This document shows positions 1 through 64,000 of a stretch of 64,000 bases of DNA, piece after piece (positions within the stretch are counted from its first letter, which is position 1; each line of letters starts with the position of its first letter). Location of the stretch: assembly GCA_937966095.1 (NCBI GenBank), contig CALCKF010000101.1, positions 4,190 to 68,189 of the forward strand. The letters run 5' to 3'. Origin of the DNA: an uncultured Eubacterium sp. (GTDB lineage: Bacteria > Bacillota > Clostridia > Peptostreptococcales > Anaerovoracaceae). The notes under the pieces are model-generated. The model was given only the letters and a program-made list of their open reading frames with translations, did not search any database and had not been told where the DNA came from. The translations under genes were made by a program, and so were the position numbers.

Positions 1-771
1 TCGTTCACGCTTTTTACGTTCGCTTTCTAAAACTTCGAGACGTTCACTTCTATTCGCCATAGCAGATTCAAAAGACTCTATATTATCTTCTATTTCAGAA
101 TTTACTTTTATGTTTGTAGCCAATAACGCTTTATATTCTTTGGTCAAATAGAAAGATTCACCTAAAAAACCATCTCTGTAATTTCTGGAATAACAACACT
201 GCGTTGCAATAAATTCATTTAATGCATCAATTAATTCTTTTGTATAAACAAAATCATTTGAATAATGTTGATTTTCTAGTGAAACTATTTTTTTATCAAG
301 TTTATCAATGAATGTAATCGATTCATTATGTACATCATTAACATCTAGACTTCCTTTATATTCTAAATATATAATATCTCGACTTTCTCTAATAATGCTT
401 CGTATAATTTGATCTATATCAATTACCTTAGATTGTTGTTTTTTTAGATCTTTTCTGCTGTCATCCAATTCTTCAAAATATATTTTTGCATGCGTGTTCG
501 TATCTATATAGTTAAAATACTTCTGTGAATAACGATTGCAATTCATGGAATGTAAAAATATCAAATTAGAGAGTGAAGAAATAATTTTCATATGAACATT
601 TTCTAAATAATATTTAATAGCTTCTGCACTTTCTCCTGACATGTTAGATGTTTCAGCCAGGTTTTCTAAGTCTAACATTAATACCTCTAACTTATCACTC
701 CATTTTTTTGACTGATTTAAAATATTTTCATTTAATTCATGTAAATTATCATAATCTACTTTATAGTTCAT
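1..771 (-). CDS. LXG-domain T7SS polymorphic toxin, N-terminal 257 codons only (the gene runs off the left edge)
   Basis: Absent from the ORF track because no stop lies in the window. My own translation from the ATG at 771 (GGAAGGA about 9 nt upstream) reads MNYKVDYDNLHELNENILNQSKKWSDKLEVLMLDLENLAETSNMSGESAEAIKYYLENVHMKII... and stays open to position 1. It is helical and has the SG.SA.AIK.Y....H block typical of LXG N-terminal domains. It directly follows essC and two small helical partner genes. Confidence 0.6.
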   Translation of the reverse strand, partial: MNYKVDYDNLHELNENILNQSKKWSDKLEVLMLDLENLAETSNMSGESAEAIKYYLENVHMKIISSLSNLIFLHSMNCNRYSQKYFNYIDTNTHAKIYFEELDDSRKDLKKQQSKVIDIDQIIRSIIRESRDIIYLEYKGSLDVNDVHNESITFIDKLDKKIVSLENQHYSNDFVYTKELIDALNEFIATQCCYSRNYRDGFLGESFYLTKEYKALLATNIKVNSEIEDNIESFESAMANRSERLEVLESERKKRER

Positions 772-798
772 AATATGTATTCCTTCCATCTACAAAGA

Positions 799-1080
799 CT
801 ACACATAAGTGAGATTCTCATCTAAAGTCGATATTTCTTCTATCATTTTATTAATATCTCCCATGTCTTTTTCTATAAGTGCCATATATAAATCTATCAA
901 CTTTTTAATAGACTCATGTTGTTCAATATATTCTATAGATGTTTTTAATGTTTTGGTTCCTTCTTCTGCAATAGCATTATATGATTCATTTAATATCTGT
1001 TCATGTCTTTTCACTTGATTAACATCGGCTATCAATCCTTTATTGACCTTAAACTCTATCATAATCCTTGCATCTCCCAA
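799..1080 (-). CDS. Small alpha-helical T7SS accessory protein (LXG-associated Lap / DUF3130-TIGR04197-like)
   Basis: 93 aa, predicted two-helix hairpin (break near AEEGTK) with no Trp, so not a canonical WXG100. Sits between a YwqH-like gene and the LXG toxin gene, the usual place for LXG targeting partners. Confidence 0.4.
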   Translation of the reverse strand: MGDARIMIEFKVNKGLIADVNQVKRHEQILNESYNAIAEEGTKTLKTSIEYIEQHESIKKLIDLYMALIEKDMGDINKMIEEISTLDENLTYV

Positions 1081-1081
1081 C

Positions 1082-1513
1082 TCAATTAAAGAAATTTTCT
1101 ATTTCATTACTTAAACTATTTACCCACGATGATAACTTCCCTATTATTCCAAGCTTTGATAGTATTTCATTTTCCAATCTGGTCATCTCATCGTTTATGG
1201 AGTCTAAAATTCCATCTAAGCAATTATTGTAATATTTGTAATCTTCTTCTAAAACATCGTCCATTATATTATTGAATTTATCAAAGCTTGCTCCTTTCCA
1301 ACAATCTTTCTTTTTACTATTATTTTTATCATCTTTTATAATTAAATAAAATTCTTCCTTTTGGTTTTCAACTTCTTTTTTATACCGTTTTAGACGATTT
1401 AAAGAATACTTATATTCATCAATTTTTTCATAACACGCATTAATTTTTTCTTTTGCATTTCCTATTTGATATAGTAAATCCCTATATATATCTTCGTTTA
1501 CCATATTCACCAC
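1082..1513 (-). CDS. Small helical-hairpin T7SS accessory protein, YwqH/DUF5082-like
   Basis: 143 aa, coiled-coil-rich, with a central W72-K-G (WxG-type) turn between two helical arms. Lies immediately downstream of essC and is separated from the next gene by 1 nt. Confidence 0.45.
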   Translation of the reverse strand: MVNMVNEDIYRDLLYQIGNAKEKINACYEKIDEYKYSLNRLKRYKKEVENQKEEFYLIIKDDKNNSKKKDCWKGASFDKFNNIMDDVLEEDYKYYNNCLDGILDSINDEMTRLENEILSKLGIIGKLSSWVNSLSNEIENFFN

Positions 1514-1519
1514 CCTATA

Positions 1520-4500
1520 TCACGTTGCAACATTCAACACACTCTTCACTTTCACGCACTCATTTTCTTTGATATAATATCCATCACCCATTTCAATCGG
1601 TTTCTTGAATTTTCTCATCACACTAAGCGGCAGGTCGAATATCTTCATATTAGCCACGTCATCAAAATACATAAAGTGCTGCGAATCCTTAACCATCTTA
1701 ACTGCTTCCGGTGCTCCATAAGGGACATTAACGTTTTCAAAGCTCGACGCTATGATGCAGACATTAAGATTTTTATATCTGGAAAGTATATTTTTATATG
1801 CTGTCATTGCCGCAGAATCATTGCTGATCGCAGTCAACGCATCCATATCATCCAGTATGAGAACAATTAGCGGACTTAATGATATAACGTTGTCATCTCC
1901 TTCTATGAGAGCATTGTATCGTTTCTGCAATTCCTTTTCTATGTGATGAACCATATCAACCGCAACATTATGAGCCATCGTATAGGCTACAACATTTGCA
2001 TTATCTTTTATGGATGTCAGTTTCTTATGTATGCTGTCAACGATATATACCTGTGTTTTTCCAGGATACATATCATCAAGCATTCGTACTGCATATTTCA
2101 CGAAATTGTGTTTGCCCGATTTTTCACGTCCGCTGATACCTAATATGCCTATAGATGCAAAATCCAATGTTAATGGAGATACTGTATCATAATTTAAGCC
2201 TGTTACTAATTGATATTTTTTCTTCATGTACTCTCTGTAATTATCTATTACATATTCGTATCCCAAATAAGACGGTATCACAGGGATGATCCTTGCTTTT
2301 CTTCCTTCACTCCTCCTGTTTGCATTTTCTATAAATGCCTTTATATTCTCCACACGCTCTATCTCCTTCTCGCCGGCAAATGCGATATATGACTGGCATT
2401 CAAGATGCTCCTTATCGATTTCTATCAGGCTTCTGCCTTTTATATCCTTTATTCTTTCTCTGCAATGGTCGAACAAAGAGCTGTATTCTCCCGCATCGTT
2501 GCAAAACATGGCAATTCTGCTGGCGAAATTAGACAAATATTTGTATCCTATACCTGCTGTCTGTGCATTAGCAATGATTACGCTTATTCCTACGGACAAA
2601 CCTTCCCTACAAAGATTAAGCAACTCGTTATCTTCCTGGAAATACAGCTCCTTTAAAGCAGTAAGATTGTCTATCATCAAAATGATCTGTGGCATGTCCG
2701 TTAAACCTGCTTCCCTGTATGCAGTAAACGAACTTACACCTATAGACAGCATCTTTTCCTTTCTGATGTCAATTTCTCTGTAAATCATCTTCATCAGATT
2801 CTTCAGCTTCTCATCCTCAGAAGCAGTGACCACTCCACCTACATGGTTCAATGACTCAAAATTTTTCAGGATCATGGAGGCAAAATCTATGATATATATG
2901 TTTACTTCATCCGGTGTGTATTTTTCGGCGACAGATCGGATTATACATTGCAGCAGATTAGTCTTTCCCGTCTGCGCAGAACCGATAATCATCATATTTT
3001 GACTGCCGACATCTACTGAATAAATCCCCTGATATTGTCTGTCCGGATCATCATAAACGCCTATATCAGCTATAATGCTGTAGTTATTTACATTATCTGA
3101 ACCTGACAATACAGGTGGAAATTCTATATACTCAGCCAATGGCGGCAGACAGATATCCGGAAGCTTTATCAGCTTACAATTCCGGCAATACCCGTTTACA
3201 TATTTAACGATTGCATCCAACTGAGTCAGATTACCCTCGCTTTGACTCTTTTTCTTCTGCACATATACAGGTATGCGTTTCCCTGTATCTGTCAAATCTA
3301 CAATTGAAAATTCCTTTACATTGCTGTCATCGGATTTTTCCGGCGCTCCACTGTATGCCGACTGGAACAGCTCGAATATTTCATTATTTCCTACCTGCAA
3401 ATATGCACGGCCCGGCTCTTTTATCTCCGCAGCCAATGGAGACTTCAGCACCTCGTTGCTGTCTTCCTGTGACTGTACTTTCAGACAAAGCTTGAAGCGT
3501 GAATTACTCCATATCTGCTCATTGACCTGCCCGGAAGGCTTCTGTGTAGCCAGAATCAGATGTACGCCAAGACTTCGTCCTATACGGGCTGCTGATATCA
3601 GCTCCTTCATGAATTCCGGCTGTTCTGCCTTAAGCTCGGCAAACTCATCAACTATAATTATCAAATGCGGTAAAGGGTAACTGACTTCACCCGTCTTGTA
3701 TTTTTTTATATATTTATCGATGTGATTGACGTCGGCTTCCACAAAAAGGCGCTGCCTCTTCTGCAATTCGGCTTTTATCGACTTCAATGATCGTTCAATT
3801 TCTTTTCCATCTATATTTGTGATCGATCCCAGAAGATGAGGCAAGTTTTTAAACTGATTCACCATACCACCGCCTTTGAAATCTATGATAACAAAAGCCA
3901 CCTCATATGGATGGAACAGCGTAGCCATAGAAAGAATGTATGTCTGCAATATTTCCGATTTTCCTGAGCCTGTGGTTCCTGCAACTAACCCGTGAGGCCC
4001 ATGAAACTTATCGTGAAGATCCAGAGTCACAATGCCGCTTTTGGAGATTCCTATTGGTGCTGACATCGATTTAAACACCTGAGAGGTCCGCCATCTTTCT
4101 CCTAAGTCCAGATCATCCACTGCAATTATATTCAAAAGCTCAAACAGCGATATATTTTTAGTCAGGCTCCCCTCCAGCGAGATTTCCTCCGTATAAACAG
4201 GAGCCAGCATTTGGACTATATCCTGGACCTGCTTATATCCTATTGCCGTATACGTAAAATCTATCGATGCATTTTTATCTTCGGCACTTATGAGAGTAGC
4301 GGTATCCTCACTTTTTATAGCTATTATTGATCCACAGCCCAGAGGAACTTCCGCCTTATCATTCCCGAAGAAAATAAATGTCACTCCCAACTCATTGGCG
4401 GTGTCCACAAATTTTGAAATAGGGTGGTTTTGAAAGCCATATTCGTCATACATAAATACAATTATATTGTTTTCATACGACTTGTTCTGTTCTCTTCGGG

Positions 4501-6040
4501 TCAATTCTTTATAGAGATACTCGAAAACAATATTTTTACTTTCATCGTTGCAGGCAATATTTCTTATACCCAACTCGTCATTATAAACTTCTGGCAGCAT
4601 TCTCAGCCAATATATATGGTTCTTGTTTTCTTTATCCGCAACAAACACCATTTTCACATCTGAATGGTAGTGTCGGGCGCAAATATCGACAACAATATTT
4701 TTCATGATTGAAAATCTGTACTGGGCATTGCCTATAATTCCTATGGCGTTATTGTTTTTAAGGTCACAGACAACAGGGGCATCTTTGAGATACCTGTATT
4801 CTTCATATATTTCTCTTGGCTTGTCCTGCAGCTTATCTTCTATTTCCAGCTTTTCCTGCTTCTTATAATTTATTTTTTTTACAGACTCAACATCACCATA
4901 ACCTAAACATACACAAAGGAAGTCCTCGTCTTCTTTAGTCCTGTCAAAAAGATCTGACGAAAAATCTTCAAGCAATCTCTGCTCCTTACGCTGTGATATA
5001 TATATATCCTCAAGATCTTTCTTTTCCTGAAAACGAAATTCTTCTATTTCCCTGCGTTTATTTTCTATATAGTTTTCATACTTGATTATTCGTTCTTCCG
5101 TCTTCTTTTTAAAATCCTTCTTATTCTGTATAACGCCGACTATCGTCGTTATGATCGCTAAGCCTCCTGATATTGCACTGAAAATAATCATCATACCGCC
5201 CATGAACGCCATAATGCCTGATGCCGCAAGCATTCCCACAGCTGGCAGCAGACGCATGATTATATTATTTTGCGGCTTCTGCGGCTTAGCAGGCGGATCC
5301 AAAATTTCTATATCCTCTTCATCAAGAACTGTCTTTATCCTGGAATTTCTTCTGAATTTAGGATATTCATATTTATTAAAGCTGTCAGTGTATGGTACTC
5401 CGTTCACTGACAATTGATTGCTCATCTCTGTGTATATACATCGGTTTTTATAGTAAAAGCTGAAATTACCGATAGAGATAAAATCCCCATCTGCGATTAT
5501 CTCATTGTTCTTAGCCAGCTTTCCGTTATGATATACTCCGTATGTTGTGCTGTCTATCTGTATTGCCGCAACACCCTTGCCCTGCCTCAGCAACACCTGA
5601 TCTCTCATGGTGTATTTACTTTCCAGGGCAATATTATTGGACATGCTGCTTCCTATAGACACTGTATCGATCATGGAAACATCTATTTTTCTGTTATAAT
5701 TCTTTTTCTCATTATCAAAGTCAAACAGAAAATCTACCCTGAAAATTTCTTTGTTTGAAGACTGATATTTGACCGATAAGGTATCTCCATGACTCAGCCT
5801 TTTAGTTGCAAGCTTAATGACATCTCCTGTATCAAGATAAATATTATCCGTGCAGAAAACATTCCAGCCTTCATCGTCTTTTCGGAACAGCAATTTGAAT
5901 TCTTCAAAAAAGCTTTCTTTATACAGTCTTATATCGCAGTCAGTATCCATTCCCACGTTCAGCATATTCATGTCGACCGGAAGCTGTATTTCCTTATAAT
6001 AACTATTGCTTGACAGCCTGATGAGATATCCGTATTCCAT
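1520..6040 (-). CDS. essC: Type VII secretion FtsK/SpoIIIE-family ATPase EssC
   Basis: 1506 aa. Has an N-terminal FHA-like YukA-type region and two TM helices (RLLPAVGMLAASGIMAFMGG...AISGGLAIITTIVGVI). Three P-loop modules follow: GTTGSGKSE with IIIVDEFAEL, GSAQTGKTN, and a degenerate GISGREKSGKHN. Confidence 0.92.
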   Translation of the reverse strand: MEYGYLIRLSSNSYYKEIQLPVDMNMLNVGMDTDCDIRLYKESFFEEFKLLFRKDDEGWNVFCTDNIYLDTGDVIKLATKRLSHGDTLSVKYQSSNKEIFRVDFLFDFDNEKKNYNRKIDVSMIDTVSIGSSMSNNIALESKYTMRDQVLLRQGKGVAAIQIDSTTYGVYHNGKLAKNNEIIADGDFISIGNFSFYYKNRCIYTEMSNQLSVNGVPYTDSFNKYEYPKFRRNSRIKTVLDEEDIEILDPPAKPQKPQNNIIMRLLPAVGMLAASGIMAFMGGMMIIFSAISGGLAIITTIVGVIQNKKDFKKKTEERIIKYENYIENKRREIEEFRFQEKKDLEDIYISQRKEQRLLEDFSSDLFDRTKEDEDFLCVCLGYGDVESVKKINYKKQEKLEIEDKLQDKPREIYEEYRYLKDAPVVCDLKNNNAIGIIGNAQYRFSIMKNIVVDICARHYHSDVKMVFVADKENKNHIYWLRMLPEVYNDELGIRNIACNDESKNIVFEYLYKELTRREQNKSYENNIIVFMYDEYGFQNHPISKFVDTANELGVTFIFFGNDKAEVPLGCGSIIAIKSEDTATLISAEDKNASIDFTYTAIGYKQVQDIVQMLAPVYTEEISLEGSLTKNISLFELLNIIAVDDLDLGERWRTSQVFKSMSAPIGISKSGIVTLDLHDKFHGPHGLVAGTTGSGKSEILQTYILSMATLFHPYEVAFVIIDFKGGGMVNQFKNLPHLLGSITNIDGKEIERSLKSIKAELQKRQRLFVEADVNHIDKYIKKYKTGEVSYPLPHLIIIVDEFAELKAEQPEFMKELISAARIGRSLGVHLILATQKPSGQVNEQIWSNSRFKLCLKVQSQEDSNEVLKSPLAAEIKEPGRAYLQVGNNEIFELFQSAYSGAPEKSDDSNVKEFSIVDLTDTGKRIPVYVQKKKSQSEGNLTQLDAIVKYVNGYCRNCKLIKLPDICLPPLAEYIEFPPVLSGSDNVNNYSIIADIGVYDDPDRQYQGIYSVDVGSQNMMIIGSAQTGKTNLLQCIIRSVAEKYTPDEVNIYIIDFASMILKNFESLNHVGGVVTASEDEKLKNLMKMIYREIDIRKEKMLSIGVSSFTAYREAGLTDMPQIILMIDNLTALKELYFQEDNELLNLCREGLSVGISVIIANAQTAGIGYKYLSNFASRIAMFCNDAGEYSSLFDHCRERIKDIKGRSLIEIDKEHLECQSYIAFAGEKEIERVENIKAFIENANRRSEGRKARIIPVIPSYLGYEYVIDNYREYMKKKYQLVTGLNYDTVSPLTLDFASIGILGISGREKSGKHNFVKYAVRMLDDMYPGKTQVYIVDSIHKKLTSIKDNANVVAYTMAHNVAVDMVHHIEKELQKRYNALIEGDDNVISLSPLIVLILDDMDALTAISNDSAAMTAYKNILSRYKNLNVCIIASSFENVNVPYGAPEAVKMVKDSQHFMYFDDVANMKIFDLPLSVMRKFKKPIEMGDGYYIKENECVKVKSVLNVAT

Positions 6041-6049
6041 AGTTACACC

Positions 6050-6301
6050 TTATTCTGTAAAATTAATTACTGTAGCATTTCTAACGCCAAAATCCGACAG
6101 CAGTTTGTTTCCTTTAAGTAATGCGATAGGATTTTCCGCTTTTAAATAGCAGTTTTTTACATCTGAAACGTCTATTCCCAATTTATATGCAGAATTGAGC
6201 GCAATAACAAGATCGTTGGCCGAAATGTCGAGAGGCACTTCCAGATCTGCTTCGAAATTTCTTTTTTCTATCTTAAAAATAACTATTGCTTTATTTTCCA
6301 T
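6050..6301 (-). CDS. esaB: EsaB/YukD-family ubiquitin-like (beta-grasp) T7SS protein
   Basis: 83 aa with the pattern FEADLEVPLDISANDLVIALNSAY typical of YukD/EsaB, located directly upstream of essC. Confidence 0.7.
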   Translation of the reverse strand: MENKAIVIFKIEKRNFEADLEVPLDISANDLVIALNSAYKLGIDVSDVKNCYLKAENPIALLKGNKLLSDFGVRNATVINFTE

Positions 6302-6310
6302 GCTTTCACC

Positions 6311-7357
6311 TTAAAGAATCAGCGCTGCAACCTTTTGAATTTCTTCATGCTCTGCAATCTCCTGCAGGTCCATAGTCTCAAGCTTTTCTATATATGCTAT
6401 TCTCTCACTTATCGGGAACCCAGCCTTTCCAGCTAATTTGCCGTATGACTCCTCCGACAAGTCATCACTGCATGCATTGCAAACGAAATAATATTTTTCC
6501 TTATCACTGCAATCCATATTCTCAGTTAATATATTCATTGCAAATATCGAAGACTCCGTGTTTATCAACATTAATATTACTTTATCTGCCAATGCTGCCA
6601 ATTCTGCCTTTTCCATATCCACTATGTTGTCCGTATCAACTACAATGACATCGTACTCAGCAGACATACGGGCTCCCGCAATCACACGTCTATAAACAGA
6701 AAAGCCAAGACCTATAGCTGAAAGTGATTTCGTAAACGGAGGCATATAGTCAAATCCTTCGTTCCTTACAGCGTTTTTAACGAGTTTGTATGCATCATTT
6801 TTGTTATCAGTAATCTCCGGATACAACGATGACGGCAATGAAGTTTTATCATTTAAATAAAAATGAAAAGTATTGACTCTCTCCGCATTTACATACAATA
6901 CTCTTTGATAATGCTGGGAGAGATATTGGCTTATCCCCATCGCCAAGGTTGTCTTGCCAACACCTCCCGACGCCGAGCAAACCATAACAACCTGTGTGGT
7001 TTTTGTCTTATCTCTTTTTTTTAAGTCACCCTCTGCAATTATCCTGTTATAAATTTCTCTGATACTAGTATACTTAAAAATATATGTGACTCCCCGTTCT
7101 GACAGATTCTCGTTCTTTGACTCAGTCAAAACAAAGACATTTCTAAAATTTTGTTTTTGAAGCTCCGGAGAATATAACTCCTCGCTTATAATCAGAATAT
7201 CCGCATCCTGCGGATGCGAAAAATAATATCCAAAATAGTCCGTATCTGTGATTACTTGGAGCTCTATATATTCTGACATTCCTTCAAGAAATTTGATTTC
7301 CAGAGGAGCTATTATCGTTTCATCAGTATCGACAAGCACTACAACTGATTTTTTCAT
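6311..7357 (-). CDS. TadZ/CpaE-like ParA/MinD-superfamily ATPase with an N-terminal pseudo-receiver domain
   Basis: Walker A is SASGGVGKTT (the signature Lys of KGGxGKT is replaced by Ser). Walker B-like YDVIVVDTD is present. The N-terminal approximately 110 aa follow a receiver-like beta/alpha pattern, but the expected phospho-acceptor position reads ILIISEE (no Asp). Confidence 0.6.
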   Translation of the reverse strand: MKKSVVVLVDTDETIIAPLEIKFLEGMSEYIELQVITDTDYFGYYFSHPQDADILIISEELYSPELQKQNFRNVFVLTESKNENLSERGVTYIFKYTSIREIYNRIIAEGDLKKRDKTKTTQVVMVCSASGGVGKTTLAMGISQYLSQHYQRVLYVNAERVNTFHFYLNDKTSLPSSLYPEITDNKNDAYKLVKNAVRNEGFDYMPPFTKSLSAIGLGFSVYRRVIAGARMSAEYDVIVVDTDNIVDMEKAELAALADKVILMLINTESSIFAMNILTENMDCSDKEKYYFVCNACSDDLSEESYGKLAGKAGFPISERIAYIEKLETMDLQEIAEHEEIQKVAALIL

Positions 7358-8281
7358 TTAAAACTCCTCTCGTATTTCTGCTTTAAAATCGCTGTTAGCT
7401 AATCGTATAATATCTCCGGAATGGATTTCTCTGGGTGTCTCAGGCACAAGCCTCACACCATTGACAAATGTTCCGTTAGAGCTGCCCATATCTATGACAA
7501 AATACTTCATATCCTTATATATGAAATCACAATGATGTCTGCTGATAGCACTGTTGAACGTTATCTGCCCATCAGTATCAGGTCTTTTTCCGACGGTGAA
7601 TTTTTCCTTATCCACAACAAATGTCAAATCGGACGGATCTCCCTCGTAATTCAAGACAAGGACAGGTTGTCCGGCATTGTAATTAGAATCCGCATCTATA
7701 TTATCTGCTATTGTTGATTTACTTCTTCTTACTTCAGCAGAAATCTTCTCGTAAATCTGTCGCAATGAATATTGATTCTCTGAAAAGTATCTGCGTATAT
7801 CCAAGGTTTTGCCGGGTATTGCCTGCTCAATTATATCCAGCTGAGCTGCGATATATTTTATAAATCTGCTTTCATATTCAATATTATCTTGTTTTTTAGT
7901 ATTGATCGGCAGATATATAAGGTGTATTTCATATGTCTTTACATTGACATATAGTCTGTTAAATGAAATATCCAAATTGTTACATTTCAAAAATCCGATT
8001 TCTTCTATATCCATAATAGCTTTGATGAGGTTTGCTATTATAACGCACAGCTCTTCCGGACTGATCGTCTCGATCAGTCCGGATAGAGGCCTATAGCCGG
8101 AAACAAGATATACAAATTGTATTTTCCCATTAAAAAGTACTTTTGAACATTTTATGAGATGCTTCCTGCTGCGTCCGTTCAAAACTTTATATTCAGTCAA
8201 AGCAAACATATTATTATCCTTCAGCAAATATGCAGGATTAGCTTCAACCATTTTTTTGATTATCTTTTCTGCCTCTGCCAA
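7358..8281 (-). CDS. FHA-domain protein (approximately 190-aa N-terminal domain of unknown function plus canonical C-terminal FHA)
   Basis: The C-terminus VGKRPDTDGQITFNSAISRHHCDFIY...SSNGTFVNG keeps the pThr-binding Arg, Ser-x-x-His and Asn-Gly residues. The N-terminal domain is paralogous to that of ORF 15731..16753. Confidence 0.8.
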   Translation of the reverse strand: MAEAEKIIKKMVEANPAYLLKDNNMFALTEYKVLNGRSRKHLIKCSKVLFNGKIQFVYLVSGYRPLSGLIETISPEELCVIIANLIKAIMDIEEIGFLKCNNLDISFNRLYVNVKTYEIHLIYLPINTKKQDNIEYESRFIKYIAAQLDIIEQAIPGKTLDIRRYFSENQYSLRQIYEKISAEVRRSKSTIADNIDADSNYNAGQPVLVLNYEGDPSDLTFVVDKEKFTVGKRPDTDGQITFNSAISRHHCDFIYKDMKYFVIDMGSSNGTFVNGVRLVPETPREIHSGDIIRLANSDFKAEIREEF

Positions 8282-8307
8282 TTTTATTTACCAAAACAAT
8301 TACTTTC

Positions 8308-11300
8308 TTACATATCTTCAGATATTGCTTCTTTGCCTTTTCTTCTTTTAACAAATGCAATGATACCACCTGTCACAGCAGCCAATGCGATGAGTGATCC
8401 GATGAACAGCCATGTATTGGCAAACCATCTGACAAATATATTTGTGGATACTGTTATCGTATCGTTGAATTCATATGCCGGTTTAAATTCTTCTGACGAT
8501 GTATCCATAACATTCCCGGCCTTATCCTCCGCTACAAGCCTAACGTCCTGTTTGAGGCCGCCATGCACGATGAAATCATCGCTGCAATTACTCAAGTCAT
8601 CAAATTTATCGATGTTTTTTACCTTCTTGCCATCTACATATACTGTTACCTTATCCAGTCCTATTGCATCAAACACGTCGAACGTTACCTTTTGTTCATC
8701 AGCATTAACAATAGATTCTTCAAGTCCCTTTATGCTTGTAAATTCAGGAGCAACAGAATCGACGCGGAACATCGCATCCAGCTCCTCATAGTTGGATGTC
8801 TCCGGCTTATTCCCGACCTCATCTTCAGAGGCGACCGTTATGCTGTAAACTCCATCCTTAGCAAAATTTGAGGCAGCTATATCGTATTCATATTGATACC
8901 ATCCACTGCTTCCTATAGGCGCGCTGCTGTTGATCACCGGTGTAACGGAGTATTCAGGATTTTTCAAAGGTGTCCCGTCTTTTGTGATCTCCAGTTCAAG
9001 CGACCCCTCTACCAATCGATCCGGATTATACTCGGTTATTACAATATTCCGTGTAACTTGTTTAACATATTGATCCTGCAATGAAGACAGATATTCATTA
9101 TAATCATATACCGAACCGAATCTGTTCACTGTAAACGTAATACTCTTTTCTGAACGGTTGCCTGCTTTATCGACCATTGATACCGTTAATTTATATATGC
9201 CGTCGTTTTCCTGTATTTCCTCAAAGGTATTGCATGTAATAGTGCCTCCATGTCCATCTCTGGCCAATCCTCCGATATATTTGCTGGTCACATTGACATT
9301 CTGTTCATCTTTCCTCGTTCTGAGCAACACTATATCGTGACTGTCATAATTTACATCATCAAGATCGATCACAGGAATAACAGTGCCTTTGTATGAATTC
9401 CCGTCTTCAACCCCTGTTATAAATGGCTCGTTAATCTCAGTATCAATTGTAAACTGAGCGCCGGCAACGGTTCCGCTCACATAGCTCACGCCGTTATTTT
9501 TATTCCCGGCTTTGTCTTCCACTTCGATATTGAAGGTATAATCTCCGTCTGCTCTGTATGCTACAGTTGCTGTATGCGTATCTCCGCTGCTCCTTGCCCA
9601 ATTGATGTTCGGCTGACTTATATTGGCGCCGTCTAATGTCGCTCTTATATCAAAAGTAACTCTGTTGACATCAAAATTATGTTCCTGCACTGTAACAGTA
9701 GCAGTTCTCACTCTATCGAAGTACTTACCATTGGAAGCACTGTTATTATCATACCTGACAGATACTCTCGGATTTGTTTTATCAATGGTGAATACTGTTG
9801 TGGCTTTATTATCATCAGCATACTTTACATTATCATTTTCGTTTTCCGCTCTATCATTGACTTTTACGTCAAATGTATAATCTCCATCTTCTTTGAAGGT
9901 AACAGTAGTTTCATAACAATCTTCATCATTACCCTCGCCGCCTTTTATACCAGTTGCCTTCCATTTCAGAGCACCGAAATCATAAGCCTTCTTATCCTTT
10001 GTCACTGAAAGCGTAGTGTTTTCTGCATCATCAGGATCAAAATTTCGATCATATACTGTAATCGTTGCAGTTCTGTTTTTATTAAAGTATCCATTATTGT
10101 CTTCATCACCGCTGGCAGGATCATAGTCTACTTCTACAACAGGCTTCTCATTATCGATACCAAACGCATAATAATCATAGCTGATGTTACCGGAGTTATC
10201 GGTAAGTTCTACAAGAATAACCATATCGTTAGAACCTCCGGATACCTCAAAGTCCTTAAAAACAAGCTTACTTATCAGATTTCTGTCTTTTGTAGCTTCT
10301 GTTTTCACGTTATCGTCACTGGAAGAAATGTCTCCCTGTTTATTTACTGTAAGAGTATAGTCAAAAGTTCCCGGTACAGTGCTCTTTTCAGCTTCTGTTT
10401 CAAGGACTGCACACCGTATTTGAGCTATACCTGAATATTCGTCCTTGACACATATATCAAATTTTATCGTCCCGTTCTTTGATGCATACAAACTGACATC
10501 ATCTCCAGCACCTCCAAAATCTTCATATCCATTTTCAGACAGCCCGCCATTATTGACGTCGCGCTTTATCATGCTGTTCGGATACACGTATCCTGCAAAT
10601 TTCTTTGTCTGAGTAAAATCTGTTTCAGGCGCTGAAAACTGTATAGCTGACGTTTCTAAATGCTTTTCTTCATTTTCCCATATTATCCCTTGCGGATGCT
10701 TTACTTCTGTTTCTCCACGCGTATTGCCCAGTTCATCGATGGCATATGCCTCTATCTGACCTTTAAAGCCTTTGTCGATTTTGACAGTAATTTTATTATC
10801 CTTTACCTCTATATCCTGCCACCCTTCATCGCTGGTACCGTCTTTGTCGACAAGTCTATACACTATCCTTCCGCCCGCAACACCCGGCAAAGAAACCTCC
10901 TCCGTTGACTGTATATCATCGGATGTTATAGTCACTTCAACGGCTTCCTTAAAGAAGTATCCATATTTCGTTTCTTTCAATGGAGCTGATTCTTCTGTCA
11001 TAATTTCTGCTTTATCCATGCCTTCAGTTTCATATGAAAAGCTAACGGTAGGGGCATATTTATCTGTTGCGAACTTCCAGTCGTTATTACCTTCACTGTC
11101 TCGATTATTTCTGTTGACATCTATCCAATCAGTCAGATTTCCTTCATCGTCCTGAAATACCACATAATATTCTCCATTGATATTTGTCTTAGTCTCTTCT
11201 GTTGCAAGGGTTTCCGAGTTCCATGTTATACTGTCATCCTGTGAAGCCTCAATTACTGACTTTTCAGCCATTTCATCAGTACGCTTCAATAACTTGACAT

Positions 11301-12642
11301 TGTGATCTGTTGTCGAAATCTCAAAAGTGCCGTTGCTGTACCACTTACCATTCCTTTTAACATTTTCCGTACCATTTGATGAAAGTATTATATCTACATC
11401 GTCATAGACGACCTCAACAGTATATGTTGCTTCCTTGCCGTCATACGGGGAAACCGGTTTTGCCGTTACTGTTATTTTTCCGGCGCTTTCATATGTAACT
11501 ATTCCGGTATCCTTGTCGATAGCGGCACCTGTTTTTCCTTCAGTCTCAGCACTTAATGCATATTCCACATTAACACCGTCAGTTGCAGATGTTGCCGGAT
11601 ATTGAAATGTATTATTTTTATTGACTGTGATCCTCTCAGGGATACCACTAAACGCAAGATCATTTACTTCAATTGCAGCGATTACCAGTTTATACTCTGC
11701 CGTCGCCGCATAATTCCCGCCTGACATAAACGCTTCTATCGTCACCTCTCCAGGTGATGTATATGTCAATATCTTATTCGCCGGATCAACTTCAGCCCCG
11801 GCAGTATTTGCACTGTTATCTTTGACTTTGTAGCTTATATTGGTAACATTCAGGTTTTTGTCATTTACAGTTACTTCTTGAAGTGTTATCTGTTGGCTTG
11901 TTATGTTATATTCCTTTTTTTGGGTCGTTTCTGCGAATGACAACCCGTTATCAATTTTCTGCTGCGCAATGCTTGCTTTTACACTGTCTGCGTACGTTTC
12001 ATATCCATCTTTCGTGGCTTTGAAATATATGTTATAATCACCGGCGTTTGTCCCCTGTGGTACATCATCGCTGAAAGTGCCATCTTCATTCAGAGAATAT
12101 TTAATGCTCCATCCGGATTCCTGAGAATCGTTAAGCAGATCCTGTGCTCCACCGGTGTATTCCAGATCGCTTTTCACGCAGCCGTTGATGTGAGCTTTTA
12201 TTTCATTTTTATCTGCTTCGTCAAGTACTGCTTCTTTTCCCAATGAAATGGCGATCCATCCCACCTGCTGATTGGCCCAGCTTTGACTGACAGATATAAC
12301 GTCCTGCTCGTATTTGACATTTCCACTTGCTGTGGCCTCATTGTTTTTATTACCGTTTACATATACATTGATCTGCGAAGTGTCTTCCACACCTTCTACC
12401 TTTATCCGATACGAATAATTCTCACTATCCTGAGCAGTGGCCTCGGTCACTCCGTGAATATAGAATTTCACCGACTCACCGGGTCCTGCGTTGACACCAG
12501 TTTCTGTTATTTCCAATTCCTGTGGGTTCTTTTCCGCCGCCTGTACAATTTCCATCGCGCTGAATGGTATCGTTGTAAATACCAGGGCCGCACAAATTAA
12601 CAAAGTGATAAATTTCGGGACTGCTCTGCCTTTCAAAACCAT
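8308..12642 (-). CDS. Giant Ig-like-repeat cell-surface protein (signal peptide and C-terminal TM anchor)
   Basis: The ORF is open to 12711 (1467 aa), but the ATG at 12642 has a GAGAGG RBS and begins MVLKGRAVPKFITLLICAALVFTTIPFS (signal peptide). It has many repeated beta-rich modules ending in D.AGN-type motifs (EDKAGNKN, VDKAGNRS, EDKAGNVM, DELGNT, DRAENEN). The C-terminus is WLFIGSLIALAAVTGGIIAFVKRRKGK, with no LPXTG. Confidence 0.7.
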   Translation of the reverse strand: MVLKGRAVPKFITLLICAALVFTTIPFSAMEIVQAAEKNPQELEITETGVNAGPGESVKFYIHGVTEATAQDSENYSYRIKVEGVEDTSQINVYVNGNKNNEATASGNVKYEQDVISVSQSWANQQVGWIAISLGKEAVLDEADKNEIKAHINGCVKSDLEYTGGAQDLLNDSQESGWSIKYSLNEDGTFSDDVPQGTNAGDYNIYFKATKDGYETYADSVKASIAQQKIDNGLSFAETTQKKEYNITSQQITLQEVTVNDKNLNVTNISYKVKDNSANTAGAEVDPANKILTYTSPGEVTIEAFMSGGNYAATAEYKLVIAAIEVNDLAFSGIPERITVNKNNTFQYPATSATDGVNVEYALSAETEGKTGAAIDKDTGIVTYESAGKITVTAKPVSPYDGKEATYTVEVVYDDVDIILSSNGTENVKRNGKWYSNGTFEISTTDHNVKLLKRTDEMAEKSVIEASQDDSITWNSETLATEETKTNINGEYYVVFQDDEGNLTDWIDVNRNNRDSEGNNDWKFATDKYAPTVSFSYETEGMDKAEIMTEESAPLKETKYGYFFKEAVEVTITSDDIQSTEEVSLPGVAGGRIVYRLVDKDGTSDEGWQDIEVKDNKITVKIDKGFKGQIEAYAIDELGNTRGETEVKHPQGIIWENEEKHLETSAIQFSAPETDFTQTKKFAGYVYPNSMIKRDVNNGGLSENGYEDFGGAGDDVSLYASKNGTIKFDICVKDEYSGIAQIRCAVLETEAEKSTVPGTFDYTLTVNKQGDISSSDDNVKTEATKDRNLISKLVFKDFEVSGGSNDMVILVELTDNSGNISYDYYAFGIDNEKPVVEVDYDPASGDEDNNGYFNKNRTATITVYDRNFDPDDAENTTLSVTKDKKAYDFGALKWKATGIKGGEGNDEDCYETTVTFKEDGDYTFDVKVNDRAENENDNVKYADDNKATTVFTIDKTNPRVSVRYDNNSASNGKYFDRVRTATVTVQEHNFDVNRVTFDIRATLDGANISQPNINWARSSGDTHTATVAYRADGDYTFNIEVEDKAGNKNNGVSYVSGTVAGAQFTIDTEINEPFITGVEDGNSYKGTVIPVIDLDDVNYDSHDIVLLRTRKDEQNVNVTSKYIGGLARDGHGGTITCNTFEEIQENDGIYKLTVSMVDKAGNRSEKSITFTVNRFGSVYDYNEYLSSLQDQYVKQVTRNIVITEYNPDRLVEGSLELEITKDGTPLKNPEYSVTPVINSSAPIGSSGWYQYEYDIAASNFAKDGVYSITVASEDEVGNKPETSNYEELDAMFRVDSVAPEFTSIKGLEESIVNADEQKVTFDVFDAIGLDKVTVYVDGKKVKNIDKFDDLSNCSDDFIVHGGLKQDVRLVAEDKAGNVMDTSSEEFKPAYEFNDTITVSTNIFVRWFANTWLFIGSLIALAAVTGGIIAFVKRRKGKEAISEDM

Positions 12643-12697
12643 TGTTACCTCTCTTTCTGTTTCATTCCCTGTAAATGTAACTGCCAAACGATTTTCA

Positions 12698-13237
12698 TTA
12701 TATTTTTTCATCAGTATGTACTTTTATTATTTCCTGTATTATTTTCAGCTTACCTTTATCAGGTGATGATGCTGTCAGCTGCTCTGTTTCCATATCGCCG
12801 GTGCTGTTTGCCAGTTCCGCCGTCGTCTGCAAGCTCCCATCCTCTATGGTGCAGGCCTCTTTATCCGAAGTCTGAGCCATTGCTGCCTCCGCCAGCTCTT
12901 CTGTAGTAAGCACGTCTGTTGCGTTAAAGTCAATATGCTCGAGCTTTTCAGTAGGTGTTCCTGAGAGCTTTTCCTTAGGAGGGCTTTCTTTCACCTTTTC
13001 TATTTCTTCTGTGATTTTTCCTCTCCTGTAAGCGTCTACCGTAGCTCGATGTATTTTTATTCCGCTCTTCTCATTATCCCTTCTGAGCTGAGCTATCGAC
13101 CTCCGTGCTGTCTTACCGCTCAGATCGTTGATAATATCAAGTATTTTAAACTTAAACCATAAATAAGCTGTTGCTCCCATTCCCAGTATCGCCAGAGAAA
13201 AGCTAATAATGGCAATCAAGTTATATGCCTGGGTCAT
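12698..13237 (-). CDS. Small membrane protein (N-terminal TM, acidic low-complexity tail)
   Basis: 179 aa with TM helix LIAIISFSLAILGMGATAYLWF. Overlaps the kinase gene's 3' end by 17 nt, which suggests translational coupling. I do not recognise the family. Confidence 0.45.
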   Translation of the reverse strand: MTQAYNLIAIISFSLAILGMGATAYLWFKFKILDIINDLSGKTARRSIAQLRRDNEKSGIKIHRATVDAYRRGKITEEIEKVKESPPKEKLSGTPTEKLEHIDFNATDVLTTEELAEAAMAQTSDKEACTIEDGSLQTTAELANSTGDMETEQLTASSPDKGKLKIIQEIIKVHTDEKI

Positions 13238-14948
13238 ACGCTTCTCTCCTTTCTTCTGTATTAAGATATATACGTTCTACATTTTCGATATAGTCACTGC
13301 ATGAGCTTATAACTTCTTCCTGTATCTCTATTGATGCTTGCTGCGTAACGAATATATCCTGAGCGCCCTTTTTTATTGTATTGAGAGTTTCCTGCACTTC
13401 ACTTTGCAGAATCCCTGTAGTAGCAAACCCTTTTCTGTGGTTATTGATAAGATTTGCCAGTTCTCTGTACATCACCAGTTTAATGTAATTGGAATCATCA
13501 GACTCGTAGCCTTCCACATTTTCTATGCAGGTATTGATGGCATCGAGCAAATTCTCATAAGCTTCACGATCCGGCTCCCTTACGCTTGTGGCATTGATGA
13601 CATACTGCGAGTAAAAATCGCCTATCATATCGTAGCTCCGTGCTACATTATAATATTTATAGCCTTTATCGCCTGTCTCTGTAATCGACTCAAAATACGG
13701 CGCAGCTTTCAATATTCTTGTTCTGAAAGAGTCATCACCTCCGGAATACAGGTACAGGTAGGTACTCCCTGCCTTATACGCCAGCTGCTTATAGTCATCT
13801 TCAGTTTTATCGAATTTATCTTGATTCTGGTTATATTTTGTCGTAAATTGATTACTCTCCCGGTCTCCGAAACTTCCATTCTGTTCAAATGCGTCCAGTA
13901 GCTTTATGTATGCTCTGACATCCCCTCCATATATATCGATAGCCTCAAGATACGTATTTACCTTTGTCTCATATGGAGTGGATTCCGATATATTTATTTT
14001 TTCCTCATAATTTCTGCTGTTTTCAAAATGCATCAGCAACAGGGATAAGCCTCCGATCAGAGCAAGGCATATTGTCGCTGCGGCTGCTATAATGAAATTT
14101 TTTAATTTTTTCTTTTGACTGTTCCTGTATTCTTCTCCGATATGCTTATAATTGTTCAGATCATAGAGCAATTCATTACAATTGGAATATCTGTCATCCG
14201 GATCTATAGCTGTACATTTGTCAATTATGTACTCTATCCCTTCATGGATTTCAGGGTTCCACTGTCTGACAGGAAAGTATTCATAGTCATTTCCTCTTGG
14301 ATCGACTCCTGTAAGCAAGTGGTGCATAGTCATGCCCAGTGCATATATATCTGATCTCGCGTCAGTCTGCCTGGAGCCATATTGCTCAGGCGGCGCATAT
14401 CCCTTTGTTCCCAGAATAGTTGTATCCGCAAGATTTTTTTCTTTATATTCCCTTGCAATTCCGAAATCAATTATCTTTATATTGCCTTCCGGCTTGAGCA
14501 TCACATTGGCCGGTTTCATATCCCTGTAAATTATCGGGGGACTTTGGGAATGCAGGTATGATAACGCATCACATATCTGCATCGCCCAATCTATTACAGA
14601 CTCCTGTGGCTGTGTTCCATATTCCTTTAATATTTTATCCAGAGATTCACCTTCCACATAATCCATCACGATATACAAGGTCTCTCCGTTATCTATGATA
14701 TCTACGATTCTCGGCAATGCAGGATGATCAAGCCGCTTCATCAAATTAGTTTCAGCTATCAGGCTATTTATTACGACTTCATCATTTCGGCCATTCCCTG
14801 TTTTTTTAACTTCTTTAACCGCCCACTGCTTATTCAGTCTTCTGTCCATAGCCAGGTAAACTATCGACATACCGCCTCTGCCAATTTCTTTTAAGACTTC
14901 ATATTTATCATCTATAATTGTGCCTATTTGTGTGGCCATTATTTTCAC
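13221..14948 (-). CDS. Hanks-type Ser/Thr protein kinase, membrane-anchored, with a non-PASTA extracellular domain
   Basis: G-loop GRGGMSIVY, Lys in WAVKEV, catalytic loop YRDMKPANVML, DFGIA and GTKGYAPPEQ are all intact. TM helix FIIAAAATICLALIGGLSLLLM is followed by an approximately 270-aa helical ectodomain. Confidence 0.9.
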   Translation of the reverse strand: MKIMATQIGTIIDDKYEVLKEIGRGGMSIVYLAMDRRLNKQWAVKEVKKTGNGRNDEVVINSLIAETNLMKRLDHPALPRIVDIIDNGETLYIVMDYVEGESLDKILKEYGTQPQESVIDWAMQICDALSYLHSQSPPIIYRDMKPANVMLKPEGNIKIIDFGIAREYKEKNLADTTILGTKGYAPPEQYGSRQTDARSDIYALGMTMHHLLTGVDPRGNDYEYFPVRQWNPEIHEGIEYIIDKCTAIDPDDRYSNCNELLYDLNNYKHIGEEYRNSQKKKLKNFIIAAAATICLALIGGLSLLLMHFENSRNYEEKINISESTPYETKVNTYLEAIDIYGGDVRAYIKLLDAFEQNGSFGDRESNQFTTKYNQNQDKFDKTEDDYKQLAYKAGSTYLYLYSGGDDSFRTRILKAAPYFESITETGDKGYKYYNVARSYDMIGDFYSQYVINATSVREPDREAYENLLDAINTCIENVEGYESDDSNYIKLVMYRELANLINNHRKGFATTGILQSEVQETLNTIKKGAQDIFVTQQASIEIQEEVISSCSDYIENVERIYLNTEERREAYDPGI

Positions 14949-14949
14949 C

Positions 14950-15717
14950 CTACATACACTTCAATACCACAGCAGTGATATTGTCCCGTTCATTTCTTGA
15001 TTTTATGATTTCGATCAATTCATTTTCTCTTCTGTATATATCGGCAACATCGCCTAAAGTCCCCGGAGCCAGCGCATCATACATTTCTTTTTCATCGAGC
15101 AAATGTCTGAATCCATCTGAACATAAAAGAAATACAGTGTTCTTGGCTATCGTGCCTAATTCAATCTGGGGCTCAACGTTTTTCGATGCGCCGACACACT
15201 GTAAAAGGACTCCTCTCCGTGGATCATTTTCTGCTTCCTCTCTAGTCAGCCTCCCCTGCTCAATCTCCCTTTGCATCAAAGAATGGTCTTTTGTAATCTG
15301 TCTTACGGTGTCCGTGATCTCATATATTCTGCTATCTCCTACATGTGCGAACATATATTTATCATCTATTATCAATATTCCGCTCACTGTAGTTCCAATG
15401 TTCTCATTTTTCATCCTGCCGAATTCTTTTATCAGATCGTTCTGCTCACGCAGAAGATGATTCCATTGACCTCCGAACTCCTGCAATGTAATGGAATCGT
15501 AATCTGCAGACAGATCCTCATCAAACCACTTTATTAACCGTCTGATAACCGTGGCGCTTGCAAGCTCTCCTCGGGCCAACCCGCCCATTCCGTCACAAAC
15601 CACAGCCATTGCTATGACTCTTCCATCGGGTGTTTCGGCTATTTTAAGACATGCACTGTCTTCATTTGTTGTTTTGACTATTCCTCTATCTGTTGCTACT
15701 GCTCCTACACACTTCAT
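14950..15717 (-). CDS. PP2C-family Ser/Thr phosphatase
   Basis: Motifs VCDGMGG, VGDSRIY, LLCSDGF and DNITAVV are present. Starts 1 nt after... strictly, its stop lies 1 nt upstream of the kinase start, so the two look translationally coupled. Confidence 0.9.
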   Translation of the reverse strand: MKCVGAVATDRGIVKTTNEDSACLKIAETPDGRVIAMAVVCDGMGGLARGELASATVIRRLIKWFDEDLSADYDSITLQEFGGQWNHLLREQNDLIKEFGRMKNENIGTTVSGILIIDDKYMFAHVGDSRIYEITDTVRQITKDHSLMQREIEQGRLTREEAENDPRRGVLLQCVGASKNVEPQIELGTIAKNTVFLLCSDGFRHLLDEKEMYDALAPGTLGDVADIYRRENELIEIIKSRNERDNITAVVLKCM

Positions 15718-15730
15718 GGTTGTCTTTCTT

Positions 15731-16753
15731 TCATTTACCTTTCTCTACATGGAATGTAAACCTTTCATTTGCCAGCATTATTGAATCCTCATCGTAGATT
15801 TTCATCCTGTTGCCTGCTTTTATTTCCTTCCCATTGACAAATGTTCCGTTTGTGGAATTATTATCTTTAATGTAAAATGTTTCTCCGTCTGTTATGATAT
15901 CTGCATGTATCCTGCTCACTGCGTTATTGTTATTTACGAAACAGTCTACATAACTCCTTTCCTTGCCTATCCTGAACACGGGTTTATCTATTTCGATCCG
16001 TTCCTGTGTACTCAATCTGATGAGGTGGGCTCTCACATTATTTTCATTAAAGGGGGATTCATTATATGGATTATCTTTATCCAACAGAGAGGTCCCTGAT
16101 AGTATCGAGGTTTTCCCCTCTTCCTCCAGCATCGTAGTTTTCCAGTTTTCGTTTTCAATATTATAATTATTTTTCTGGTTCCCATGACTTTCATTGCTCA
16201 ATTCCGGTTCTATTCTCAACAGGCATTTTTCAAATTCATCTGAAGAATATGACCGTTGAGAATTTATAAAATCAGATATTACATTTATAAAATATCTGTT
16301 TTCCTCTCTAAATAGATTTACCACTGAAAGCATATATGCAAAAAAAGCAAAAATATCATTATGCTTATAATTTCCATATATTGGCTGGTATATGAAAGCA
16401 AGTCTCTTAGTTGCTTCATTAAAAAAAACAAAATTATGATCCAGCGTCAATTTATTGATATCAAAATTTTCTGCGCTTAACTTTTTTGTTACATATACTG
16501 TCTGCATAAGCAAATCAAGGAATCGTTTTCTACTCATCTGCTGACCTATATATTGAGCCAACGTAACATGTCCTGAAACAATATATAAAAGGTTTCTTTT
16601 ATTTGTTAAAGTTGGGATAATTAACCCATCGGCAGAACATCCTGTCAATATGTGAAGCTCATTTTTATCTATAATCTCCCCTCTCATCAATTTGACCTTC
16701 ACTACTTTTTTATATTCATTGTTAATAATTTTGAATTTAGCCATACAATACAT
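15731..16753 (-). CDS. FHA-domain protein, paralogue of 7358..8281
   Basis: The C-terminus IGKERSYVDCFVNNNNAVSRIHADII...STNGTFVNG is a canonical FHA. The N-terminal domain shares the layout and motifs of the other FHA protein (LTLDHNFVFFNEATKRLAFIYQP versus NNLDISFNRLYVNVKTYEIHLIYLP). The start could be the ATG at 16744. Confidence 0.8.
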   Translation of the reverse strand: MYCMAKFKIINNEYKKVVKVKLMRGEIIDKNELHILTGCSADGLIIPTLTNKRNLLYIVSGHVTLAQYIGQQMSRKRFLDLLMQTVYVTKKLSAENFDINKLTLDHNFVFFNEATKRLAFIYQPIYGNYKHNDIFAFFAYMLSVVNLFREENRYFINVISDFINSQRSYSSDEFEKCLLRIEPELSNESHGNQKNNYNIENENWKTTMLEEEGKTSILSGTSLLDKDNPYNESPFNENNVRAHLIRLSTQERIEIDKPVFRIGKERSYVDCFVNNNNAVSRIHADIITDGETFYIKDNNSTNGTFVNGKEIKAGNRMKIYDEDSIMLANERFTFHVEKGK

Positions 16754-16888
16754 CCATAAATTGATTTACAACTTACATATTACATATTTTTTACTTTTTT
16801 TTATTTTACTCTATCATTTTTACACTATGACACATATTGTATGAATCAGATCGTTTTTTGTAATTTTTAGTCAAACTATGTTCTAACT

Positions 16889-16933
16889 AAAAAACTCCAG
16901 ACTGTATTTCCTTCTTCAGTCCGGAGTTTTTTG
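16889..16933 (-). terminator. Rho-independent terminator after the 425-aa kinase-like gene
   Basis: Hairpin ACTCCAGAC / GTCCGGAGT (one mismatch) flanked by an A-run and a T-run, so it reads as stem plus T-tract on both strands. Confidence 0.5.
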
Positions 16934-16966
16934 TTACTATGTTCAAATATTCCTTTTCAGTTTAAC

Positions 16967-18244
16967 CTATATCTCTATTTCCAATAAGGCGTTCTTGTTT
17001 TCTCTATTCCACTTTATATTTCCTTTATTTATTTCAACTATATCTTTGATAAGTATATACATATCGCTTCTCTTTATGAGCAGGGCTTTAAGTTTTGATA
17101 TTCTGAATTCAATGGATATTTTCGTATGTATCGGTGAGCCAGCTGCTGACGTCTCTTTTTCACAAGTAATATTCTCGATTTTTGCTTTTCCTAATACAGT
17201 TCTGTATCTTGTTGAAATATCGGATATGTACCTGAAGATCTCATATTTTTCCCGGTCGGATAATTCTCCGCTCCTTATGCTTCTCCATGCCAGCTGCTTT
17301 TCTACGTTATTGTTTATGCGCTCACATATGTCAACCAGATGAGACCTGTATTCTTCATTTTTTACACTTCTGATTTCATTTTGAGAAGAAGTAAGTACAA
17401 TGATATGATTAGCAATATCGTGCTTCAGTTCCCTGATATTTCTGCTGATATCAGCAACAGACCTGTAATACTCCCTCTGCAGTTCTGTTTCCATAATGAT
17501 TATTCTCTCGTATTGCTTTCTGCTCTTTGACATCATTAAAATTGCAGCACCGATACCTATCATAAGTATCACAAGAAATATAGCATACGATATCATAGAC
17601 TCCATATTTATTCTGTCATATTTTTCCTGTATCTCAGCTATAAACTCCGCATTCAGAACTGAAACGGTTATTTTAACTATATACGTAATAAAAGATACTC
17701 CTAATATGACTATGCATATTTTATCCGGTATCTTTTTTATGAGCATGTCTACTTTTTTATTTACCGCATAAGTTATAACCAGTACGAGTAACAGCTGGAT
17801 CCAGTTCTCCAGTATTATAGGATATTGATCAAGAGATTCAATATTATATATCGATCCCTGTATCTGTTCCGGTTCAAACAGCAGATGCATCAGATTCATT
17901 ATAATAAGTCCATATGTCAGGGTCGTCAATACATCATAATACAGGAATATCTTAATAAAATTTCTAGGAAGAAATCCTTCTGCATATATACCTATCACAG
18001 TAATAGTAACGAATGTATATATCATATGACAGATATTGTAAATAAGTATATCTGATTTGGCCTGAGATACTATTGCTATTGTTCCCAGATGATATTCGAG
18101 AGTCAGGAACAATACCGTATATATAAAAACTATTACAGCACATTGCCTGCGTTTTTCATTTACTTTATAAAGTTTCATTATCAGGAATTCCTGAAATACA
18201 GTATAAACTGTGATATAAGTAAAAAAACAAAGAACTGTTGCCAT
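16967..18244 (-). CDS. AgrC/HPK10-like polytopic sensor with H-box but a degenerate ATPase domain
   Basis: 425 aa with about 6-7 TM helices, then RELKHDIANHIIVL (H-box). I found no N-box (DNAxE) or GxGxG G-box in the C-terminal 130 aa. Confidence 0.6.
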   Translation of the reverse strand: MATVLCFFTYITVYTVFQEFLIMKLYKVNEKRRQCAVIVFIYTVLFLTLEYHLGTIAIVSQAKSDILIYNICHMIYTFVTITVIGIYAEGFLPRNFIKIFLYYDVLTTLTYGLIIMNLMHLLFEPEQIQGSIYNIESLDQYPIILENWIQLLLVLVITYAVNKKVDMLIKKIPDKICIVILGVSFITYIVKITVSVLNAEFIAEIQEKYDRINMESMISYAIFLVILMIGIGAAILMMSKSRKQYERIIIMETELQREYYRSVADISRNIRELKHDIANHIIVLTSSQNEIRSVKNEEYRSHLVDICERINNNVEKQLAWRSIRSGELSDREKYEIFRYISDISTRYRTVLGKAKIENITCEKETSAAGSPIHTKISIEFRISKLKALLIKRSDMYILIKDIVEINKGNIKWNRENKNALLEIEI

Positions 18245-18361
18245 TTTCTGCTCCTTCTACAATAAATATTCTGTATGATACAAATTTCTGTTGTCTTTTT
18301 TAGTCTATATATGTAATAATAAAATTAAATAATATCTTTTATATATTAAGGAGAATTACCT

Positions 18362-19102
18362 GTGAGAATCGCAATCTGTGATGACAATATCGACGTATCA
18401 AAAAATCTTTACAAAATGCTTCTGGAAATCGAAATTTTACATATCAGCAAAATAGATATTTTTATAAATGCGGATGCATTGATTTTCAAATCCGGTGAGA
18501 CACCTTATGATATCGTTTTCATGGATATAAGACTAAATGATCGTTCAGGTATCGATGTGTCAAAAAACATACTCGATATATCTCCTTTGACTGATATTAT
18601 ATTCATTTCAGGATATGATGATTATTACCTTGATGTTTATGAAGTCGATCATATCTACTTTCTGCGTAAACCTATAGATTTTGAAAAGCTGTCTGATGCT
18701 ATCAGAATATCTCAAACCAAACGCACCTGCCACAATGAAAAAATATTTACACTAAATGATAAGCATGGGGTTATGCGTATACCTATGGAAAACATAATGT
18801 TTTTTGAAAAAAACCTTCGTATCATTGAAATTCACATGAACACATCATATGAATTTCAAAAATCAAAATACGATGCTGATTTTGACGAATATCAATACAG
18901 CTTTTACGGTAAATTCTCTGACATCATACCTTATCTAAGCACCGCATTCCATCAATGTCATAACAGTTTTATCGTAAATTTTAATTATGTTTCTGAAATA
19001 ACCGGAAAATCTTTTATTTTAAAAAACAAAAGAGTAATACCCATAAGCAAAAAATTTCTACAAGAGATAAAGGCATCATTTTTTAAATATATAGAATTAT
19101 GA
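18362..19102 (+). CDS. LytTR-family response regulator
   Basis: GTG start 7 nt after AAGGAGAA. Receiver domain has MRIAICDDN and FMDIRL (Asp acceptor). The C-terminus is LytTR-like (FHQCHNSFIVNFNYVSEI). Confidence 0.85.
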   Translation: MRIAICDDNIDVSKNLYKMLLEIEILHISKIDIFINADALIFKSGETPYDIVFMDIRLNDRSGIDVSKNILDISPLTDIIFISGYDDYYLDVYEVDHIYFLRKPIDFEKLSDAIRISQTKRTCHNEKIFTLNDKHGVMRIPMENIMFFEKNLRIIEIHMNTSYEFQKSKYDADFDEYQYSFYGKFSDIIPYLSTAFHQCHNSFIVNFNYVSEITGKSFILKNKRVIPISKKFLQEIKASFFKYIEL

Positions 19103-19110
19103 TTTCCAAG

Positions 19111-19830
19111 TTATCCGGCTGACCTTTTCATGGTAATATATATGGATACTTCAAAAGAATCTCTTTTATCAGATATATCTACTTCCCCGTTATATCTGTA
19201 TGCGATCATACGGATTATGTTTATTCCATGCCCATGATTTTCCTTGTCAGATTTTGTTGTATTGAAATCCTTATCAGTAATTACCAGATCATTTTTTGAA
19301 TTTGTCACTTTTATTATCCATACATTTTTTTTACATGCACTTATGACATTTATGTACCTCTTCGTTTTCACTTTATCTGTTAATATCGCGGCTTCTATTG
19401 CATTATCCAGTACATTACCCATTATTGACACAGAATCGATTTCTTTCACCTGGTTTTCTGAAGGTATAAATGATATGTTATCAATAAATTCTATATCGTT
19501 TTCAATACAAACATGTTTTTTCTCAAAGATAAGCACACCTAACGCTGTATCTGCACCGTTTATCGATACCAGCAAACTGTCGCATTTTTCTATACAGCTT
19601 TCTTCTCTTCCTATTTGCGCAGACTCTATACTTTGCCTGACTTCTGCTGTCAATTCAAGTGCTTTTTCGCATATTTCCACAGTATTGTCCATATATTTGT
19701 TCTGTTTCTGCCACTCATCGATCATATGTTGTGTATTCGATTTGTTTTTATCGGTAGCTTTCTTGAGAACAACCAGTAATGCGATACAGAATAATATCAA
19801 TAAAATTACAATAAATAAATATAATTCCAA
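19111..19830 (-). CDS. GHKL ATPase-domain protein (AgrC-type catalytic domain, single TM, no obvious phospho-His)
   Basis: 239 aa. One N-terminal TM, N-box MGNVLDNAIEA and G-box ENHGHGINIIRMIAYRYNG. The helical region ahead of it has no KHDxxN-type H-box. Confidence 0.6.
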   Translation of the reverse strand: MELYLFIVILLILFCIALLVVLKKATDKNKSNTQHMIDEWQKQNKYMDNTVEICEKALELTAEVRQSIESAQIGREESCIEKCDSLLVSINGADTALGVLIFEKKHVCIENDIEFIDNISFIPSENQVKEIDSVSIMGNVLDNAIEAAILTDKVKTKRYINVISACKKNVWIIKVTNSKNDLVITDKDFNTTKSDKENHGHGINIIRMIAYRYNGEVDISDKRDSFEVSIYITMKRSAG

Positions 19831-19980
19831 TTTTACTATCCTTTTACAAAATAATATAACTATGACTTATTTATTGGAGACGAAGTAAATGCCCGGCATT
19901 TTGTTCTAATACGTGTCTCTATAATGAAGTAAAGGGGCGGAACTTTTTAAAGCAGTTCCTCCCCTGTTGATATTTTCCTA

Positions 19981-21474
19981 TTAATTATCCCCTGATGTAA
20001 CTGAATCTATTTTCTCCTGTGCTGCTTTCACCGAAGCCTCATCCGGTATCACCACATAAAGCTGTCTGCTTCCCATGCTGTACGTGGATGAATATGTACC
20101 CTTTCCGTTTATCGATATAGTTTCTATAGTCCATCCGCCAAGATCCTCAAGCTGCATCTTCACCAGAGAAGCAATGTCACTTTCACTCATATTGGTCTGC
20201 ATCTCATCGCCCACAGTATTGAGTATCTTGGTATATCCTGTAAGTATAGCCGTGCTCCCTGTAATCTTCTGTAGTATGGCTTCAAGCACTCTCTGCTGGT
20301 TCTTTATTCGCTCCTGATCTCCTTCTTCAAAGGATTTTCTCTCTCTTGCAAAAGCCAGAGCAGAAGCTCCGTCCAGATGGTTCTCACCTTCGACGAAACT
20401 GTATCCCCTGTTCTGACGCCCATGAGTCTCGAAAGCATATTCCGAGGTCACATCTATTCCTCCTATGGCGTCTACTATGTCCTCTACAGACGTGAAGTTG
20501 ACCCTGATATAATAATTGATGTCGATACCGAGCCAGTCCTCCACAGTCTCCACAGTCTCTCCTATGCCGTATATTCCCGAATGGGTCAGCTTGTCCATTG
20601 CTCCGTATGAATGAAGCATCACATAAGTATCTCTAGGTATCGATGTGAGCAGGATCTTTTTATCTACGGGATCCACCGTCATTATCATATTAACGTCGCT
20701 CCTGGACACCTTGCTGATTCCTCCGAATGTATCTATCCCGCTTATATACACATTGAACGGATCACTGGTGATGCCGATACGCTTGGCAACGTCTTTAGTA
20801 TCTATCTCAACAGTAACGGTATAAACTATTCTGGTTCTGTCTTCAAAGTCTTCAAGATCCTCGCATATAATCTCATAATTATTACTGCTGAGGAAGATAA
20901 GTTCATCATGCTCTTTATCTTTATCATCAATGAGAACAGTCTTGAGCTGTATATAGCCTCCAGCCTCCTTATAGCTGACATCCGCTTCTTTTTTCAGCTT
21001 GTCCTGAGCCTTGTCATAGGCAGAAGAAGAACTGTCATGAATAAATATGGTTTTTCCTTTGATATCATCCAAATCCCTGTAGCTGCCGTCCTTAAGAGCC
21101 ACAACATAATAATCCTCATACTGCCTGTCCTCATCGCTCATGCGGCTGAATGCGGAATATGTAGTGAAGAGATAGTAACAGCCTATGGCAAGGACGATGA
21201 TCATTACAATGGACAGAATAACACCGGCTTTACGCTGACGTGTCACTTCCTTGCGGCAGGAAAGAAGTTTGAAAATAAATATAAGTAATGCCACAAATAC
21301 GATTATGATTATTATATTGAATATTACCGGCAATACACCTACCAATATCAAAAGCGATAAAAATGTCACTTCCAATATTAGAAACAACAGGCCTGCTATC
21401 AGAAGTCCCGGAGAAGACGGGATGAAACAGACTTTACTTTTTGATTCTTTTCCATTATTCTTCATAACATCCAC
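19981..21474 (-). CDS. LytR-CpsA-Psr (LCP) family glycopolymer-peptidoglycan ligase
   Basis: N-terminal TM helices plus the LCP core (SRSDVNMIMTVDPVDKKILLTSIPRDTYV). Confidence 0.85.
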   Translation of the reverse strand: MDVMKNNGKESKSKVCFIPSSPGLLIAGLLFLILEVTFLSLLILVGVLPVIFNIIIIIVFVALLIFIFKLLSCRKEVTRQRKAGVILSIVMIIVLAIGCYYLFTTYSAFSRMSDEDRQYEDYYVVALKDGSYRDLDDIKGKTIFIHDSSSSAYDKAQDKLKKEADVSYKEAGGYIQLKTVLIDDKDKEHDELIFLSSNNYEIICEDLEDFEDRTRIVYTVTVEIDTKDVAKRIGITSDPFNVYISGIDTFGGISKVSRSDVNMIMTVDPVDKKILLTSIPRDTYVMLHSYGAMDKLTHSGIYGIGETVETVEDWLGIDINYYIRVNFTSVEDIVDAIGGIDVTSEYAFETHGRQNRGYSFVEGENHLDGASALAFARERKSFEEGDQERIKNQQRVLEAILQKITGSTAILTGYTKILNTVGDEMQTNMSESDIASLVKMQLEDLGGWTIETISINGKGTYSSTYSMGSRQLYVVIPDEASVKAAQEKIDSVTSGDN

Positions 21475-21479
21475 CTTTG

Positions 21480-22574
21480 CTATATTGCCTTTAGTATATC
21501 CACTATTCTGCGGCTCGCTTGTCCGTCACCGTACGGATTGCTGGCTTTGCTCATTTTATTATATTCATTTTCATCAATCAACAGGCGTTTAAAGTTTTCA
21601 TATATGGTTTCTTCTTCAGTTCCCACAAGTTTTAATGTACCGGCTTCAATACCTTCAGGCCTTTCCGTGGTATCCCGCATTACCAAAACCGGTTTGCCCA
21701 GCGAAGGAGCTTCCTCCTGAATTCCTCCGCTGTCTGTCAGTATTAAATACGACCTTGCCATAAAATTATGAAAATCTATGACTTCCATCGGCTCAGTCAG
21801 CTTTATCCGCTCATTATTTCCGAAAACATCTTTCGCCGTCCTCTGCACCACCGGGTTAAGATGTACAGGATATATTACCTTTACGTCCGGAGTCTCATTC
21901 ACGATGCGCCTGATAGCACGAAACATGCTGTAAAGATGTTCACCCAGATTCTCACGGCGGTGAGCTGTAAGCATGATGAGTCTGCTTCCTTCCGCCCAGT
22001 CCAGAAGATCATGTCTGTAATCGGAAATAACTGTAGTTTTCAATGCATCTATGCCGGTGTTTCCGGTAACAAATATGTTCTTATCATTCTTTCCCTCTCT
22101 CAACAGATTCTGTCTTGCTTTCTCCGTAGGTGCAAAATGGTATTTGGCTATAATTCCTGCCGCCTGTCTGTTGAATTCTTCCGGAAACGGGGAATAGATA
22201 TCATATGTACGAAGTCCGGCTTCCACATGACCTACCGGAATCTGCTGATAAAAACATGCCAAAGCAGAGGCGAAAGTCGTCGTAGTATCACCATGAACCA
22301 ATACTGTATCAGGCTTTGATAACATCAATATTTCTTTCATGTCAAGCAAAACCTTTGACGTTACATCATACAGATCCTGCTTTTTCTTCATTATGGACAG
22401 ATCATAATCAGGCTGTACCCCAAAAGCGTCAAGAACCATATCGAGCATTTCACGATGCTGGCCTGTCACACAAATTTCTGTAACTATATTTTTTTCTTTC
22501 TTTAATTCTTTTACAAGCGGACACATTTTTATCGCCTCAGGACGGGTGCCGAATATAAGCATTATTTTTTTCAT
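21480..22574 (-). CDS. wecB: UDP-N-acetylglucosamine 2-epimerase (non-hydrolysing)
   Basis: MKKIMLIFGTRPEAIKMCPLV..., HVEAGLRT and TDSGGIQEEAPSLGKPVLVMR are hallmark epimerase_2 motifs. Confidence 0.9.
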   Translation of the reverse strand: MKKIMLIFGTRPEAIKMCPLVKELKKEKNIVTEICVTGQHREMLDMVLDAFGVQPDYDLSIMKKKQDLYDVTSKVLLDMKEILMLSKPDTVLVHGDTTTTFASALACFYQQIPVGHVEAGLRTYDIYSPFPEEFNRQAAGIIAKYHFAPTEKARQNLLREGKNDKNIFVTGNTGIDALKTTVISDYRHDLLDWAEGSRLIMLTAHRRENLGEHLYSMFRAIRRIVNETPDVKVIYPVHLNPVVQRTAKDVFGNNERIKLTEPMEVIDFHNFMARSYLILTDSGGIQEEAPSLGKPVLVMRDTTERPEGIEAGTLKLVGTEEETIYENFKRLLIDENEYNKMSKASNPYGDGQASRRIVDILKAI

Positions 22575-22586
22575 AATACTAAACTA

Positions 22587-24167
22587 TTACTCCTCTTCAT
22601 CAATAATCAAATTTGTTTCATAATCTTTCTTCCATTGTCGCCTATTGAATTTTATTGTTTCACTTAAATCTAATTCCTCAATTTCAATTTTATCTCTCCC
22701 CTCAGGAGTTTTTGCAAAAAATATTTTTGTGCCAGGTTTATTTTTTGTCCAATGTTTTGTACCCGCTGGAATAAACACAAAATCTCCTTCACTAGCTTCA
22801 ATTTGTATTTCATTATCTAAATCAATTATTTTTTGAGATCCTTGCAAAATATAATAATGCTCTCCTGTAGTTCTATGATAATGAGGTGTATCCACTTTAA
22901 ATTGCCTATAATCAGAGATTCCTGTTTCTATGCAACTTATATAGTTTTTTAAATTGTTTTTAAAAATCGTTTTACCCGTCAAATACTGTCTGTAATTCAT
23001 TTCTAATGCATGTTTAATTTTTTCATTTCTATGTATGCTTACTCTTTTTTCTGCTATTTTAAGTTCATTTAAGTTTATTGAATTTTCTTTTATACTTGTT
23101 ATCTGATTATCAAAAAACTGATAATTATCAGGGTCATATTTTTTAGACACTATAAAAGTTCTTCTTAATGAATTGGAAGGCAAAAATGGTGAATATAAAT
23201 CCACCTTTATATAATTAAGTTCATTATATTTTTCATTGTATTCAACCTTCATCAATGCATATGGTAATGAAATCTCAGTAAATTTAATATTAAATCTTCC
23301 CTCTTCATAACATTTATGAAAAATGTCATTTTTATTTTCTAACTTTCTTTTTATCGATATACATGCACTATGAAAAGCTGAAATATTAGAATTATTAAAC
23401 TTCTGGTTTCCTAACTTTCCATTATATATAGCCTCTGAGGCCGCTTTTGACTCTGGATTTGTCAAAATTAAAGAGCAAGAAAAGTTTTTCTCATTTTTTA
23501 ATAGGTAGTTTATTTCATCTGAAAATGAAGTTGCTTTTTCATACATATCTGTTGTAACATAGGACGTATTAGTTACAGTAGCAGATGTGTAGCATATCAT
23601 AGTGATTTTATTTACTATGTTAACATTATTATGGTAACATCTTTGGACCCCCATTTTGTTTTCAAGACTTTTCCTATCAAACATCTTTCCAGAAACCTCT
23701 GCAAAAAACTCTTCATGACTGAAATTTTCATATTTTTCATCTCGTCCATATTTTTCTTCGAATATCTTTGAAACCCTTTTTGAAAGGAGCTCTAATGAGT
23801 TTTGAAAGTTATCAAATCCATTTATTATATGCGTACCGGTCAAGTAGTATTGAAATTCTTCAGATAAAATAAAATTATTAAGTAAAAACGGTAAAATTTT
23901 CTTTTGGTTATCGAAAGCTATTCTCAATTCATTATGTACATGCCGTGATCTATCTGCTTCTTCAGAAGTAATTAAAATAAATGCATCACATGCCTCTATA
24001 GCACGCACTATTTCTGTAGGAAAATTTTCCCCTGCAAAAATATTTCTAGGTGCCATCCAGCATTCAATACCTTGTTTTTCTAAATAACCGCGTATAATAT
24101 TTGCTATTTCTTGGTTTTCAGTAGAATAACTTATAAAAGAATACATTTTTTTCATTAACCTCCTCAA
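22587..24167 (-). CDS. TIR domain - unknown middle domain - metal-binding cupin fusion protein
   Basis: N-terminus YSFISYSTENQEIANIIRGYLEKQGIECWMAPRNI...AFILITSEEADRSRHVHNELRIAF is TIR-like and retains the putative catalytic Glu. The C-terminus has both cupin motifs (PHYHRTTGEHYY and GDFVFIPAGTKHWTKN). I do not recognise the approximately 250 aa in between. Confidence 0.7.
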   Translation of the reverse strand: MRRLMKKMYSFISYSTENQEIANIIRGYLEKQGIECWMAPRNIFAGENFPTEIVRAIEACDAFILITSEEADRSRHVHNELRIAFDNQKKILPFLLNNFILSEEFQYYLTGTHIINGFDNFQNSLELLSKRVSKIFEEKYGRDEKYENFSHEEFFAEVSGKMFDRKSLENKMGVQRCYHNNVNIVNKITMICYTSATVTNTSYVTTDMYEKATSFSDEINYLLKNEKNFSCSLILTNPESKAASEAIYNGKLGNQKFNNSNISAFHSACISIKRKLENKNDIFHKCYEEGRFNIKFTEISLPYALMKVEYNEKYNELNYIKVDLYSPFLPSNSLRRTFIVSKKYDPDNYQFFDNQITSIKENSINLNELKIAEKRVSIHRNEKIKHALEMNYRQYLTGKTIFKNNLKNYISCIETGISDYRQFKVDTPHYHRTTGEHYYILQGSQKIIDLDNEIQIEASEGDFVFIPAGTKHWTKNKPGTKIFFAKTPEGRDKIEIEELDLSETIKFNRRQWKKDYETNLIIDEEE

Positions 24168-24173
24168 AATACA

Positions 24174-24953
24174 CTACTCCACAATAATTTTATATATATC
24201 TTCCAAATACATTGTACAAATATTATTTGATAATATAAAATTAATCATTTTATTTATATAATCTGTGATTCCTTCTCCTCTAAAACGCAAACTATCAATT
24301 TGCACAGAATCAAGATTATTCCATTCATTCCTGCTTAAACGATCTTTTATTTCTCTTGTATATGTAAAATACGGGGTATTAAGCATAAAATGCATTGGAT
24401 GAATGTTAATAACTTTAAGCCCTGGTGACAACAACTGTCTCTCCATTAAAGAAAAGTCAAAGCTGTCAGAATAATATAAAAATGCCCCATCTTCCCAAAA
24501 TATAGGAAAGCTTATGGTTTTTGATCTGTGGAGAAATGGCGGAACTATATCCATGAGAGTGCAGACATTAGATTCATATAAAATCCCGCGTTTGGTCAGC
24601 CTGTCCATCGTATCATTCACGTCATAATATCTGTGTGCACGAAAACATTTAGCATCTGGCAAAAGATTAAAACAATAATCAATAACTTCATCATAATCCT
24701 TTCCCTGACTGCTGTCAGGCATAAAATTAGGGTGGATCCCACATTTTATTTTGCCGGATTTTTTATATTCATCAACAACTTTTGACGGATTGGTTATAAA
24801 AGCCGTAACCGGAATATTCTCTGAATCAAAATATTCAAACATCGCTTTTATTGCATAATCTGATGCCCAATCCATATCAGAAGTAAAACAAATTATATTA
24901 TTTTTTGATAATTCTTCCCTTGCTTTATTAAGTTTATTTATTAATATATCCAT
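24174..24953 (-). CDS. Polysaccharide deacetylase-like (WbmS-like) protein
   Basis: 259 aa. The family call rests only on overall resemblance (CFTSDMDWASDYAI..., INIHPMHF) and on glycan-locus context. Confidence 0.35.
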   Translation of the reverse strand: MDILINKLNKAREELSKNNIICFTSDMDWASDYAIKAMFEYFDSENIPVTAFITNPSKVVDEYKKSGKIKCGIHPNFMPDSSQGKDYDEVIDYCFNLLPDAKCFRAHRYYDVNDTMDRLTKRGILYESNVCTLMDIVPPFLHRSKTISFPIFWEDGAFLYYSDSFDFSLMERQLLSPGLKVINIHPMHFMLNTPYFTYTREIKDRLSRNEWNNLDSVQIDSLRFRGEGITDYINKMINFILSNNICTMYLEDIYKIIVE

Positions 24954-24974
24954 AATTACAATAGTCGTTTAATA

Positions 24975-25388
24975 TTATACCCTTACTATAACGTTCCCTG
25001 ACAGCACTATATGCATATCTTGATTAATGCATTTGATGCCTATTCTCAATTTATTTTTGTTTCGATCTTTTCCTTCAATCACGCATATACATTTAATCTT
25101 ATCGCCTATATAAACCGGTTGCACATACTGTATAGTTTCTTCAAGCAATATTGCCCCTTCGCCCGGCAGATCTTTAGCTATGACATTTGATACCATACCT
25201 AAACAAAACAATCCGTGAGCAATTCTGCCTTTGAAAATCGTTTTTTCAGCATATTCTTCATCAATATGTATAGGATTCTTGTCACCGGACAATTCCGCAA
25301 TCTGATTAAAAAGGTCTTCAGTAGCAATAACTTCAAGACTTGATGAATCTCCTACATTATATTTATCTATTTTTTTTTCTTCCATCAT
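24975..25388 (-). CDS. MaoC-like (R)-hydratase/dehydratase (hot-dog fold)
   Basis: GDKNPIHIDEEYAEKTIFKGRIAHG is the MaoC dehydratase signature. Confidence 0.75.
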   Translation of the reverse strand: MMEEKKIDKYNVGDSSSLEVIATEDLFNQIAELSGDKNPIHIDEEYAEKTIFKGRIAHGLFCLGMVSNVIAKDLPGEGAILLEETIQYVQPVYIGDKIKCICVIEGKDRNKNKLRIGIKCINQDMHIVLSGNVIVRV

Positions 25389-25394
25389 ATCAAA

Positions 25395-26066
25395 CTACTT
25401 TACTTTTGCTGGTATTCCCATAACTTTTTCATCTTGATTAACCGACTTTGTTACCACTGAACCAGCTCCAACAACCGCATTTTCTCCTATTATTACACCC
25501 GGCAAAATAATCGCACCTGAACCTATTTTGCTGCCTTTTTTAAATACAATAGAATTGCTCGCTCCAACTTCATTGCCTCTTATTCTCATATCATTATCAT
25601 TAGCTGAAGCAACTCCTACACCAACAAACACGTCATCTTCGATCTCTGCCCGAGCTGTCATATGTGTATTATCCATAACTTTAGAACTTTTTCCTATTTT
25701 AACATGATGATTTAATGTGCAAAGTCTCGCGACCAAAGCCTTTTCTTCTATCACACATCCCTCCCTGAGTTGAGCACAATCACCAATAAGAACATTATCT
25801 CCTATTTTATTGTCCGCATAAATAACAGCATTTGCGCCTATTACACACCCTTTGCCAATTACAACAGGAGTATATTTATCTTCCAATTTATGTATCAAAT
25901 TACCACTGCCTTTAGGCGGTCTTCCAATCACTGCACCGTCAAATATTTCAGTTCCGTCGCCTATTTCTGTTCCATCATATATAACTACATTATGGTGAAT
26001 TATTACATTATTACCTATTTTACAATCTCTTCCTATAACTGCGTCTTCAGATATTATATTAGCCAT
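25395..26066 (-). CDS. Left-handed beta-helix (hexapeptide-repeat) acyl/acetyltransferase
   Basis: Repeated [LIV]G.N..I hexapeptide periodicity runs throughout (IGRDCKIGNNVIIHHNVVIYDGTEIGDGTEI...). Confidence 0.8.
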   Translation of the reverse strand: MANIISEDAVIGRDCKIGNNVIIHHNVVIYDGTEIGDGTEIFDGAVIGRPPKGSGNLIHKLEDKYTPVVIGKGCVIGANAVIYADNKIGDNVLIGDCAQLREGCVIEEKALVARLCTLNHHVKIGKSSKVMDNTHMTARAEIEDDVFVGVGVASANDNDMRIRGNEVGASNSIVFKKGSKIGSGAIILPGVIIGENAVVGAGSVVTKSVNQDEKVMGIPAKVK

Positions 26067-26121
26067 GAACGATCTCCTTATCCAATATTTTCCATAACAA
26101 TTATTATCTACTTAAAAAATA

Positions 26122-26331
26122 CTATACTTCAAATATAACTTTCCGCGTTTGAACCGTTGTCATTGCTCCATCCTTATCCTTAACGAAACATGTACAATAA
26201 TATTCTCCAGGATCATTTACTGCATAACAGAAAAAATTATCACTTCTATAATTTTCGACAAACACCTTTTCTCCATTTCTAAAAACATAAAATGCGAACC
26301 ATTCTCCATGAACGGCATTTACTATAACCAT
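26122..26331 (-). CDS. Small hypothetical protein with an aromatic Y_Y_Y-like beta motif
   Basis: 69 aa (WFAFYVFRNGEKVF...YYCTCFVKDKDG). Its ATG overlaps the TAA of an untracked 37-codon ORF (26331..26444) as TAATG. Confidence 0.35.
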   Translation of the reverse strand: MVIVNAVHGEWFAFYVFRNGEKVFVENYRSDNFFCYAVNDPGEYYCTCFVKDKDGAMTTVQTRKVIFEV

Positions 26332-26515
26332 TAATTTATTATTAAAATTGTTAAATTTTTGTTTTTTCCATATTTACTATGGCATAGTATCTTTTTCTCA
26401 TTATCATATAGATAATATGCATATTCTGTATTTACTGTAGCCATAGTAAAATCTATCTCTAATTTAATTTTTAATGTTCTTATTTTTTACGGTTTTCTTT
26501 AAAACAGAAATTATT

Positions 26516-29500
26516 TTACCTATCTTCCTTTATAAATTCAGACAAAGCATTGTAATTCATCGTATCAGCCGCATATCCACTGTTTTTATTATTGTTTTGT
26601 AACGATTTATTAATAATAGACGTAATATCATAATTTTCCCGCCAAAATACCGTTCTGTATATATCAGGAATCCCATCATAATAATTGCTCTTTTCACCTT
26701 CTACGAAAACATCCCCATTAAAGTATGAACTCTTTGTTACAAAATCCGAATCGGTATATTTAAAACAATTAATCATATCTTCCAGATAGAATTCGCCGTA
26801 ATGATGATCCTTATTGAAATACGTTACCATATCTACAGAGTTTAATATATCTTCTGTAACCTCCTTTAATCTCAACACTTTTTTATTCGCGTATGATTGT
26901 CTTTCAAAATTATCTACATTATTTTTATTTTTATCGTCAACTATAACAAGAACTGATTTGTCAAGATTTTGCTTCAAATTACTAAGGCCTATTTTTTCGA
27001 GAATATAATTAAATCTATGATACACGGTTGCAGATCCGTACATTTTTCTTATACCCTCAAGCTGAAGTTCATACTCTTTATAAGGCGATAGTCTGTCAAA
27101 AGTTTCTTTAATTAAATAAGGAAAAAATTCAATAAATACATTGGGAAACATATTCTTCATTCCTATATTGAAATTGGAAATAATAAGACTTCCACATGCC
27201 TGAAGTTCATATACTCTGCTTGAAAACATACTTTTACTATATTTACTTGAATTTATGTTTATGGCCCATTTAAACAATTTATGTACTTTCATCAATATTG
27301 TATGATCAATTGAGGGATACACATAGTCATCATATCTAACAGGATATTTATATGCATCATTATCATGATAAAAATTCCTGTCAAAAATTTTAAGTTCTTT
27401 ATCCGATGCTATTACCCCGTCAAGCAGTATTGACATATCAACATTTCTTTCCGGGTATTTATTTGCATATCCCCATGTTCCGGCAAATATAACTTCGTCT
27501 CTCATATATTTTTCAAATCCTATTGGATTATGTATCAATGGATTTATTGCAAACGGCAAAACAAAAACATTTGGATTTCCTGTATCTTCAATATATTTGT
27601 GAACACAATCAACATCACTTGTAAAAATATAATCACATTCCTTTGCTATATATAAGAAAACATTATAGTTCCCAGGATCTTCTTTAGAATAAAAGACTAT
27701 TTTAGCCCCCTTATTTCTGTGGTATTCGATTATATCAAACAAATTATCTTTAACCCCACCTGTTTCTTTCGGTCTGCCTAAACCGGTCCAATCATCATTT
27801 ATACCGTGCCATGTTGAAACAATAAATAATACATCAATATCAGCCTTATAATTCTTGGGACTGAAATATATGACTTCCGCAACATCTCCATAAGTTTCAA
27901 GTTGAAATTCATCGGCAATAATGCCCATTCGAACACTATTACGCTTAAAATATCTGCTACCGTTACTGTCAGGAATTTCTTCTGCCAGTTTTATCAACTC
28001 ATCTATATATGCCTCCTTTTCACGCAATCGCATTGTATTTGCGGAACATATATTACCTTCAATTGTCATGCTGTCATCTACCGGATTTTTATTTATTTTA
28101 CTTTTTACATAATTATAAAGCCTTACTTCAAATAATTTTTCATACGCTGCATTCTTTCTTTTTGCCTTATACAATAAAGTATTATACAACTCCTTTTCTT
28201 TTGCCAATCTGTTTCTTATCTTATTTGTTTTTTCCAGTTTTGTTTTATAGAATTCAATTTGCTCTGATAATTCTTCAATAATAGGGTCATAATCAATTAT
28301 CTTATTATTTAATTCTTTTATTTCTCCATCTTTAAATGTGTTTTCTTCAGTAAGTTGACAAACTTGATTTGAATATAGAGTTACCTGTTCTGTTAACTTT
28401 TCTATTTCTATATTGTCATATGCTTTTTTCTGTAAAATTTTCTCATTAACATCAAGTGCTTCTTTTAATTCTATTTTAAGTTGATTTATTTCATCATTCT
28501 TATCAGTACATTCACATAATTTTTCTTCATTTTCAGCTTTAATATTTTCGATAACATTTTGTAACTCAATTAATTTTTTTTCATTTCCTTCAAGCTCTTG
28601 TTCAGCTTTTTCTTTATCTGCAATTATTATCGCGATCTCTTTTCGCAGATTTTCTTTTTCATTTTCGGTTTCGTTTATAATTTCCCTGTTTTTTTCAATT
28701 TCTTTTAATAATTTGCTATTTACCTCTTTCAATTCTTTTTCATATTCTTTTTCTTTAAAATTGTTTTCTATTTGAAGCAGTTTAACATCACTTCTGGCTT
28801 TATAAAGCTCCTCTATAAGATTTATAATTTCCTCATTAACATCTTTATTACTTAATGATTCTTTCAAAAACATATCAATTTCTTCCAACTTTTGTGATAG
28901 TCTTTCATTATTGACACTTTCAATGTTTGTTATTTTATTTATACCATTCATATTTTTCAATGCTGCCAGCTCCTTGTTCAATCTTTCAATTTTACTTTTA
29001 TGTGCTTCTATTTGTTTCTGTTTTTCAGAATCTATATAGAAAAAATTATTTTCTAATTTTTTCAACAGTTTATCGTCTATGATCACATTATCTTCCTTGC
29101 TATTGTTGTCAGCTACAAATCCTATCCAGCCTCCTAAAAAACACACCTCCGCAACTTTAATTCGTTTATTTATTTGATTAAATAGTTCAAGAAAATAATA
29201 TGTCCTCTTATGATCCGGAAATGGATTTATCCCGAATGGAACCGTTATAATAATACGTCCATTATTATTTAACAATTCTATTGCTTTATCTATAAATTCT
29301 TCCGGATTAAAAACATGTTCAAGTATTTCACCCATAATTACAGTATCAAATTTTTTATTAAATTCATATTGGAGGAAGTCTCCTTGTATAAAATTTACAT
29401 TAGAAATAACTCTTTTATCTTCTTCCTTTTTTAAATTATCAGCATATTTTATACTTTCCTCTGCTATATCTATTCCAGTTACACGTTTATTTCCTATACC

Positions 29501-29731
29501 TAACAATATTGACACTATTCCTTGTGAACAGCCAACATCTAAAACATCTTGTCCATTCACCTGTTCACAAATCCAATTAATACGTTTCTTTGCTTTTTCT
29601 TGTGATATATAACCTAAGTCCCCGTTATAGCCCTGGCTTATTCTATCTAAATTACCTTTAGTTTTAACATCCATAATGATATTCCCCATATTAGCCAACC
29701 ATAAACTTCTTATATGCATCCAAAACTTCAT
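26516..29731 (-). CDS. Fusion protein: class I SAM methyltransferase - long coiled coil - CgeB-like glycosyltransferase domain
   Basis: Has the SAM motif VLDVGCSQGIVSILLG, an approximately 330-aa heptad-rich E/K/L/N segment, and a C-terminal domain paralogous to the N-terminus of ORF 31216..33717 (ECDYIFTSDVDCVHKYIEDTGNPNVFVLPFAINPLIHNP). The true start is probably the ATG at 29689 or 29674, because the track start overlaps the upstream gene. Confidence 0.7.
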   Translation of the reverse strand: MKFWMHIRSLWLANMGNIIMDVKTKGNLDRISQGYNGDLGYISQEKAKKRINWICEQVNGQDVLDVGCSQGIVSILLGIGNKRVTGIDIAEESIKYADNLKKEEDKRVISNVNFIQGDFLQYEFNKKFDTVIMGEILEHVFNPEEFIDKAIELLNNNGRIIITVPFGINPFPDHKRTYYFLELFNQINKRIKVAEVCFLGGWIGFVADNNSKEDNVIIDDKLLKKLENNFFYIDSEKQKQIEAHKSKIERLNKELAALKNMNGINKITNIESVNNERLSQKLEEIDMFLKESLSNKDVNEEIINLIEELYKARSDVKLLQIENNFKEKEYEKELKEVNSKLLKEIEKNREIINETENEKENLRKEIAIIIADKEKAEQELEGNEKKLIELQNVIENIKAENEEKLCECTDKNDEINQLKIELKEALDVNEKILQKKAYDNIEIEKLTEQVTLYSNQVCQLTEENTFKDGEIKELNNKIIDYDPIIEELSEQIEFYKTKLEKTNKIRNRLAKEKELYNTLLYKAKRKNAAYEKLFEVRLYNYVKSKINKNPVDDSMTIEGNICSANTMRLREKEAYIDELIKLAEEIPDSNGSRYFKRNSVRMGIIADEFQLETYGDVAEVIYFSPKNYKADIDVLFIVSTWHGINDDWTGLGRPKETGGVKDNLFDIIEYHRNKGAKIVFYSKEDPGNYNVFLYIAKECDYIFTSDVDCVHKYIEDTGNPNVFVLPFAINPLIHNPIGFEKYMRDEVIFAGTWGYANKYPERNVDMSILLDGVIASDKELKIFDRNFYHDNDAYKYPVRYDDYVYPSIDHTILMKVHKLFKWAININSSKYSKSMFSSRVYELQACGSLIISNFNIGMKNMFPNVFIEFFPYLIKETFDRLSPYKEYELQLEGIRKMYGSATVYHRFNYILEKIGLSNLKQNLDKSVLVIVDDKNKNNVDNFERQSYANKKVLRLKEVTEDILNSVDMVTYFNKDHHYGEFYLEDMINCFKYTDSDFVTKSSYFNGDVFVEGEKSNYYDGIPDIYRTVFWRENYDITSIINKSLQNNNKNSGYAADTMNYNALSEFIKEDR

Positions 29732-30440
29732 CTGTATCCCCGAACATCTTCGCTTCGCCCTGATGCAGCCACAAAATCCTGCTGCACAGTCCCCTGAGAC
29801 TTTCTGTGGTATGATTAACTATTACAACACTCCTGTTTTCATCCTTTATCATACTCATCATTTTTTCATAGCTTTTCTTTCTGAATCTCATATCACCTAC
29901 GCTTAACACCTCATCAATAAGCAATATTTCAGGTGTGAGCACTGAGCTTATCGAAAATGCCAGCTTAGAATACATACCGCTGGAATATGTTTTTACCGGT
30001 TTATAGATAAAATCTCCCAGTTCCGAAAATTCTATGATTTCTTCAAGTACAGCCTTTATCTCTTCCTTATTGAATCCCATCGCATATCCCGCCAGAAATA
30101 TATTCTGATATCCTGACAATCTGGACTGAAATCCTGTTCCAAGTGACAGAAGAGAGCATCTGTCACTACGAACAAGTATCCTTCCGCCATCAACTCCATA
30201 TACCCCCGCTATAGCTCCGAGAAGAGTACTCTTTCCGGAACCGTTTTCTCCCACTATCCCTACCGTTTCGCCTTTTTTCACTTCAAACGAAACATTTTTC
30301 ACAGCCTGAAATGCAGTATTTGATGATATTTTTTTATTCTTCGGTCTGAATAAATTTTTAAGAAAGATCCTGTAATTTACAGCACCTATTCCCCTGTATG
30401 CTATTGTAACATTCTTTACATCTATCGCTATATCATTCAT
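29691..30440 (-). CDS. TagH/Wzt-type polysaccharide/teichoic-acid ABC exporter ATP-binding protein
   Basis: Walker A GENGSGKST, signature YSSGMYSKL and Walker B LLIDEVLSVGD are present. It is coupled (ATGA overlap) to an ABC-2 permease. Confidence 0.85.
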   Translation of the reverse strand: MNDIAIDVKNVTIAYRGIGAVNYRIFLKNLFRPKNKKISSNTAFQAVKNVSFEVKKGETVGIVGENGSGKSTLLGAIAGVYGVDGGRILVRSDRCSLLSLGTGFQSRLSGYQNIFLAGYAMGFNKEEIKAVLEEIIEFSELGDFIYKPVKTYSSGMYSKLAFSISSVLTPEILLIDEVLSVGDMRFRKKSYEKMMSMIKDENRSVVIVNHTTESLRGLCSRILWLHQGEAKMFGDTDEVLDAYKKFMVG

Positions 30441-31216
30441 CAGAACGCCACCTTCATAAAATCCTTCTCTCCCTTATAAAGGAGCGAAACTCCTATAACA
30501 CTGAGTATTATACCTATAACAAACCAATAAAGTAACATAACATAATCTAAACCTATACCATACATCATAACGTTTCTGAACTGCATAATAATAAACCCTG
30601 TAGGGCATATCATACTATAAATACTTAAAAGGCTATCACTGAATCTGTCGACCGCATAAAATACCCCTGATAAGTAGAATAGAAACCTCATCATAACGGT
30701 TAATACATGACTCAAATCAGATACAAAAACGCCTATATAGGCAAAAATAGAACCTATTCCAAATATCAAAACAAAATATACTACAAATATTGGTACAATC
30801 ATAAATATATTAATGGTAAGAGGTATCTGAAGAACAATTATTGATATCAAACATATAAATAGACTTATGAACATCTTTATCATATTTTCAAACTGCCGCA
30901 TAAGTACCAATATGAATTTTGGTATATATGCTTTTTTGGTCACTGCAGAGTAGGAGTTTATTATACCAACACAGCTCTCTACTGTTGAACCAAAAAAATT
31001 CCATATGGTTATTCCCATAAATACAAATAATGGAAAATTATCCACATGATATTGAAATACATACATAGCAACAAATGTATACACCAACATGAAAAGAAGC
31101 GGATCCAATATCCACCACATCCAGCCAAGATATGATCCTGCCACCTGTGACTTCAGCTCTGAAGCAGCCGAATACATAGCATATTTATAGTATCTATTCA
31201 AATCTCTCAAAAACAT
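30440..31216 (-). CDS. ABC-2 type (TagG/Wzm-like) exporter permease
   Basis: 258 aa with six predicted TM helices, tightly coupled on both sides. Confidence 0.8.
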   Translation of the reverse strand: MFLRDLNRYYKYAMYSAASELKSQVAGSYLGWMWWILDPLLFMLVYTFVAMYVFQYHVDNFPLFVFMGITIWNFFGSTVESCVGIINSYSAVTKKAYIPKFILVLMRQFENMIKMFISLFICLISIIVLQIPLTINIFMIVPIFVVYFVLIFGIGSIFAYIGVFVSDLSHVLTVMMRFLFYLSGVFYAVDRFSDSLLSIYSMICPTGFIIMQFRNVMMYGIGLDYVMLLYWFVIGIILSVIGVSLLYKGEKDFMKVAF

Positions 31217-33717
31217 TAAATTATCTCCTTGATATAATTATGATAATCGCCTATCTTTTTCCCATATAAGTCAACAATATCCGATATTATTTCAATGCAT
31301 TTATCTTTTTCATCTGCTGATGTATCTTTGAGTTTGTCTATATACCAGTTAATTACAAAAAAATCAAGTTTTCTGTTTATATATTCATCAAGCAAGCCAT
31401 ACTCCCGGAGCCTGTTTACCTGATAAGCCTCAAGGATAAGCGATTTGCGAAAGAATTCCGTACCTATGTCATTTATCGACGAATTCATCCTCTGCGCATA
31501 ATATGTATGTATGGGCAGATTAATATAATATACTTTGCCGGCATTTATCATCAATTCATGGAAGAACAATGTGTCTTCACCGAATGCTCCTTCCGGATTT
31601 TCTATCTTATTTTCAACAATTAGTTCTCTTTTCATCATACAGGCCTGTATGCTCTGGCTTCTGAACTTTTCTTCTACAAGAAGCTTCCTCGGCTCTTCTA
31701 TAAGCTTGTCCTTGAACAGGTACCCTATCCTCATCAGCTTATCGGCTGTCGCCCGCATATAGATGGCGCCGAAAGTCATATCTGCACCTGTTTCTATCAA
31801 TTTTTCATACAATTTGGAATATCCGTCGTTAATTGCTTCGTTATCAGGGTCAAGGTATGTTATATATGGTTCGTCGGATATTTCAACTCCTTTATTTCTT
31901 GGCCTTGCAGCACTTCCGCTTCCACCGGTTTCAAAAAAATATGATGTGACATTGCTGTATCTTCGTTCAAGCTTATTTATGATTTTTATGGTATTTTCAT
32001 CGTCAGATCCGTCATCTATCAGATATATATGCATAATATCAAATATACTGCTTCTCAGCAGACTCCTGAAGCATCTTCCCTCCAGATATTCACCGTTATT
32101 ATACACAGGTACTATAACAGCAATTTTACTGTCTGACTGTACAACATTTTGTATTTCATTGAGCTCGAATCCATCTATCCTGAAACCATTCCCTGTTATT
32201 TTCCCATGGTCGAGATCTGAAGATCTGTATTTTGAAGATGTCATGACTGTTGCATATAAATCCTCTGATATATCGGTATATTCATATTCTTGATTTCGGA
32301 TTGCTTTTTCCTTTGTCACGAACTCAACATCACAATATTTGAAAGCATTCAGCATATCTGTGAGATAATTGTCGCCGTATTCATATTTATCACTAAAAAA
32401 TGCCACAAATCCATCGCTGTTTAACTCATTATCATAATGAGACTCTGTAACAAGTTCCTTTGGTACATAAGTCTGATTTTCAAACATTCTGCATATGTTA
32501 TCTGTTTTTTCTTTACACAGCACTGTCACTTTTTTTTCAGGAAATTTATAATTTACTCCGCATTTTTCAAAAATATAATTCATCCTGTCAAAGACTGTTT
32601 TAGATGTCATTACATTTCTCAGATTTTCAACCTGCATCCTGTAAAGTTCCTCTTCGGGATATTTTCCCATGATTTCCTTTACTTCATCAGAATTATTTAC
32701 AATAAATATTCCCGGGAAATTTTCTGAAACAGCCAACGAATAATTTGACAGCATAAGACACCCTAATGCCTGAAGTTCATACACTCTCATAGCACACATG
32801 GTAGGGCTGTCCTGAACAGTATTGATATTTACATTAAATCGAAAAAGTTTATGGACTTTCTGTAACAATGTATGGTCTATTGAAGGTATGGTGAATGATC
32901 TGTATCTCTTTGGAAATCTGTACCCCGGCAATCTGACATCAATATTTCTATCGGCTATTACAAGATTCTTTCCTGCGTCCAGTATTCCGTCAAAAATTAG
33001 TTTTATATCACGGCATCGATTTTTATATCTGTCCATCCAGCTTCCGGCAAAAAATACAGATAAATAATCATATTGATCTGTCACTTCATATTTTTTATTA
33101 ATACCTATAGGATTATGAAATATAGGATTGACACCGTATTCAAGCAAAAATACATTGGTATTGCCTGTGTCTTTTTTATACCTTTCAATACAATCAGTAT
33201 CGGAAGTAAATATGTAGTCGCATTCATTTGCAATCGGAAGATATCTGTCATAATTTGTGGGGTCTTCTATCGTCTGGAATATGGTGGTTATTTCTTTATT
33301 ATTGGCATATTTAATCACGTCAGGAACATCGCCATGCAATATATCACCATACCAGTCATTGTTGCACATGCCGCGCCAGCAACTGACATACATGACGATA
33401 TCAGGTTCGACATTATCGATTATCTCCTTATAATGATCATGGTTAATTATAATGAATCCTGCTGCATCTTTATAATAGTTATACATGAATTCATCGGTTA
33501 TGATACCTACTTTCAAGAGGGCTTTGCTATAATACGCACTTCCGTCAGAAGCACCGATATTCGCAGTTATACTTTCAAAATTCTCGATAAATTTACTGTT
33601 ATTTAAAGAAATTTTACGCAAAGTAAAACTGTTTTTAAAATTAGTGAACATTTGCCACGTCTTATTTAAAACTCTTCGCCAAGTAAGATGTTTCATCCTG
33701 ATCAATAATTTTTTCAA
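31216..33717 (-). CDS. Bifunctional glycosyltransferase (CgeB-like N-terminal domain plus GT2 C-terminal domain)
   Basis: The N-terminal domain is paralogous to the C-terminus of the 1071-aa protein (ECDYIFTSDTDCIERYKKDTGNTNVFLLEYGVNPIFHNP). The GT2 core is IAVIVPVYNNGEYLEGRCFRSLL...IYLIDDGSDD. Confidence 0.75.
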   Translation of the reverse strand: MKKLLIRMKHLTWRRVLNKTWQMFTNFKNSFTLRKISLNNSKFIENFESITANIGASDGSAYYSKALLKVGIITDEFMYNYYKDAAGFIIINHDHYKEIIDNVEPDIVMYVSCWRGMCNNDWYGDILHGDVPDVIKYANNKEITTIFQTIEDPTNYDRYLPIANECDYIFTSDTDCIERYKKDTGNTNVFLLEYGVNPIFHNPIGINKKYEVTDQYDYLSVFFAGSWMDRYKNRCRDIKLIFDGILDAGKNLVIADRNIDVRLPGYRFPKRYRSFTIPSIDHTLLQKVHKLFRFNVNINTVQDSPTMCAMRVYELQALGCLMLSNYSLAVSENFPGIFIVNNSDEVKEIMGKYPEEELYRMQVENLRNVMTSKTVFDRMNYIFEKCGVNYKFPEKKVTVLCKEKTDNICRMFENQTYVPKELVTESHYDNELNSDGFVAFFSDKYEYGDNYLTDMLNAFKYCDVEFVTKEKAIRNQEYEYTDISEDLYATVMTSSKYRSSDLDHGKITGNGFRIDGFELNEIQNVVQSDSKIAVIVPVYNNGEYLEGRCFRSLLRSSIFDIMHIYLIDDGSDDENTIKIINKLERRYSNVTSYFFETGGSGSAARPRNKGVEISDEPYITYLDPDNEAINDGYSKLYEKLIETGADMTFGAIYMRATADKLMRIGYLFKDKLIEEPRKLLVEEKFRSQSIQACMMKRELIVENKIENPEGAFGEDTLFFHELMINAGKVYYINLPIHTYYAQRMNSSINDIGTEFFRKSLILEAYQVNRLREYGLLDEYINRKLDFFVINWYIDKLKDTSADEKDKCIEIISDIVDLYGKKIGDYHNYIKEII

Positions 33718-33735
33718 GATATGCCTCCGGATATT

Positions 33736-34923
33736 CTAAACGCACAGATGCGCAGTGTTCAATATTTCTTTTTCCCGCTCTATAAATTCTCTGTGCTTCT
33801 GAGCAACAACAATGAGATCAGAATCCTGTAATGCTTCGTTCAAAGATATCATTTCTATACCTTCTAAAACATCTATGCCGGCATTCGGATCACATCCTCT
33901 GACTTTATAGCCTTTATCTTTTAGATTTTTTGCAAGATCAACAGATGGACTCTCCCTGAAATCATCAATATCAGGTTTGTAGCTCATTCCCAGTATCGTA
34001 ATTTTTTTCCTTTTATTTTTTTCTAAAATTTTTTCAACTTTCTCTGCTATATATGAAGGCTTCATGTTATTTACTTTTCTTGCGATACCGATAAGTTTTG
34101 CTTCTTCTTTAAATGCATCGATGATAAAATACGGATCAACGGCAAGACAATGTCCTCCCACTCCTACTCCCGGCGAAAGAATGTTGACTCTAGGATGCTT
34201 GTTTGCAAGAGAAATCAAGTCTTTAACGTTGATATCAAGTTTATCGCATATGATTGAGAGTTCATTTGCAAATGCTATGTTAACATCACGATATGAATTT
34301 TCTACAAGCTTGCACATTTCGGCAGTGATATCATCCGTAAGATAAACTTTGCCGCCTTTTAAAAATGTTTCATATAAGGCCTGTGCTCTTATGGCAGATT
34401 CCTCTCTTTCCGCGCCTATTATCCTGTCGTTATGCTCCATCTCATACATTATATTGCCCGGCAATACCCGTTCCGGACAATGAACTGTATAAAATTCTTC
34501 TCTGGCAAGTCCACTTTTTTTCTCAAGTATATCTGTCATTTTCCTTGTTGCTGTAGGGGGAACCGTGGATTCCAAAATAACAAGATCATCTTTTTTAAGC
34601 TTTTCAGCAACCAAATTTGCGGCACTTTCAACGTATGACAGATCCGCCTTTTTTTCGTTACATTCCTCCTCAAATGGTGTAGGTACCGAAATTATATACG
34701 CATCACTTTCCTGCAAAGAATCGTATACTTTAAATTTTTCGGTTTTCAGCACTGTTTCAAATACATCCTGCAGTCCTTTTTCCACTATATGTATATGTCC
34801 TTCATTAAGCTTCTTTACTACTTCTCGAGATATGTCAAAACCTTTCACATCATGTCCGTTTAAAGCAAGTATTATTGCTGTAGGTAATCCTATATATCCT
34901 AATCCGATTACACTGATATTCAT
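33736..34923 (-). CDS. wecC: UDP-N-acetyl-D-mannosamine (nucleotide-sugar) dehydrogenase
   Basis: Rossmann N-terminus ISVIGLGYIGLPTA and catalytic-Cys region GVGGHCLAVDPYF. The UDP-ManNAc specificity is inferred from pairing with the 2-epimerase. Confidence 0.75.
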   Translation of the reverse strand: MNISVIGLGYIGLPTAIILALNGHDVKGFDISREVVKKLNEGHIHIVEKGLQDVFETVLKTEKFKVYDSLQESDAYIISVPTPFEEECNEKKADLSYVESAANLVAEKLKKDDLVILESTVPPTATRKMTDILEKKSGLAREEFYTVHCPERVLPGNIMYEMEHNDRIIGAEREESAIRAQALYETFLKGGKVYLTDDITAEMCKLVENSYRDVNIAFANELSIICDKLDINVKDLISLANKHPRVNILSPGVGVGGHCLAVDPYFIIDAFKEEAKLIGIARKVNNMKPSYIAEKVEKILEKNKRKKITILGMSYKPDIDDFRESPSVDLAKNLKDKGYKVRGCDPNAGIDVLEGIEMISLNEALQDSDLIVVAQKHREFIEREKEILNTAHLCV

Positions 34924-34962
34924 TTTCTCCTTCTTTTCTCCTTCTTCTTCGTATATTTTGCT

Positions 34963-35688
34963 TTATGATGCTCGTCTGTTTATTAATAAAAACTTTATTA
35001 TTTCTTTTATATGTACTATCCTTTTAGGTTGAAATATTATCCTGTACAGCCACTCCATATCAAGACGTATTATCCATTTTGGAGCTCTTTTTACTTTGCC
35101 GGATATAACATCTACTGAACCGCCTACACCAAGAAAAAATTTTATATTTGGTAATAAGTTTCGATTTTCATCTATATATATTTCCTGCAAAGGGCTTCCA
35201 CATGCCACAAACAAGATCTCTGCTCCGCTTTCATTAATACATCTGTTTATGTAATCATTGTCTTTCTCATATCCGTTCATGTAGCCTGCTATTTTTATAC
35301 CTCTGAAGGTCCGTTTCAAATTCTTAATGGCTTGTTTAAGATTTTCTGCAGAAGCTCCGTATATAAAAATAGGGATACCCGTTTCCGATGCTACTTTGCA
35401 CATTTTATTCATCAGATCTATGCCTGTTATCCTTTCACGAATAATCAGTTTTCTCTTTTTGGCAGTATATAATATGCCTACACCATCAGGAATCAATATA
35501 TCTGCATTCAAAAGTATTTCTTTTACTTTTTTATCCTGATCTGCCAGCATAACTTTTAAAGGATTTATAGCGAAAACAACATTTTTAGTGTCCTTAGAAA
35601 TGTCGTGCATTAATTTGACTATAAGATCTTCTAATGTGCCCGCATATATATCACATCCAAACATTGATACATATTTGACATCATCCAT
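34963..35688 (-). CDS. WecB/TagA/CpsF-family glycosyltransferase (ManNAc/ManNAcA transferase)
   Basis: ADILIPDGVGILY, FVACGSPLQEIYI, GVGGSVDVISGKVKRAP and EWLYRIIFQPKR are the family's conserved blocks. Confidence 0.85.
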   Translation of the reverse strand: MDDVKYVSMFGCDIYAGTLEDLIVKLMHDISKDTKNVVFAINPLKVMLADQDKKVKEILLNADILIPDGVGILYTAKKRKLIIRERITGIDLMNKMCKVASETGIPIFIYGASAENLKQAIKNLKRTFRGIKIAGYMNGYEKDNDYINRCINESGAEILFVACGSPLQEIYIDENRNLLPNIKFFLGVGGSVDVISGKVKRAPKWIIRLDMEWLYRIIFQPKRIVHIKEIIKFLLINRRAS

Positions 35689-36583
35689 TTCCGATTCTCC
35701 TTCTTCTGTATTTATCTGCTATCCCTATCATAGCAACAAATGTTTCTGAAAAATATTTTTGCCATTTTATGTATGAATATTCCCCACAAATTATATCGTT
35801 TACCAATTGTAAGAATGCTTTCTTAGAACATAGATTTATACTTATAGGATTTCTTTCATATATATGATCCACCATATCATCTCTATATCCTCTTTTTACT
35901 TTTTTTATCCTACGTACTGTTTCCGGATTTATATACAAGCCTTCATATTCACAGTTTAAATGTCTCAATGTAATTTCTCCTTTTATATATCTCAGAAAAG
36001 TACTGTAATATCCCAACCCACTTACATCAAAATATAAAGATGTGATATAGCTGTATATTGCGCGGAAGTCATAAGGCACGCGCTCATATAATTCTCCTAC
36101 ATTAAAAAAAATATCTCTAACTCCTATATAATCCTCCATTTTCTTATACCATTTCAATTTATTCATAAGTATCGATATCATTGCGTATTCAAATTTAGGC
36201 TCTTCCTTTATCTTCCGTTTTGTTTTTAGATATTCAGTTATATTCACATAGGGTGTGGCAAATTCATAAAACTCAATTAAATCATTTTTGCTATCCAAAA
36301 AAGATTTTCCTTTTTCTGTGAGCTTTATAATATCATCTGACAAAAGTTTCCTTCCTTTAGAGGTTGAAGCTATAAAAAAAGATTTGTCACGCTCTGCAAA
36401 ACCTTTTTTTATCATTGAATTAAGCATTGATTTTCTGTTGTTTAATTTTATGTCTTTGTCAAAATATATTTTTTCGCATAATGTTTTTTCTGAAATGTCA
36501 CACTTTATATTATTTAAAAACACTATTTCAAAATATTCTCTCAATAATGTTTCTTTTCTTTTTTTTTCGGCAAATGAATACAT
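35681..36583 (-). CDS. Hypothetical protein
   Basis: 300 aa, basic, Lys/Tyr-rich, with no motif I recognise. Coding is supported by length, strand and its 8-nt overlap with the downstream gene. Confidence 0.4.
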   Translation of the reverse strand: MYSFAEKKRKETLLREYFEIVFLNNIKCDISEKTLCEKIYFDKDIKLNNRKSMLNSMIKKGFAERDKSFFIASTSKGRKLLSDDIIKLTEKGKSFLDSKNDLIEFYEFATPYVNITEYLKTKRKIKEEPKFEYAMISILMNKLKWYKKMEDYIGVRDIFFNVGELYERVPYDFRAIYSYITSLYFDVSGLGYYSTFLRYIKGEITLRHLNCEYEGLYINPETVRRIKKVKRGYRDDMVDHIYERNPISINLCSKKAFLQLVNDIICGEYSYIKWQKYFSETFVAMIGIADKYRRRRIGNG

Positions 36584-36593
36584 TTTAATCTCC

Positions 36594-37487
36594 TTATTTC
36601 ATGTCTTCATTGTCAAAAGAAAGATATGGTCTAAAATATTTAACTTTTAGTTTATTTCTATATCTTCCTTTTCTTAAAATAATCAAAATTAAAATACATA
36701 AAATAAATGTTATTAGAATCGCAGATATTATAACGATTAATCCAATTACATTTATACGTTTATCCAGAAATTCCATTTTTTCTTTACTTTGATCGTATGT
36801 ATAATAATTTTTTTCTTTGCCATTGTTTCCGTAGAAAATTTTTTTCCCCAAAGAAATTAGAACATATTTATCCCCATTTATGTTTTTCACCTCAGAAGGA
36901 TATATTTCCTCAGTAATCGGATTATACATATACCACTTTTTATCATTCTGATCCAAATCATTCACATACTGAATAATAACAATATCTTCAATAGGATTTT
37001 CTGCTACTGTTATTTTTCCAAATCGTTTTGTTACTACATTATTTTTTTGGAAACCATCCGGAAGTAATTTGAAATCCGGATCTTCTAATACATAAAGGTT
37101 ACCATTCAAAAGCAATTCATTATTTTTTACTATATGAACATTTATAATATATATTGATTGTTCTCCTTCGTTATCAGTAACTGTAATCTTTTTTTCTATA
37201 TCTCTGTTTGAAAATTCAACAGGACCCTCAATTTTGATTCTGGATAAACCGTTTAAAGGTTCAGCAAAAGTGTGGCAGTCTTTGTTTTCTTGTTCGCTTG
37301 TTACATAAACATCATAATCATATATATCTGAAGAAAATTCCGGCACAAGCTCTCCACAATTTATATATAAGTCAGACAGTTTTGTATCTGAATCATTGGG
37401 AACTGCAAAAGATGGCTCTAAAACTACCATATTTATTAACAAAATAAATATAAATAACAGTGATTTGCAATTAAATTTTTTTAACAT
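36594..37487 (-). CDS. Membrane-anchored protein with a cadherin-like beta-sandwich domain
   Basis: Signal peptide (LLFIFILLINMVVLEPSFA). LSDLYINCGELVPEFSSDIYDYDVYV matches the cadherin-like (L..L.v..G.L.P.F....Y.v.V) motif. C-terminal TM is VIGLIVIISAILITFILCILILII. Confidence 0.55.
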   Translation of the reverse strand: MLKKFNCKSLLFIFILLINMVVLEPSFAVPNDSDTKLSDLYINCGELVPEFSSDIYDYDVYVTSEQENKDCHTFAEPLNGLSRIKIEGPVEFSNRDIEKKITVTDNEGEQSIYIINVHIVKNNELLLNGNLYVLEDPDFKLLPDGFQKNNVVTKRFGKITVAENPIEDIVIIQYVNDLDQNDKKWYMYNPITEEIYPSEVKNINGDKYVLISLGKKIFYGNNGKEKNYYTYDQSKEKMEFLDKRINVIGLIVIISAILITFILCILILIILRKGRYRNKLKVKYFRPYLSFDNEDMK

Positions 37488-37505
37488 ATTTCCTCTTAAA
37501 ATACA

Positions 37506-38177
37506 TTATATTTTATTTACCAATTTCAATACTTTTTCTATTCTATCATCAATAATAAGATTTCCATTTTTTATAATAACCCCTCTATCACACCATTTTT
37601 CAGCCATTTCATGAGAGCCATCAAACAGTAAAAATGTTCCTCCATTTTGCGCGAACATTTCTATTCTATCTCGGCATTTTTCTATGAATGATCCATCATT
37701 TAATATAAAAGTATGATCTACTACAAGAATATTACAAGGAATGTGTAAACCTATGGCAAAAGCTAATTTTTTTTTCATGATACTTGAATATATTTTTACA
37801 GGATTATCTATAGTCATACCGGTTTCTGCAAAATCTATTATTTCTTCTTCCATTGCTTCGATATTAGATTTATCAATATCTAACGACAATTCATTATTGA
37901 ATATGTTTTTTCTCCCACTCATTCTCAAGTTAAAAAAATCATCTATATTGCTTAATGATTTTATAATTCCATTCAAACGCATACATCCAAAAGAATGCTC
38001 TGTTTTACCTATCAAAAGGTTAGGTAAAATTTTTTTATCAATAGGCGCTTTATTTTTTTGAAAAATTGCTACTTTTTCCCCTGTTTTAATAGAAAATGAA
38101 AAATCTTTTATTATATCTGTTTTTTTTTCATTTTTTATATTTATATTATTCAATTTTATAACTACTGTTGTTTTCAT
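37506..38177 (-). CDS. Degenerate (catalytically dead) TagH-like ABC nucleotide-binding-domain paralogue
   Basis: Aligns by eye along its length with ORF 29691..30440. Walker A is lost (IFQKNKAPIDKKI versus IVGENGSGKSTLL), the signature reads YSSIM, and Walker B reads LVVDH instead of LLIDE. Confidence 0.65.
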   Translation of the reverse strand: MKTTVVIKLNNINIKNEKKTDIIKDFSFSIKTGEKVAIFQKNKAPIDKKILPNLLIGKTEHSFGCMRLNGIIKSLSNIDDFFNLRMSGRKNIFNNELSLDIDKSNIEAMEEEIIDFAETGMTIDNPVKIYSSIMKKKLAFAIGLHIPCNILVVDHTFILNDGSFIEKCRDRIEMFAQNGGTFLLFDGSHEMAEKWCDRGVIIKNGNLIIDDRIEKVLKLVNKI

Positions 38178-38282
38178 TTTAATCAGCCTTGGCGAGCTTT
38201 ATTATCTGCTCACGCCATACTATATGTTCTTTTATTATGCCGAATAATGTGACCACTTCTTCTCTACCGTCTATATTATTTT

Positions 38283-38333
38283 TAACCTGTTTCAGGTTAG
38301 TCGAGCACCAAAAAATTAACCTGAAACAGGTTA
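38283..38333. promoter_or_regulatory. Pair of palindromic operator-like sites AACCTG-N3-CAGGTT
   Basis: TAACCTGTTTCAGGTTA (38283..38299) and TAACCTGAAACAGGTTA (38317..38333) are perfect reverse complements, and each is itself a 6+6 palindrome. A third half-site TTTCAGGTTA lies at 38433..38442. All sit in the divergent region between the glycopolymer operon and the XRE gene. Confidence 0.45.
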
Positions 38334-38533
38334 TTCTTTTGTTTTAAGTATAACCCCCTCTGTATCTTTAGTCAAGGAAAACAGCCATTTTTATACATAA
38401 AACGATATTTTTCCACATTACGAATTAATCTATTTCAGGTTAAAACAAATTCATTACACGCTTATGTTCTATAATCAATTCTGTATATATATCGACTGAA
38501 TTATTTATTTTGCTTACGGAGGGACTGTAATTA

Positions 38534-38767
38534 ATGTACAGGAGAATCAGGGATTTGAGAAATGATCACGATATCACACAGAAGGAGCTTGCCAAGATAC
38601 TGGGAATGTCCCAGACAGGCTACTCCAAATATGAGACCGGTGAAAACGATATACCGACTGAGATATTGATACGTCTTGCGGATTACTACAATGTAAGTAT
38701 AGATTATCTGCTGGACCAGACGGACTGCAAGAAGAGATACAGAACGAGAGCTGCTTCAAGAAAATGA
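38534..38767 (+). CDS. XRE-family helix-turn-helix transcriptional regulator
   Basis: 77 aa. RIRDLRNDHDITQKELAKILGMSQTGYSKYETGENDIPTEILIRLADYYNVSIDYLL is a classic HTH_3 domain. RBS is GGAGGGA. Confidence 0.9.
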   Translation: MYRRIRDLRNDHDITQKELAKILGMSQTGYSKYETGENDIPTEILIRLADYYNVSIDYLLDQTDCKKRYRTRAASRK

Positions 38768-38801
38768 ACGGCTCTTTTTTTATACAAAATGATCAAAATA
38801 T

Positions 38802-38834
38802 AAAAAATACAAGACAGCTTCGGCTGTCTTGTAT
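38802..38834 (-). terminator. Rho-independent terminator downstream of tRNA-Leu
   Basis: On the minus strand, stem TACAAGACAGC / GCTGTCTTGTA with a CGAA loop is followed by TTTTTT. Confidence 0.7.
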
Positions 38835-38837
38835 ATA

Positions 38838-38924
38838 TGGTGCGGATAAGAGGATTCGAACCTCCATGAAGTTGCCCTCACACGGACCTGAACCGTGCGC
38901 GTCTGCCAATTCCGCCATATCCGC
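38838..38924 (-). tRNA. tRNA-Leu (anticodon CAG), class II with long variable arm, CCA encoded
   Basis: The reverse complement is GCGGATATGGCGGAATTGGCAGACGCGCACGGTTCAGGTCCGTGTGAGGGCAACTTCATGGAGGTTCGAATCCTCTTATCCGCACCA. Acceptor stem is GCGGATA/TATCCGC. The anticodon stem CACGG/CCGTG carries loop TTCAGGT. The T-arm is GGAGGTTCGAATCCTCT. Confidence 0.92.
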
Positions 38925-38961
38925 AGATGGGTCGCTTTCATTTAATTCAAGCGACTCATTT

Positions 38962-38989
38962 ATTATACTACATTTCAGGATTTATGCAA
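38962..38989 (-). promoter_or_regulatory. Sigma-A type promoter for tRNA-Leu
   Basis: Minus strand reads TTGCAT - 16 nt - TATAAT, about 35 nt upstream of the mature tRNA 5' end. Confidence 0.55.
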
Positions 38990-39035
38990 GATATATTTTG
39001 CTTTATTTTATTTTTTTAGCGGATCTTTATCTGCA

Positions 39036-40433
39036 TTATTCCCTGCTTGCTTTAACAAGTTCGGCTATACAGTCATCCCATCCCTGTATCAGACGGTCTA
39101 TATCCTCATCTGACGTAACAGGCGATATCAGCATCATATTATGGAACGGTGTGATAAGTATGCCTCTGTTAGAAAGGAATATATGCATGTAGTACATAAG
39201 CTGCCAGTCAAAATTGTTCTTTGCTTCCGTACCGTTTTTAGGAAGGGTAGGCATGAACTGAAGCTCACATCTGGCGCCGGATCTTGTCAGGCTCCACTCC
39301 ACTCCATGCTTTGCGATGACTTTTTCAAGTCCGTCTGACAGTCTGTTCTGTCCTCTGAACATCTTTTCAAAAGCTTCTTCTGTAGCAACGTTTGCCAGTG
39401 TCTCTCTCATAGCTGCAATAGCAAACTGATTAGCTGCCAGCGTTCCTCCTATACCCATAGGGTCAGATACTCCGGCATTGCCGTATGTCTCATTGATCTT
39501 GTCGGTTATCTCCTTTGTGAAGCCGTATACCGCTACAGGTATACCTCCGGCTATGGATTTGCCCAGCGTCACAAAGTCAGGTTTGAGGCCCCACGCCCTG
39601 GTGCATCCTCCATATCCGTTGGAAAGTGTATGGGTCTCATCTATTATCATATATGTTCCGTATTTGGTACAGAGTTCTCTCAGACCCTCCAGATAACCTT
39701 CTGCCGGAAGCACCATGCCGCAGTTTGTCATCACAGGTTCAAGAAGCACTGCAGCAACATCTCTATGAGCAAGCTCTCTTTCGGCTGCTTCAAGATCGTT
39801 GAACTCAACTACTCTGGTGAGCTGATCCTTCGGAAGGCCTGGATTCGAATCATATTCTGTTCTCAATGCCAGTTTCCCCTCTTCATTTATATGAGGCAGT
39901 GTCTCATCAAGGCTTCCGTGGTAACATTCCTGCATAACCATTATCTTAGGTCTTCCTGTGAGTGCTCTTGCATTCCTTATAGTGTATCTGTTGGCTTCCG
40001 TAGCTGTCATAGCTACCTGCCATGTAGGAAGACCGAATCTCTTTTCAAGTTCTTTTCCTATTTCCAAAGCATCCAATGTAGGCATCATCGTGGTTATGCC
40101 CTTTCTGACCTGCTCGGCTACCCTGTCGGCTGTGGCCTCGGGAGAATGACCGAACATTGCTCCTGTATCTCCCAGACAGAAATCCACATACTCATTGCCG
40201 TCGATATCTATGCATCTGTTTCCCCTGGCTTCTTTGAGGAATATAGGGTGTTCTGTGCCCCAGTCACCCATCCAAGGCATAGGTACTCCGTTCAGAAGGT
40301 TCTCATGAGCCTTGTCGAAAGCCTCCTTGCTTTTTTTAGTGCGCTCGTTGAATATGGCATCTTCCTTGGCTCTAAGTTTTGCCAGCTGTTCATCTGTCAC
40401 CAGTCTGTAGGGACTCTTTTTATCTGTTATCAT
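39036..40433 (-). CDS. Class III (PLP-dependent) aminotransferase / aminomutase-family protein
   Basis: Fold-type I class III features are present (CYHGS, IIDETHT, TLGKSIAGGIP with the PLP Lys). The track start at 40451 is probably too long, since AAGGAGAG sits 6 nt before the ATG at 40433. Confidence 0.8.
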   Translation of the reverse strand: MITDKKSPYRLVTDEQLAKLRAKEDAIFNERTKKSKEAFDKAHENLLNGVPMPWMGDWGTEHPIFLKEARGNRCIDIDGNEYVDFCLGDTGAMFGHSPEATADRVAEQVRKGITTMMPTLDALEIGKELEKRFGLPTWQVAMTATEANRYTIRNARALTGRPKIMVMQECYHGSLDETLPHINEEGKLALRTEYDSNPGLPKDQLTRVVEFNDLEAAERELAHRDVAAVLLEPVMTNCGMVLPAEGYLEGLRELCTKYGTYMIIDETHTLSNGYGGCTRAWGLKPDFVTLGKSIAGGIPVAVYGFTKEITDKINETYGNAGVSDPMGIGGTLAANQFAIAAMRETLANVATEEAFEKMFRGQNRLSDGLEKVIAKHGVEWSLTRSGARCELQFMPTLPKNGTEAKNNFDWQLMYYMHIFLSNRGILITPFHNMMLISPVTSDEDIDRLIQGWDDCIAELVKASRE

Positions 40434-40484
40434 TTTACTCTCCTTGTTCATCTGTAATATTATATAACTTATACAAAATATATA

Positions 40485-40500
40485 AGCAATCTTTATGCCA
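40485..40500 (-). promoter_or_regulatory. Sigma-54 (-24/-12) promoter for the aminotransferase gene
   Basis: The minus strand reads TGGCATAAAGATTGCT, matching TGGCAC-N5-TTGCW with exact GG/GC spacing. It lies about 50 nt upstream of the ATG and diverges from a sigma-54 activator gene. Confidence 0.75.
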
Positions 40501-40561
40501 AGTTATAAAACCGCTGATTTAAGAGGTTTTATGCGATAAAACTATCATTTTACGCCACATA

Positions 40562-40601
40562 ATTGTCATTTCTGAAAATTTTTATTTTCAAAAATGACAA
40601 T
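40562..40601. promoter_or_regulatory. Candidate enhancer (UAS) inverted repeat for the sigma-54 activator
   Basis: ATTGTCATTTCTGAAAAT - TTTT - ATTTTCAAAAATGACAAT, with 17 of 18 positions complementary. Lies 62-101 bp upstream of the -24 element. Confidence 0.45.
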
Positions 40602-40640
40602 AAAATGTATAATTATAATATCATTACAGGGGGTGATCAG

Positions 40641-42083
40641 ATGTCTTTATCTACTATACAGGATACTGTACAGCAAATAGCCAATGCGATAACTGCCGCT
40701 CTGGAACTGGAAACAGAGATAGTGGATCATACACTGCTGATAATCGGCGGTACAGGCAGGTACTTTGAAAAAATAGGCACATATGAGGAAAACGGAGATC
40801 TGGATTCTCCATATGTATATGCCGATTGTCTTAAAAACGGAGAGGAATATATAAACTTTGATCCGTCATCAGACATCAGATATGATTCAAAGGAAAATGA
40901 ACTTGCGGAAATCTGCTGCCCCATAAAAATAGAAGACCGTACCGTCGGTCTGATAGGACTTGTCGCATTCACGGAAAATCAGCGACAGAAAATGATAGAT
41001 AAGACACTTGCTTTCAGGACATTCCTGCGTATAATGTCGGAGCTGATCAGCGGAAAGCTTATCCTTTCCCAGAACAATACCGATCTGAAAAGCACCATTT
41101 CCTCTCTGCTTTCGACTGCAGATACTTACATGTCCTCCGACAGCATCATAAGCGTCAGCCCTGAGATGCTAAAGCTGAAAAAAAGAGCTCTCCAGGTGGC
41201 GCAGAGCGATTCGACAATACTTATCACCGGCGAGAGCGGTACGGGAAAGGGGCTTCTTGCCATGTCGATCCATGAAAACAGCAGAAGATCCCACATGCCG
41301 TTTATAACGGTCAACTGTGCAGCGATACCTGAGATGCTGCTGGAAAGTGAGCTTTTCGGATATGAAAAAGGCGCTTTCACCGGTGCTGAAAAAACCGGTA
41401 AACTCGGAAAATTCCAGCTGGCCGATAAGGGAACCATTTTTCTCGACGAAATAGGTGACATGCCTCTGCATTTACAGGTAAAACTGCTTACATGTCTGCA
41501 GAACCGTCAGGTCGATCCTGTCGGAAGCACTCATCCGGTGGATGTGGATGTTAGAGTGATAGCCGCCACCAACAAAGATCTTGAAAGTATGATACGCAAC
41601 AATCAGTTCAGAGAAGACCTGTATTTCAGACTTAATGTCATACCTCTATACATCCCTCCTCTTCGCCAGCGTCCCGAAGATATAGATGTGCTGGTAGATC
41701 ACGCAATAGAAAAATTCAGCCGTAAGCTCAACAAGGGCATACTTGGCATCTCTTCGTCTGCCAGAGATGCTCTGAACAGGTACGAATGGCCGGGTAACGT
41801 AAGAGAAATAGAGAACGCTATAGAATATGCCATAAACATGGAAAATACGCCTGAGATACAGACTTCAAGTCTTCCCGACAAAATAGCGGCATCCGGGAGT
41901 GCGCCTGATACCGCAGGAAATCTAAAGAGCCGTCTTTCTTCGGCTGAACGGAAGATCATATCGGAATGCCTCGATGCGACAGGGTATTCTCTCCGGGGCA
42001 AACGCAAAGCCGCAGAGCTACTCGGTATAAGTGAATCCACTCTTTACCGCAGGATGAGAGCTCTCGGCCTCATGAAAAAATAA
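40641..42083 (+). CDS. Sigma-54-dependent transcriptional activator (N-terminal sensory domain, AAA+, Fis-type HTH)
   Basis: Walker [15 protein letters not shown] loop ([10 protein letters not shown]) and C-terminal HTH ([16 protein letters not shown]) are present. I start it at the ATG at 40641 (GGGGGTG RBS). The track's 40563 extension covers the inverted repeat. Confidence 0.88.
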
Positions 42084-42090
42084 GAAGTAT

Positions 42091-42440
42091 TGGGCAAGAC
42101 ATAAGCCGGGTTCTGTATCAAGCAATCATCTATCTTGGCATGCTGTTACCAGCAAGCTCATGCGACCTACCTCCCGGGCAGCGACGGGCCGCCGCATTTA
42201 CTGCCCTATTTTGGTCTTGCTCCGGATGGGGTTTACACGAAAGATATGTTACCATACCTCTCTGTGAGCTCTTACCTCGCAATTTCACCCTTGCCACGGC
42301 ATTATCCGTTTCGGCGGTATGTTTCTGTTGCACTTTCCCTATAGTTACCTACGCCGGACGTTATCCGGCATCCTCGCCCTGCGGAGCCCGGACTTTCCTC
42401 ATATATCACAGGATATACGCGATTGCCTGTCTTACCCAAA
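42091..42440 (-). ncRNA. rnpB: RNase P RNA (bacterial type A-like)
   Basis: The minus strand contains GAGGAAAGTCCGGGCTCC, AGGGAAAGTGCAACAGAAACATACCGCC, GGTAAGAGCTCAC and ACAGAACCCGGCTTAT. The ends pair as P1 (TGGGTAAGAC / GTCTTGCCCA). Ends are accurate to about 5 nt. Confidence 0.9.
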
Positions 42441-42495
42441 AAATAACTGATCCTTTCATTTATAACATATAGCAGCTGTTTTGTAAAGGAATCAT

Positions 42496-43353
42496 TTACA
42501 TGACCTTGAATGGATCCGGGCAGACCGAAGATTCCATTATATCCACCTTTTCTCCCAGTTTTTTTTCGAGCTTCATTTTCATATTGCCGGCGAAAAATTT
42601 TTCAGTGCCATAATGACCTGCATCAAGAAGACAGATGCCGTTTTCAGCGGCAGCTCTTGCCTGATGGTATCTGACATCTCCGGTTATCATCACCTGACAG
42701 CCTGCATCTGCAGCCATTTTTATGAAATCGGCTCCTGCCCCTGTGCATATACCCACCCTGCTTATATCCGTATCCATATCACCGACAGCTTTCAGTTCTC
42801 TCAGGCTCATATCCAGCCTTTCGGCGGCATATCCGATAAACTCCATATATCTCATCGGTTTCCTGAGTTTACCGATCCTCCCTATATCACCATCATCCAT
42901 CGCCGATGCCATTTTAGCAGGTGAAGATATATCTTTACCGTTAAGATTCTTTACCGATGACAGCTCTAACAGCTCCGCCAGCATATCATTATTGCCTCCC
43001 TTGACCTTGTCAAAAGGAGTATGACATGAATATACGGATATCCTGTTTTCTATCAGCTTAAATATAAGGCGGCCGCTGTAGCTGCTGTCTTTTATGGATC
43101 TGATATCTCCGAATATAAGCGGATGATGACTTATTATCATACCGGCTCCATGTTTTATCGCCTCATCTGCCACTTCTTCATCTGCATCAAGGCATGTAAC
43201 CGCTTTGATGACAGGCTCGCTTTCAAATCCTATCAGCAGTCCGCTGTTATCCCATGATTCCTGAAGCACTGCAGGTGCGATCTCCTCCAGTGCATCTGCT
43301 ATCTCCGCTACAGTTATGAATCTTTCATTTTTCGCTTTCCCTGTTTCTTCCAC
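42496..43353 (-). CDS. Nif3-like dinuclear-metal-centre protein (YqfO family)
   Basis: WDNSGLLIG, ISHHPLIF and TGDVRYHQA motifs are present. Conserved position downstream of rpoD and trmK. Confidence 0.85.
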   Translation of the reverse strand: MEETGKAKNERFITVAEIADALEEIAPAVLQESWDNSGLLIGFESEPVIKAVTCLDADEEVADEAIKHGAGMIISHHPLIFGDIRSIKDSSYSGRLIFKLIENRISVYSCHTPFDKVKGGNNDMLAELLELSSVKNLNGKDISSPAKMASAMDDGDIGRIGKLRKPMRYMEFIGYAAERLDMSLRELKAVGDMDTDISRVGICTGAGADFIKMAADAGCQVMITGDVRYHQARAAAENGICLLDAGHYGTEKFFAGNMKMKLEKKLGEKVDIMESSVCPDPFKVM

Positions 43354-44107
43354 TTCCTACCTCCTTCAAAAGACACTCCAGATAACGTATCTCACGGCAT
43401 ATTTCTTCTTCCAGGCTGCAGTTTCTTTCCTTTGCCAGCATCACACTTTCCAGTTTCACCTTTGAACTTTCTATATGCCCGTCAAGAAAATCCATTACAG
43501 GTCCATCGGCATCTGTTATCCACGGCGGTATACGGTAAACTATATTTCCTGCACTCTTCTCTGCCTGTCTTATACTGTCAACTGACATACCTTTTACAGG
43601 CTCCGATCCATTTACCGCCCCCAGCGGAGTCAGCACCGTGATTATTTCAGGGATATGCCGTCCCTCTCTTACCAGATCATCACTTATAATGACAAATCCG
43701 TTTTCAATAAGCCACCTGCGCAGCTCTCCCTGTCCTATACGCGGCTGCAGTATGTACTTTTTGAAAGACATGGTCAATTCCATATCCTCTGCCATTATAT
43801 CTCTTATGAGCTTCCCTCCCATACCGGCGATAACTATCGTATCAACTTCACTTTTGCCCAGAGGAACAAGTCCGTCTCCGACTCTGAATTCTGCTGCCTC
43901 TGTCTGCTCTCCAAGATATATCACAGCATTCTCTTCAGCCTTCATAAGTGATTTTTCACTTATATCTGTCATTATCACCCTGGGGCACATAGCATTCTGG
44001 AGCATATACAACGGCAAAAAACCATGGTCGGTTCCGATGTCGGCCATGGTTTCCCCTTTATTTATGCTCTGCGCCATTTTTTCCAGTCTGTCGCTTAAAT
44101 TTATCAT
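43325..44107 (-). CDS. trmK: tRNA (adenine22-N1)-methyltransferase
   Basis: N-terminus LSDRLEKMAQSINKGETMADIGTDHGFLPLYMLQN is typical of TrmK/YqfN. Confidence 0.8.
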   Translation of the reverse strand: MINLSDRLEKMAQSINKGETMADIGTDHGFLPLYMLQNAMCPRVIMTDISEKSLMKAEENAVIYLGEQTEAAEFRVGDGLVPLGKSEVDTIVIAGMGGKLIRDIMAEDMELTMSFKKYILQPRIGQGELRRWLIENGFVIISDDLVREGRHIPEIITVLTPLGAVNGSEPVKGMSVDSIRQAEKSAGNIVYRIPPWITDADGPVMDFLDGHIESSKVKLESVMLAKERNCSLEEEICREIRYLECLLKEVGSGRNRESEK

Positions 44108-44122
44108 TTTATCTGTCCTCTG

Positions 44123-45370
44123 CTACTCAAGATAATCTTTGAGTTTTTTGCTTCTGGTAGGATGTCTCAGTTTTCTCAGGGCTTTTGCTTCTATCTGTCT
44201 TATCCTCTCACGTGTAACGTCAAATTTTTTGCCCACTTCTTCAAGAGTCCTTGCTCTTCCGTCCTCCAGTCCGAACCTGAGCTTAAGCACTTTCTGCTCT
44301 CTTTCCGTAAGGGTTCCCAGAACATCTACCAGCTGCTCCTTGAGCATGGAAAATGCAGCCGCTTCTGCAGGTGCCGGTGCATCGTCATCCGGTATGAAAT
44401 CTCCCAGATGGCTGTCTTCTTCTTCACCGATCGGAGTTTCAAGTGAAACGGGCTCCTGAGCTATCTTGAGTATTTCACGTACTTTTTCCACTGATATACC
44501 CATTTCGTCTGCTATCTCATCAGGAGTAGGCTCTCTTCCCTGCTCCTGCAGCAGCTGTCTCGATACTCTTATAAGCTTGTTGATGGTTTCCACCATATGG
44601 ACAGGTATCCTTATCGTTCTGGCCTGGTCTGCTATGGATCTTGTTATGGCCTGCCTTATCCACCATGTCGCATATGTGCTGAATTTATATCCCTTGGTCC
44701 AGTCAAACTTGTCCACTGCCTTTATAAGGCCAAGATTGCCTTCCTGTATAAGATCAAGGAACAACATGCCTCTTCCGACATATTTCTTGGCTATGCTCAC
44801 AACAAGACGGAGATTTGCCTCGCAAAGCTTCTGTTTCGCATACTCATCGCCCTGCTCCATCCTCTTGGCCAGATCTATTTCCTCCTGTGCCGTAAGAAGC
44901 GGCACCTTTCCGATTTCCTTAAGATACATTCGCACAGGATCGTCTACAGCGATATTCTTGGATATGGTAGCCTCAAGATCTATTTCTTTTGCATCAGGAT
45001 TTTCTGCTATCACGGCATCGACTTCGGGATCATCGACTTCTTCCTTATCTATCTCCATAAGATCTATATCATCAGGCTCACTTTCAAGTACGACTTCTAT
45101 GCCTTTTCCCATGAGTCCCTCATATATATCCTCCATCTGATCCTTGTCCAGTTCTATATTGCCTATTCTGTCTGATATCTCTGTATAGGTCAGCACATTT
45201 TTCTGCTTTGCGGATGCTTTCTCCACAAGGTCGTTTATTATCTGTGTTTTCATATCATCGTTCAAAACGATGTCGGTCACTTCATTTTCTGCTTGCATGT
45301 TCTTTTCTTTTTTCATCGTTTTTCCCTCAAAAATCTCCTCATCCATTTTTTTTGCTTCGTTTTCTCTCAT
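44123..45370 (-). CDS. rpoD: Primary RNA polymerase sigma factor (sigma-70/SigA)
   Basis: Regions 2-4 are intact ([67 protein letters not shown]). Acidic N-terminal region. Confidence 0.95.
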
Positions 45371-47157
45371 CCTGTACTCCTCTGTTTCTTTATCCTTTTC
45401 TGAATATCTATAAGCTGCTGTGTAAGATCCACGATCTGATCGTGATTCTCATCCTCGTCTGCCAGCGAAAGTCTGGTTATTATCTCCTTTTCCTTTTCTT
45501 TCAGGAAATCATTCCTGGCCTTTTCGATACAATCCCTGAAAATCGTATCTTCCGTACCCGGAGGTACGACTTTTTTCTCTATTTCCTCCAGACATCTCAG
45601 GCCCTTTTCATCCAGCATATCTCTAAGCCGGTCCAATTCAAGCGGTCGTCCGCCGTCATCTGCCGAAATCATGCTCTGATACAGCATTTTCCCCGTGCCG
45701 GATGAAAACAGAAAGTCTTCTATATCATCCGGTATATCAGTATATTTAGTGTCCAGAAGCATCAGCTTCAGCACATCCTGCTCCAGTAACGTCACATCAT
45801 CGTTATCCTGTACATCTTCAGCATCGCCGCCCGGACTGATATACGTCTCCACATCTCTTTCCTGACTATTATTGCCTAAATATTCAAATCTTATAGCACC
45901 TTCCGATATACCGGTCTCTTCGGCCAGTTTTTTTATGTATATATCTGCCTCGACAGGCTTCATTTCTTTGAGTACTCTTACGGCCTCATCCAGAAACTCT
46001 ATGCGCTGTTCCTGATCATCCAGATCATATCTTTCTCTTACCATTCCCAGTTTGAAATCTCCATACGGCGCCGCCATATCCACGAGTTGTGTAAAAGCTT
46101 TTTTACCGTTAGACCTTATGAATTCATCAGGATCTTTTCCCTGGGTAACTTTCAGGACACGGGCTCTGCATCCGCCTTTATACAGGATATCCAGGCCTCT
46201 CAGTGCAGCATTCTGTCCTGCCTGATCGGCATCGTATGAAAGGATCACATTTTTAGTATACCGTCTTATGAGTCTCACCTGATTTTCAGTCAGTGCCGTT
46301 CCGAGAGATGCGGATACGTTTCTCACACCGTTCTGATATAGAGAAATGACATCCATATAGCCTTCCACAAGTATTATGGAATCCTCTTTTCTAACTTCCT
46401 TACCTGTAAGATTCATACCGTAAAGGTTATCTTTTTTATGAAATATGGCAGATTCCTGTGAATTCAGATATTTAGGCTCTCCCTCGTCTATTATCCTGCC
46501 GCCGAATCCTATCACCTTTCCACCTGTATTTATAATAGGAAACATTACCCTGTTTCTGAATTTATCAAAAACTTTTCCCTTTGACACAGATACAAGTCCC
46601 AGCTCTGCCAGCTTGGCGTCATCATAACCTTTCTTTCTCAGATGATCGCGCAGACTGTCCCACTGTCCGTCAGCATAGCCTATACCGAAGCGGTTCATGA
46701 TATCTTCGCCTATGCCTCTCTGCTTCATATATGTGTATCCCGGATTTGCTTTTTCTCTCATTGCTTTATAGAAAAAAACTGCCGCCTGACGGTTTATCTC
46801 ATAAAGTTCTTCCTTTCTCCGGCCTCCTCTAAAAGCGCCTGATGTATCTATTCCGTACTCTCTGCCCAGCATCTCCACCGCGCCTTTGAAGTCCAGATTA
46901 TAGTATCTTTTCACAAATTCCAGCACATCTCCTGTTGCACCGCATCCGAAGCATGTGAATATCTGTTTGGTTTCGGAAACAACAAAAGAAGGTGTTTTTT
47001 CATTGTGAAACGGGCAGACACCTTTGTAATTGCTCCCTGATCTTTTCAGAGGAACCACTCTGCCTATCACATCCACAATATTACACCTGCTTTTTATTTC
47101 ATCTGCTATATTCACATTATTATTGATGTTCACTTTTGCCCCTCTTAAAACCAACAC
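45367..47157 (-). CDS. dnaG: DNA primase
   Basis: Zinc ribbon [11 protein letters not shown]...CFGCG and TOPRIM region ([22 protein letters not shown]) are present. 4-nt overlap with rpoD. Confidence 0.93.
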
Positions 47158-47244
47158 TTACTTTATATATACGACAAAAGTCACCACTTTCCTTTTTTTA
47201 TTACAAAAAAATTTTGCTTTTCTGCTATTATTTTTATTATTTTT

Positions 47245-48258
47245 TCACCTCCAGCCTTTCGCAACGAACAGTTCTTCGTAAAGATTGACGGCATATCTGT
47301 CAGTCATTCCGGCTACATGATCCTTAGCCAGTTCTTCCTTTGAAAATTCACCGCTCATGGCTTTTAGATCTTCCGGAAGTCTGTCAGTATTTTCTGCAAA
47401 ATACTGATACAGAGATGTTATGATTATCCTGACCTTATTTATATCCTCCGCTCTTTTTACCTTGTGGTTATGATATACATTCTCGAACATATAACTTCTC
47501 AGCTTGTTCATAGCTGATGATTTTTCATCACTTAACTGTGCTGTAGGCCTGCCGAAGGTGTTTTCTATCATATCTTTGACCAGTGTATCTATCCTTTCCT
47601 TGTGGGTAGTACCCAATATCTTTATGCAGTCTGAAGGAAGATCGCCCTCTGTTATGATACCGCTCCTCATCGCATCATCGATATCGTGGTTTATATATGC
47701 TATGCGGTCGCTTATCTTCACTATCTGACCTTCTGCTGTAACAGGCATTACAGGCCCTGTATGATTGAGTATCCCGTCTCTTACTTCATATGTAAGGTTC
47801 ATACCTCGTCTGCTGGAATTCGCTGACTCAAGTATATCAACGACTCTCAGACTCTGCACGTTATGTTTGAATCCGCCCGGATATATCTCATTTAGTACGG
47901 CTTCACCGCTGTGTCCAAATGGTGTATGACCCAGGTCATGGCCCATTGCTATAGCCTCGGCAAGATCCTCGTTGAGGCCTGATCCTCTTGCTATCGTCCT
48001 TGCTATCTGTGAGACCTCGATCGTATGTGTGAGCCTGGTCCTGTAATGATCCCCTTCCGGTGCGAGGAAGACCTGAGTCTTATGCATGAGTCTTCGAAAT
48101 GCTTTTGAGTGGATTATCCTGTCTCTGTCCCTCTGATAATCCGTTCTGATACTGCATTTTTCTTCATCTACAGCCCTTCCTCTGCTTTCAGCTGATTTTG
48201 CCGCATATCGTGAAAGATATTCATACTCTCTCTTTTCCAGCGCTTCTCTATTTATCAT
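47245..48258 (-). CDS. dGTP triphosphohydrolase-like HD-domain protein
   Basis: DRDRIIHSKAFRRLMHKTQVF, RTRLTHTIEVSQIAR and GHDLGHTPFGH are present. Confidence 0.85.
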   Translation of the reverse strand: MINREALEKREYEYLSRYAAKSAESRGRAVDEEKCSIRTDYQRDRDRIIHSKAFRRLMHKTQVFLAPEGDHYRTRLTHTIEVSQIARTIARGSGLNEDLAEAIAMGHDLGHTPFGHSGEAVLNEIYPGGFKHNVQSLRVVDILESANSSRRGMNLTYEVRDGILNHTGPVMPVTAEGQIVKISDRIAYINHDIDDAMRSGIITEGDLPSDCIKILGTTHKERIDTLVKDMIENTFGRPTAQLSDEKSSAMNKLRSYMFENVYHNHKVKRAEDINKVRIIITSLYQYFAENTDRLPEDLKAMSGEFSKEELAKDHVAGMTDRYAVNLYEELFVAKGWR

Positions 48259-48273
48259 CAGTTCCTCCGATCA

Positions 48274-48468
48274 TCATACACGTATGTGATTACACTGCCT
48301 GACATTGCTGCCAAGTTCATGATCTATACTGTCAAGCAGTTCTATTATCCGCTTCTGCAGATCATCGTCAAGAAAAAAAATATCCTCTGCAACAGCTTCG
48401 GCAAGATCTCTTTTCTGTTTATCCGAAAGCCCTCTGTAAAATTTTCCGGCCTGAACAGCTTCCTTCAA
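48274..48468 (-). CDS. Catalase-related C-terminal (immune-responsive-like) domain fragment
   Basis: 64 aa with a TTG start that overlaps the upstream stop as TTGA. It could be a split-off tail of the catalase-like gene. Confidence 0.35.
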   Translation of the reverse strand: MKEAVQAGKFYRGLSDKQKRDLAEAVAEDIFFLDDDLQKRIIELLDSIDHELGSNVRQCNHIRV

Positions 48469-49430
48469 TCGGCCTCACCCCTCTCGACAGCCTCTGTCTG
48501 ATATATGTAATTTATCACATCCGTAAACCCGTCTCTGCAGATCTCTATCCCGTCTATTGTCCTTCCAGGAACAAAACTCAAAAGATCACACTCCCTTTTC
48601 TGATCATCAGGTATCTCCACAAGCTTCATTATGCCGGCTGTTACCGGGGGATTCGTTTCTTCATCCCATATTAGCGTGCCTTTTAAAATTTCGGCATCTG
48701 ATGCCGTATTATGATCCATCATCTGAACAGACATCTCATAGCATGGAAACTGCCCTGAGGATATCGATGAGCGCAGACTGTCCTCAGCACAGTCAATGTC
48801 AAATCCGGCCATGAATTCTGCGGATATCCTGTCAAGCGATTCTCCTGATGCTGATTCTCCATCCTTCACAGGTGTCCATTTGTATCTCACAAGGAATTTT
48901 TCCCCTTTCTCGTTTTCCCAAATGGTATTGTTTGCAGAATACCAATTTATGTCAACGAATGATGATGTAAGACATTCATTTGAGTAAAATCTCAAGGCAC
49001 AATTCATCGATTCCGGATTATCCGCTATAAACCGCCAGAATGCGTCTCTGTTTACACCGTCAAAACGTTCTTTTTTTGTAAAAGCTTCCGCCATTTCAAG
49101 AAATTTTGTTTCATCATGTATGAAAAAGACCGGCAGATTATGACAAAGCATATCATATCGTCCTTCTCCACTGATAAATTTTACGTTCATGCTTTTTATA
49201 TTTCTTGAAGTATCCGCTGTTCCACGGTCTCCCAGCATGGAAGAAAACCTTACCGTCACCGGTGTTATCTCGTCAAAATCTCTGAATATCGATGCTCTTG
49301 TATAATCACTCAGCGACATATAGGGCCTGAAGAATCCCTTTGCCGAGACCCCTTTCCTGAACATGAGCCTGGGCTTTGATATATTCTTTATCATCCTGTG
49401 TAGTTTTTCCAGCAGTAAATAATCTGTCAT
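48465..49430 (-). CDS. Catalase-family protein lacking the distal catalytic His
   Basis: Catalase core blocks are recognisable (VTVRFSSMLGDRGTADTSRNIKSMNVKFISGEGRYDMLCHNLPVFFIHD), but the VHAKG motif reads VSAKG. I start it at the ATG at 49430 (GAGGTGG RBS) rather than 49505, which overlaps dut. Confidence 0.6.
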   Translation of the reverse strand: MTDYLLLEKLHRMIKNISKPRLMFRKGVSAKGFFRPYMSLSDYTRASIFRDFDEITPVTVRFSSMLGDRGTADTSRNIKSMNVKFISGEGRYDMLCHNLPVFFIHDETKFLEMAEAFTKKERFDGVNRDAFWRFIADNPESMNCALRFYSNECLTSSFVDINWYSANNTIWENEKGEKFLVRYKWTPVKDGESASGESLDRISAEFMAGFDIDCAEDSLRSSISSGQFPCYEMSVQMMDHNTASDAEILKGTLIWDEETNPPVTAGIMKLVEIPDDQKRECDLLSFVPGRTIDGIEICRDGFTDVINYIYQTEAVERGEAD

Positions 49431-49485
49431 CTGCACCACCTCACGGTAGTATATGCGACGCTTCACTGTTTTGCCATGATAAAAA

Positions 49486-49914
49486 TCATATACCCGTATG
49501 GCCAAAGCCTCCTCCGCCTCTTTCCGTTTCGGACAGTGAGTCTGACAGGATCATATCAGCCTTTTCATACCTGCTTATAACCATCTGGGCTATCCTGTCC
49601 CCGTTATTTACTGTGAAATTCTCTTCCCCCCAGTTTATGAGGGAAACTTTGATTTCTCCCCTGTAATCACTGTCTATCGTGCCTGTACCGTTGGTAAGAC
49701 CGATACCGTGTTTCACAGCAAGGCCGCTCCTGGCTCTTATCTGGGCTTCAAAGCCTGAAGGGATCTCCATAAAAAGCCCGGTAGGTATCAATGCTCTTTT
49801 TCCTGGTCCGATAACAACAGGCTCATCTATATACGCACGTATATCCATTCCAGCTGACCCGGCTGTTTCATACTCAGGAATTTTTCCCGACAACGACTTG
49901 ATCTTTATATTCAT
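49486..49914 (-). CDS. dut: dUTP diphosphatase
   Basis: GSAGMDIRA, RSGLAVKHGI, GTIDSDYRGEI and GGFGHTG motifs are present. Confidence 0.93.
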   Translation of the reverse strand: MNIKIKSLSGKIPEYETAGSAGMDIRAYIDEPVVIGPGKRALIPTGLFMEIPSGFEAQIRARSGLAVKHGIGLTNGTGTIDSDYRGEIKVSLINWGEENFTVNNGDRIAQMVISRYEKADMILSDSLSETERGGGGFGHTGI

Positions 49915-51182
49915 CCTCTGACAAACCTTTCCAAATCAAATTCTCTTCCTGTAACGGCTGCCCCGCAATATGAAGAATAGTCTCCTATCAAAGATGCAGC
50001 TTCCAATATGTCATCAAGCGTTACTTCGTCAAATTTTTTAAGCACTTCTTCCGGCGGATACACTTTATCCAGCAGCAGCTTGTTCTTACCTATTGAAAAC
50101 ATCCTGCTGTTGATATTTTCAAGTCCGAAAATGTATGTGCTCTTTACCTGTTCCTTTGCCATGGACAGTTCCTCTTCGGTAACTCCCCTGCTGCTTATGT
50201 CCTCCAATTCATATTTTACGGCATCGAGCGTATCACGTGCCTTATCATGTGCAACTCCGGCATATATGCTGAAAAATCCCCAATAGCTGTTGAATACGTT
50301 CATAGAGCATACAGAGTATGCCAGTCCTTTTTCTTCTCTTATATTCTGAAACAGCCTCGAACTCATACTGCCTCCCAGTATACTGTTCATAAGGACAAAT
50401 GCATAATACTTTTCATCATCCATAGAAACACCCGGGGTCGCAAGACATATATGAGTCTGTTCTATATCTTTGACCTTCACATCGAAACTCTGTCTGTATG
50501 GTTTCAGACTGATATCATCACATATCTTTTCAGCTGCAAGAGCATTGAGACGGCTTTCAAACAGGTCCTCTATCCTGTCCTCATCGAAATTTCCGGCAAC
50601 TGCAACTACTATGCTGTTTCTCGCATACTTGTCTCTGAAATATGCGGTCATCTTCGATCTGTCTATGCCGGCCAGGCTTTCCGGAGTCCCCAGTATGCTT
50701 CTCCCGAGAGGATTGCCGCTGGACACAAGCTCCGATATCGTATCATATACATCATCGTCCGGACTGTCCTTCACCATCTTTATCTCTTCACAGATAACTT
50801 TTCGCTCCTTATCCATCTCTTCAGGGTCGAATTTTGAACATGTGAGCATATCCAGCAGTATTTCCGCGCCTTCATATATGTTGGAGGAAAGAGTCTTGAT
50901 ATAATAGCAAGTAGCCTCTTTCCCTGTAAAAGCATTGAACATGCCGCCGATCTTATCCACATCGGAAGCGATCTCCTTTGCCGTTCGTTTTTCAGTTCCT
51001 TTAAACATCATGTGCTCTATATAATGAGATACACCCGATATTCCGTCATTTTCATCTGCTGCTCCGGCCTTTACCCAGATACCCAACGCCGCCGACTGCA
51101 CATAATCGGTCTTTTCCATTATTATCGTGGTGCCGCATTTCAATTTTACTGTTTTTACCATAGCAACACTGCCTTTCTTCAA
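49911..51182 (-). CDS. M16-family (pitrilysin/insulinase-like) zinc peptidase
   Basis: Inverted zinc motif HYIEH in GVSHYIEHMMFKGT. The approximately 420-aa size is typical of YmxG-type M16B. Confidence 0.85.
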   Translation of the reverse strand: MKKGSVAMVKTVKLKCGTTIIMEKTDYVQSAALGIWVKAGAADENDGISGVSHYIEHMMFKGTEKRTAKEIASDVDKIGGMFNAFTGKEATCYYIKTLSSNIYEGAEILLDMLTCSKFDPEEMDKERKVICEEIKMVKDSPDDDVYDTISELVSSGNPLGRSILGTPESLAGIDRSKMTAYFRDKYARNSIVVAVAGNFDEDRIEDLFESRLNALAAEKICDDISLKPYRQSFDVKVKDIEQTHICLATPGVSMDDEKYYAFVLMNSILGGSMSSRLFQNIREEKGLAYSVCSMNVFNSYWGFFSIYAGVAHDKARDTLDAVKYELEDISSRGVTEEELSMAKEQVKSTYIFGLENINSRMFSIGKNKLLLDKVYPPEEVLKKFDEVTLDDILEAASLIGDYSSYCGAAVTGREFDLERFVRG

Positions 51183-51283
51183 AATATAGATTGTATTGTA
51201 ACATAAAATGCAGTTTTTTCATATACTGCCATCAAACAATTCATTATAAATTTATATAACGTGATGATTCAAGGAGGTAGATT

Positions 51284-52303
51284 ATGAACTGTTTTTGTAC
51301 ACCACAGAACGGTACCGCCGCTGATTCATGCTGCAAAGCAAATGAATTATGCAGTTTCAGCGGCAACCTGGATGACGTGACCGCCACTCCAATATATGTA
51401 CAGAGCGTATATGATGCAGTAAGATTCCATATGCAGGGCATGAAGACTGCCCAATGCCTGAAGTTTTCACCGGCTATTCCTCCAGGCTGTTCAGTAAGCA
51501 GGATACTTGATATCAGATGCAAAAAAGTTTTCGATCCTTCACAGGCTTCCAGCTGTGACAATCTCACTCTGGATATGGAAACCGGTATTTCAGGAGCATA
51601 TTTCGTGAATGAATGCAACAGCGTAGTGGAAACTGTAGGACCTGATGGCGTACCGTCCGAAAAAATACTTTTTGCTGACACAAGTGAATGTGATTCCACA
51701 AAATGCGGAACACCTATATTCGGAACACAGAATGTAAAAATCTGGGGAAACATAGTCGTTTATATCGATCTTGCGGTATGCGACAGCTGCGGCAGAGAAA
51801 GCACTATGACCATATGTGCCGAGGTCAATATAGCTAAACCGTCATGTCCGCTGATACTTACCAACTTCTTTGAACTGTGTATGCCAAGCACGACCAACTC
51901 AGCATTCATGCCAAGGCTCACGGAGCTTTCAAACGCTGCCTTCAGCTGCAGGATGGCCACAAACAATGCTTCAAGAGATCTGTGTATAGGTCCTAACGGA
52001 GAAATAACCGCTAACCTTATCATAACCATCTGCGTGACCGTAGAAAAGAAGATAACGGTGCCGGTACAGCTCTGTGTCCTTTCTACAGGATTTGCCGAAG
52101 CTCCTCTTCAGGAAAATGTTTCCGGAGTGGTTACATGTCCCGGTCTGTTTCCTGAAAGAAATGATGGATGCAATGAGTCCGGCTGCTGTCAGAGTGAGTC
52201 AAACTCTTGTGTTACGAACCCGTGCTGCGATCCATGCTGCACTCCGTCACCTGGAGACTGCGACTGCGGCTGCAGTGATTACCCGCCATCAACATGCAAG
52301 TAA
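51284..52303 (+). CDS. Cysteine-rich hypothetical protein (34 Cys in 339 aa), possible spore-surface protein
   Basis: AAGGAGG RBS 7 nt before the ATG. I counted 34 Cys, 12 of them in the last 46 residues (CNESGCCQSESNSCVTNPCCDPCCTPSPGDCDCGCSDYPPSTCK). No signal peptide or TM is evident. Confidence 0.6.
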   Translation: MNCFCTPQNGTAADSCCKANELCSFSGNLDDVTATPIYVQSVYDAVRFHMQGMKTAQCLKFSPAIPPGCSVSRILDIRCKKVFDPSQASSCDNLTLDMETGISGAYFVNECNSVVETVGPDGVPSEKILFADTSECDSTKCGTPIFGTQNVKIWGNIVVYIDLAVCDSCGRESTMTICAEVNIAKPSCPLILTNFFELCMPSTTNSAFMPRLTELSNAAFSCRMATNNASRDLCIGPNGEITANLIITICVTVEKKITVPVQLCVLSTGFAEAPLQENVSGVVTCPGLFPERNDGCNESGCCQSESNSCVTNPCCDPCCTPSPGDCDCGCSDYPPSTCK

Positions 52304-52318
52304 ATGTCGTTAAAAATC

Positions 52319-52355
52319 AAAAGAGGGGATCCTGTAGGATACCCTCTTTCGTTTT
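52319..52355. terminator. Bidirectional terminator between the convergent Cys-rich gene and spo0A
   Basis: AAAAGAGGGGATCC-TGTA-GGATACCCTCTTT hairpin (one mismatch) with A/T runs on both sides. Confidence 0.65.
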
Positions 52356-52371
52356 CCGCGCAAATAAGTCT

Positions 52372-53175
52372 TCAGCTTGCTCTTCTCTCTATCCTGAGTT
52401 TATCCGCTATTATAGCTATGAACTCTGAATTCGTCGGTTTGCCTTTGTCATTCTGCACAGTGTATCCGAACAGTGAATTGATGGTCTCAAGTTTTCCTCT
52501 GTTCCATGCCACTTCTATAGCATGTCTGATGGCTCGTTCTACACGGCTCGGAGTAGTATTGTTTGCTTTTGCTATTGCAGGATAAAGCTCCTTTGTTACC
52601 GCTCCCAGAAGATCAATATCTTCCACCACCATTATTATGGCATCACGCAGATAATGATATCCCTTTATATGTGCAGGCACTCCTATCTCATGTATTATGT
52701 TGGTTATATCTATTTCAAGGCTTTTGTCTTCATCCTCTTTTTGTCCTGTAAGTATCGCCCGCGCGTACTGCATCTTGTTTTCGCTGCTGTCATCTACTCC
52801 GGAAAGCTGGTTTATCCTCTTCATCAGTATATCCAGATTAAAAGGCTTTACTATGTAGTATTCCGCTCCCAGGCTGATTGCTTTCTGTGTTATAGGCTCC
52901 TGTCCCACAGCAGATAAAACGATAGTTCTCGGGTATTTTTCAAGTTCTATATTGTTAATAGTTTCCAGAACGCCTAATCCGTCCAGATGAGGCATGACCA
53001 TATCCAGTATCAAAATTTCAGGCTGATTGGATTTGATGTTTTCTACAGTTTTTATTCCATCATGAGAAACGAAAGCCAAATCAATATCTTCTTTATCGGA
53101 AAAATAGTCAACCAGAAGTTCACAGAATTCCTTATTATCGTCAGCGATACCGATTTTAATTCTTTTCATTTTCAT
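52372..53175 (-). CDS. spo0A: Sporulation master regulator Spo0A
   Basis: Receiver domain ([18 protein letters not shown]) plus the diagnostic Spo0A C-terminal domain ([19 protein letters not shown]...[20 protein letters not shown]). Confidence 0.95.
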
Positions 53176-53204
53176 ATCCTCCTGTTTTTTAACATCATGG
53201 CTTT

Positions 53205-53225
53205 TTCGACATATGCCATGTCAAA
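53205..53225. promoter_or_regulatory. Inverted pair of 0A boxes upstream of spo0A
   Basis: TTCGACA (reverse complement TGTCGAA, the consensus 0A box) - 7 nt - TGTCAAA, lying 30-50 nt upstream of the spo0A ATG. Confidence 0.5.
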
Positions 53226-53323
53226 TAATAAAAATTAATTGGAAATTATAGGTTATTTACACTACAATTTAAATTTTAAATATATGAAGGATATTATCAA
53301 CGGATTACGAAATACAATTTATT

Positions 53324-54391
53324 TTAATTTTCGACAAGATCTGACTCCCTCAGCATCCATTCGATAAAAACTCCGTATCCTCGACTCGGATTATTGACGA
53401 AAACATGTGTCACTGCTCCTATGATGCGGTCATCCTGTATTATAGGGCTTCCGCTCATTCCCTGTACGATACCTCCGCTCTCATCAAGAAGCTCCTTATC
53501 CGTCACTCTTATGACCATGCTTTTATCAGCAGGCGCATCCTGATCTTCTATCTGCTCGATCTCTATCTCGAAACGTTTTATTTCATTGTTGGAAAGTGTG
53601 GACAGTATATATGCCTTTCCCAGTCTGACCTGGTCTTTAGTCCCTACGGCCAGCGGTTTTTCATATAAAGGATTTTCTATGGGATGATATGAGACACCAA
53701 ACACTCCGAATTCACTGTTCCTTTCAAGACTTCCGAGCGGATCATCAGAATGATAGAATATCCCTTTTATTTCACCCGGCTCACCGCTTTTGCCTTCCTC
53801 CACTTCTCTCACCTGTGATTCCAGCAGCAACCCGGTTTCCACCGAAAGTATAGAGTTCGTCTCAGGATCCACTATTCCGTGGCCTAAAGCTCCGAAAGTA
53901 GAATTCGAAGGATCGTAATATGTCAAAGTGCCTATACCGGCTGTTTTGTCCTTTACCCACACTCCCAGCTTATAAAGACCGTCCTCACCTGACTCTACAG
54001 GGTTTATGCTGATATTCATGATCTCGCCGTTTCTTTTTATCTTCAGTTTTACCGTGTCCTTAACTTCGTTTACTATTGACTGCACTTCATCTGCATGATA
54101 CACTTCTGTACCGTTGATCTCCATTATTATATCTCCTATCTGAAGACCGCTCAAAAGACCGGGATTGATCGCTTTTCCGCTCTTCCCCTCTATTTCCTCA
54201 AGGCCTACTATCAAAACGCCTCTGACGTCCATTTTGACCCCTACAGACTGACCTCCGGGCACCAGCACCTTTTCTGCCACTACCGGAACATTCGCTGTAC
54301 TGTCGTTTTCCGGCATCACCTGCCCTATCAAGGCTATGGAAAGAAGCAGTCCGCATAATACCAGCGTTCCCTTTTTAATGAATTTTTTCAT
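53324..54391 (-). CDS. spoIVB: SpoIVB signalling serine peptidase (S55)
   Basis: PDZ segment (GLQIGDIIMEINGTEV), GTLTYYDPSNSTFGALGHGI (His) and GMSGSPIIQDDRIIGAVTHV (Ser) are present. Started at the ATG at 54391 (AGGGGGA RBS). The track start at 54433 overlaps the upstream gene. Confidence 0.9.
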   Translation of the reverse strand: MKKFIKKGTLVLCGLLLSIALIGQVMPENDSTANVPVVAEKVLVPGGQSVGVKMDVRGVLIVGLEEIEGKSGKAINPGLLSGLQIGDIIMEINGTEVYHADEVQSIVNEVKDTVKLKIKRNGEIMNISINPVESGEDGLYKLGVWVKDKTAGIGTLTYYDPSNSTFGALGHGIVDPETNSILSVETGLLLESQVREVEEGKSGEPGEIKGIFYHSDDPLGSLERNSEFGVFGVSYHPIENPLYEKPLAVGTKDQVRLGKAYILSTLSNNEIKRFEIEIEQIEDQDAPADKSMVIRVTDKELLDESGGIVQGMSGSPIIQDDRIIGAVTHVFVNNPSRGYGVFIEWMLRESDLVEN

Positions 54392-54401
54392 CAGAATCCC
54401 C

Positions 54402-54821
54402 CTAGCTGTCAAAGTTCTGAAGGAATTCGCCAAGATCGTCCTCGGTCTGTATAGTCACTCCGTCTATAAACAGCTGCTGATCGTTTTCCGAGAGAAGATC
54501 AAAAGGTATTGATGTTATAAGATAAAGTTCCTCGTTCCCCTCTGAATCACAGACAAAGACCTTGACTACTCCGTCGACTTCCTTTATTAGGTATGTTTCA
54601 GGTTCCGTTTCCGTGTCTGTCCCCTTGTCATCATCTTTCTCTACGCCGGTTTCTTTCTGCTGTTTTTCTTCTACCTCAACTTTCTGTACAGCATCCTGTG
54701 CAGGCTCCGTATCAGAGGTATCTTGATAATTCAGCCATATACCAAAGCTAAGAACCAGTGCCCCCATTATTGTAAAAACTATCCTTTTTCTCAGTTTCTT
54801 TCTTCTCGTATCTCTGAACAT
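54402..54821 (-). CDS. Membrane-anchored BofC C-terminal-domain-like protein
   Basis: Started at the ATG at 54821 (GAGGAGAG RBS): MFRDTRRKKLRKRIVFTIMGALVLSFGIWL (TM), an acidic linker, then YLIKEVDGVVKVFVCDSEGNEELYLITSIPFDLLSENDQQLFIDGVTIQTEDDLGEFLQNF. The BofC_C call is made from memory of the family pattern. Confidence 0.45.
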   Translation of the reverse strand: MFRDTRRKKLRKRIVFTIMGALVLSFGIWLNYQDTSDTEPAQDAVQKVEVEEKQQKETGVEKDDDKGTDTETEPETYLIKEVDGVVKVFVCDSEGNEELYLITSIPFDLLSENDQQLFIDGVTIQTEDDLGEFLQNFDS

Positions 54822-54938
54822 AATACATCTCTCCTCGTATGTATTATGGTCTTTTTTTCCTTTTTTATTCACAAATGCTTTATAACTTAAAAAGCATGGA
54901 TGTCTTCTGCCATCCATGCTCTCAATATGCGTCCGCCT

Positions 54939-56309
54939 TTATTTCAGTCCGAATTCAACAAGTTTATTGAAAAGCTGTCTGCGTGAAATAGAAAGTATAT
55001 CTGCCACCTTGTTCATATCATCCGGATATCGTTCCAAAAGTCCCTCGATATACGATTTTTCAGCCTTTCCTCTGTACTCTCTCAAGGATTCCGTATAATC
55101 AGTTTCAAAAATACTCTGGCTTACATGCCTTCCCCTTCCTGATATGATCTCTGAGGGAAGATATTCTTCTTTTATCTCTCCCTCTTCAGACAGCACCATG
55201 CATCGCTCGACTATATTTTTCAATTCTCTCACATTTCCCGGGTAATTGTAGTTTATGAGAAGCTCCCTTACTTTATCACTCATATACGTATGCTTTTTTT
55301 TCATCTCCCGGGAATACTTATCGACGAAATAGTCTATAAAAAGCTGTATATCCTCAGGTCTTTCTCTGAGAGGCGGCAGTTCTATTACTATGGTGCTTAT
55401 CCTGTAAAAAAGATCACTTCTGAACAGATCGCGATCCATATCTTCCTTCAGGTTTCTGTTGGTAGCTGTTATCAGTCTGAAATCAACTGTTATAGGGGTA
55501 TTGCTGCCCATCCTGTATATCGTTTTGTTCTCTATAGCTTTAAGAAGCTTTCCCTGGAGCCCCATCGAGACTCCTCCTATCTCGTCAAGGAAAAGCGTTC
55601 CGCCATGAGCTGCTTCAAAAAGTCCTATCCTTTTCTGAGTAGCTCCTGTAAAAGCACCGCGTTCATGTCCGAAAAGCTCTGATTCCAATATGGACTCCGA
55701 AAGAGCCTGACAATTCAGTTCAAGAAGATTTGCATTTTTCCTGCTGCTTTTCTCATGTATGAAAGAGGCCAGAACCTCTTTGCCTGCTCCTGATTCCCCC
55801 AGGATCAGTATATTGGACTCGCTCGCCGCAGCTCTTTCAGCCAGGACAAGCATCCTGCTGAATTTTGAATTCCTGCTTTCCAGCATATATCCGCCTCTTA
55901 CCTTTTCTTCAAGAACTCTGTTTTTTATGACAGCGGTTCTCATGTCTTTGATCTTGCGGATCTCTATAAGAAGTTCCTCCGGATCGTTTCCTTTCGTTAC
56001 ATACGTATATGCTCCGGACTTCATGGTTTCTACAGCTTTTTCTATTGTTCCGAAAGCAGTAAGAACTATGACTTCAGTATCATACTCTCTCTTTTTGATT
56101 TCCTTCAGCAGCTCATAACCGTCCATCACCGGCATGTTTATATCTGATATAACAACATCGAAACTGCCCTTTTCAAGCATCTCCAGGGCTTCCTGTCCAT
56201 TGAAGCAGGTTTCGGTCGTATATCCATTGCTTTCCAGAATCATTTTAAGGACCTCACAGTAGTCCTTTTCGTCATCTACTACAAGTATCCTGAGATTTTC
56301 CCTGATCAT
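54939..56309 (-). CDS. NtrC-family sigma-54-dependent response regulator
   Basis: Receiver (ILVVDDE, VISDINMPVMDG), AAA+ (GESGAGKE, GAFTGA) and a C-terminal HTH are present. Started at the ATG at 56309 (GGAGGAGGG RBS). Confidence 0.9.
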   Translation of the reverse strand: MIRENLRILVVDDEKDYCEVLKMILESNGYTTETCFNGQEALEMLEKGSFDVVISDINMPVMDGYELLKEIKKREYDTEVIVLTAFGTIEKAVETMKSGAYTYVTKGNDPEELLIEIRKIKDMRTAVIKNRVLEEKVRGGYMLESRNSKFSRMLVLAERAAASESNILILGESGAGKEVLASFIHEKSSRKNANLLELNCQALSESILESELFGHERGAFTGATQKRIGLFEAAHGGTLFLDEIGGVSMGLQGKLLKAIENKTIYRMGSNTPITVDFRLITATNRNLKEDMDRDLFRSDLFYRISTIVIELPPLRERPEDIQLFIDYFVDKYSREMKKKHTYMSDKVRELLINYNYPGNVRELKNIVERCMVLSEEGEIKEEYLPSEIISGRGRHVSQSIFETDYTESLREYRGKAEKSYIEGLLERYPDDMNKVADILSISRRQLFNKLVEFGLK

Positions 56310-58269
56310 TAGTACCCTCCTCCGCTTCATCTCCAAGCGGTAATGTTAACATGAATACGGAGCCTTCTCCTTCTCTGCTTTCCACCTCTATTTTTCCGTT
56401 CAGTTTCTCTGTTTCGTTATAAACTATATAAAGCCCAAGCCCGTTTCCCTCATTACTGCCTTTAGTTGTAAAAAACGGATTAAATATTTCCTGAAGTATC
56501 TCTTTCTTTATACCTGTGCCGGTATCCTGGACATGTATCTCGAAGTTCTGCTTGTATTTTATCACTTTTATAGTCAGAATTCCATTATCATCCATTGCAT
56601 CGGTCGCATTTGATATCAGATTGATAAGTATCATGTCGAGGGATTCCGGTATCACAAATGCCTTTACGGTTTCATAACATTCTATACGAAGCTCTATATT
56701 CTTCTTTCTGAATATATTGTTGTTAAGTGAAGCAAGTGATCTGATATGCTCCTCTATATCTATCATTTTTCTCTGTTTTGACGATGCTCTGGAAAAATCA
56801 AGAAGCGTATTTATGATAGCTCCCGAATTGTCCACTGCCTTTTCTATATGATCTATGGCATTTTCTCTTGTTTTCTCATCATGGATGTTTTTAAGCACGT
56901 AACAGTAATTTCTTATTATCCCAAGCGGATTCCTTATTTCATGGGCAACACCTGCAGCAAGCTGCCCGACAGCAATCATTTTGTTATCCTGTATCATCTG
57001 TCTTTCGGCCATACGCTCACCGGTTATATCCTTTGCCATGAAAAGCAGCTTGTCTACCGTTCCCCTGGCATTCTCTATAGGAAATATGTCGGTTTCCAAT
57101 ATGCTCCTTTTTGATATGAGTTCTCTGCTTTCAGCTTTTTCTGACATACCTGAGTTCCGTATCATTTTAATAAGTGCTTCTCTGTTCTCATCATCCAGAT
57201 CCATGACCTCCCATATCCTTCTGTTGGATATATCGCAGTGTACAGCATCATAAAATGCTCTGTTTATATCTATTATACCTCCATCAAGATCCAGCTCCGC
57301 CATAAAATACCCCACACCGTTGAATGTGGTCTTGAGTTCTTTTTTGCTTTCTGCCAGCTTTTCCATTCTGTCATTAAGTTCTGCATATAAATTTTTATTT
57401 GCCTGATAATATATGAAAAAAACTATCATTACAGATGCTAATATTATAAATACCAGCATATAAAGATCTTCATAGCTGTCCTTCATATATACAGGGCCTG
57501 TACCATCAAGCCATTTCTGACTGTTCATATAGGACAGATAATGCCTGTCAGCCGAATATATACATTTATTCAGTATCCCATGCAATGCCGTATCATCCTT
57601 ATCTGTAAGAAGGCATACATTTTTATCGTATATCTCATCTTCAAGCGGTATATATCCTCCGTACTCTTCCAATGCATCCAGCAGAGCATATTTATCACCC
57701 AGTATAAACTGCAGGTTCTCCTTTACTGCTGTTTTCACAGCTTCCGATGCATTTTCTGCATGTCTGAATTCTATAGCTTCACCGTCATGATACACAGACT
57801 TTCCTTTTTCGATTCTGTTATCCATCATGACCCCCTGATCAGCTTTTACTTTTTCTTTACCATCATATATGAACAGAGCACCCTCTATCTGCAATACAGG
57901 TGAAGTATAGTTTATTTCGTCACTGTTTTCTCTTATATCATCAGTAATCACTGCAATACGACAGTCAGCATCCTCTTCTGTCTTGACGATACTTGTTTTC
58001 ATACCGGAAACAGACAGTATGTCATTCATATACTCCTGAAGAAATCCTTTTTTTCCTTTTCCGGTCAGATACCTCAGATCTTCGTCCACATATATTTTTA
58101 TCTCGCCATGTTTTTCAGCATATTCACTCTCCTTACTGTTGAGTTCCACCTTTGACTCTCCGATATCTTTTACGTTTATAATGCTATTCTCTATGCCATA
58201 GAAGCATATCACAGCAATAAAGATCACTATGACAGCAGGGAAGGAATATTTAACCATTCTTTTTTTCAT
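56272..58269 (-). CDS. Sensor histidine kinase (large extracytoplasmic domain, PAS, HisKA, HATPase)
   Basis: Two TM helices flank an approximately 240-aa ectodomain. H-box AAGVAHEIRNPLG, N-box LINLISNATDA and G-boxes DTGTGI / GNGLGL are present. Confidence 0.9.
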   Translation of the reverse strand: MKKRMVKYSFPAVIVIFIAVICFYGIENSIINVKDIGESKVELNSKESEYAEKHGEIKIYVDEDLRYLTGKGKKGFLQEYMNDILSVSGMKTSIVKTEEDADCRIAVITDDIRENSDEINYTSPVLQIEGALFIYDGKEKVKADQGVMMDNRIEKGKSVYHDGEAIEFRHAENASEAVKTAVKENLQFILGDKYALLDALEEYGGYIPLEDEIYDKNVCLLTDKDDTALHGILNKCIYSADRHYLSYMNSQKWLDGTGPVYMKDSYEDLYMLVFIILASVMIVFFIYYQANKNLYAELNDRMEKLAESKKELKTTFNGVGYFMAELDLDGGIIDINRAFYDAVHCDISNRRIWEVMDLDDENREALIKMIRNSGMSEKAESRELISKRSILETDIFPIENARGTVDKLLFMAKDITGERMAERQMIQDNKMIAVGQLAAGVAHEIRNPLGIIRNYCYVLKNIHDEKTRENAIDHIEKAVDNSGAIINTLLDFSRASSKQRKMIDIEEHIRSLASLNNNIFRKKNIELRIECYETVKAFVIPESLDMILINLISNATDAMDDNGILTIKVIKYKQNFEIHVQDTGTGIKKEILQEIFNPFFTTKGSNEGNGLGLYIVYNETEKLNGKIEVESREGEGSVFMLTLPLGDEAEEGTNDQGKSQDTCSR

Positions 58270-59710
58270 CTTTTCCTCCCTTTCTTGCGAATCTCTGACC
58301 GAATACCAGCAGTTCTCTTTCTTCTCCGCTTATATTCCTGTATCTTATTTTAGCTGATGCTGCCATAATGACACCTGCGATCAGCCACAATACGGTTATT
58401 ATATATTCCGGGCTAAGCGGAGAAATGCTTATATTGCTCTGAAGATATATCACAAAATATATAACTATGACTGACAATATGAACACACCTGATTTTATAC
58501 CTCCTCTCACGTGCAGAGGTCTTACAAGATCCGGCTCTTTTTTTCTGAGGACGATGAATGAAATAACAACAAAAACATAAGAAAAAAGCGCGCATAATGA
58601 ACTTGTGTCCACAAACCATACCAGAGCATTCATCCCCAGCATCGGAGAAAATACGCATATTCCTCCCACCAGGAGCGTAGCAGCCCATGGAGATTTGTAC
58701 TTTTTATTTACTTTCCCGAATACCCCGGGTATGACCCCGGCTCTTCCCATAGCGAATATCAGCCGTGTTGCACCTATAAAGAAGCCGTTCCATGATGTCA
58801 GTATGCCGAATATTCCGCCAACTATGACGACCGCGGAAAAAATACGTCCATTGAACAGATATGCCGCTATATCGGCCATAGGTATTATCCCCGAGTCTCT
58901 TATCTCCATCGGAGCCGCCATAGATACTCCTATTATAAGTATAAGATACCATACAAGGCTTACAATGATGCATACCAGCACCATCTTTCCTATATTGCGT
59001 GGTCCTATATTCATTTCTTCCGCTGACTGTGGTATTACATCGAAGCCTATGAGCATTGCAGGAACCATCAGAAGTACATAGGAAAATCCATCGATCGAAA
59101 CAAACAGCTCCCCTATGTTGTCACTGCTGCCAAAGGCTATGCCGCCAAAAAATATAAATAACACCAGTGTCATAAGTGCTGCTGTGGCAACAACCTGGAA
59201 CAGGACCGCAAATCTTATACCGAAAAAATTTATCACTGTTATGGCAAAAGCACCTGCCATACCGATGACCGTCCATGAAAGGTATACCTGATACCCTGCA
59301 ATTTCCCACAACGGGAAAATATCCGGAAGCGGCAGTATATAGTCTATTGCTGTTGCTAATGCTATACCTTCCCATGCTGCAACACCGATATAAGCCAGTG
59401 ACATTATCCATCCCACCATCCATGCCACATTGCTGCCGAGTGCTCTATAGACAAATACGAATTCACCGCCTGCCAGAGGCATCGCTGCTGTAAGCTCGCC
59501 ATAAGTCATGCCTACAGCAAGTATTATCATCCCTCCTGCAGCAAATGCCACAACGGCTCCAAGAAGGCCTGCTTCGTTTATCCAGGATGCTACCATCATT
59601 ATCCAGCTCCATCCTACCATCGTCCCGAAGCCTATAGCTATTATATCTATCCTTCCAAGTACTTTGCTGAGAGTATTTCTCTTTTCATTCATAATATATA
59701 CCCGTATCAA
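58250..59710 (-). CDS. APC-superfamily amino-acid permease
   Basis: About 12 TM helices. Paralogous to ORF 59802..61247 (shared GELTAAMPLAGGEFVF / AELTPALPLAGGELVF and GFDVIPQSAEEM / GFDVIPQAAEEM). Confidence 0.85.
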   Translation of the reverse strand: MIRVYIMNEKRNTLSKVLGRIDIIAIGFGTMVGWSWIMMVASWINEAGLLGAVVAFAAGGMIILAVGMTYGELTAAMPLAGGEFVFVYRALGSNVAWMVGWIMSLAYIGVAAWEGIALATAIDYILPLPDIFPLWEIAGYQVYLSWTVIGMAGAFAITVINFFGIRFAVLFQVVATAALMTLVLFIFFGGIAFGSSDNIGELFVSIDGFSYVLLMVPAMLIGFDVIPQSAEEMNIGPRNIGKMVLVCIIVSLVWYLILIIGVSMAAPMEIRDSGIIPMADIAAYLFNGRIFSAVVIVGGIFGILTSWNGFFIGATRLIFAMGRAGVIPGVFGKVNKKYKSPWAATLLVGGICVFSPMLGMNALVWFVDTSSLCALFSYVFVVISFIVLRKKEPDLVRPLHVRGGIKSGVFILSVIVIYFVIYLQSNISISPLSPEYIITVLWLIAGVIMAASAKIRYRNISGEERELLVFGQRFARKGGKDEKKNG

Positions 59711-59739
59711 ATATAATATATCTCATACATATTTTACAT

Positions 59740-59778
59740 AAAAAACAGCGGAGTGACCATAGACACTCCGCTGTTTTT
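59740..59778 (-). terminator. Intercistronic rho-independent terminator between the two permease genes
   Basis: ACAGCGGAGTG / CACTCCGCTGT 11-bp stem flanked by A6 and T5. On the minus strand the stem is followed by TTTTTT. Confidence 0.7.
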
Positions 59779-59801
59779 GAAAGATTTTATAAATAGGGCA
59801 C

Positions 59802-61247
59802 TTAAAATCTTCTGTAATCGGATCCGAACATCTGATATTCCAGTTCTTCCTTGCTTACTTTTCCGTTCTTGCCGACCTTGTTGGCAATGAACAGTATGAT
59901 GCCAAGCACTATCCATCCTCCTACCAGAGCCCATTCTATCGGTGCCAGAGGAGTAGGACTGAACAAAGGCAGATACAGCGAGCAGAAGAAAAGAGCTACG
60001 GCAACAGCTATGATACCAACAACTATACCGCCATTTACTCTGAAAGGTCTTTCCAGTTCAGGTTCCTTCTTTCTGAGGATCAGGAAGGACAGTGATACCA
60101 TCAGATAAGCTACTACTGTCCCGAATGCGGCAGCATTTACGAACCATCCAAGGGCACTCTTTCCAAGAAGAGGTGAAAGTATCGTTATTATACCTACCAG
60201 AAGGATTGCAGCTACCGGTGAACCGTATTTAGGATGCACCTTTGCAAAAACTTCAGGAAGCATATGCGCTCTTGCCATTGAGAAGATCACTCTGGATGCT
60301 CCGACTATAAACCCGTTCCATGAAGTCAATATACCGCACATTGCTGCAATTATCATGAGTTTACCGAATACCGGACTTCCAAGAGCATATGCAAAGCAGT
60401 TTGCTACGGGAACAGCATCAGGATCTGAATTATATCCGGCAAGAACATCTCCCGGCGTAGACATTGCAACACCAAGTATCATGATTATATACCATGTTGC
60501 GGCCATAACTATTGCAATGATCATAACTTTTCCTATCTTGCCGAGAGGTATCTTCATCTCCTCAGCAGCCTGCGGAATAACATCAAATCCTACAAACATC
60601 GCAGGTACAGCCAGTACAACGGCAACAAACCCCTTCCCATCAGTAAAGAGAGGTTCCAGATTGCTTATATCTCCGGTCACAGTTCCGCTCACAAAGAACG
60701 CTATGCCTCCGATAGCCATTGCAAGAGTCGCTGTTGTCTGAAATACTGCAGATGCTTTCGCACCTCTGTAATTTATAACAGTCATAACAACTGCACCTAC
60801 ACATCCTATAAGCAGAAATATACCTGTTACTTCAGATCCCTGCAGCTCATACAAAACCCCGAGTTCAGGCAGAAGTCCGCTAAACAAGAATCCAAGTGCA
60901 TTTGAAAGCGCAGGTCCTTCCCACGCTGCTACTCCAAGATATGCAAGAGTTATCATCCAACCGGTAAACCACGATGCATTATAACCCATTGCCCTGTAGG
61001 AGAATACCAATTCTCCTCCTGCAAGCGGCAGTGCAGGTGTAAGCTCCGCATAAGTAAGGCCTACAAAAACAGCCATGATGCCGCCCAGCAAAAATGCAAG
61101 TATTGCTCCCAGAGTACCGCCGTCTCCTACCCAGGAACCTGCCAGCATTATCCAGCCCCATCCTATCATCGTACCGAATGCAAGGGCCAGAACATCTTTC
61201 ATATTGAGAGATTTCTGAAGTTCCTGTCTTCCTCCATTACTACTCAT
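59802..61247 (-). CDS. APC-superfamily amino-acid permease
   Basis: 481 aa, about 12 TM helices. See the paralogue above. Confidence 0.85.
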   Translation of the reverse strand: MSSNGGRQELQKSLNMKDVLALAFGTMIGWGWIMLAGSWVGDGGTLGAILAFLLGGIMAVFVGLTYAELTPALPLAGGELVFSYRAMGYNASWFTGWMITLAYLGVAAWEGPALSNALGFLFSGLLPELGVLYELQGSEVTGIFLLIGCVGAVVMTVINYRGAKASAVFQTTATLAMAIGGIAFFVSGTVTGDISNLEPLFTDGKGFVAVVLAVPAMFVGFDVIPQAAEEMKIPLGKIGKVMIIAIVMAATWYIIMILGVAMSTPGDVLAGYNSDPDAVPVANCFAYALGSPVFGKLMIIAAMCGILTSWNGFIVGASRVIFSMARAHMLPEVFAKVHPKYGSPVAAILLVGIITILSPLLGKSALGWFVNAAAFGTVVAYLMVSLSFLILRKKEPELERPFRVNGGIVVGIIAVAVALFFCSLYLPLFSPTPLAPIEWALVGGWIVLGIILFIANKVGKNGKVSKEELEYQMFGSDYRRF

Positions 61248-61302
61248 AATCTTTCCTCCTGTAAATATATAATGATCATATGATTATTTCAAAAACATAG
61301 TT

Positions 61303-61318
61303 TGCAAGTTTCACGCCA
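61303..61318 (-). promoter_or_regulatory. Sigma-54 (-24/-12) promoter upstream of the permease genes
   Basis: The minus strand reads TGGCGTGAAACTTGCA with exact TGGC-N7-TTGCA spacing, about 55 nt upstream of the ATG at 61247. Confidence 0.7.
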
Positions 61319-61449
61319 TATATGCCATGTATACGGTATTTTCCTAAAATATTGCAGGAACCCCGTGCATATTGAAATCTCAATATTTTAAAAAGGATCC
61401 TTTTTTTCTCTTTCACTGATAGAAAAGAATATGAAAAAAAGATCTTAAG

Positions 61450-61493
61450 TCAGAAGAAAAAAATTTCCATGACCGGAAATTTTTTTCTTCTGA
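61450..61493. terminator. Long AT-rich perfect hairpin, probable terminator of the P-loop gene
   Basis: TCAGAAGAAAAAAATTTCC - ATGACC - GGAAATTTTTTTCTTCTGA (19-bp perfect stem), 42 nt downstream of the stop at 61535. Confidence 0.5.
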
Positions 61494-61534
61494 TTCGTAT
61501 ATATACTCTATATTATCAATTGTATTTTATTCAG

Positions 61535-62683
61535 TCATATTTCTTTTTCTACACTGCTTATTATCCTTCTTTTCAGAACTTCTATCTTTCCGAAATCCAT
61601 ATTGGAGATATAATAACTTTCCAGTACATCATGATTTTTCTTTGCCGACTTGAGGATCTCCACAGCTTTTGATATGTTTTCACGACTGGAGCTTTCAAGG
61701 TGACTCAATATCTTATCGGATATTTTATCATGCGGTTCGCCTTCATATAAATCAAGCTTTATTTCCATGGCTTTTCCTCTGATATTTTCTGGATCGGTAA
61801 AGTGATATTCATTAGCGCAGGTCACAGCCACACCGGCTTCCTGACACACTAAATGCTCGATTTTTTTATCAGGCATCATAGGACAATAATACTCTTCAAC
61901 ATCAAAGCCTGCATCTCTCAACCTCTGCGACACGGGACCCAAAAGTTTTTCTGTCCTGAATCCCTTCGGTACCTCCAGTATTATTACCTTATCGATATCT
62001 GAAACAATTGAATCTATGTGACTGATTATCCCTTCCGGTGTTATAGCGCTTGCAAAAAATCTTCTTACTTTTCCCGCAGCTTCATCCCTGCCCATGATCA
62101 TATCTTTTTTTACTCTGTTTTCGGCTCTTTTTAAAGCTGTTACGGAATCAAGCTTTATCCTTATCTGGTTTTGACATTCACGTATTTCTTCATATGTTAT
62201 ACGCTTATCAATTATCTCAGACATGAATGAATACTGCTGTCCCGCACATCTAAGATATCCATATGCATAATCAAAAAGAGTTTTTATCCTTTGATTGCAT
62301 TCCATTATCTCGTCTTTATTTTCCCGAATACCTTTTTCATCCCAATACTCTCCCATATTCACTATGACGTCTACCGCTCCGGGATTCTCCGGATCCACTA
62401 TATGCGGCGCTGTCCCATCTACTATGGCAATGCCTCTGTTTCTAAGCAGTATACCGTCAAGAGATGCCGGATCAGATGAACACCAAAGAAAATCCACTTT
62501 TTCGTTTCTGGCGGCAAAATATTCTCCGATGCGTTTCATCATCGTAGATTTGCCTGATCCCGGCCCTCCCTTTATACAGAAAATTTTTTTTGCTTCACTT
62601 TGAGGTAGAATATAGTTATAATAGGAATAGAACCCATAGGGGGTATTGCCTCCGGGATATATGTTTCTTGTTTTATTTTTCAT
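61535..62683 (-). CDS. Uncharacterised P-loop NTPase
   Basis: Walker A GGPGSGKST near the N-terminus and Walker B-like IAIVDGT. 382 aa, with no other domain I recognise. Confidence 0.55.
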   Translation of the reverse strand: MKNKTRNIYPGGNTPYGFYSYYNYILPQSEAKKIFCIKGGPGSGKSTMMKRIGEYFAARNEKVDFLWCSSDPASLDGILLRNRGIAIVDGTAPHIVDPENPGAVDVIVNMGEYWDEKGIRENKDEIMECNQRIKTLFDYAYGYLRCAGQQYSFMSEIIDKRITYEEIRECQNQIRIKLDSVTALKRAENRVKKDMIMGRDEAAGKVRRFFASAITPEGIISHIDSIVSDIDKVIILEVPKGFRTEKLLGPVSQRLRDAGFDVEEYYCPMMPDKKIEHLVCQEAGVAVTCANEYHFTDPENIRGKAMEIKLDLYEGEPHDKISDKILSHLESSSRENISKAVEILKSAKKNHDVLESYYISNMDFGKIEVLKRRIISSVEKEI

Positions 62684-62772
62684 AGATGACCTCCTTCTTA
62701 TTCAACATAATATGATTAAAGTCATCGCTGTTGTTAATATAAAGACCAAATATAAATGAGAGGAACGAAAAT

Positions 62773-63264
62773 ATGCACAAGACTAAAAAAACATCTCTGA
62801 TAATAACAGTATTTCTATTTCTCACATCTGCAGCATTTCTTGTATGTGGGATATATATGACAGTATACTCTGTCGGTTATGTACGTACATATATGGAAAC
62901 ATCCGCCATATCGCCTGACAATGCATTCAGGTATATACTGGAATCCTCTGCATTCTATTTCGGATTCGCGATACTTCTCTTTGCCTCCGCCATGATATTT
63001 CATTCTATTACCAGACCGACTTATGAAATCCATGCGTCTGCCGTATCCGAAGAAAAAAAAGACGATAATGATGATACAGATGCACATCCGGAGAACAATC
63101 CATACTACAGTTCTGTATCACGTATACCGGCTGATGACAGTTTTGAAGCTGCGCGCTCTGATAACGATAATGAAGATTCAAATACCAATGAAATTGATGA
63201 GACCGGAAAAAACGATCAGACGATATCTTCCGAAATGATAAAAAACATATTGGAGAAAAAATGA
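62773..63264 (+). CDS. Small membrane protein with an acidic C-terminal tail
   Basis: 163 aa with two to three TM helices, then a D/E/N-rich tail. GAGAGGAA RBS. Confidence 0.5.
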   Translation: MHKTKKTSLIITVFLFLTSAAFLVCGIYMTVYSVGYVRTYMETSAISPDNAFRYILESSAFYFGFAILLFASAMIFHSITRPTYEIHASAVSEEKKDDNDDTDAHPENNPYYSSVSRIPADDSFEAARSDNDNEDSNTNEIDETGKNDQTISSEMIKNILEKK

Positions 63265-63275
63265 TATAATATAAG

Positions 63276-63306
63276 AAAATTCCCCTTATATACTAAGGGG
63301 AATTTT
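63276..63306. terminator. Bidirectional terminator between convergent genes
   Basis: AAAATTCCCCTTA - TATAC - TAAGGGGAATTTT perfect 13-bp stem. Confidence 0.7.
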
Positions 63307-63342
63307 TATCAGTATTTACATAACAACGCTGTTCCAAGTGTT

Positions 63343-64000
63343 TTATCTATCAGTTGCAGACTCGTCACTCTTGTCTTCTTTGTCTGCATTTTCCTTTTCC
63401 GACATTACATCAGCAACATTCAGATTCTTTTCTTCATCGGGCTTTTCTGTTTCATGTTCTGTTTCTGTTTTTACTTTATTTTCATGCTGCTGTGTTGTAT
63501 GTTCTTCCGTCGTTTTTTCAGATGACGCTTCTTTTACAGACGACGCTGCATCTTGTATCGGCTGCTGATCCATATAAAGATGTACCGGTTCCGTTTCCTT
63601 TATCAGATGTCCTGCCAGTATTTCATAGAAACCCGAATAAGTAGAATACATATATGCTATAACCGGCACCATAAACAGATAACCGATTATGGATACGACT
63701 ATCTGAAGGAACATCGGAGCGTTAAATGCTGCAACTATACCCTCCAGTACTCCGGCAGGTATCACTGAAAGCAGCAGCCACCCTATAAAGGATATAGTGA
63801 GGCAGAAATATTTTGCCTTATTTCCTTTCATCATTCTCTTGCTCTCATCCATACACTCCCTTATCCCCTTGCTTGGATCATCAGCCAGTATGAAGAAAGC
63901 CTGGCTATACCTTATAGAAGCTATGATCCCCGGTACTATCAAAAGCAGTGCCCAGAGAAATATGAACAACATCTGGAACAGAAAAAGTCCCAAAGCTTTT
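63343..64000 (-). CDS. DUF975-like integral membrane protein, 5' end outside the window
   Basis: TM-rich with SQAFFILADDPSKGIRECMDESKRMMKGNKAKYFCLTISFIGWLLL (DUF975-type block) and a long acidic T/E/K tail. The frame is still open at 64000. Confidence 0.55.
   Translation of the reverse strand, partial: KALGLFLFQMLFIFLWALLLIVPGIIASIRYSQAFFILADDPSKGIRECMDESKRMMKGNKAKYFCLTISFIGWLLLSVIPAGVLEGIVAAFNAPMFLQIVVSIIGYLFMVPVIAYMYSTYSGFYEILAGHLIKETEPVHLYMDQQPIQDAASSVKEASSEKTTEEHTTQQHENKVKTETEHETEKPDEEKNLNVADVMSEKENADKEDKSDESATDR

Follow-up and report, generated by a model that had tools for sequence, protein, structure and literature searches.

In the T7SSb systems of Staphylococcus aureus (Ess) and Bacillus subtilis (Yuk), the YukC pseudokinase binds FHA2 of YukB and YukD stabilizes this contact. 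TraF of the T4SS is a published structural homologue of EssB, and EsaA is polytopic with 5–6 transmembrane (TM) helices (PMC11217815, Supplementary Data 3). Garrett, Higginson & Palmer (Microlife 2024; PMC11217815) defined further subtypes, T7SSc-j, whose components include a kinase (TsxD), a PP2C phosphatase (TsxF), a small TM protein (TsxH), an Ig giant (TsxI), a DUF6382+FHA protein (TsxJ), and a TadZ-like ATPase (TsfV), as well as K. In their scheme, T7SSf lacks a kinase, its J protein contains 2 TM helices, V is named for T7SSf only, and the EssC proteins of T7SSe and T7SSj (TseC and TsjC) keep the GR and SxxH motifs in 98–100% of sequences.

Here, we describe a locus at positions 1 to 16753 of a 64,000-nt stretch of DNA from an uncultured Eubacterium sp. 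(hereafter, the window). We consider it very probably a complete chromosomal variant T7SS of the T7SSc-j family, a mosaic of a T7SSf-like core and a T7SSe-like upstream module. In place of the membrane proteins EssA, EssB, and EsaA, the locus encodes another conserved set of genes, joined by a kinase/phosphatase/FHA control layer. An earlier note on this DNA had proposed a distinct T7SS with its own membrane set and control layer, and had taken the architecture to be undescribed. The replacement set is indeed conserved, and the cluster is widespread in gut Clostridia, but the kind was published in 2024 with the same component types, leaving the second claim out of date. The novelty is limited to the particular combination of parts, as the locus is a mix of two published subtypes that was itself previously unlisted.

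Gene content and substrates

Twelve ORFs, all on the minus strand, lie between 1 and 16753, either spaced 0–26 nt apart or overlapping by 14–17 nt, in line with the earlier description of twelve co-directional, packed genes. A promoter had also been placed upstream of the block, but promoter-like sites were no commoner than in shuffled sequence and this claim is unsupported. The left edge of the window cuts an LXG-domain toxin gene (1..789), leaving the N-terminal 263 of 467 aa; its identity was confirmed with PF04740 (E 8e-13, 49.1 bits, cutoff 26.5), and the protein is a likely T7SS substrate. On L001, an identical contig, the full-length 467-aa gene is found at 15270–16673, followed by DUF4176 and then by a 97-aa WXG100 protein (TIGR03930, 74.2 bits vs. 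a 44.85 cutoff). The reported absence of a WXG100 gene was thus a window-edge artefact, with the gene located ~0.95 kb past the left edge. The two Lap-type helical partners were likewise recovered, both scoring slightly under the cutoff. The first is DUF5344-like (799..1080; PF17279, 26.5 bits vs. 27) and is matched in L011 by a syntenic homologue preceding the LXG gene. The second is YwqH-like (1082..1513; PF16888, 33.1 bits vs. 33.7), contains a weak WXG100-like stretch besides, and has homologues in L011, L013, L014, and L017.

The membrane FtsK-type ATPase EssC/TsxC (1520..6040) passes TIGR03928 (T7_EssCb_Firm) with 1155.9 bits vs. 778.4. Its N-terminus holds two FHA-like domains (FHA match at residues 127–191), followed by 2 TM helices at 260–301 and Walker A motifs at 688, 1020, and 1304. 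The three P-loops and FHA-like N-terminus noted previously are therefore present, with the third P-loop degenerate. Neither GR nor SxxH, the motifs that bind phosphothreonine, is found in the EssC FHA domains, and the FHA2 pattern (no GR, no SxxH, NG kept) was the same in 19 of 19 family members. A YukD/EsaB-like ubiquitin-fold protein (TsxB; 6050..6301) scores weakly against PF08817 (24.5 bits vs. 27), and an 81–101 aa homologue occupies the same position in all related loci. Next to it is V, a TsfV-like, TadZ-like two-domain ATPase (6311..7357; AAA_31 and CbiA matches) with a receiver-like N-terminal domain and a MinD/ParA P-loop, SASGGVGKTT. The V family comprises 89 clusters at 35–66% identity, and the best PDB match of its profile, 3fkq (E 6e-25), spans both domains.

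FHA proteins with a predicted EssB-like domain

Pfam and NCBIfam profile searches with EssA, EssB/YukC, and EsaA models gave 0 matches among the locus ORFs and none in the remaining window (17–64 kb). This agrees with the earlier claim that EssA and EsaA are missing. For EssB, the claim held at the level of sequence profiles but not of structure, as comparison of models revealed an EssB-like N-terminal domain in both FHA proteins. These are J2 (7358..8281), a soluble DUF6382 pseudokinase-like protein with an FHA domain, and J1 (15731..16753), a second protein of this kind that is TseJ-like; both match PF19909 and PF00498. J2 has no predicted TM helix, is always adjacent to V, and is present in 24/24 related loci.

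The AF2 model of J2 reached a pLDDT of 90.9 over its whole length, and the DUF6382 domain one of 90.7. The best Foldseek matches to this domain were TraF-N, YukC/EssB (6z0f, TMq 0.63), the B. subtilis T7b core unit, and G. thermodenitrificans EssB. E values for TraF-N, YukC, and EssB ranged from 6e-6 to 2.5e-4, ahead of most active kinases, and inactive EGFR (4hjo) ranked fifth. The likeness to EssB is at fold level only (~10% identity, TM-score ~0.6, vs. a TM-score of ~0.5 for generic kinases), and the Pfam YukC profile did not match the domain. Because both FHA proteins carry an EssB/YukC-like pseudokinase domain by structure comparison, EssB appears to survive in remodelled form, as a soluble FHA fusion protein, rather than to be missing altogether.

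The FHA domains of the J proteins contain SRxH and NGT motifs, with GK where the canonical GR is expected. The J1 FHA region is 57% identical to published TseJ (E 3e-35), and its linker has three TxxL motifs (TTML, TSIL, and TSLL); TxxL/I motifs cluster in J1 linkers and in TseJ. Among NCBIfam models, OdhI weakly matched J2 and J1, and TagH/VI_FHA matches, also weak, were found in the locus.

The upstream module

The remaining genes lie between J2 and J1, and profile searches and TM predictions found the whole series named earlier (FHA protein, PP2C, Hanks kinase, small TM protein, 1467-aa Ig protein, second FHA protein, and TadZ-like ATPase). I (8308..12711) is a TsxI-like, 1467-aa, envelope-spanning Ig giant with weak Big_13 and Big_3_4 matches, a Sec-type signal-like N-terminus, and hydrophobic segments at 28–46 and 1436–1454, the latter a C-terminal TM anchor. 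Its homologues (1087–2949 aa) are upstream of J2 in most related loci, and no similarity to PDB or EsaA sequences was found. H (12698..13237) is a TsxH-like, 179-aa protein with one N-terminal TM helix (7–25), a Thr-rich cytoplasmic tail that is probably disordered, and no family match in profile searches. Across nine homologues, the juxtamembrane motif and the threonine of RGxhT[DE]xI are conserved, and T-x-[VIL]-L occurs repeatedly. Txx[ILMV] motifs in H tails numbered 50 against 23.1 expected, a modest, roughly two-fold enrichment that was not significant in every homologue. From these motifs, H is a candidate phospho-Thr docking scaffold.

D (13221..14948) is a TsxD-like membrane Hanks-type Ser/Thr kinase (Pkinase, E 7e-52) with intact motifs (K45, YRDMKPAN at 141, and DFG at 161), comprising a cytoplasmic catalytic domain, a TM helix at 286–304, and a ~270-aa extracellular domain. 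F (14950..15717) is a TsxF-like PP2C/PPM Ser/Thr phosphatase (PP2C_2, E 1e-9) that matches the Stp1/IreP family at E 3.5e-50.

These parts could also be read as a strongly diverged canonical T7SSb, in which EssB survives as J, EsaA as the Ig giant, and EssA as the small TM protein, their sequences no longer recognizable. The score of EssC against the NCBI equivalog model for T7SSb-type EssC and the EssB/YukC-like fold of DUF6382 are consistent with this, and H is small and single-pass like EssA while I is a large envelope protein like EsaA. Both systems have an EssC with FHA domains, 2 TM helices, and ATPase domains, a YukD/EsaB-like protein, WXG100, LXG and Lap partners, DUF4176, and a pseudokinase-fold partner. 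Still, we regard such divergence as quite unlikely. Beyond the lack of EssA, EssB, and EsaA profile matches, J lacks both a TM segment and an extracellular domain and carries an FHA domain that EssB does not have; the pseudokinase is soluble and FHA-fused rather than membrane-bound. I combines a Sec signal and Ig repeats with a single anchor, whereas EsaA is polytopic. Moreover, the EssC FHA region aligns with TsfC and not with B. subtilis YukB, where alignment begins only at residue 203, and the kinase, PP2C, V, and Ig giant are additions, the first three without T7SSb counterparts.

Comparison with published subtypes

The window fits none of the published subtypes cleanly. Its core, J2-V-B-C-A (B, C, and A being the YukD-like protein, EssC, and WXG100), appears T7SSf-like on the basis of synteny, V, and FHA motif state rather than robust phylogeny. 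T7SSf loci (Clostridium acetobutylicum, C. felsineum, and C. tertium) have the same order of J, V, B, EssC, and WXG100, and also encode PP2C. Both EssC sets lack GR and SxxH but keep NG, with the window's FHA2 pattern equal to the TsfC row in Table S1 of PMC11217815, and P0376, which carries four TsfC-list accessions, aligns with residues 8–1192 of the window EssC at 37% identity. By contrast, the upstream block of J1, PP2C, kinase, H, and Ig giant, with the downstream zinc-ribbon proteins, looks T7SSe-like. Component types D, F, H, I, and J of the Bacillota subtypes T7SSe/T7SSj recur here, the D-H-I triad included, with H again a single TM helix plus unstructured tail and I again a signal peptide, Ig repeats, and a C-terminal TM helix. 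TseJ and J1 both have GK and SRxH, with TTVL-type motifs upstream. Further downstream, L001 encodes TsxK-like membrane proteins with zinc ribbons.

It is possible, though we think doubtful, that the locus is an ordinary member of T7SSf or T7SSe and that the differences in parts reflect incomplete 2024 core lists, with nothing new here. All component types are named in that paper, and the EssC FHA motif state is that of TsfC. In addition, the locus of P0376 (L079), a bona fide TsfC locus, has the order Ig-like protein, J, V, B, C, A; this Ig-like secreted protein upstream of J is unlisted, and the published core lists are therefore incomplete. Several TsfC-list accessions of untraced origin (WP_195... 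and WP_291...) may also belong to the window's clade.

However, the definition of T7SSf excludes a kinase and calls for a membrane-anchored J, and the L079 J has no FHA domain, whereas the window has two soluble FHA-bearing J proteins, an intact kinase, H, and a TM-anchored Ig giant. The window V matches the TsfC-locus V only distantly (E 5e-16), and a crude neighbor-joining tree of EssC placed the TsfC anchor clade outside the clade holding the window. None of the four traceable accessions of the window's clade was in the paper's lists. T7SSe and T7SSj fare no better as hosts, since their EssC proteins almost always retain the phosphothreonine motifs that the window clade lacks and no V is named for them; T7SSe also has two core WXG100 proteins vs. 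the one seen here, and T7SSj is without H.

Proposed mechanism

We found no experimental data on any T7SSc-j system in the literature searched, and every mechanistic step of the mosaic system proposed here is therefore an analogy. Export of the WXG100 protein, and of the LXG toxin in complex with Lap1 and Lap2, would be driven by EssC hexamers. B may stabilize the FHA domains of EssC, where the J pseudokinase domains may dock, as YukD and YukC do on YukB. Because J has no TM segment, its association with the membrane and the complex would depend on phosphorylation. Kinase D could phosphorylate TxxL/I motifs of the H tail and/or the J1 linker, to be read by the J FHA domains either between molecules, as a recruitment signal, or within one molecule, as a switch of the GarA/OdhI type, and F would reset the phosphorylation state. 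We infer that assembly is likely gated by threonine phosphorylation read in this way. I, which we propose as a functional analogue of EsaA, might cross the wall in EsaA's place and serve as a conduit or to sense contact. V may determine where the machine sits or seed its assembly, a role that TadZ plays for Tad pili.

Garrett et al. (PMC11217815) drew the analogy with threonine phosphorylation in the T6SS. In the PpkA/PppA/Fha pathway (Agrobacterium TssL), the secretion machine is encoded together with a membrane Hanks kinase, PP2C, and FHA adaptor, and the same logic might be expected here, with phospho-Thr on a membrane component recruiting an FHA protein and licensing assembly. This is a functional analogy and not family membership, as the T6SS machine is unrelated and the window's FHA domains are fused to an EssB-like pseudokinase. 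The GarA/OdhI switches of Actinomycetota, like the J1 linker, place a Thr acceptor motif upstream of FHA in one polypeptide, but their targets are metabolic enzymes and they contain no pseudokinase domain; in J1, self-binding is putative.

Conservation among relatives

J2-V-B-C was found in all 24 complete related loci examined, and the Ig giant, Hanks kinase, small TM protein, and PP2C accompany it in most. Within L002–L024, only short or cut contigs were exceptions. I was upstream of J2 in 16 of the loci scored, the kinase was present in 15 of the 26 counted, and the order D-H-I recurred in 10.

A chance abutment of two unrelated operons, a kinase/phosphatase/FHA cell-surface adhesin module and a minimal T7SS, would account for L005, L018, L023, and L024, which have J-V-B-C-A but no kinase, H, or I within 10 kb. 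In these genomes, the phospho-module is thus either dispensable or encoded elsewhere. STK/PP2C/FHA triads are also found in many unrelated contexts. Even so, we judge this explanation extremely improbable, because the block is found again and again in loci of Lachnospiraceae, Acutalibacteraceae, Anaerovoracaceae, and Clostridium. The association holds in at least 15 loci whose EssC is 40–62% identical to the window's, and it survives rearrangement, with a toxin cassette between I and J in L082 and a divergent orientation in L083. Within the window, the genes overlap or are ≤26 nt apart; the EssC tree intersperses loci with and without the module; and the same component types co-occur with EssC in published T7SSd, T7SSe, and T7SSj. 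Named carriers include [Ruminococcus] torques ATCC 27756 and Roseburia amylophila, whose EssC proteins fall in 90% clusters of 1575 and 1941 members, respectively.

Operon composition and conservation

Profile searches assigned identities to the 12 co-directional minus-strand ORFs at 1-16753. Neighbouring ORFs are spaced 0-26 nt apart or share overlaps of 14-17 nt, bearing out the tight packing described in an earlier note on this sequence. In operon order, J1 (15731-16753), a DUF6382 + FHA protein, is followed by F (14950-15717), a Stp1/IreP-like PP2C phosphatase (E 3.5e-50), and D (13221-14948), a Hanks kinase (Pkinase E 7e-52) with intact K45, YRD, and DFG, one TM helix (286-304), and no TPR match in the Pfam search. 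H (12698-13237) encodes 179 aa with a single N-terminal TM helix and no family match, and I (8308-12711) encodes a 1467-aa protein with a signal-peptide-like N-terminus, weak Ig-like matches, and a C-terminal TM helix. Next come J2 (7358-8281), again DUF6382 + FHA; V (6311-7357), a ParA/MinD-type ATPase; B (6050-6301), a weak YukD-like match (24.5 bits); C (1520-6040), EssC; two small helical Lap proteins, one YwqH-like (1082-1513) and one DUF5344-like (799-1080), each just below its Pfam cutoff; and the first 263 residues of an LXG protein (1-789).

The EssC-type FtsK/SpoIIIE ATPase that serves as a criterion of T7SSb is present, as C scored 1155.9 bits against TIGR03928 (cutoff 778.4). It also carries an FHA match, a pair of TM helices, and three Walker A motifs, of which the last is degenerate. 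The V family profile matched 3fkq best in the PDB (E 6e-25) across both domains; we take this entry to be the TadZ of Eubacterium rectale solved by Xu et al. 2012, the work that Garrett et al. cite for TadZ. A promoter and terminator scan performed no better than chance level. The remainder of the window is chromosomal, with an AgrC-like/LytTR system, cell-wall polysaccharide genes, rpoD, and dnaG, and contains no EssA, EssB, or EsaA.

The absence of a WXG100 gene, also reported in the earlier note, proved to be an artefact of the window edge. On L001, an identical public metagenome contig reaching past the left edge, the LXG gene (467 aa) is followed by DUF4176 and then, outside the window, by a 97-aa WXG100 protein (17120-17413; TIGR03930 74.2 bits vs 44.85).

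At 90% identity, all window proteins were singletons, and the V family comprised 89 clusters at 35-66% identity. We searched the window proteins by phmmer against every ORF of related loci, drawn from contigs encoding homologues (L002-L005) and from a genome scan with the V profile (L006-L025, among the matches listed). The order J2-V-B-C was kept in every sufficiently long related locus, with V always between J2 and B. An Ig giant of 1087-2949 aa lay upstream of J2 in most loci, the D-H-I order was found in at least 10, and a Hanks kinase in at least 15. Two loci found via distant J homologues were rearranged with the association kept: a toxin cassette sits between I and J in L082, and D and I are divergently oriented in L083. 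Because the association is conserved even in these rearranged loci, the recurrence and order of the block rule out the alternative that two unrelated operons happen to lie side by side. D, H, and I were missing within 10 kb in four loci (L005, L018, L023, and L024), which are scattered among full loci in the EssC tree.

Among named genomes, the system is carried by [Ruminococcus] torques ATCC 27756, Roseburia amylophila, Clostridium polynesiense, and a Mediterraneibacter. At 90% identity, the R. torques EssC falls in a cluster of 1575 sequences and the Roseburia amylophila EssC in one of 1941, and the system is therefore abundant in gut metagenomes. The envelope protein also occurs in two variants, at L012:3889-8922 and L021:4512-8723; the former encodes a 1677-aa protein to which a kinase domain is fused, with a TM helix near residue 352.

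Comparison with published subtypes

Garrett, Higginson & Palmer (Microlife 2024, PMC11217815) used EssC phylogeny together with gene neighbourhoods to describe eight subtypes, T7SSc-j, and every type of “replacement” gene in our locus is already on their component list. TsxD is a membrane-spanning Ser/Thr kinase, TsxF a PPM phosphatase, and TsxH a protein with one TM helix whose cytoplasmic region is unstructured. [quoted passage not shown] TsxJ combines DUF6382 and FHA, TsxK is a zinc-ribbon single-TM protein, and TsfV is a TadZ-like ATPase (PMC11217815). The earlier interpretation of the locus as a distinct T7SS subtype was essentially right, in that the alternative gene set is confirmed, but its component types had been published in 2024 and so were not undescribed. 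In the literature we searched, DUF6382 was mentioned in Garrett 2024 only; no experimental study of T7SSc-j was found, and later papers named the subtypes in passing.

The locus fits no published subtype cleanly. Its likeness to T7SSf includes V, which is listed for that subtype only and lies amid the T7SS genes at 6311-7357. The window EssC and 18 relatives are also without GR or SxxH in the FHA region and conserve NG, which is the TsfC pattern (GR 0%, SxxH 0%, NG 88%; Table S1, PMC11217815). When EssC residues 1-1200 were searched exhaustively against representatives at 50% clustering, ~60 of these had this pattern and aligned from the N-terminus; a homologue search with residues 1-350 gave fragments only and no named anchor sequences. 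The cluster of one representative, P0376, carries four TsfC-list accessions (Clostridium tertium, Clostridium sp.), and P0376 aligned to window EssC residues 8-1192 at 37% identity. Its locus (L079) runs in the order 988-aa Ig-like protein, J, V, YukD, EssC, WXG100.

By contrast, neither a kinase nor a PP2C lies in the 10 kb upstream in L079, whereas the window operon has both, and T7SSf is by definition without the kinase that is intact here. TsfJ is defined as a DUF6382 protein held in the membrane by two TM helices, and the L079 J protein is DUF6382 with two C-terminal TM helices and no FHA, whereas J1 and J2 have no TM helix, and the L079 and window V proteins matched only at E 5e-16. In an NJ tree that is too crude for deep branching and was relied on solely for clade membership of V-family loci, the P0376 clade fell outside the window's clade. 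None of the four traceable WP accessions of the window's clade is in the Garrett lists. Some TsfC-list accessions without a traceable source may belong to this clade; Garrett et al. would then already have lumped it into T7SSf.

L079 itself carries two features that are not on the T7SSf core list: the 988-aa signal-peptide Big_13 Ig-like protein directly upstream of J (L079:4495-7461), and a T2SSE-family ATPase with small membrane proteins directly downstream of WXG100 (L079:15061-16449).

T7SSe is resembled in the presence of D, F, H, I, and J together, with the D-H-I triad and soluble J proteins. The FHA domain of J1 is 57% identical to the TseJ sequence in Fig. S4 of Garrett (E 3e-35), and J2 is 46% identical. 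K-like zinc-ribbon proteins, candidate TseK counterparts by description, lie downstream in L001. However, the TseC FHA keeps GR (98%) and SxxH (99%), with NG at 90% (Table S1, PMC11217815), whereas the window EssC has neither of the first two. The definition of T7SSe calls for a pair of core WXG100 proteins (A1 and A2); one bona fide WXG100 lies within 10 kb downstream of our locus. T7SSj differs in having no TsxH, whereas the window has H, and in a TsjD with a TPR C-terminal domain, for which D gave no match. TsjC also keeps its phosphothreonine motifs at 100% (GR and SxxH, as also NG; Table S1, PMC11217815), whereas the window EssC has neither GR nor SxxH. The gene contexts of two e/j-like EssC representatives (L080 and L081) end at contig ends.

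Because T7SSf-like and T7SSe-like features combine and no subtype fits cleanly, we read the locus as a mosaic in which an ATPase core of T7SSf type (J2-V-B-C-A) is joined to an envelope and signalling module of T7SSe type (J1-F-D-H-I). The T7SSe and T7SSf subtypes are modules that recombine. The residual novelty of the locus is this f/e composition, the EssB-like pseudokinase nature of DUF6382 at the level of the fold, and shared TxxL motifs.

An EssB-like fold in the J proteins

The earlier note had found nothing resembling EssA, EssB, or EsaA. This holds for sequence profiles, as EsaA/YueB and EssA/YueC were unmatched in the window (Pfam, NCBIfam, PDB), the window ORFs gave no match to EssB/YukC (PF10140/TIGR03926), and a Pfam scan of 65 J homologues at E<=5 matched neither YukC nor Pkinase. 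It does not hold for structure. We modelled the DUF6382 domain of J2 (residues 1-195) with a 65-sequence alignment (pLDDT 90.7, pTM 0.86), and the EssB-type Foldseek matches came from this model, full-length J2 giving FHA matches only. The best PDB match was the N-terminal pseudokinase of pIP501 T4SS TraF (8cba, E 6e-6), published as a structural homologue of EssB/YukC. B. subtilis YukC/EssB (6z0f) matched at E 3.6e-5 and TMq 0.63, and further top matches were 9qks_C, from the B. subtilis T7b core unit, and G. thermodenitrificans EssB (4ano). Active kinases scored lower (TM-scores ~0.4-0.55); inactive EGFR (4hjo) ranked fifth, above 4ano. Given the lack of sequence matches among the 65 homologues, the link between DUF6382 and EssB is structural only.

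Neither J1 nor J2 has a TM helix or a hydrophobic segment. Because of this and the fold matches, we conclude that J1 and J2 each join a soluble, EssB-like pseudokinase domain to an FHA domain, and on the modelled structure EssB is remodelled in this locus, not absent. Compared to T7SSb, the J proteins are therefore EssB-like in fold but without a TM helix and with a fused FHA domain. The only large envelope protein, I, has one C-terminal TM helix, whereas EsaA/YueB is polytopic, and the phmmer alignment of YukB (9qks_G) to the window EssC begins at residue 203, leaving out the FHA region. The WXG100 gene past the window edge is a likeness, as T7SSb clusters have an EsxA-type gene.

The J FHA domains keep S-R-x-H and N-G-T, with G-R replaced by a nearly invariant G-K. 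In the V-family relative L024, a J protein (8897-9991) has two TM helices (~213 and ~237) between DUF6382 and FHA, which is the TsfJ topology, with neither a kinase nor an Ig giant inside 10 kb. The V-family EssC clade therefore includes both anchored and soluble J forms.

Phosphorylation motifs and a possible mechanism

Control by threonine phosphorylation has been proposed for T7SSc-j by analogy to T6SS (PMC11217815). H homologues have in common a TM helix, a basic juxtamembrane motif, and a conserved RGxhT[DE]xI threonine; T-x-[VIL]-L motifs recur in them, and an IHT[DN]ExI motif is conserved at the C-terminus. Txx[ILMV] occurred 50 times in the H tails vs 23.1 in shuffled tails, an enrichment of ~2-fold. 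J1 linkers hold clusters of the same motif type, [EG]-T-x-[VIL]-L, with TTML, TSIL, and TSLL in the window's J1, and the published TseJ has GTTVL twice. The classical FHA ligand is pTxx(I/L), and the H tail and J1 linker threonines are candidate phospho-Thr sites. The EssC FHA domains are without phosphothreonine-binding residues, and the kinase output would therefore be read by the J FHA domains.

In the solved B. subtilis core unit, the FHA domains of YukB are held in place by YukD, and a dimer of the YukC pseudokinase binds FHA2. By analogy, B and the J pseudokinase domains would take the YukD and YukC roles at the EssC FHA domains, and EssC would export the WXG100 protein and LXG-Lap complexes. 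I could span the wall instead of EsaA, as Garrett et al. propose, and V may localise or nucleate the machine in a TadZ-like manner.

Two models could connect the kinase to this core. In the first, phosphorylated H would bring J to the membrane, rebuilding an anchored EssB-like pseudokinase. This is partially supported by TsfC-type loci, which have J proteins with their own TM helices and no kinase, although L005, L018, and L023 are exceptions to the correlation. In the second, J1 would behave like GarA/OdhI, and phosphorylation of its own linker would cause the FHA domain to close onto it.

A joint reading, which we put forward tentatively and regard as rather doubtful, is that a split, phospho-switchable EssB design marks a further T7SS subtype that is very common in gut commensals. 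The pseudokinase would have lost its membrane anchor and gained an FHA domain, and J would join the EssC/YukD core only once the membrane kinase had phosphorylated the TxxL repeats of H and/or the J1 linker. The kinase or the Ig giant would sense an extracellular signal, to which assembly of the machine would be coupled, and clostridial T7SSf, with TM helices in J and no kinase, would represent the constitutive form.

Toxin delivery by T7SSb-type systems shapes Gram-positive competition, and this variant is encoded by abundant human-gut Lachnospiraceae (EssC clusters of ~1,600 and ~1,900 sequences). Recombination between T7SSe and T7SSf, an EssB-like DUF6382, and TxxL motifs together offer a testable model of phosphorylation gating T7SS assembly, which parallels the T6SS threonine-phosphorylation pathway.

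Flanking genes and a possible actinobacterial locus

The C-terminal half of the LXG toxin (L001:15270-16673, of which window 1-789 is the N-terminus) is glycine-rich and hydrophobic (ANIITGSVALIGAIALTVVTFGAAGPAVAIGCGALIGG...) and has no Pfam or NCBIfam match; judged by its residues, it resembles a membrane-targeting toxin of the glycine-zipper type. Beyond the WXG100 gene, L001:17527-19966 encodes two small helical proteins (139 and 88 aa) and a 576-aa all-helical protein without a family match, and looks like a second Lap-Lap-substrate cassette. Further on, L001:20056-24239 encodes a third stand-alone FHA protein (144 aa, with NH replacing NG), a 141-aa protein of unassigned function, and five zinc-ribbon (DZR) proteins, 4/5 with TM helices. 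One of these, with 78 aa and a single TM helix, fits the description of TseK, the comparison being by description alone. Zinc-ribbon membrane proteins of a similar kind lie inside the R. torques, Mediterraneibacter, and L008 loci.

The L083 contig carries J-PP2C-V-YukD-EssC together with an Ig giant of 1705 aa and a divergent kinase that has TPR, and its J protein is attributed by one source to Aeriscardovia sp. (Bifidobacteriaceae). Should this binning be correct, B, J, and V occur in an actinobacterium; the published actinobacterial T7SSd is without all three (Garrett, PMC11217815).

Directly upstream of the T7SS operon, window 16967-19830 holds three genes, encoding a 425-aa polytopic protein with an AgrC-type H-box (KHDIANH) and no ATPase domain, a divergent LytTR response regulator, and a separate 239-aa GHKL (HATPase_c_5) protein. 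These may form a split quorum-sensing-type regulator of the T7SS operon. A LytTR protein, TsiN, belongs to T7SSi (PMC11217815). Elsewhere in the window, a 526-aa protein (22587-24167, minus strand) that has TIR_2 (E 1e-18) at its N-terminus and a cupin at its C-terminus is encoded within a cell-wall polysaccharide cluster, an odd site for a TIR protein.

Follow-up and report, generated by a model that had tools for sequence, protein, structure and literature searches.

The 64,000-nucleotide stretch of DNA analyzed here (the window) comes from an uncultured Eubacterium sp. of the gut. Three minus-strand genes at positions 13221-16753 encode a protein with DUF6382 and FHA domains, a phosphatase of the PP2C type and a Hanks kinase that crosses the membrane once. 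The genes are tightly packed, with gaps or overlaps of ≤26 nucleotides between consecutive genes from position 16753 down to 799, and the kinase/phosphatase/FHA operon ends in YukD, EssC and an LXG toxin. The features are listed below, with the functions that we infer from sequence for all the components.

15731-16753, minus strand: J1, TseJ orthologue, 340 amino acids (Pfam DUF6382, E = 7e-8; FHA, E = 3e-14)
16082-16138, minus strand: three T-x-[LI]-L motifs in the J1 linker (KTTML, GKTSIL, GTSLL; amino acids 206-224)
14950-15717, minus strand: TseF orthologue, cytoplasmic PPM/PP2C Ser/Thr phosphatase, 255 amino acids (PP2C_2, E = 1e-9)
13221-14948, minus strand: TseD orthologue, Hanks-type Ser/Thr kinase, 575 amino acids (Pkinase, E = 7e-52)
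14184-14903, minus strand: TseD kinase domain (amino acids 16-255)
14037-14093, minus strand: single TseD transmembrane (TM) helix (amino acids 286-304)
13224-14036, minus strand: TseD helical-repeat ectodomain (amino acids 305-575; 271 residues)
12698-13237, minus strand: TseH-like small membrane protein (N-terminal TM helix, amino acids 7-25)
8308-12711, minus strand: TseI-like giant surface protein (Big_13 and Big_3_4 matches; TM helices 34-52 and 1436-1454)
7358-8281, minus strand: J2, second DUF6382+FHA protein (FHA, E = 4e-19; DUF6382, E = 3e-9)
6311-7357, minus strand: TadZ/CpaE-like ATPase of the MinD/ParA family, TsfV-like (AAA_31, E = 1.6e-8)
6050-6301, minus strand: YukD/EsaB-like ubiquitin-fold protein, TsxB (YukD, E = 4.6e-5, 24.5 bits, just below the cut-off)
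1520-6040, minus strand: EssC/TsxC ATPase of the FtsK family (TIGR03928, 1156 bits; two TM helices)
1-1513, minus strand: effector module, with a YwqH-like protein (1082-1513), DUF5344 (799-1080) and the LXG toxin (1-771), assigned by Pfam and translation

The public gene call for J1 starts three codons later (337 amino acids). Genes for a LytTR response regulator and a GHKL kinase lie just upstream, and a TIR-domain gene is found 6 kb away. The window includes only the first 257 amino acids of the LXG toxin (1-771), which runs past the window edge; the parent contig (L004) encodes the complete 467-amino-acid LXG protein and DUF4176 and, further along, Zn-ribbon (TseK-like) and WXG100 proteins. 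The coordinates, the strand, the gene packing and the presence of EssC bear out the initial annotation of the kinase, PP2C and FHA genes as embedded in a T7SS operon. The assignment to T7SSb, however, has to be abandoned because EssA, EssB and EsaA are all missing from the cluster according to a profile search of the window genes. Likewise out of date is the statement that an operon-encoded equivalent of the T6SS pathway had not been described: Garrett, Higginson & Palmer (microLife 2024; PMC11217815) defined T7SSc-j from genomes, named the TseD kinase, the TseF phosphatase and TseJ (DUF6382-FHA) among the components, reported kinase, PPM phosphatase and DUF6382-FHA components for T7SSc/d/e/f/j, and themselves made the T6SS comparison. 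Both the phospho-switch design in T7SS clusters and its T6SS likeness have thus been known, from genomes, since 2024.

As the initial annotation had proposed, the two enzymes retain their catalytic motifs. TseD contains the G-loop GRGGMSIV (23-30), Lys45 (AVK), Glu66, YRDMKPAN (141-148), DFG (161-163) and APPE (185-188), with K45, D143, N148 and D161 invariant in 35 of 35 kinases, and all five metal-binding aspartates of TseF (NED D20, DGMGG D42, GDSR D128, SDG D201 and DNIT D245) are invariant in 27 of 27 orthologues; no TM helix is predicted in TseF. The extracellular non-PASTA domain of ∼270 residues attributed to the kinase is found as well: the 271 residues that follow the TM helix have no Pfam or PASTA matches, and their AF2 model (pLDDT 89) consists of 12 helices, with the best Foldseek matches to TPR or helical repeats (E ≥ 2.6e-3). 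Full-length TseD orthologues are 55-91% identical, and the kinase domain is conserved to an unusual degree (49-78% identity).

The J1 AF2 model (pLDDT 81) consists of an N-terminal domain (1-186, ∼90), a linker (187-235, ∼30) that is predicted to be disordered, and the FHA domain (237-335). In Foldseek comparison with solved structures, the best matches are the phosphopeptide-binding FHA domains of EmbR, GarA, OdhI and Rv0020c, on which the J1 FHA superposes, and the FHA region is a close match to the reference TseJ of Garrett Fig. S4 (FRIGKERSY...ISRSHADI...NSTNKT). J2 is a TseJ paralogue with the conserved motifs IGK, ISRxHC and GSSNGT. Neither J1 nor J2 has TM helices, both score 30-36 bits with the TagH/Fha model (cut-off 120), and profile and structure searches detect no recognizable DNA-binding domain in either. 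The initial annotation, the second FHA protein of which is the one at 7358-8281, beyond 13221-16753, held that both proteins keep the phosphothreonine-contacting Arg, Ser-x-x-His and Asn. This holds for the latter two (Ser-Arg-x-His and S-[ST]-N-G-T in both proteins) but not for the Arg, given that J1 IGKERS aligned with EmbR IGRLH, and J2 VGKRPD aligned with OdhI GRHPE, place Gly-Lys at the canonical Gly-Arg. The Lys is invariant in 65 of 65 J1 homologues and also replaces the phosphate-contacting Arg in a downstream 144-amino-acid FHA protein, so that phosphothreonine binding by TseJ, J2 and this protein is not assured.

The J1 linker motifs are not a peculiarity of this genome. T-x-L-L motifs are present, in one to seven copies each, in 19 of 20 full-length J1 orthologues, and 21 TseJ linkers contain 69 of them, compared with 6.2 ± 2.4 (maximum 15) in shuffled sequences, an ∼11-fold enrichment; residues T204, L207, T218, L221 and T227 of J1 are at least 90% conserved among 65 homologues. 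In contrast, the J2 linker lacks T-x-L-L repeats, and J2 linkers in general contain zero or one chance motif. TseH, for which Pfam yields no matches, combines a conserved juxtamembrane motif, DLSG(K/R)TA(R/K)(R/K)SI, with a disordered, Thr-rich acidic cytoplasmic tail, and motifs of the G-T-E-[LV]-L type occur in 29 of 31 such tails, the window TseH carrying weaker copies (TDVL, TAEL, TEQL). These acidic G-T-x-L-L repeats of the TseJ linker and the TseH tail resemble the kinase activation loop, which reads A-D-T-[TV]-[VIS]-L-G-T in 29 of 31 kinases and A-D-T-T-I-L-G-T in the window TseD. Judging from their sequence, the motifs in both proteins are candidate phospho-acceptor and FHA-ligand sites.

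TseJ, TseF, TseD, TseH and TseI form a conserved five-gene cassette. Its order, J-F-D-H-I, is shared by 33 genome loci that represent several families of Clostridia; loci of this kind come from Lachnospiraceae, Oscillospiraceae, Acutalibacteraceae, Ruminococcus, Eubacterium and Alloiococcus. The PP2C gene adjoins the kinase in 25 of 29 loci, and TseJ is in place in 20 of 27; a TseH homologue directly follows the kinase in 28 of 31, and TseI comes after the kinase and TseH in 20 of the 21 loci with enough flank. TseI, whose Ig-like repeats are combined with a signal or anchor helix and with a TM anchor at the C-terminus, is the most constant partner of the kinase, and the pair is also seen beside Tad pilus genes, alone and, with the kinase domain absent, in conjugative elements. 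The latter encode kinase-less proteins of ∼290 amino acids with the same TM helix and ectodomain, one of which, in a conjugative T4SS locus, adjoins a TseI homologue (342 bits). The essC gene is contiguous with the cassette in the window and in L001, L003, L005, L013, L015, L017, L027, L028, L031 and L032, but of the 24 genome loci with full 10-kb flanks, only 8 have it within that distance, in part because tseI itself spans 4-8 kb. Elsewhere, tadZ-tadA-tadB-tadC follow tseI (L021), an unrelated peptidase is present (L020), or only the kinase and the Ig protein are present, among housekeeping genes (L026, L034). The occurrence of the trio everywhere irrespective of essC, which the initial annotation named as evidence against a T7SS switch, is partly observed: in some genomes, the cassette stands beside genes for Tad pili or for housekeeping functions, and the surrounding 10 kb contain no essC.

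The closest solved relative of the TadZ-like ATPase is 3FKQ, a two-domain TadZ-type protein from E. rectale (E = 1.6e-5), and wherever the ATPase occurs, J2 is its partner; the position of the YukD-like gene ahead of essC is conserved. EssC starts with a pair of degenerate FHA domains (FHA match of only 21 bits; SIGSS...YTMRDQ...YHNGK, without GR and SxxH). Among the Garrett references, TsfC is the closest (203 bits), followed by TsbC (162), TsjC (119) and TseC (92). J2 and the ATPase are present in six of six loci where the EssC FHA lacks GR and SxxH and in none of the five where it has GK/GR, SxxH and NG, a complementarity that rests on three EssC lineages and hence on few independent events.

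What the computation shows is the identity of the genes, intact residues in the catalytic sites and FHA domains, conserved synteny, enriched motifs and the complementarity between J2 and a competent EssC FHA. The reading with the best support is a dedicated module for reversible threonine phosphorylation that is linked to the secretion system. The switch proposed in the initial annotation is supported in part, by the invariant catalytic residues, the recurrent gene order and the candidate phospho-sites. Taken as a whole, the explanation that we consider reasonably probable is that a T7SSe-type TseJ/TseF/TseD cassette, with TseH and TseI, gates LXG export by threonine phosphorylation; the kinase-substrate pairs, the state that is ‘on', the contact between TseD and TseI and the post-translational output are those that we infer. 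The helical ectodomain, which probably contacts TseI, would keep TseD at the envelope, and TseD would autophosphorylate its A-D-T-T-I-L-G-T loop and then phosphorylate the look-alike motifs in the TseJ linker and the TseH tail. The phosphothreonines would be read by the FHA domain of TseJ itself, either in cis, as in GarA and OdhI, or in trans, and by that of J2, which, together with the TadZ-like ATPase, adjoins an EssC that no longer has phosphate-binding residues in its FHA. Such reading would bring about recruitment or release of the EssC motor, which would gate toxin export, and TseF would reset the system. Surface sensing by the kinase would be consistent with a giant Ig-like protein as its constant partner and also with the Esr pathway of Actinomycetales, which has been studied by experiment (PMC13622651). 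A pathway of this kind (kinase, phosphatase, FHA protein) within Esx operons has experimental precedent (PMC13622651), and the same inference was drawn from genomes in PMC11217815. The new leads are the G-T-x-L-L repeats, the extra FHA protein that accompanies a degenerate EssC FHA, and the kinase-TseI pairing.

It is unlikely, although worth considering, that the genes comprise a general surface-sensing module (surface protein, kinase, FHA protein), comparable to IreK of Enterococcus or Esr1 of Schaalia, with an output that is transcriptional or directed at other targets, and adjoin T7SS genes only through co-regulation or co-transfer. The association of the cassette, or of its kinase and Ig-protein core, with three EssC lineages, with Tad pilus genes or with neither would fit, as would the upstream LytTR and GHKL genes. 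There are also two precedents: T7SS transcription depends on IreK (cited in PMC11217815), and in the case of Esr1 a transcriptional response is driven by an FHA protein through its pT152 (PMC13622651). However, TseJ and J2 lack a recognizable DNA-binding domain, translational packing joins the genes to structural T7SS genes on either side, the motifs are borne by TseH, a membrane protein of the cluster, and J2 and the ATPase coincide exactly with a degenerate EssC FHA, a distribution that points to the motor itself. Slightly less likely still, the role of TseD could be mainly structural, as a functional counterpart of the missing EssB/YukC pseudokinase, with its cytoplasmic domain docking the apparatus and its ectodomain holding TseI, and with phosphorylation being incidental or only fine-tuning stability rather than gating secretion. 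The bitopic layout, as in EssB/YukC and pIP501 TraF (PMC13037476), the lack of EssB, EssA and EsaA, the conservation of the kinase domain, as expected of a multi-partner hub, and the kinase-less proteins of conjugative loci, from which it follows that the ectodomain works without the kinase, all speak for such a role. Against it, pseudokinases such as EssB have lost catalytic residues (PMC11217815), whereas those of TseD are all invariant, and the kinase is accompanied by a dedicated, active-looking PP2C, by FHA readers and by conserved Thr motifs. A structural role is, in any case, compatible with phosphorylation-gated export and does not exclude it.

A housekeeping Stk1/Stp1 (PknB-type) pair for cell-wall or division signaling, merely located beside T7SS genes, is highly improbable and effectively refuted by synteny: the best NCBIfam matches are indeed the Stk1 PASTA kinase and Stp1/IreP phosphatase models, but the scores are far under the equivalog cut-offs (232 vs 450 bits, with the catalytic domain alone covered, and 171 vs 230 bits, E = 3.5e-50), PASTA repeats are absent, the ectodomain is a distinct helical repeat family, and orthologues defined by it show the same J-F-D-H-I order in most loci. 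Equally improbable is an anti-phage defense system, despite the kinase matches to the mad6 and PD-T4-6 models (E ∼1e-60) and the TIR-domain gene, because only the generic kinase domain is matched, TseJ, TseH and J2 have no PADLOC matches, and the conserved neighbors are secretion-system genes.

The locus matches none of the T7SSc-j subtypes of PMC11217815 but combines the T7SSe cassette (TseJ-F-D-H-I) with a TsfC-like EssC with degenerate FHA domains, a TseJ paralogue and a TadZ-like ATPase. With T7SSe of Bacillota (TseA1/A2, B, C, D, F, H, I, J, K; PMC11217815), it shares the five cassette proteins, a near-identical TseJ FHA signature (IGKERSY/SRxHADI/NSTN), a YukD-like TseB and, on the parent contig, the TseK-like Zn-ribbon and WXG100 proteins. 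It differs in that EssC scores 92 bits against the TseC reference, compared with 563-676 for true TseC loci, and lacks the GR and SxxH kept by 98-99% of TseC, and in the insertion of the TseJ paralogue and the ATPase ahead of yukD-essC. T7SSf of Clostridia (TsfA, B, C, F, J, V; PMC11217815) provides the closest EssC reference, with the same FHA pattern (no GR, no SxxH, NG kept), and likewise has a TadZ-like ATPase (TsfV), a PPM phosphatase and a DUF6382-FHA protein. T7SSf is, however, described without the kinase, TseH and TseI, all present in the window; TsfJ has two TM helices, compared with none in J1 and J2, and the window EssC is only ∼26% identical to the TsfC reference.

Threonine phosphorylation controls T6SS through PpkA-PppA-Fha1 in P. 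aeruginosa and PpkA-TssL-Fha in A. tumefaciens. The relation is one of analogy only, not membership: the logic is shared, in that a Hanks kinase in the membrane, part of which is extracytoplasmic, is opposed by a PP2C and served by an FHA reader, possibly with a membrane-anchored substrate as well (TssL there, TseH here), whereas the secretion machine is unrelated, the window ectodomain differs in being a helical repeat, and the window FHA domains have Gly-Lys. GarA and OdhI of Actinobacteria, the best solved-structure matches of both window FHA proteins, carry the acceptor motif ETTSVF. As in TseJ, a Thr-Thr acceptor ahead of hydrophobic residues is joined by a flexible linker to the FHA domain, but GarA and OdhI regulate TCA-cycle enzymes and have a single acceptor site N-terminal to the FHA and no DUF6382, compared with the one to seven repeats of TseJ. 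Esr of Actinomycetales (bioRxiv 2026, PMC13622651) pairs a Ser/Thr kinase with a phosphatase and has, in addition, a surface filament and an FHA output protein, in which a disordered linker bearing Thr connects a folded N-terminal domain to a C-terminal FHA; one copy is part of Esx operons, and experiments showed that the linker Thr is phosphorylated (PMC13622651). The window system resembles it in the kinase/phosphatase pair and the FHA protein with a Thr-bearing linker. Esr belongs to another phylum, the N-terminal domain of EsrG is a pseudophosphatase rather than DUF6382, and the MoxR, vWA, transglutaminase and beta-propeller proteins of Esr are all absent from the window cluster. Finally, EssB/YukC of T7SSb and TraF of the pIP501 T4SS have the topology of TseD, with a cytoplasmic kinase fold, one TM helix and a helical extracytoplasmic domain, and TsxD kinases are TraF-like according to PMC13037476. 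Sequence similarity between TseD and EssB was not detected, and the link to T4SS here consists of the kinase-less TseD ectodomain paralogues in conjugative loci; EssB/YukC and TraF are pseudokinases, whereas TseD has every catalytic residue.

Type VII secretion systems (T7SS) deliver LXG toxins between Gram-positive bacteria, the abundant gut Clostridia included, and the control of their firing is poorly understood beyond a few model species. The best-supported reading of the minus-strand operon in the window is that a reversible threonine-phosphorylation module, predicted from the sequences of its components, would gate the adjacent T7SS. The genes of this operon are closely spaced, with overlaps or gaps of no more than 26 nt between neighbours.

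Genes of the operon, in the order of the minus strand
15731-16753, minus, DUF6382 and FHA protein (TseJ; J1), 340 aa
14950-15717, minus, PP2C phosphatase (TseF), 255 aa
13221-14948, minus, protein kinase (TseD), 575 aa
12698-13237, minus, single-TM protein (TseH), 179 aa, without a family match
8308-12711, minus, Ig-like protein (TseI), 1467 aa, hydrophobic helices at the N- and C-terminus
7358-8281, minus, second DUF6382 and FHA protein (J2)
6311-7357, minus, MinD/ParA-type ATPase; best solved relative, the TadZ-type protein 3FKQ
6050-6301, minus, YukD-like protein
1520-6040, minus, EssC (TIGR03928, 1156 bits)
1082-1513, minus, YwqH-like protein
799-1080, minus, DUF5344 protein
1-771, minus, LXG toxin, first 257 residues

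The window comes from a 69.8-kb metagenome contig (ENA ERZ925171; locus L004) that, beyond the window, carries the remainder of the LXG gene, DUF4176 and WXG100 genes, a small FHA protein (the third of the cluster) and a number of proteins with zinc ribbons. At L004:20056-24239, beyond the window start, five zinc-ribbon/DZR proteins, possibly TseK-like, come after a stand-alone FHA protein of 144 aa (IGK...SREH...SLNHT); also encoded in this stretch are another YwqH-like protein and one of 576 aa without a family match. The rest of the window is chromosomal, with rpoD, dnaG and a cell-wall polysaccharide cluster among its genes. Scans of the operon for promoters and terminators gave counts no higher than those of shuffled sequences. 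Directly upstream of the operon, a low-GC region (16967-19830; 30-32%) holds three genes, for a 425-aa polytopic membrane protein (operon strand), a LytTR response regulator (plus strand) and a 239-aa GHKL-domain protein (operon strand), and together these may amount to a sensor system of the split AgrC/LytS type that could regulate T7SS transcription; a LytTR protein (TsiN) is listed for T7SSi by Garrett et al. (PMC11217815). Between cell-wall genes (LytR_cpsA_psr, UDP-GlcNAc 2-epimerase) and the polysaccharide cluster lies a gene (22587-24167) for a 526-aa protein with an N-terminal TIR domain (TIR_2, 1e-18), a C-terminal cupin and weak PADLOC matches to ThsB/SAVED-TIR. The surface-polysaccharide cluster itself (24174-38177) is of low GC (27-35%) and encodes two very large DUF3880 proteins, one of 1071 aa that also has a methyltransferase domain and one of 833 aa that also has GT2, along with an ABC transporter ATPase, UDP-glucose dehydrogenase and a WecG/TagA transferase.

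By its motifs, TseD is a Hanks-type (eukaryote-like) Ser/Thr kinase (Pkinase, E 7e-52). The initial annotation described its catalytic motifs as intact, and all of them are present (GRGGMSIV, K45, E66, YRDMKPAN, DFG161 and APPE), with the catalytic residues invariant in 35/35 orthologues. The metal-binding aspartates attributed to TseF (PP2C_2, E 1e-9) are likewise all five in place (D20, D42, D128, D201 and D245, in NED, DGxGG, GDSR, SDG and DN) and are invariant in 27/27 phosphatases. The extracellular non-PASTA domain of about 270 aa is also borne out: a single TM helix (residues 286-304) is followed by 271 residues without a match to PASTA or any other family, and the Stk1/PknB PASTA kinase model NF033483 yields 232 bits, short of its cut-off of 450, and the match is confined to profile positions 1-272. 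Gut and rumen metagenomes commonly contain full-length orthologues of the kinase (55-91% identity).

A scan with the ectodomain profile, limited to one genome per species, recovered 33 loci from Lachnospiraceae, Oscillospiraceae, Acutalibacteraceae, Ruminococcus, Eubacterium and Alloiococcus. The neighbours of the kinase gene keep a strongly conserved order: among the loci with sufficient flank, the PP2C gene is immediately upstream in 25/29 and TseJ upstream in 20/27, and TseH and TseI are downstream in 28/31 and 20/21, respectively. The original observation, the claim of an FHA arginine excepted, is real and non-random. The essC gene occupies three positions that correspond to three EssC lineages, namely directly after the cassette (L001, L005, L015), after J2, the ATPase and YukD (the window, L003, L013, L017, L031, L032; in L018, J2 and the ATPase are visible before the flank ends), and upstream of the cassette (L027, L028). 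Only 8 of the 24 full-flank loci have essC within the 10-kb flank, partly because tseI takes up 4-8 kb. J2 and the ATPase are found at 6/6 loci where the EssC FHA domain lacks GR and SxxH, compared with 0/5 where it has GK or GR together with SxxH and NG; this complementarity, drawn from only three lineages, suggests that the reader role shifted from EssC to J2.

Several loci depart from this arrangement. At L021:8319-20663, from a Eubacterium MAG, the genes for PP2C, kinase, TseH and TseI precede tadZ (TadZ-like_ARD, E 2e-42), tadA (T2SSE) and two T2SSF genes (tadB-tadC); essC is lacking within 10 kb, and TseJ was not detected upstream. At L020, an unrelated peptidase gene follows tseI. Two divergent kinases (L026:9104-14617 and L034:3607-8436; 49-51% kinase-domain identity) are accompanied by the Ig-like protein only, flanked by housekeeping genes (GroEL, fructose-bisphosphate aldolase, PheRS, QueA), and neither phosphatase nor FHA nor essC was found nearby.

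The structural model of the TseD ectodomain is an all-alpha 12-helix repeat (pLDDT 89) with weak TPR-like matches. Divergence is about twice as fast in the ectodomain (30-58% identity) as in the kinase domain (49-78%), and given these values, the description of the ectodomain as 'highly conserved' was dropped. Across the orthologues (window versus L005-L037), the divergence of the two domains is uncorrelated (Spearman -0.07), and in L031, L032 and L037 the kinase domain keeps 76-78% identity but the ectodomain just 32-33%. Searching 1.84 billion representatives with the ectodomain profile yielded 458 relatives, which fall into two groups by size: fusions to the kinase (about 560 aa) and kinase-less forms (about 290 aa), the latter made up solely of a short N-terminal stretch, one TM helix and the ectodomain. 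The kinase-less forms (L038-L041, for example, L041:10001-10876) reside in conjugative-element contexts, with genes for TraG/VirD4, VirB4-like, Rep3 and NUDIX proteins, and at L041:12392-18175, 1.5 kb downstream of such a form, a 1927-aa Ig-like protein is homologous to the C-terminal half of the window TseI (342 bits). Given the kinase-less forms in conjugative contexts and the stand-alone kinase/Ig pairs, the ectodomain and TseI are the most constant unit, and the evidence favours TseI as the ectodomain partner; mirror-tree correlations do not discriminate (Spearman 0.50 for the ectodomain versus the TseI C-terminus, 0.43 for the kinase domain versus TseI). This modular distribution would also fit a general surface-sensing module with a transcriptional or other output, for which IreK and Esr1 provide precedents, but the absence of DNA-binding domains and the complementarity between J2 and the EssC FHA domain make such a module unlikely.

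In canonical FHA domains, the arginine of a Gly-Arg pair touches the phosphate. Both J1 and J2, as well as the 144-aa FHA protein, have Gly-Lys in the respective beta3-beta4 loop (from alignments to OdhI and EmbR in the case of J1 and J2), so that, among the phospho-contacting residues initially ascribed to the two proteins, Ser-x-x-His and Asn stand but Arg does not. The lysine is invariant in 65/65 J1 homologues, as are S277, R278, H280, S297, T298 and N299 of J1, and the SRIH/SRHH and STNGT/SSNGT motifs are kept in the J1 and J2 domains. The change from Arg to Lys is conservative, and binding of phosphothreonine by these domains is a prediction. The TseJ FHA model superposes on the FHA domains of EmbR and GarA at 1.4-2.1 A, and among solved structures, those of GarA and OdhI match these proteins best. 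Neither J1 nor J2 has a hydrophobic segment, and both lack a TM helix.

The TseJ linker is predicted to be disordered (pLDDT about 30) and bears tandem acidic G-T-x-L-L motifs, in 1-7 copies in 19/20 orthologues. There are 69 such motifs in 21 linkers compared with 6.2 +/- 2.4 in shuffled sequences, and conservation of the Thr and Leu positions reaches at least 90% across 65 homologues; in J1 of the window, the motifs are KTTML, GKTSIL and GTSLL. Some orthologues have greatly expanded linkers (L016:6614-8287, L031:47-1408, L022:4515-5690), so that the T-x-L-L copy number ranges from 1 to at least 7; the L016 protein, of 557 aa, contains long direct repeats with GEDTGLL in each. J2 is devoid of T-x-L-L repeats. 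The cytoplasmic tails of TseH contain a motif of the G-T-E-[LV]-L type in 29/31 orthologues, with weaker versions in the window. Apart from this motif, TseH (12698-13237 and the L005-L037 orthologues) has a conserved juxtamembrane segment, W-F-[KR]-F-x-I-x-x-I-I-G-D-L-S-G-R-T-A-[KR]-K-S-I-E-Q-M-R, and a conserved C-terminal I-H-T-[DE]-E-V-I, neither of which matches any Pfam family. The activation loop of the kinase reads A-D-T-[TV]-[VIS]-L-G-T in 29/31 orthologues (ADTTILGT in the window), so that the putative substrates resemble the autophosphorylation site. A preference for a hydrophobic residue at pT+3 is common among FHA domains, and in GarA and OdhI, an ETTSVF acceptor is tethered to the FHA domain. 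The present proteins resemble GarA and OdhI in this tethering, in addition to having them as the best solved matches.

An EssB-like pseudokinase was suspected for DUF6382 because kinase-domain proteins appear in the Foldseek search of TsfJ by Garrett et al. (PMC11217815). A profile search of the PDB sequences with the DUF6382 alignment returned nothing at E <= 10, hhalign of this alignment against that of the TseD kinase domain gave a probability of 0.4%, Pfam at E <= 10 returned DUF6382 alone, and all top 50 Foldseek matches of the full-length TseJ model were FHA domains. TseD itself might be mainly structural, as EssB is, given its topology and the existence of kinase-less paralogues, but with invariant catalytic residues and a dedicated phosphatase, such a role is rather improbable. 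A housekeeping Stk1/Stp1 pair adjacent by chance is rejected by the model scores and the conserved gene order, and a defence system was rejected after comparison with the defence models (PADLOC).

In the gating mechanism proposed here, TseD would be coupled at the cell surface to TseI and would phosphorylate candidate T-x-L-L threonines of TseJ and TseH, the FHA domains of TseJ and J2 would read the phosphothreonines and couple to EssC, and TseF would reset the system, with either phosphorylation state as the potentially active one. A broader possibility, put forward tentatively, is that TseJ-F-D-H-I is a portable 'contact-sensing phospho-gate', the core of which (kinase ectodomain and giant Ig-like protein) has joined no fewer than three EssC lineages as well as Tad pili and, in kinase-less form, occurs in conjugative T4SS elements. 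The signal would pass via acidic G-T-x-L-L repeats, previously unnoticed, by which TseJ and TseH mimic the activation loop; Gly-Lys-type FHA domains would read them, and in the lineage of the window, the reader role would have passed from the EssC FHA domain to a stand-alone paralogue and the TadZ-like ATPase.

The initial annotation knew of no operon-encoded equivalent of such a switch, a statement outdated by two publications. Garrett, Higginson & Palmer (microLife 2024; PMC11217815) define T7SSc to T7SSj, name the TsxD kinase, TsxF PPM phosphatase, TsxJ DUF6382-FHA protein, TsxH small TM protein, TsxI Ig-like giant and TsfV TadZ-like ATPase, suggest regulation via threonine phosphorylation and draw the comparison with the T6SS pathway; their reference TseJ (Fig. 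S4) shares its FHA signature, Gly-Lys included, with the window protein and contains two GTTVL motifs. For Schaalia, experiments have demonstrated a kinase/phosphatase/FHA pathway that is part of Esx operons and signals by phosphorylation of a Thr within the disordered linker of its FHA component (PMC13622651, a 2026 preprint). The interpretation of the cassette as a phospho-switch is reasonable, yet already published as a genomic prediction, and accordingly, the locus is no surprise in itself. What is added are candidate threonines (the TseJ/TseH T-x-L-L repeats and T176/T177 of the kinase loop), the invariant lysine at the FHA arginine position, the predicted hand-over of reading from EssC to a separate FHA protein, J2, and the pairing of the kinase with a giant surface protein shared with conjugative elements and Tad pili. 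These additions, from the candidate phospho-motif and Gly-Lys signature to the complementarity of J2 and the EssC FHA domain and the kinase-TseI pair, are computational leads; their confirmation would connect contact at the cell surface with secretion by commensal Clostridia and reveal a single signalling cassette reused by three kinds of envelope machines.

With T6SS TagH/Fha1, the two FHA proteins share a functional analogy only (model TIGR03354, 30.3 and 35.8 bits versus a cut-off of 120). The initial assignment to T7SSb fails because family matches to EssA, EssB/YukC and EsaA are absent from all cluster genes; the window EssC scores above the TIGR03928 cut-off. In a BLAST classification that rests on the sequences of Garrett Fig. 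S2 re-typed from OCR, errors included, the window EssC gives 203 bits with TsfC (only about 26% identity to this single reference), 162 with S. aureus EssC, 119 with TsjC and 92 with TseC, compared with 563-676 bits on the TseC reference for the true TseC loci L027 and L028. Its only named close relatives (Pseudoflavonifractor, WP_204871899, WP_168124732) are absent from Garrett Supplementary Data 5. The N-terminal FHA region of this EssC has neither GR nor SxxH but keeps NG, which is the TsfC/TsbC pattern in Table S1 of PMC11217815. The locus resembles T7SSe in having all six of TseD, TseF, TseJ, TseH, TseI (Ig-like, with a signal peptide and C-terminal TM) and a YukD-like TseB in the described order but differs in that its EssC is without the GR and SxxH of the TseC FHA domain; a check for TseA1/A2 and TseK on the parent contig found one WXG100 protein (97 aa), no second WXG100 and five Zn-ribbon proteins downstream, outside the window. 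With T7SSf, it shares the TsfC-type EssC (FHA without GR/SxxH) and a TsfV-type TadZ-like ATPase; however, T7SSf is described in the text of PMC11217815 as kinase-less, without TseH and TseI and with a two-TM TsfJ, whereas the window has the kinase, and J1 and J2 have no TM. The combination of a T7SSe cassette with J2, a TadZ-like ATPase, YukD and a TsfC-like EssC is, with reservation, absent from that text, and as judged by its predicted components, the locus is an e/f hybrid outside all described subtypes.
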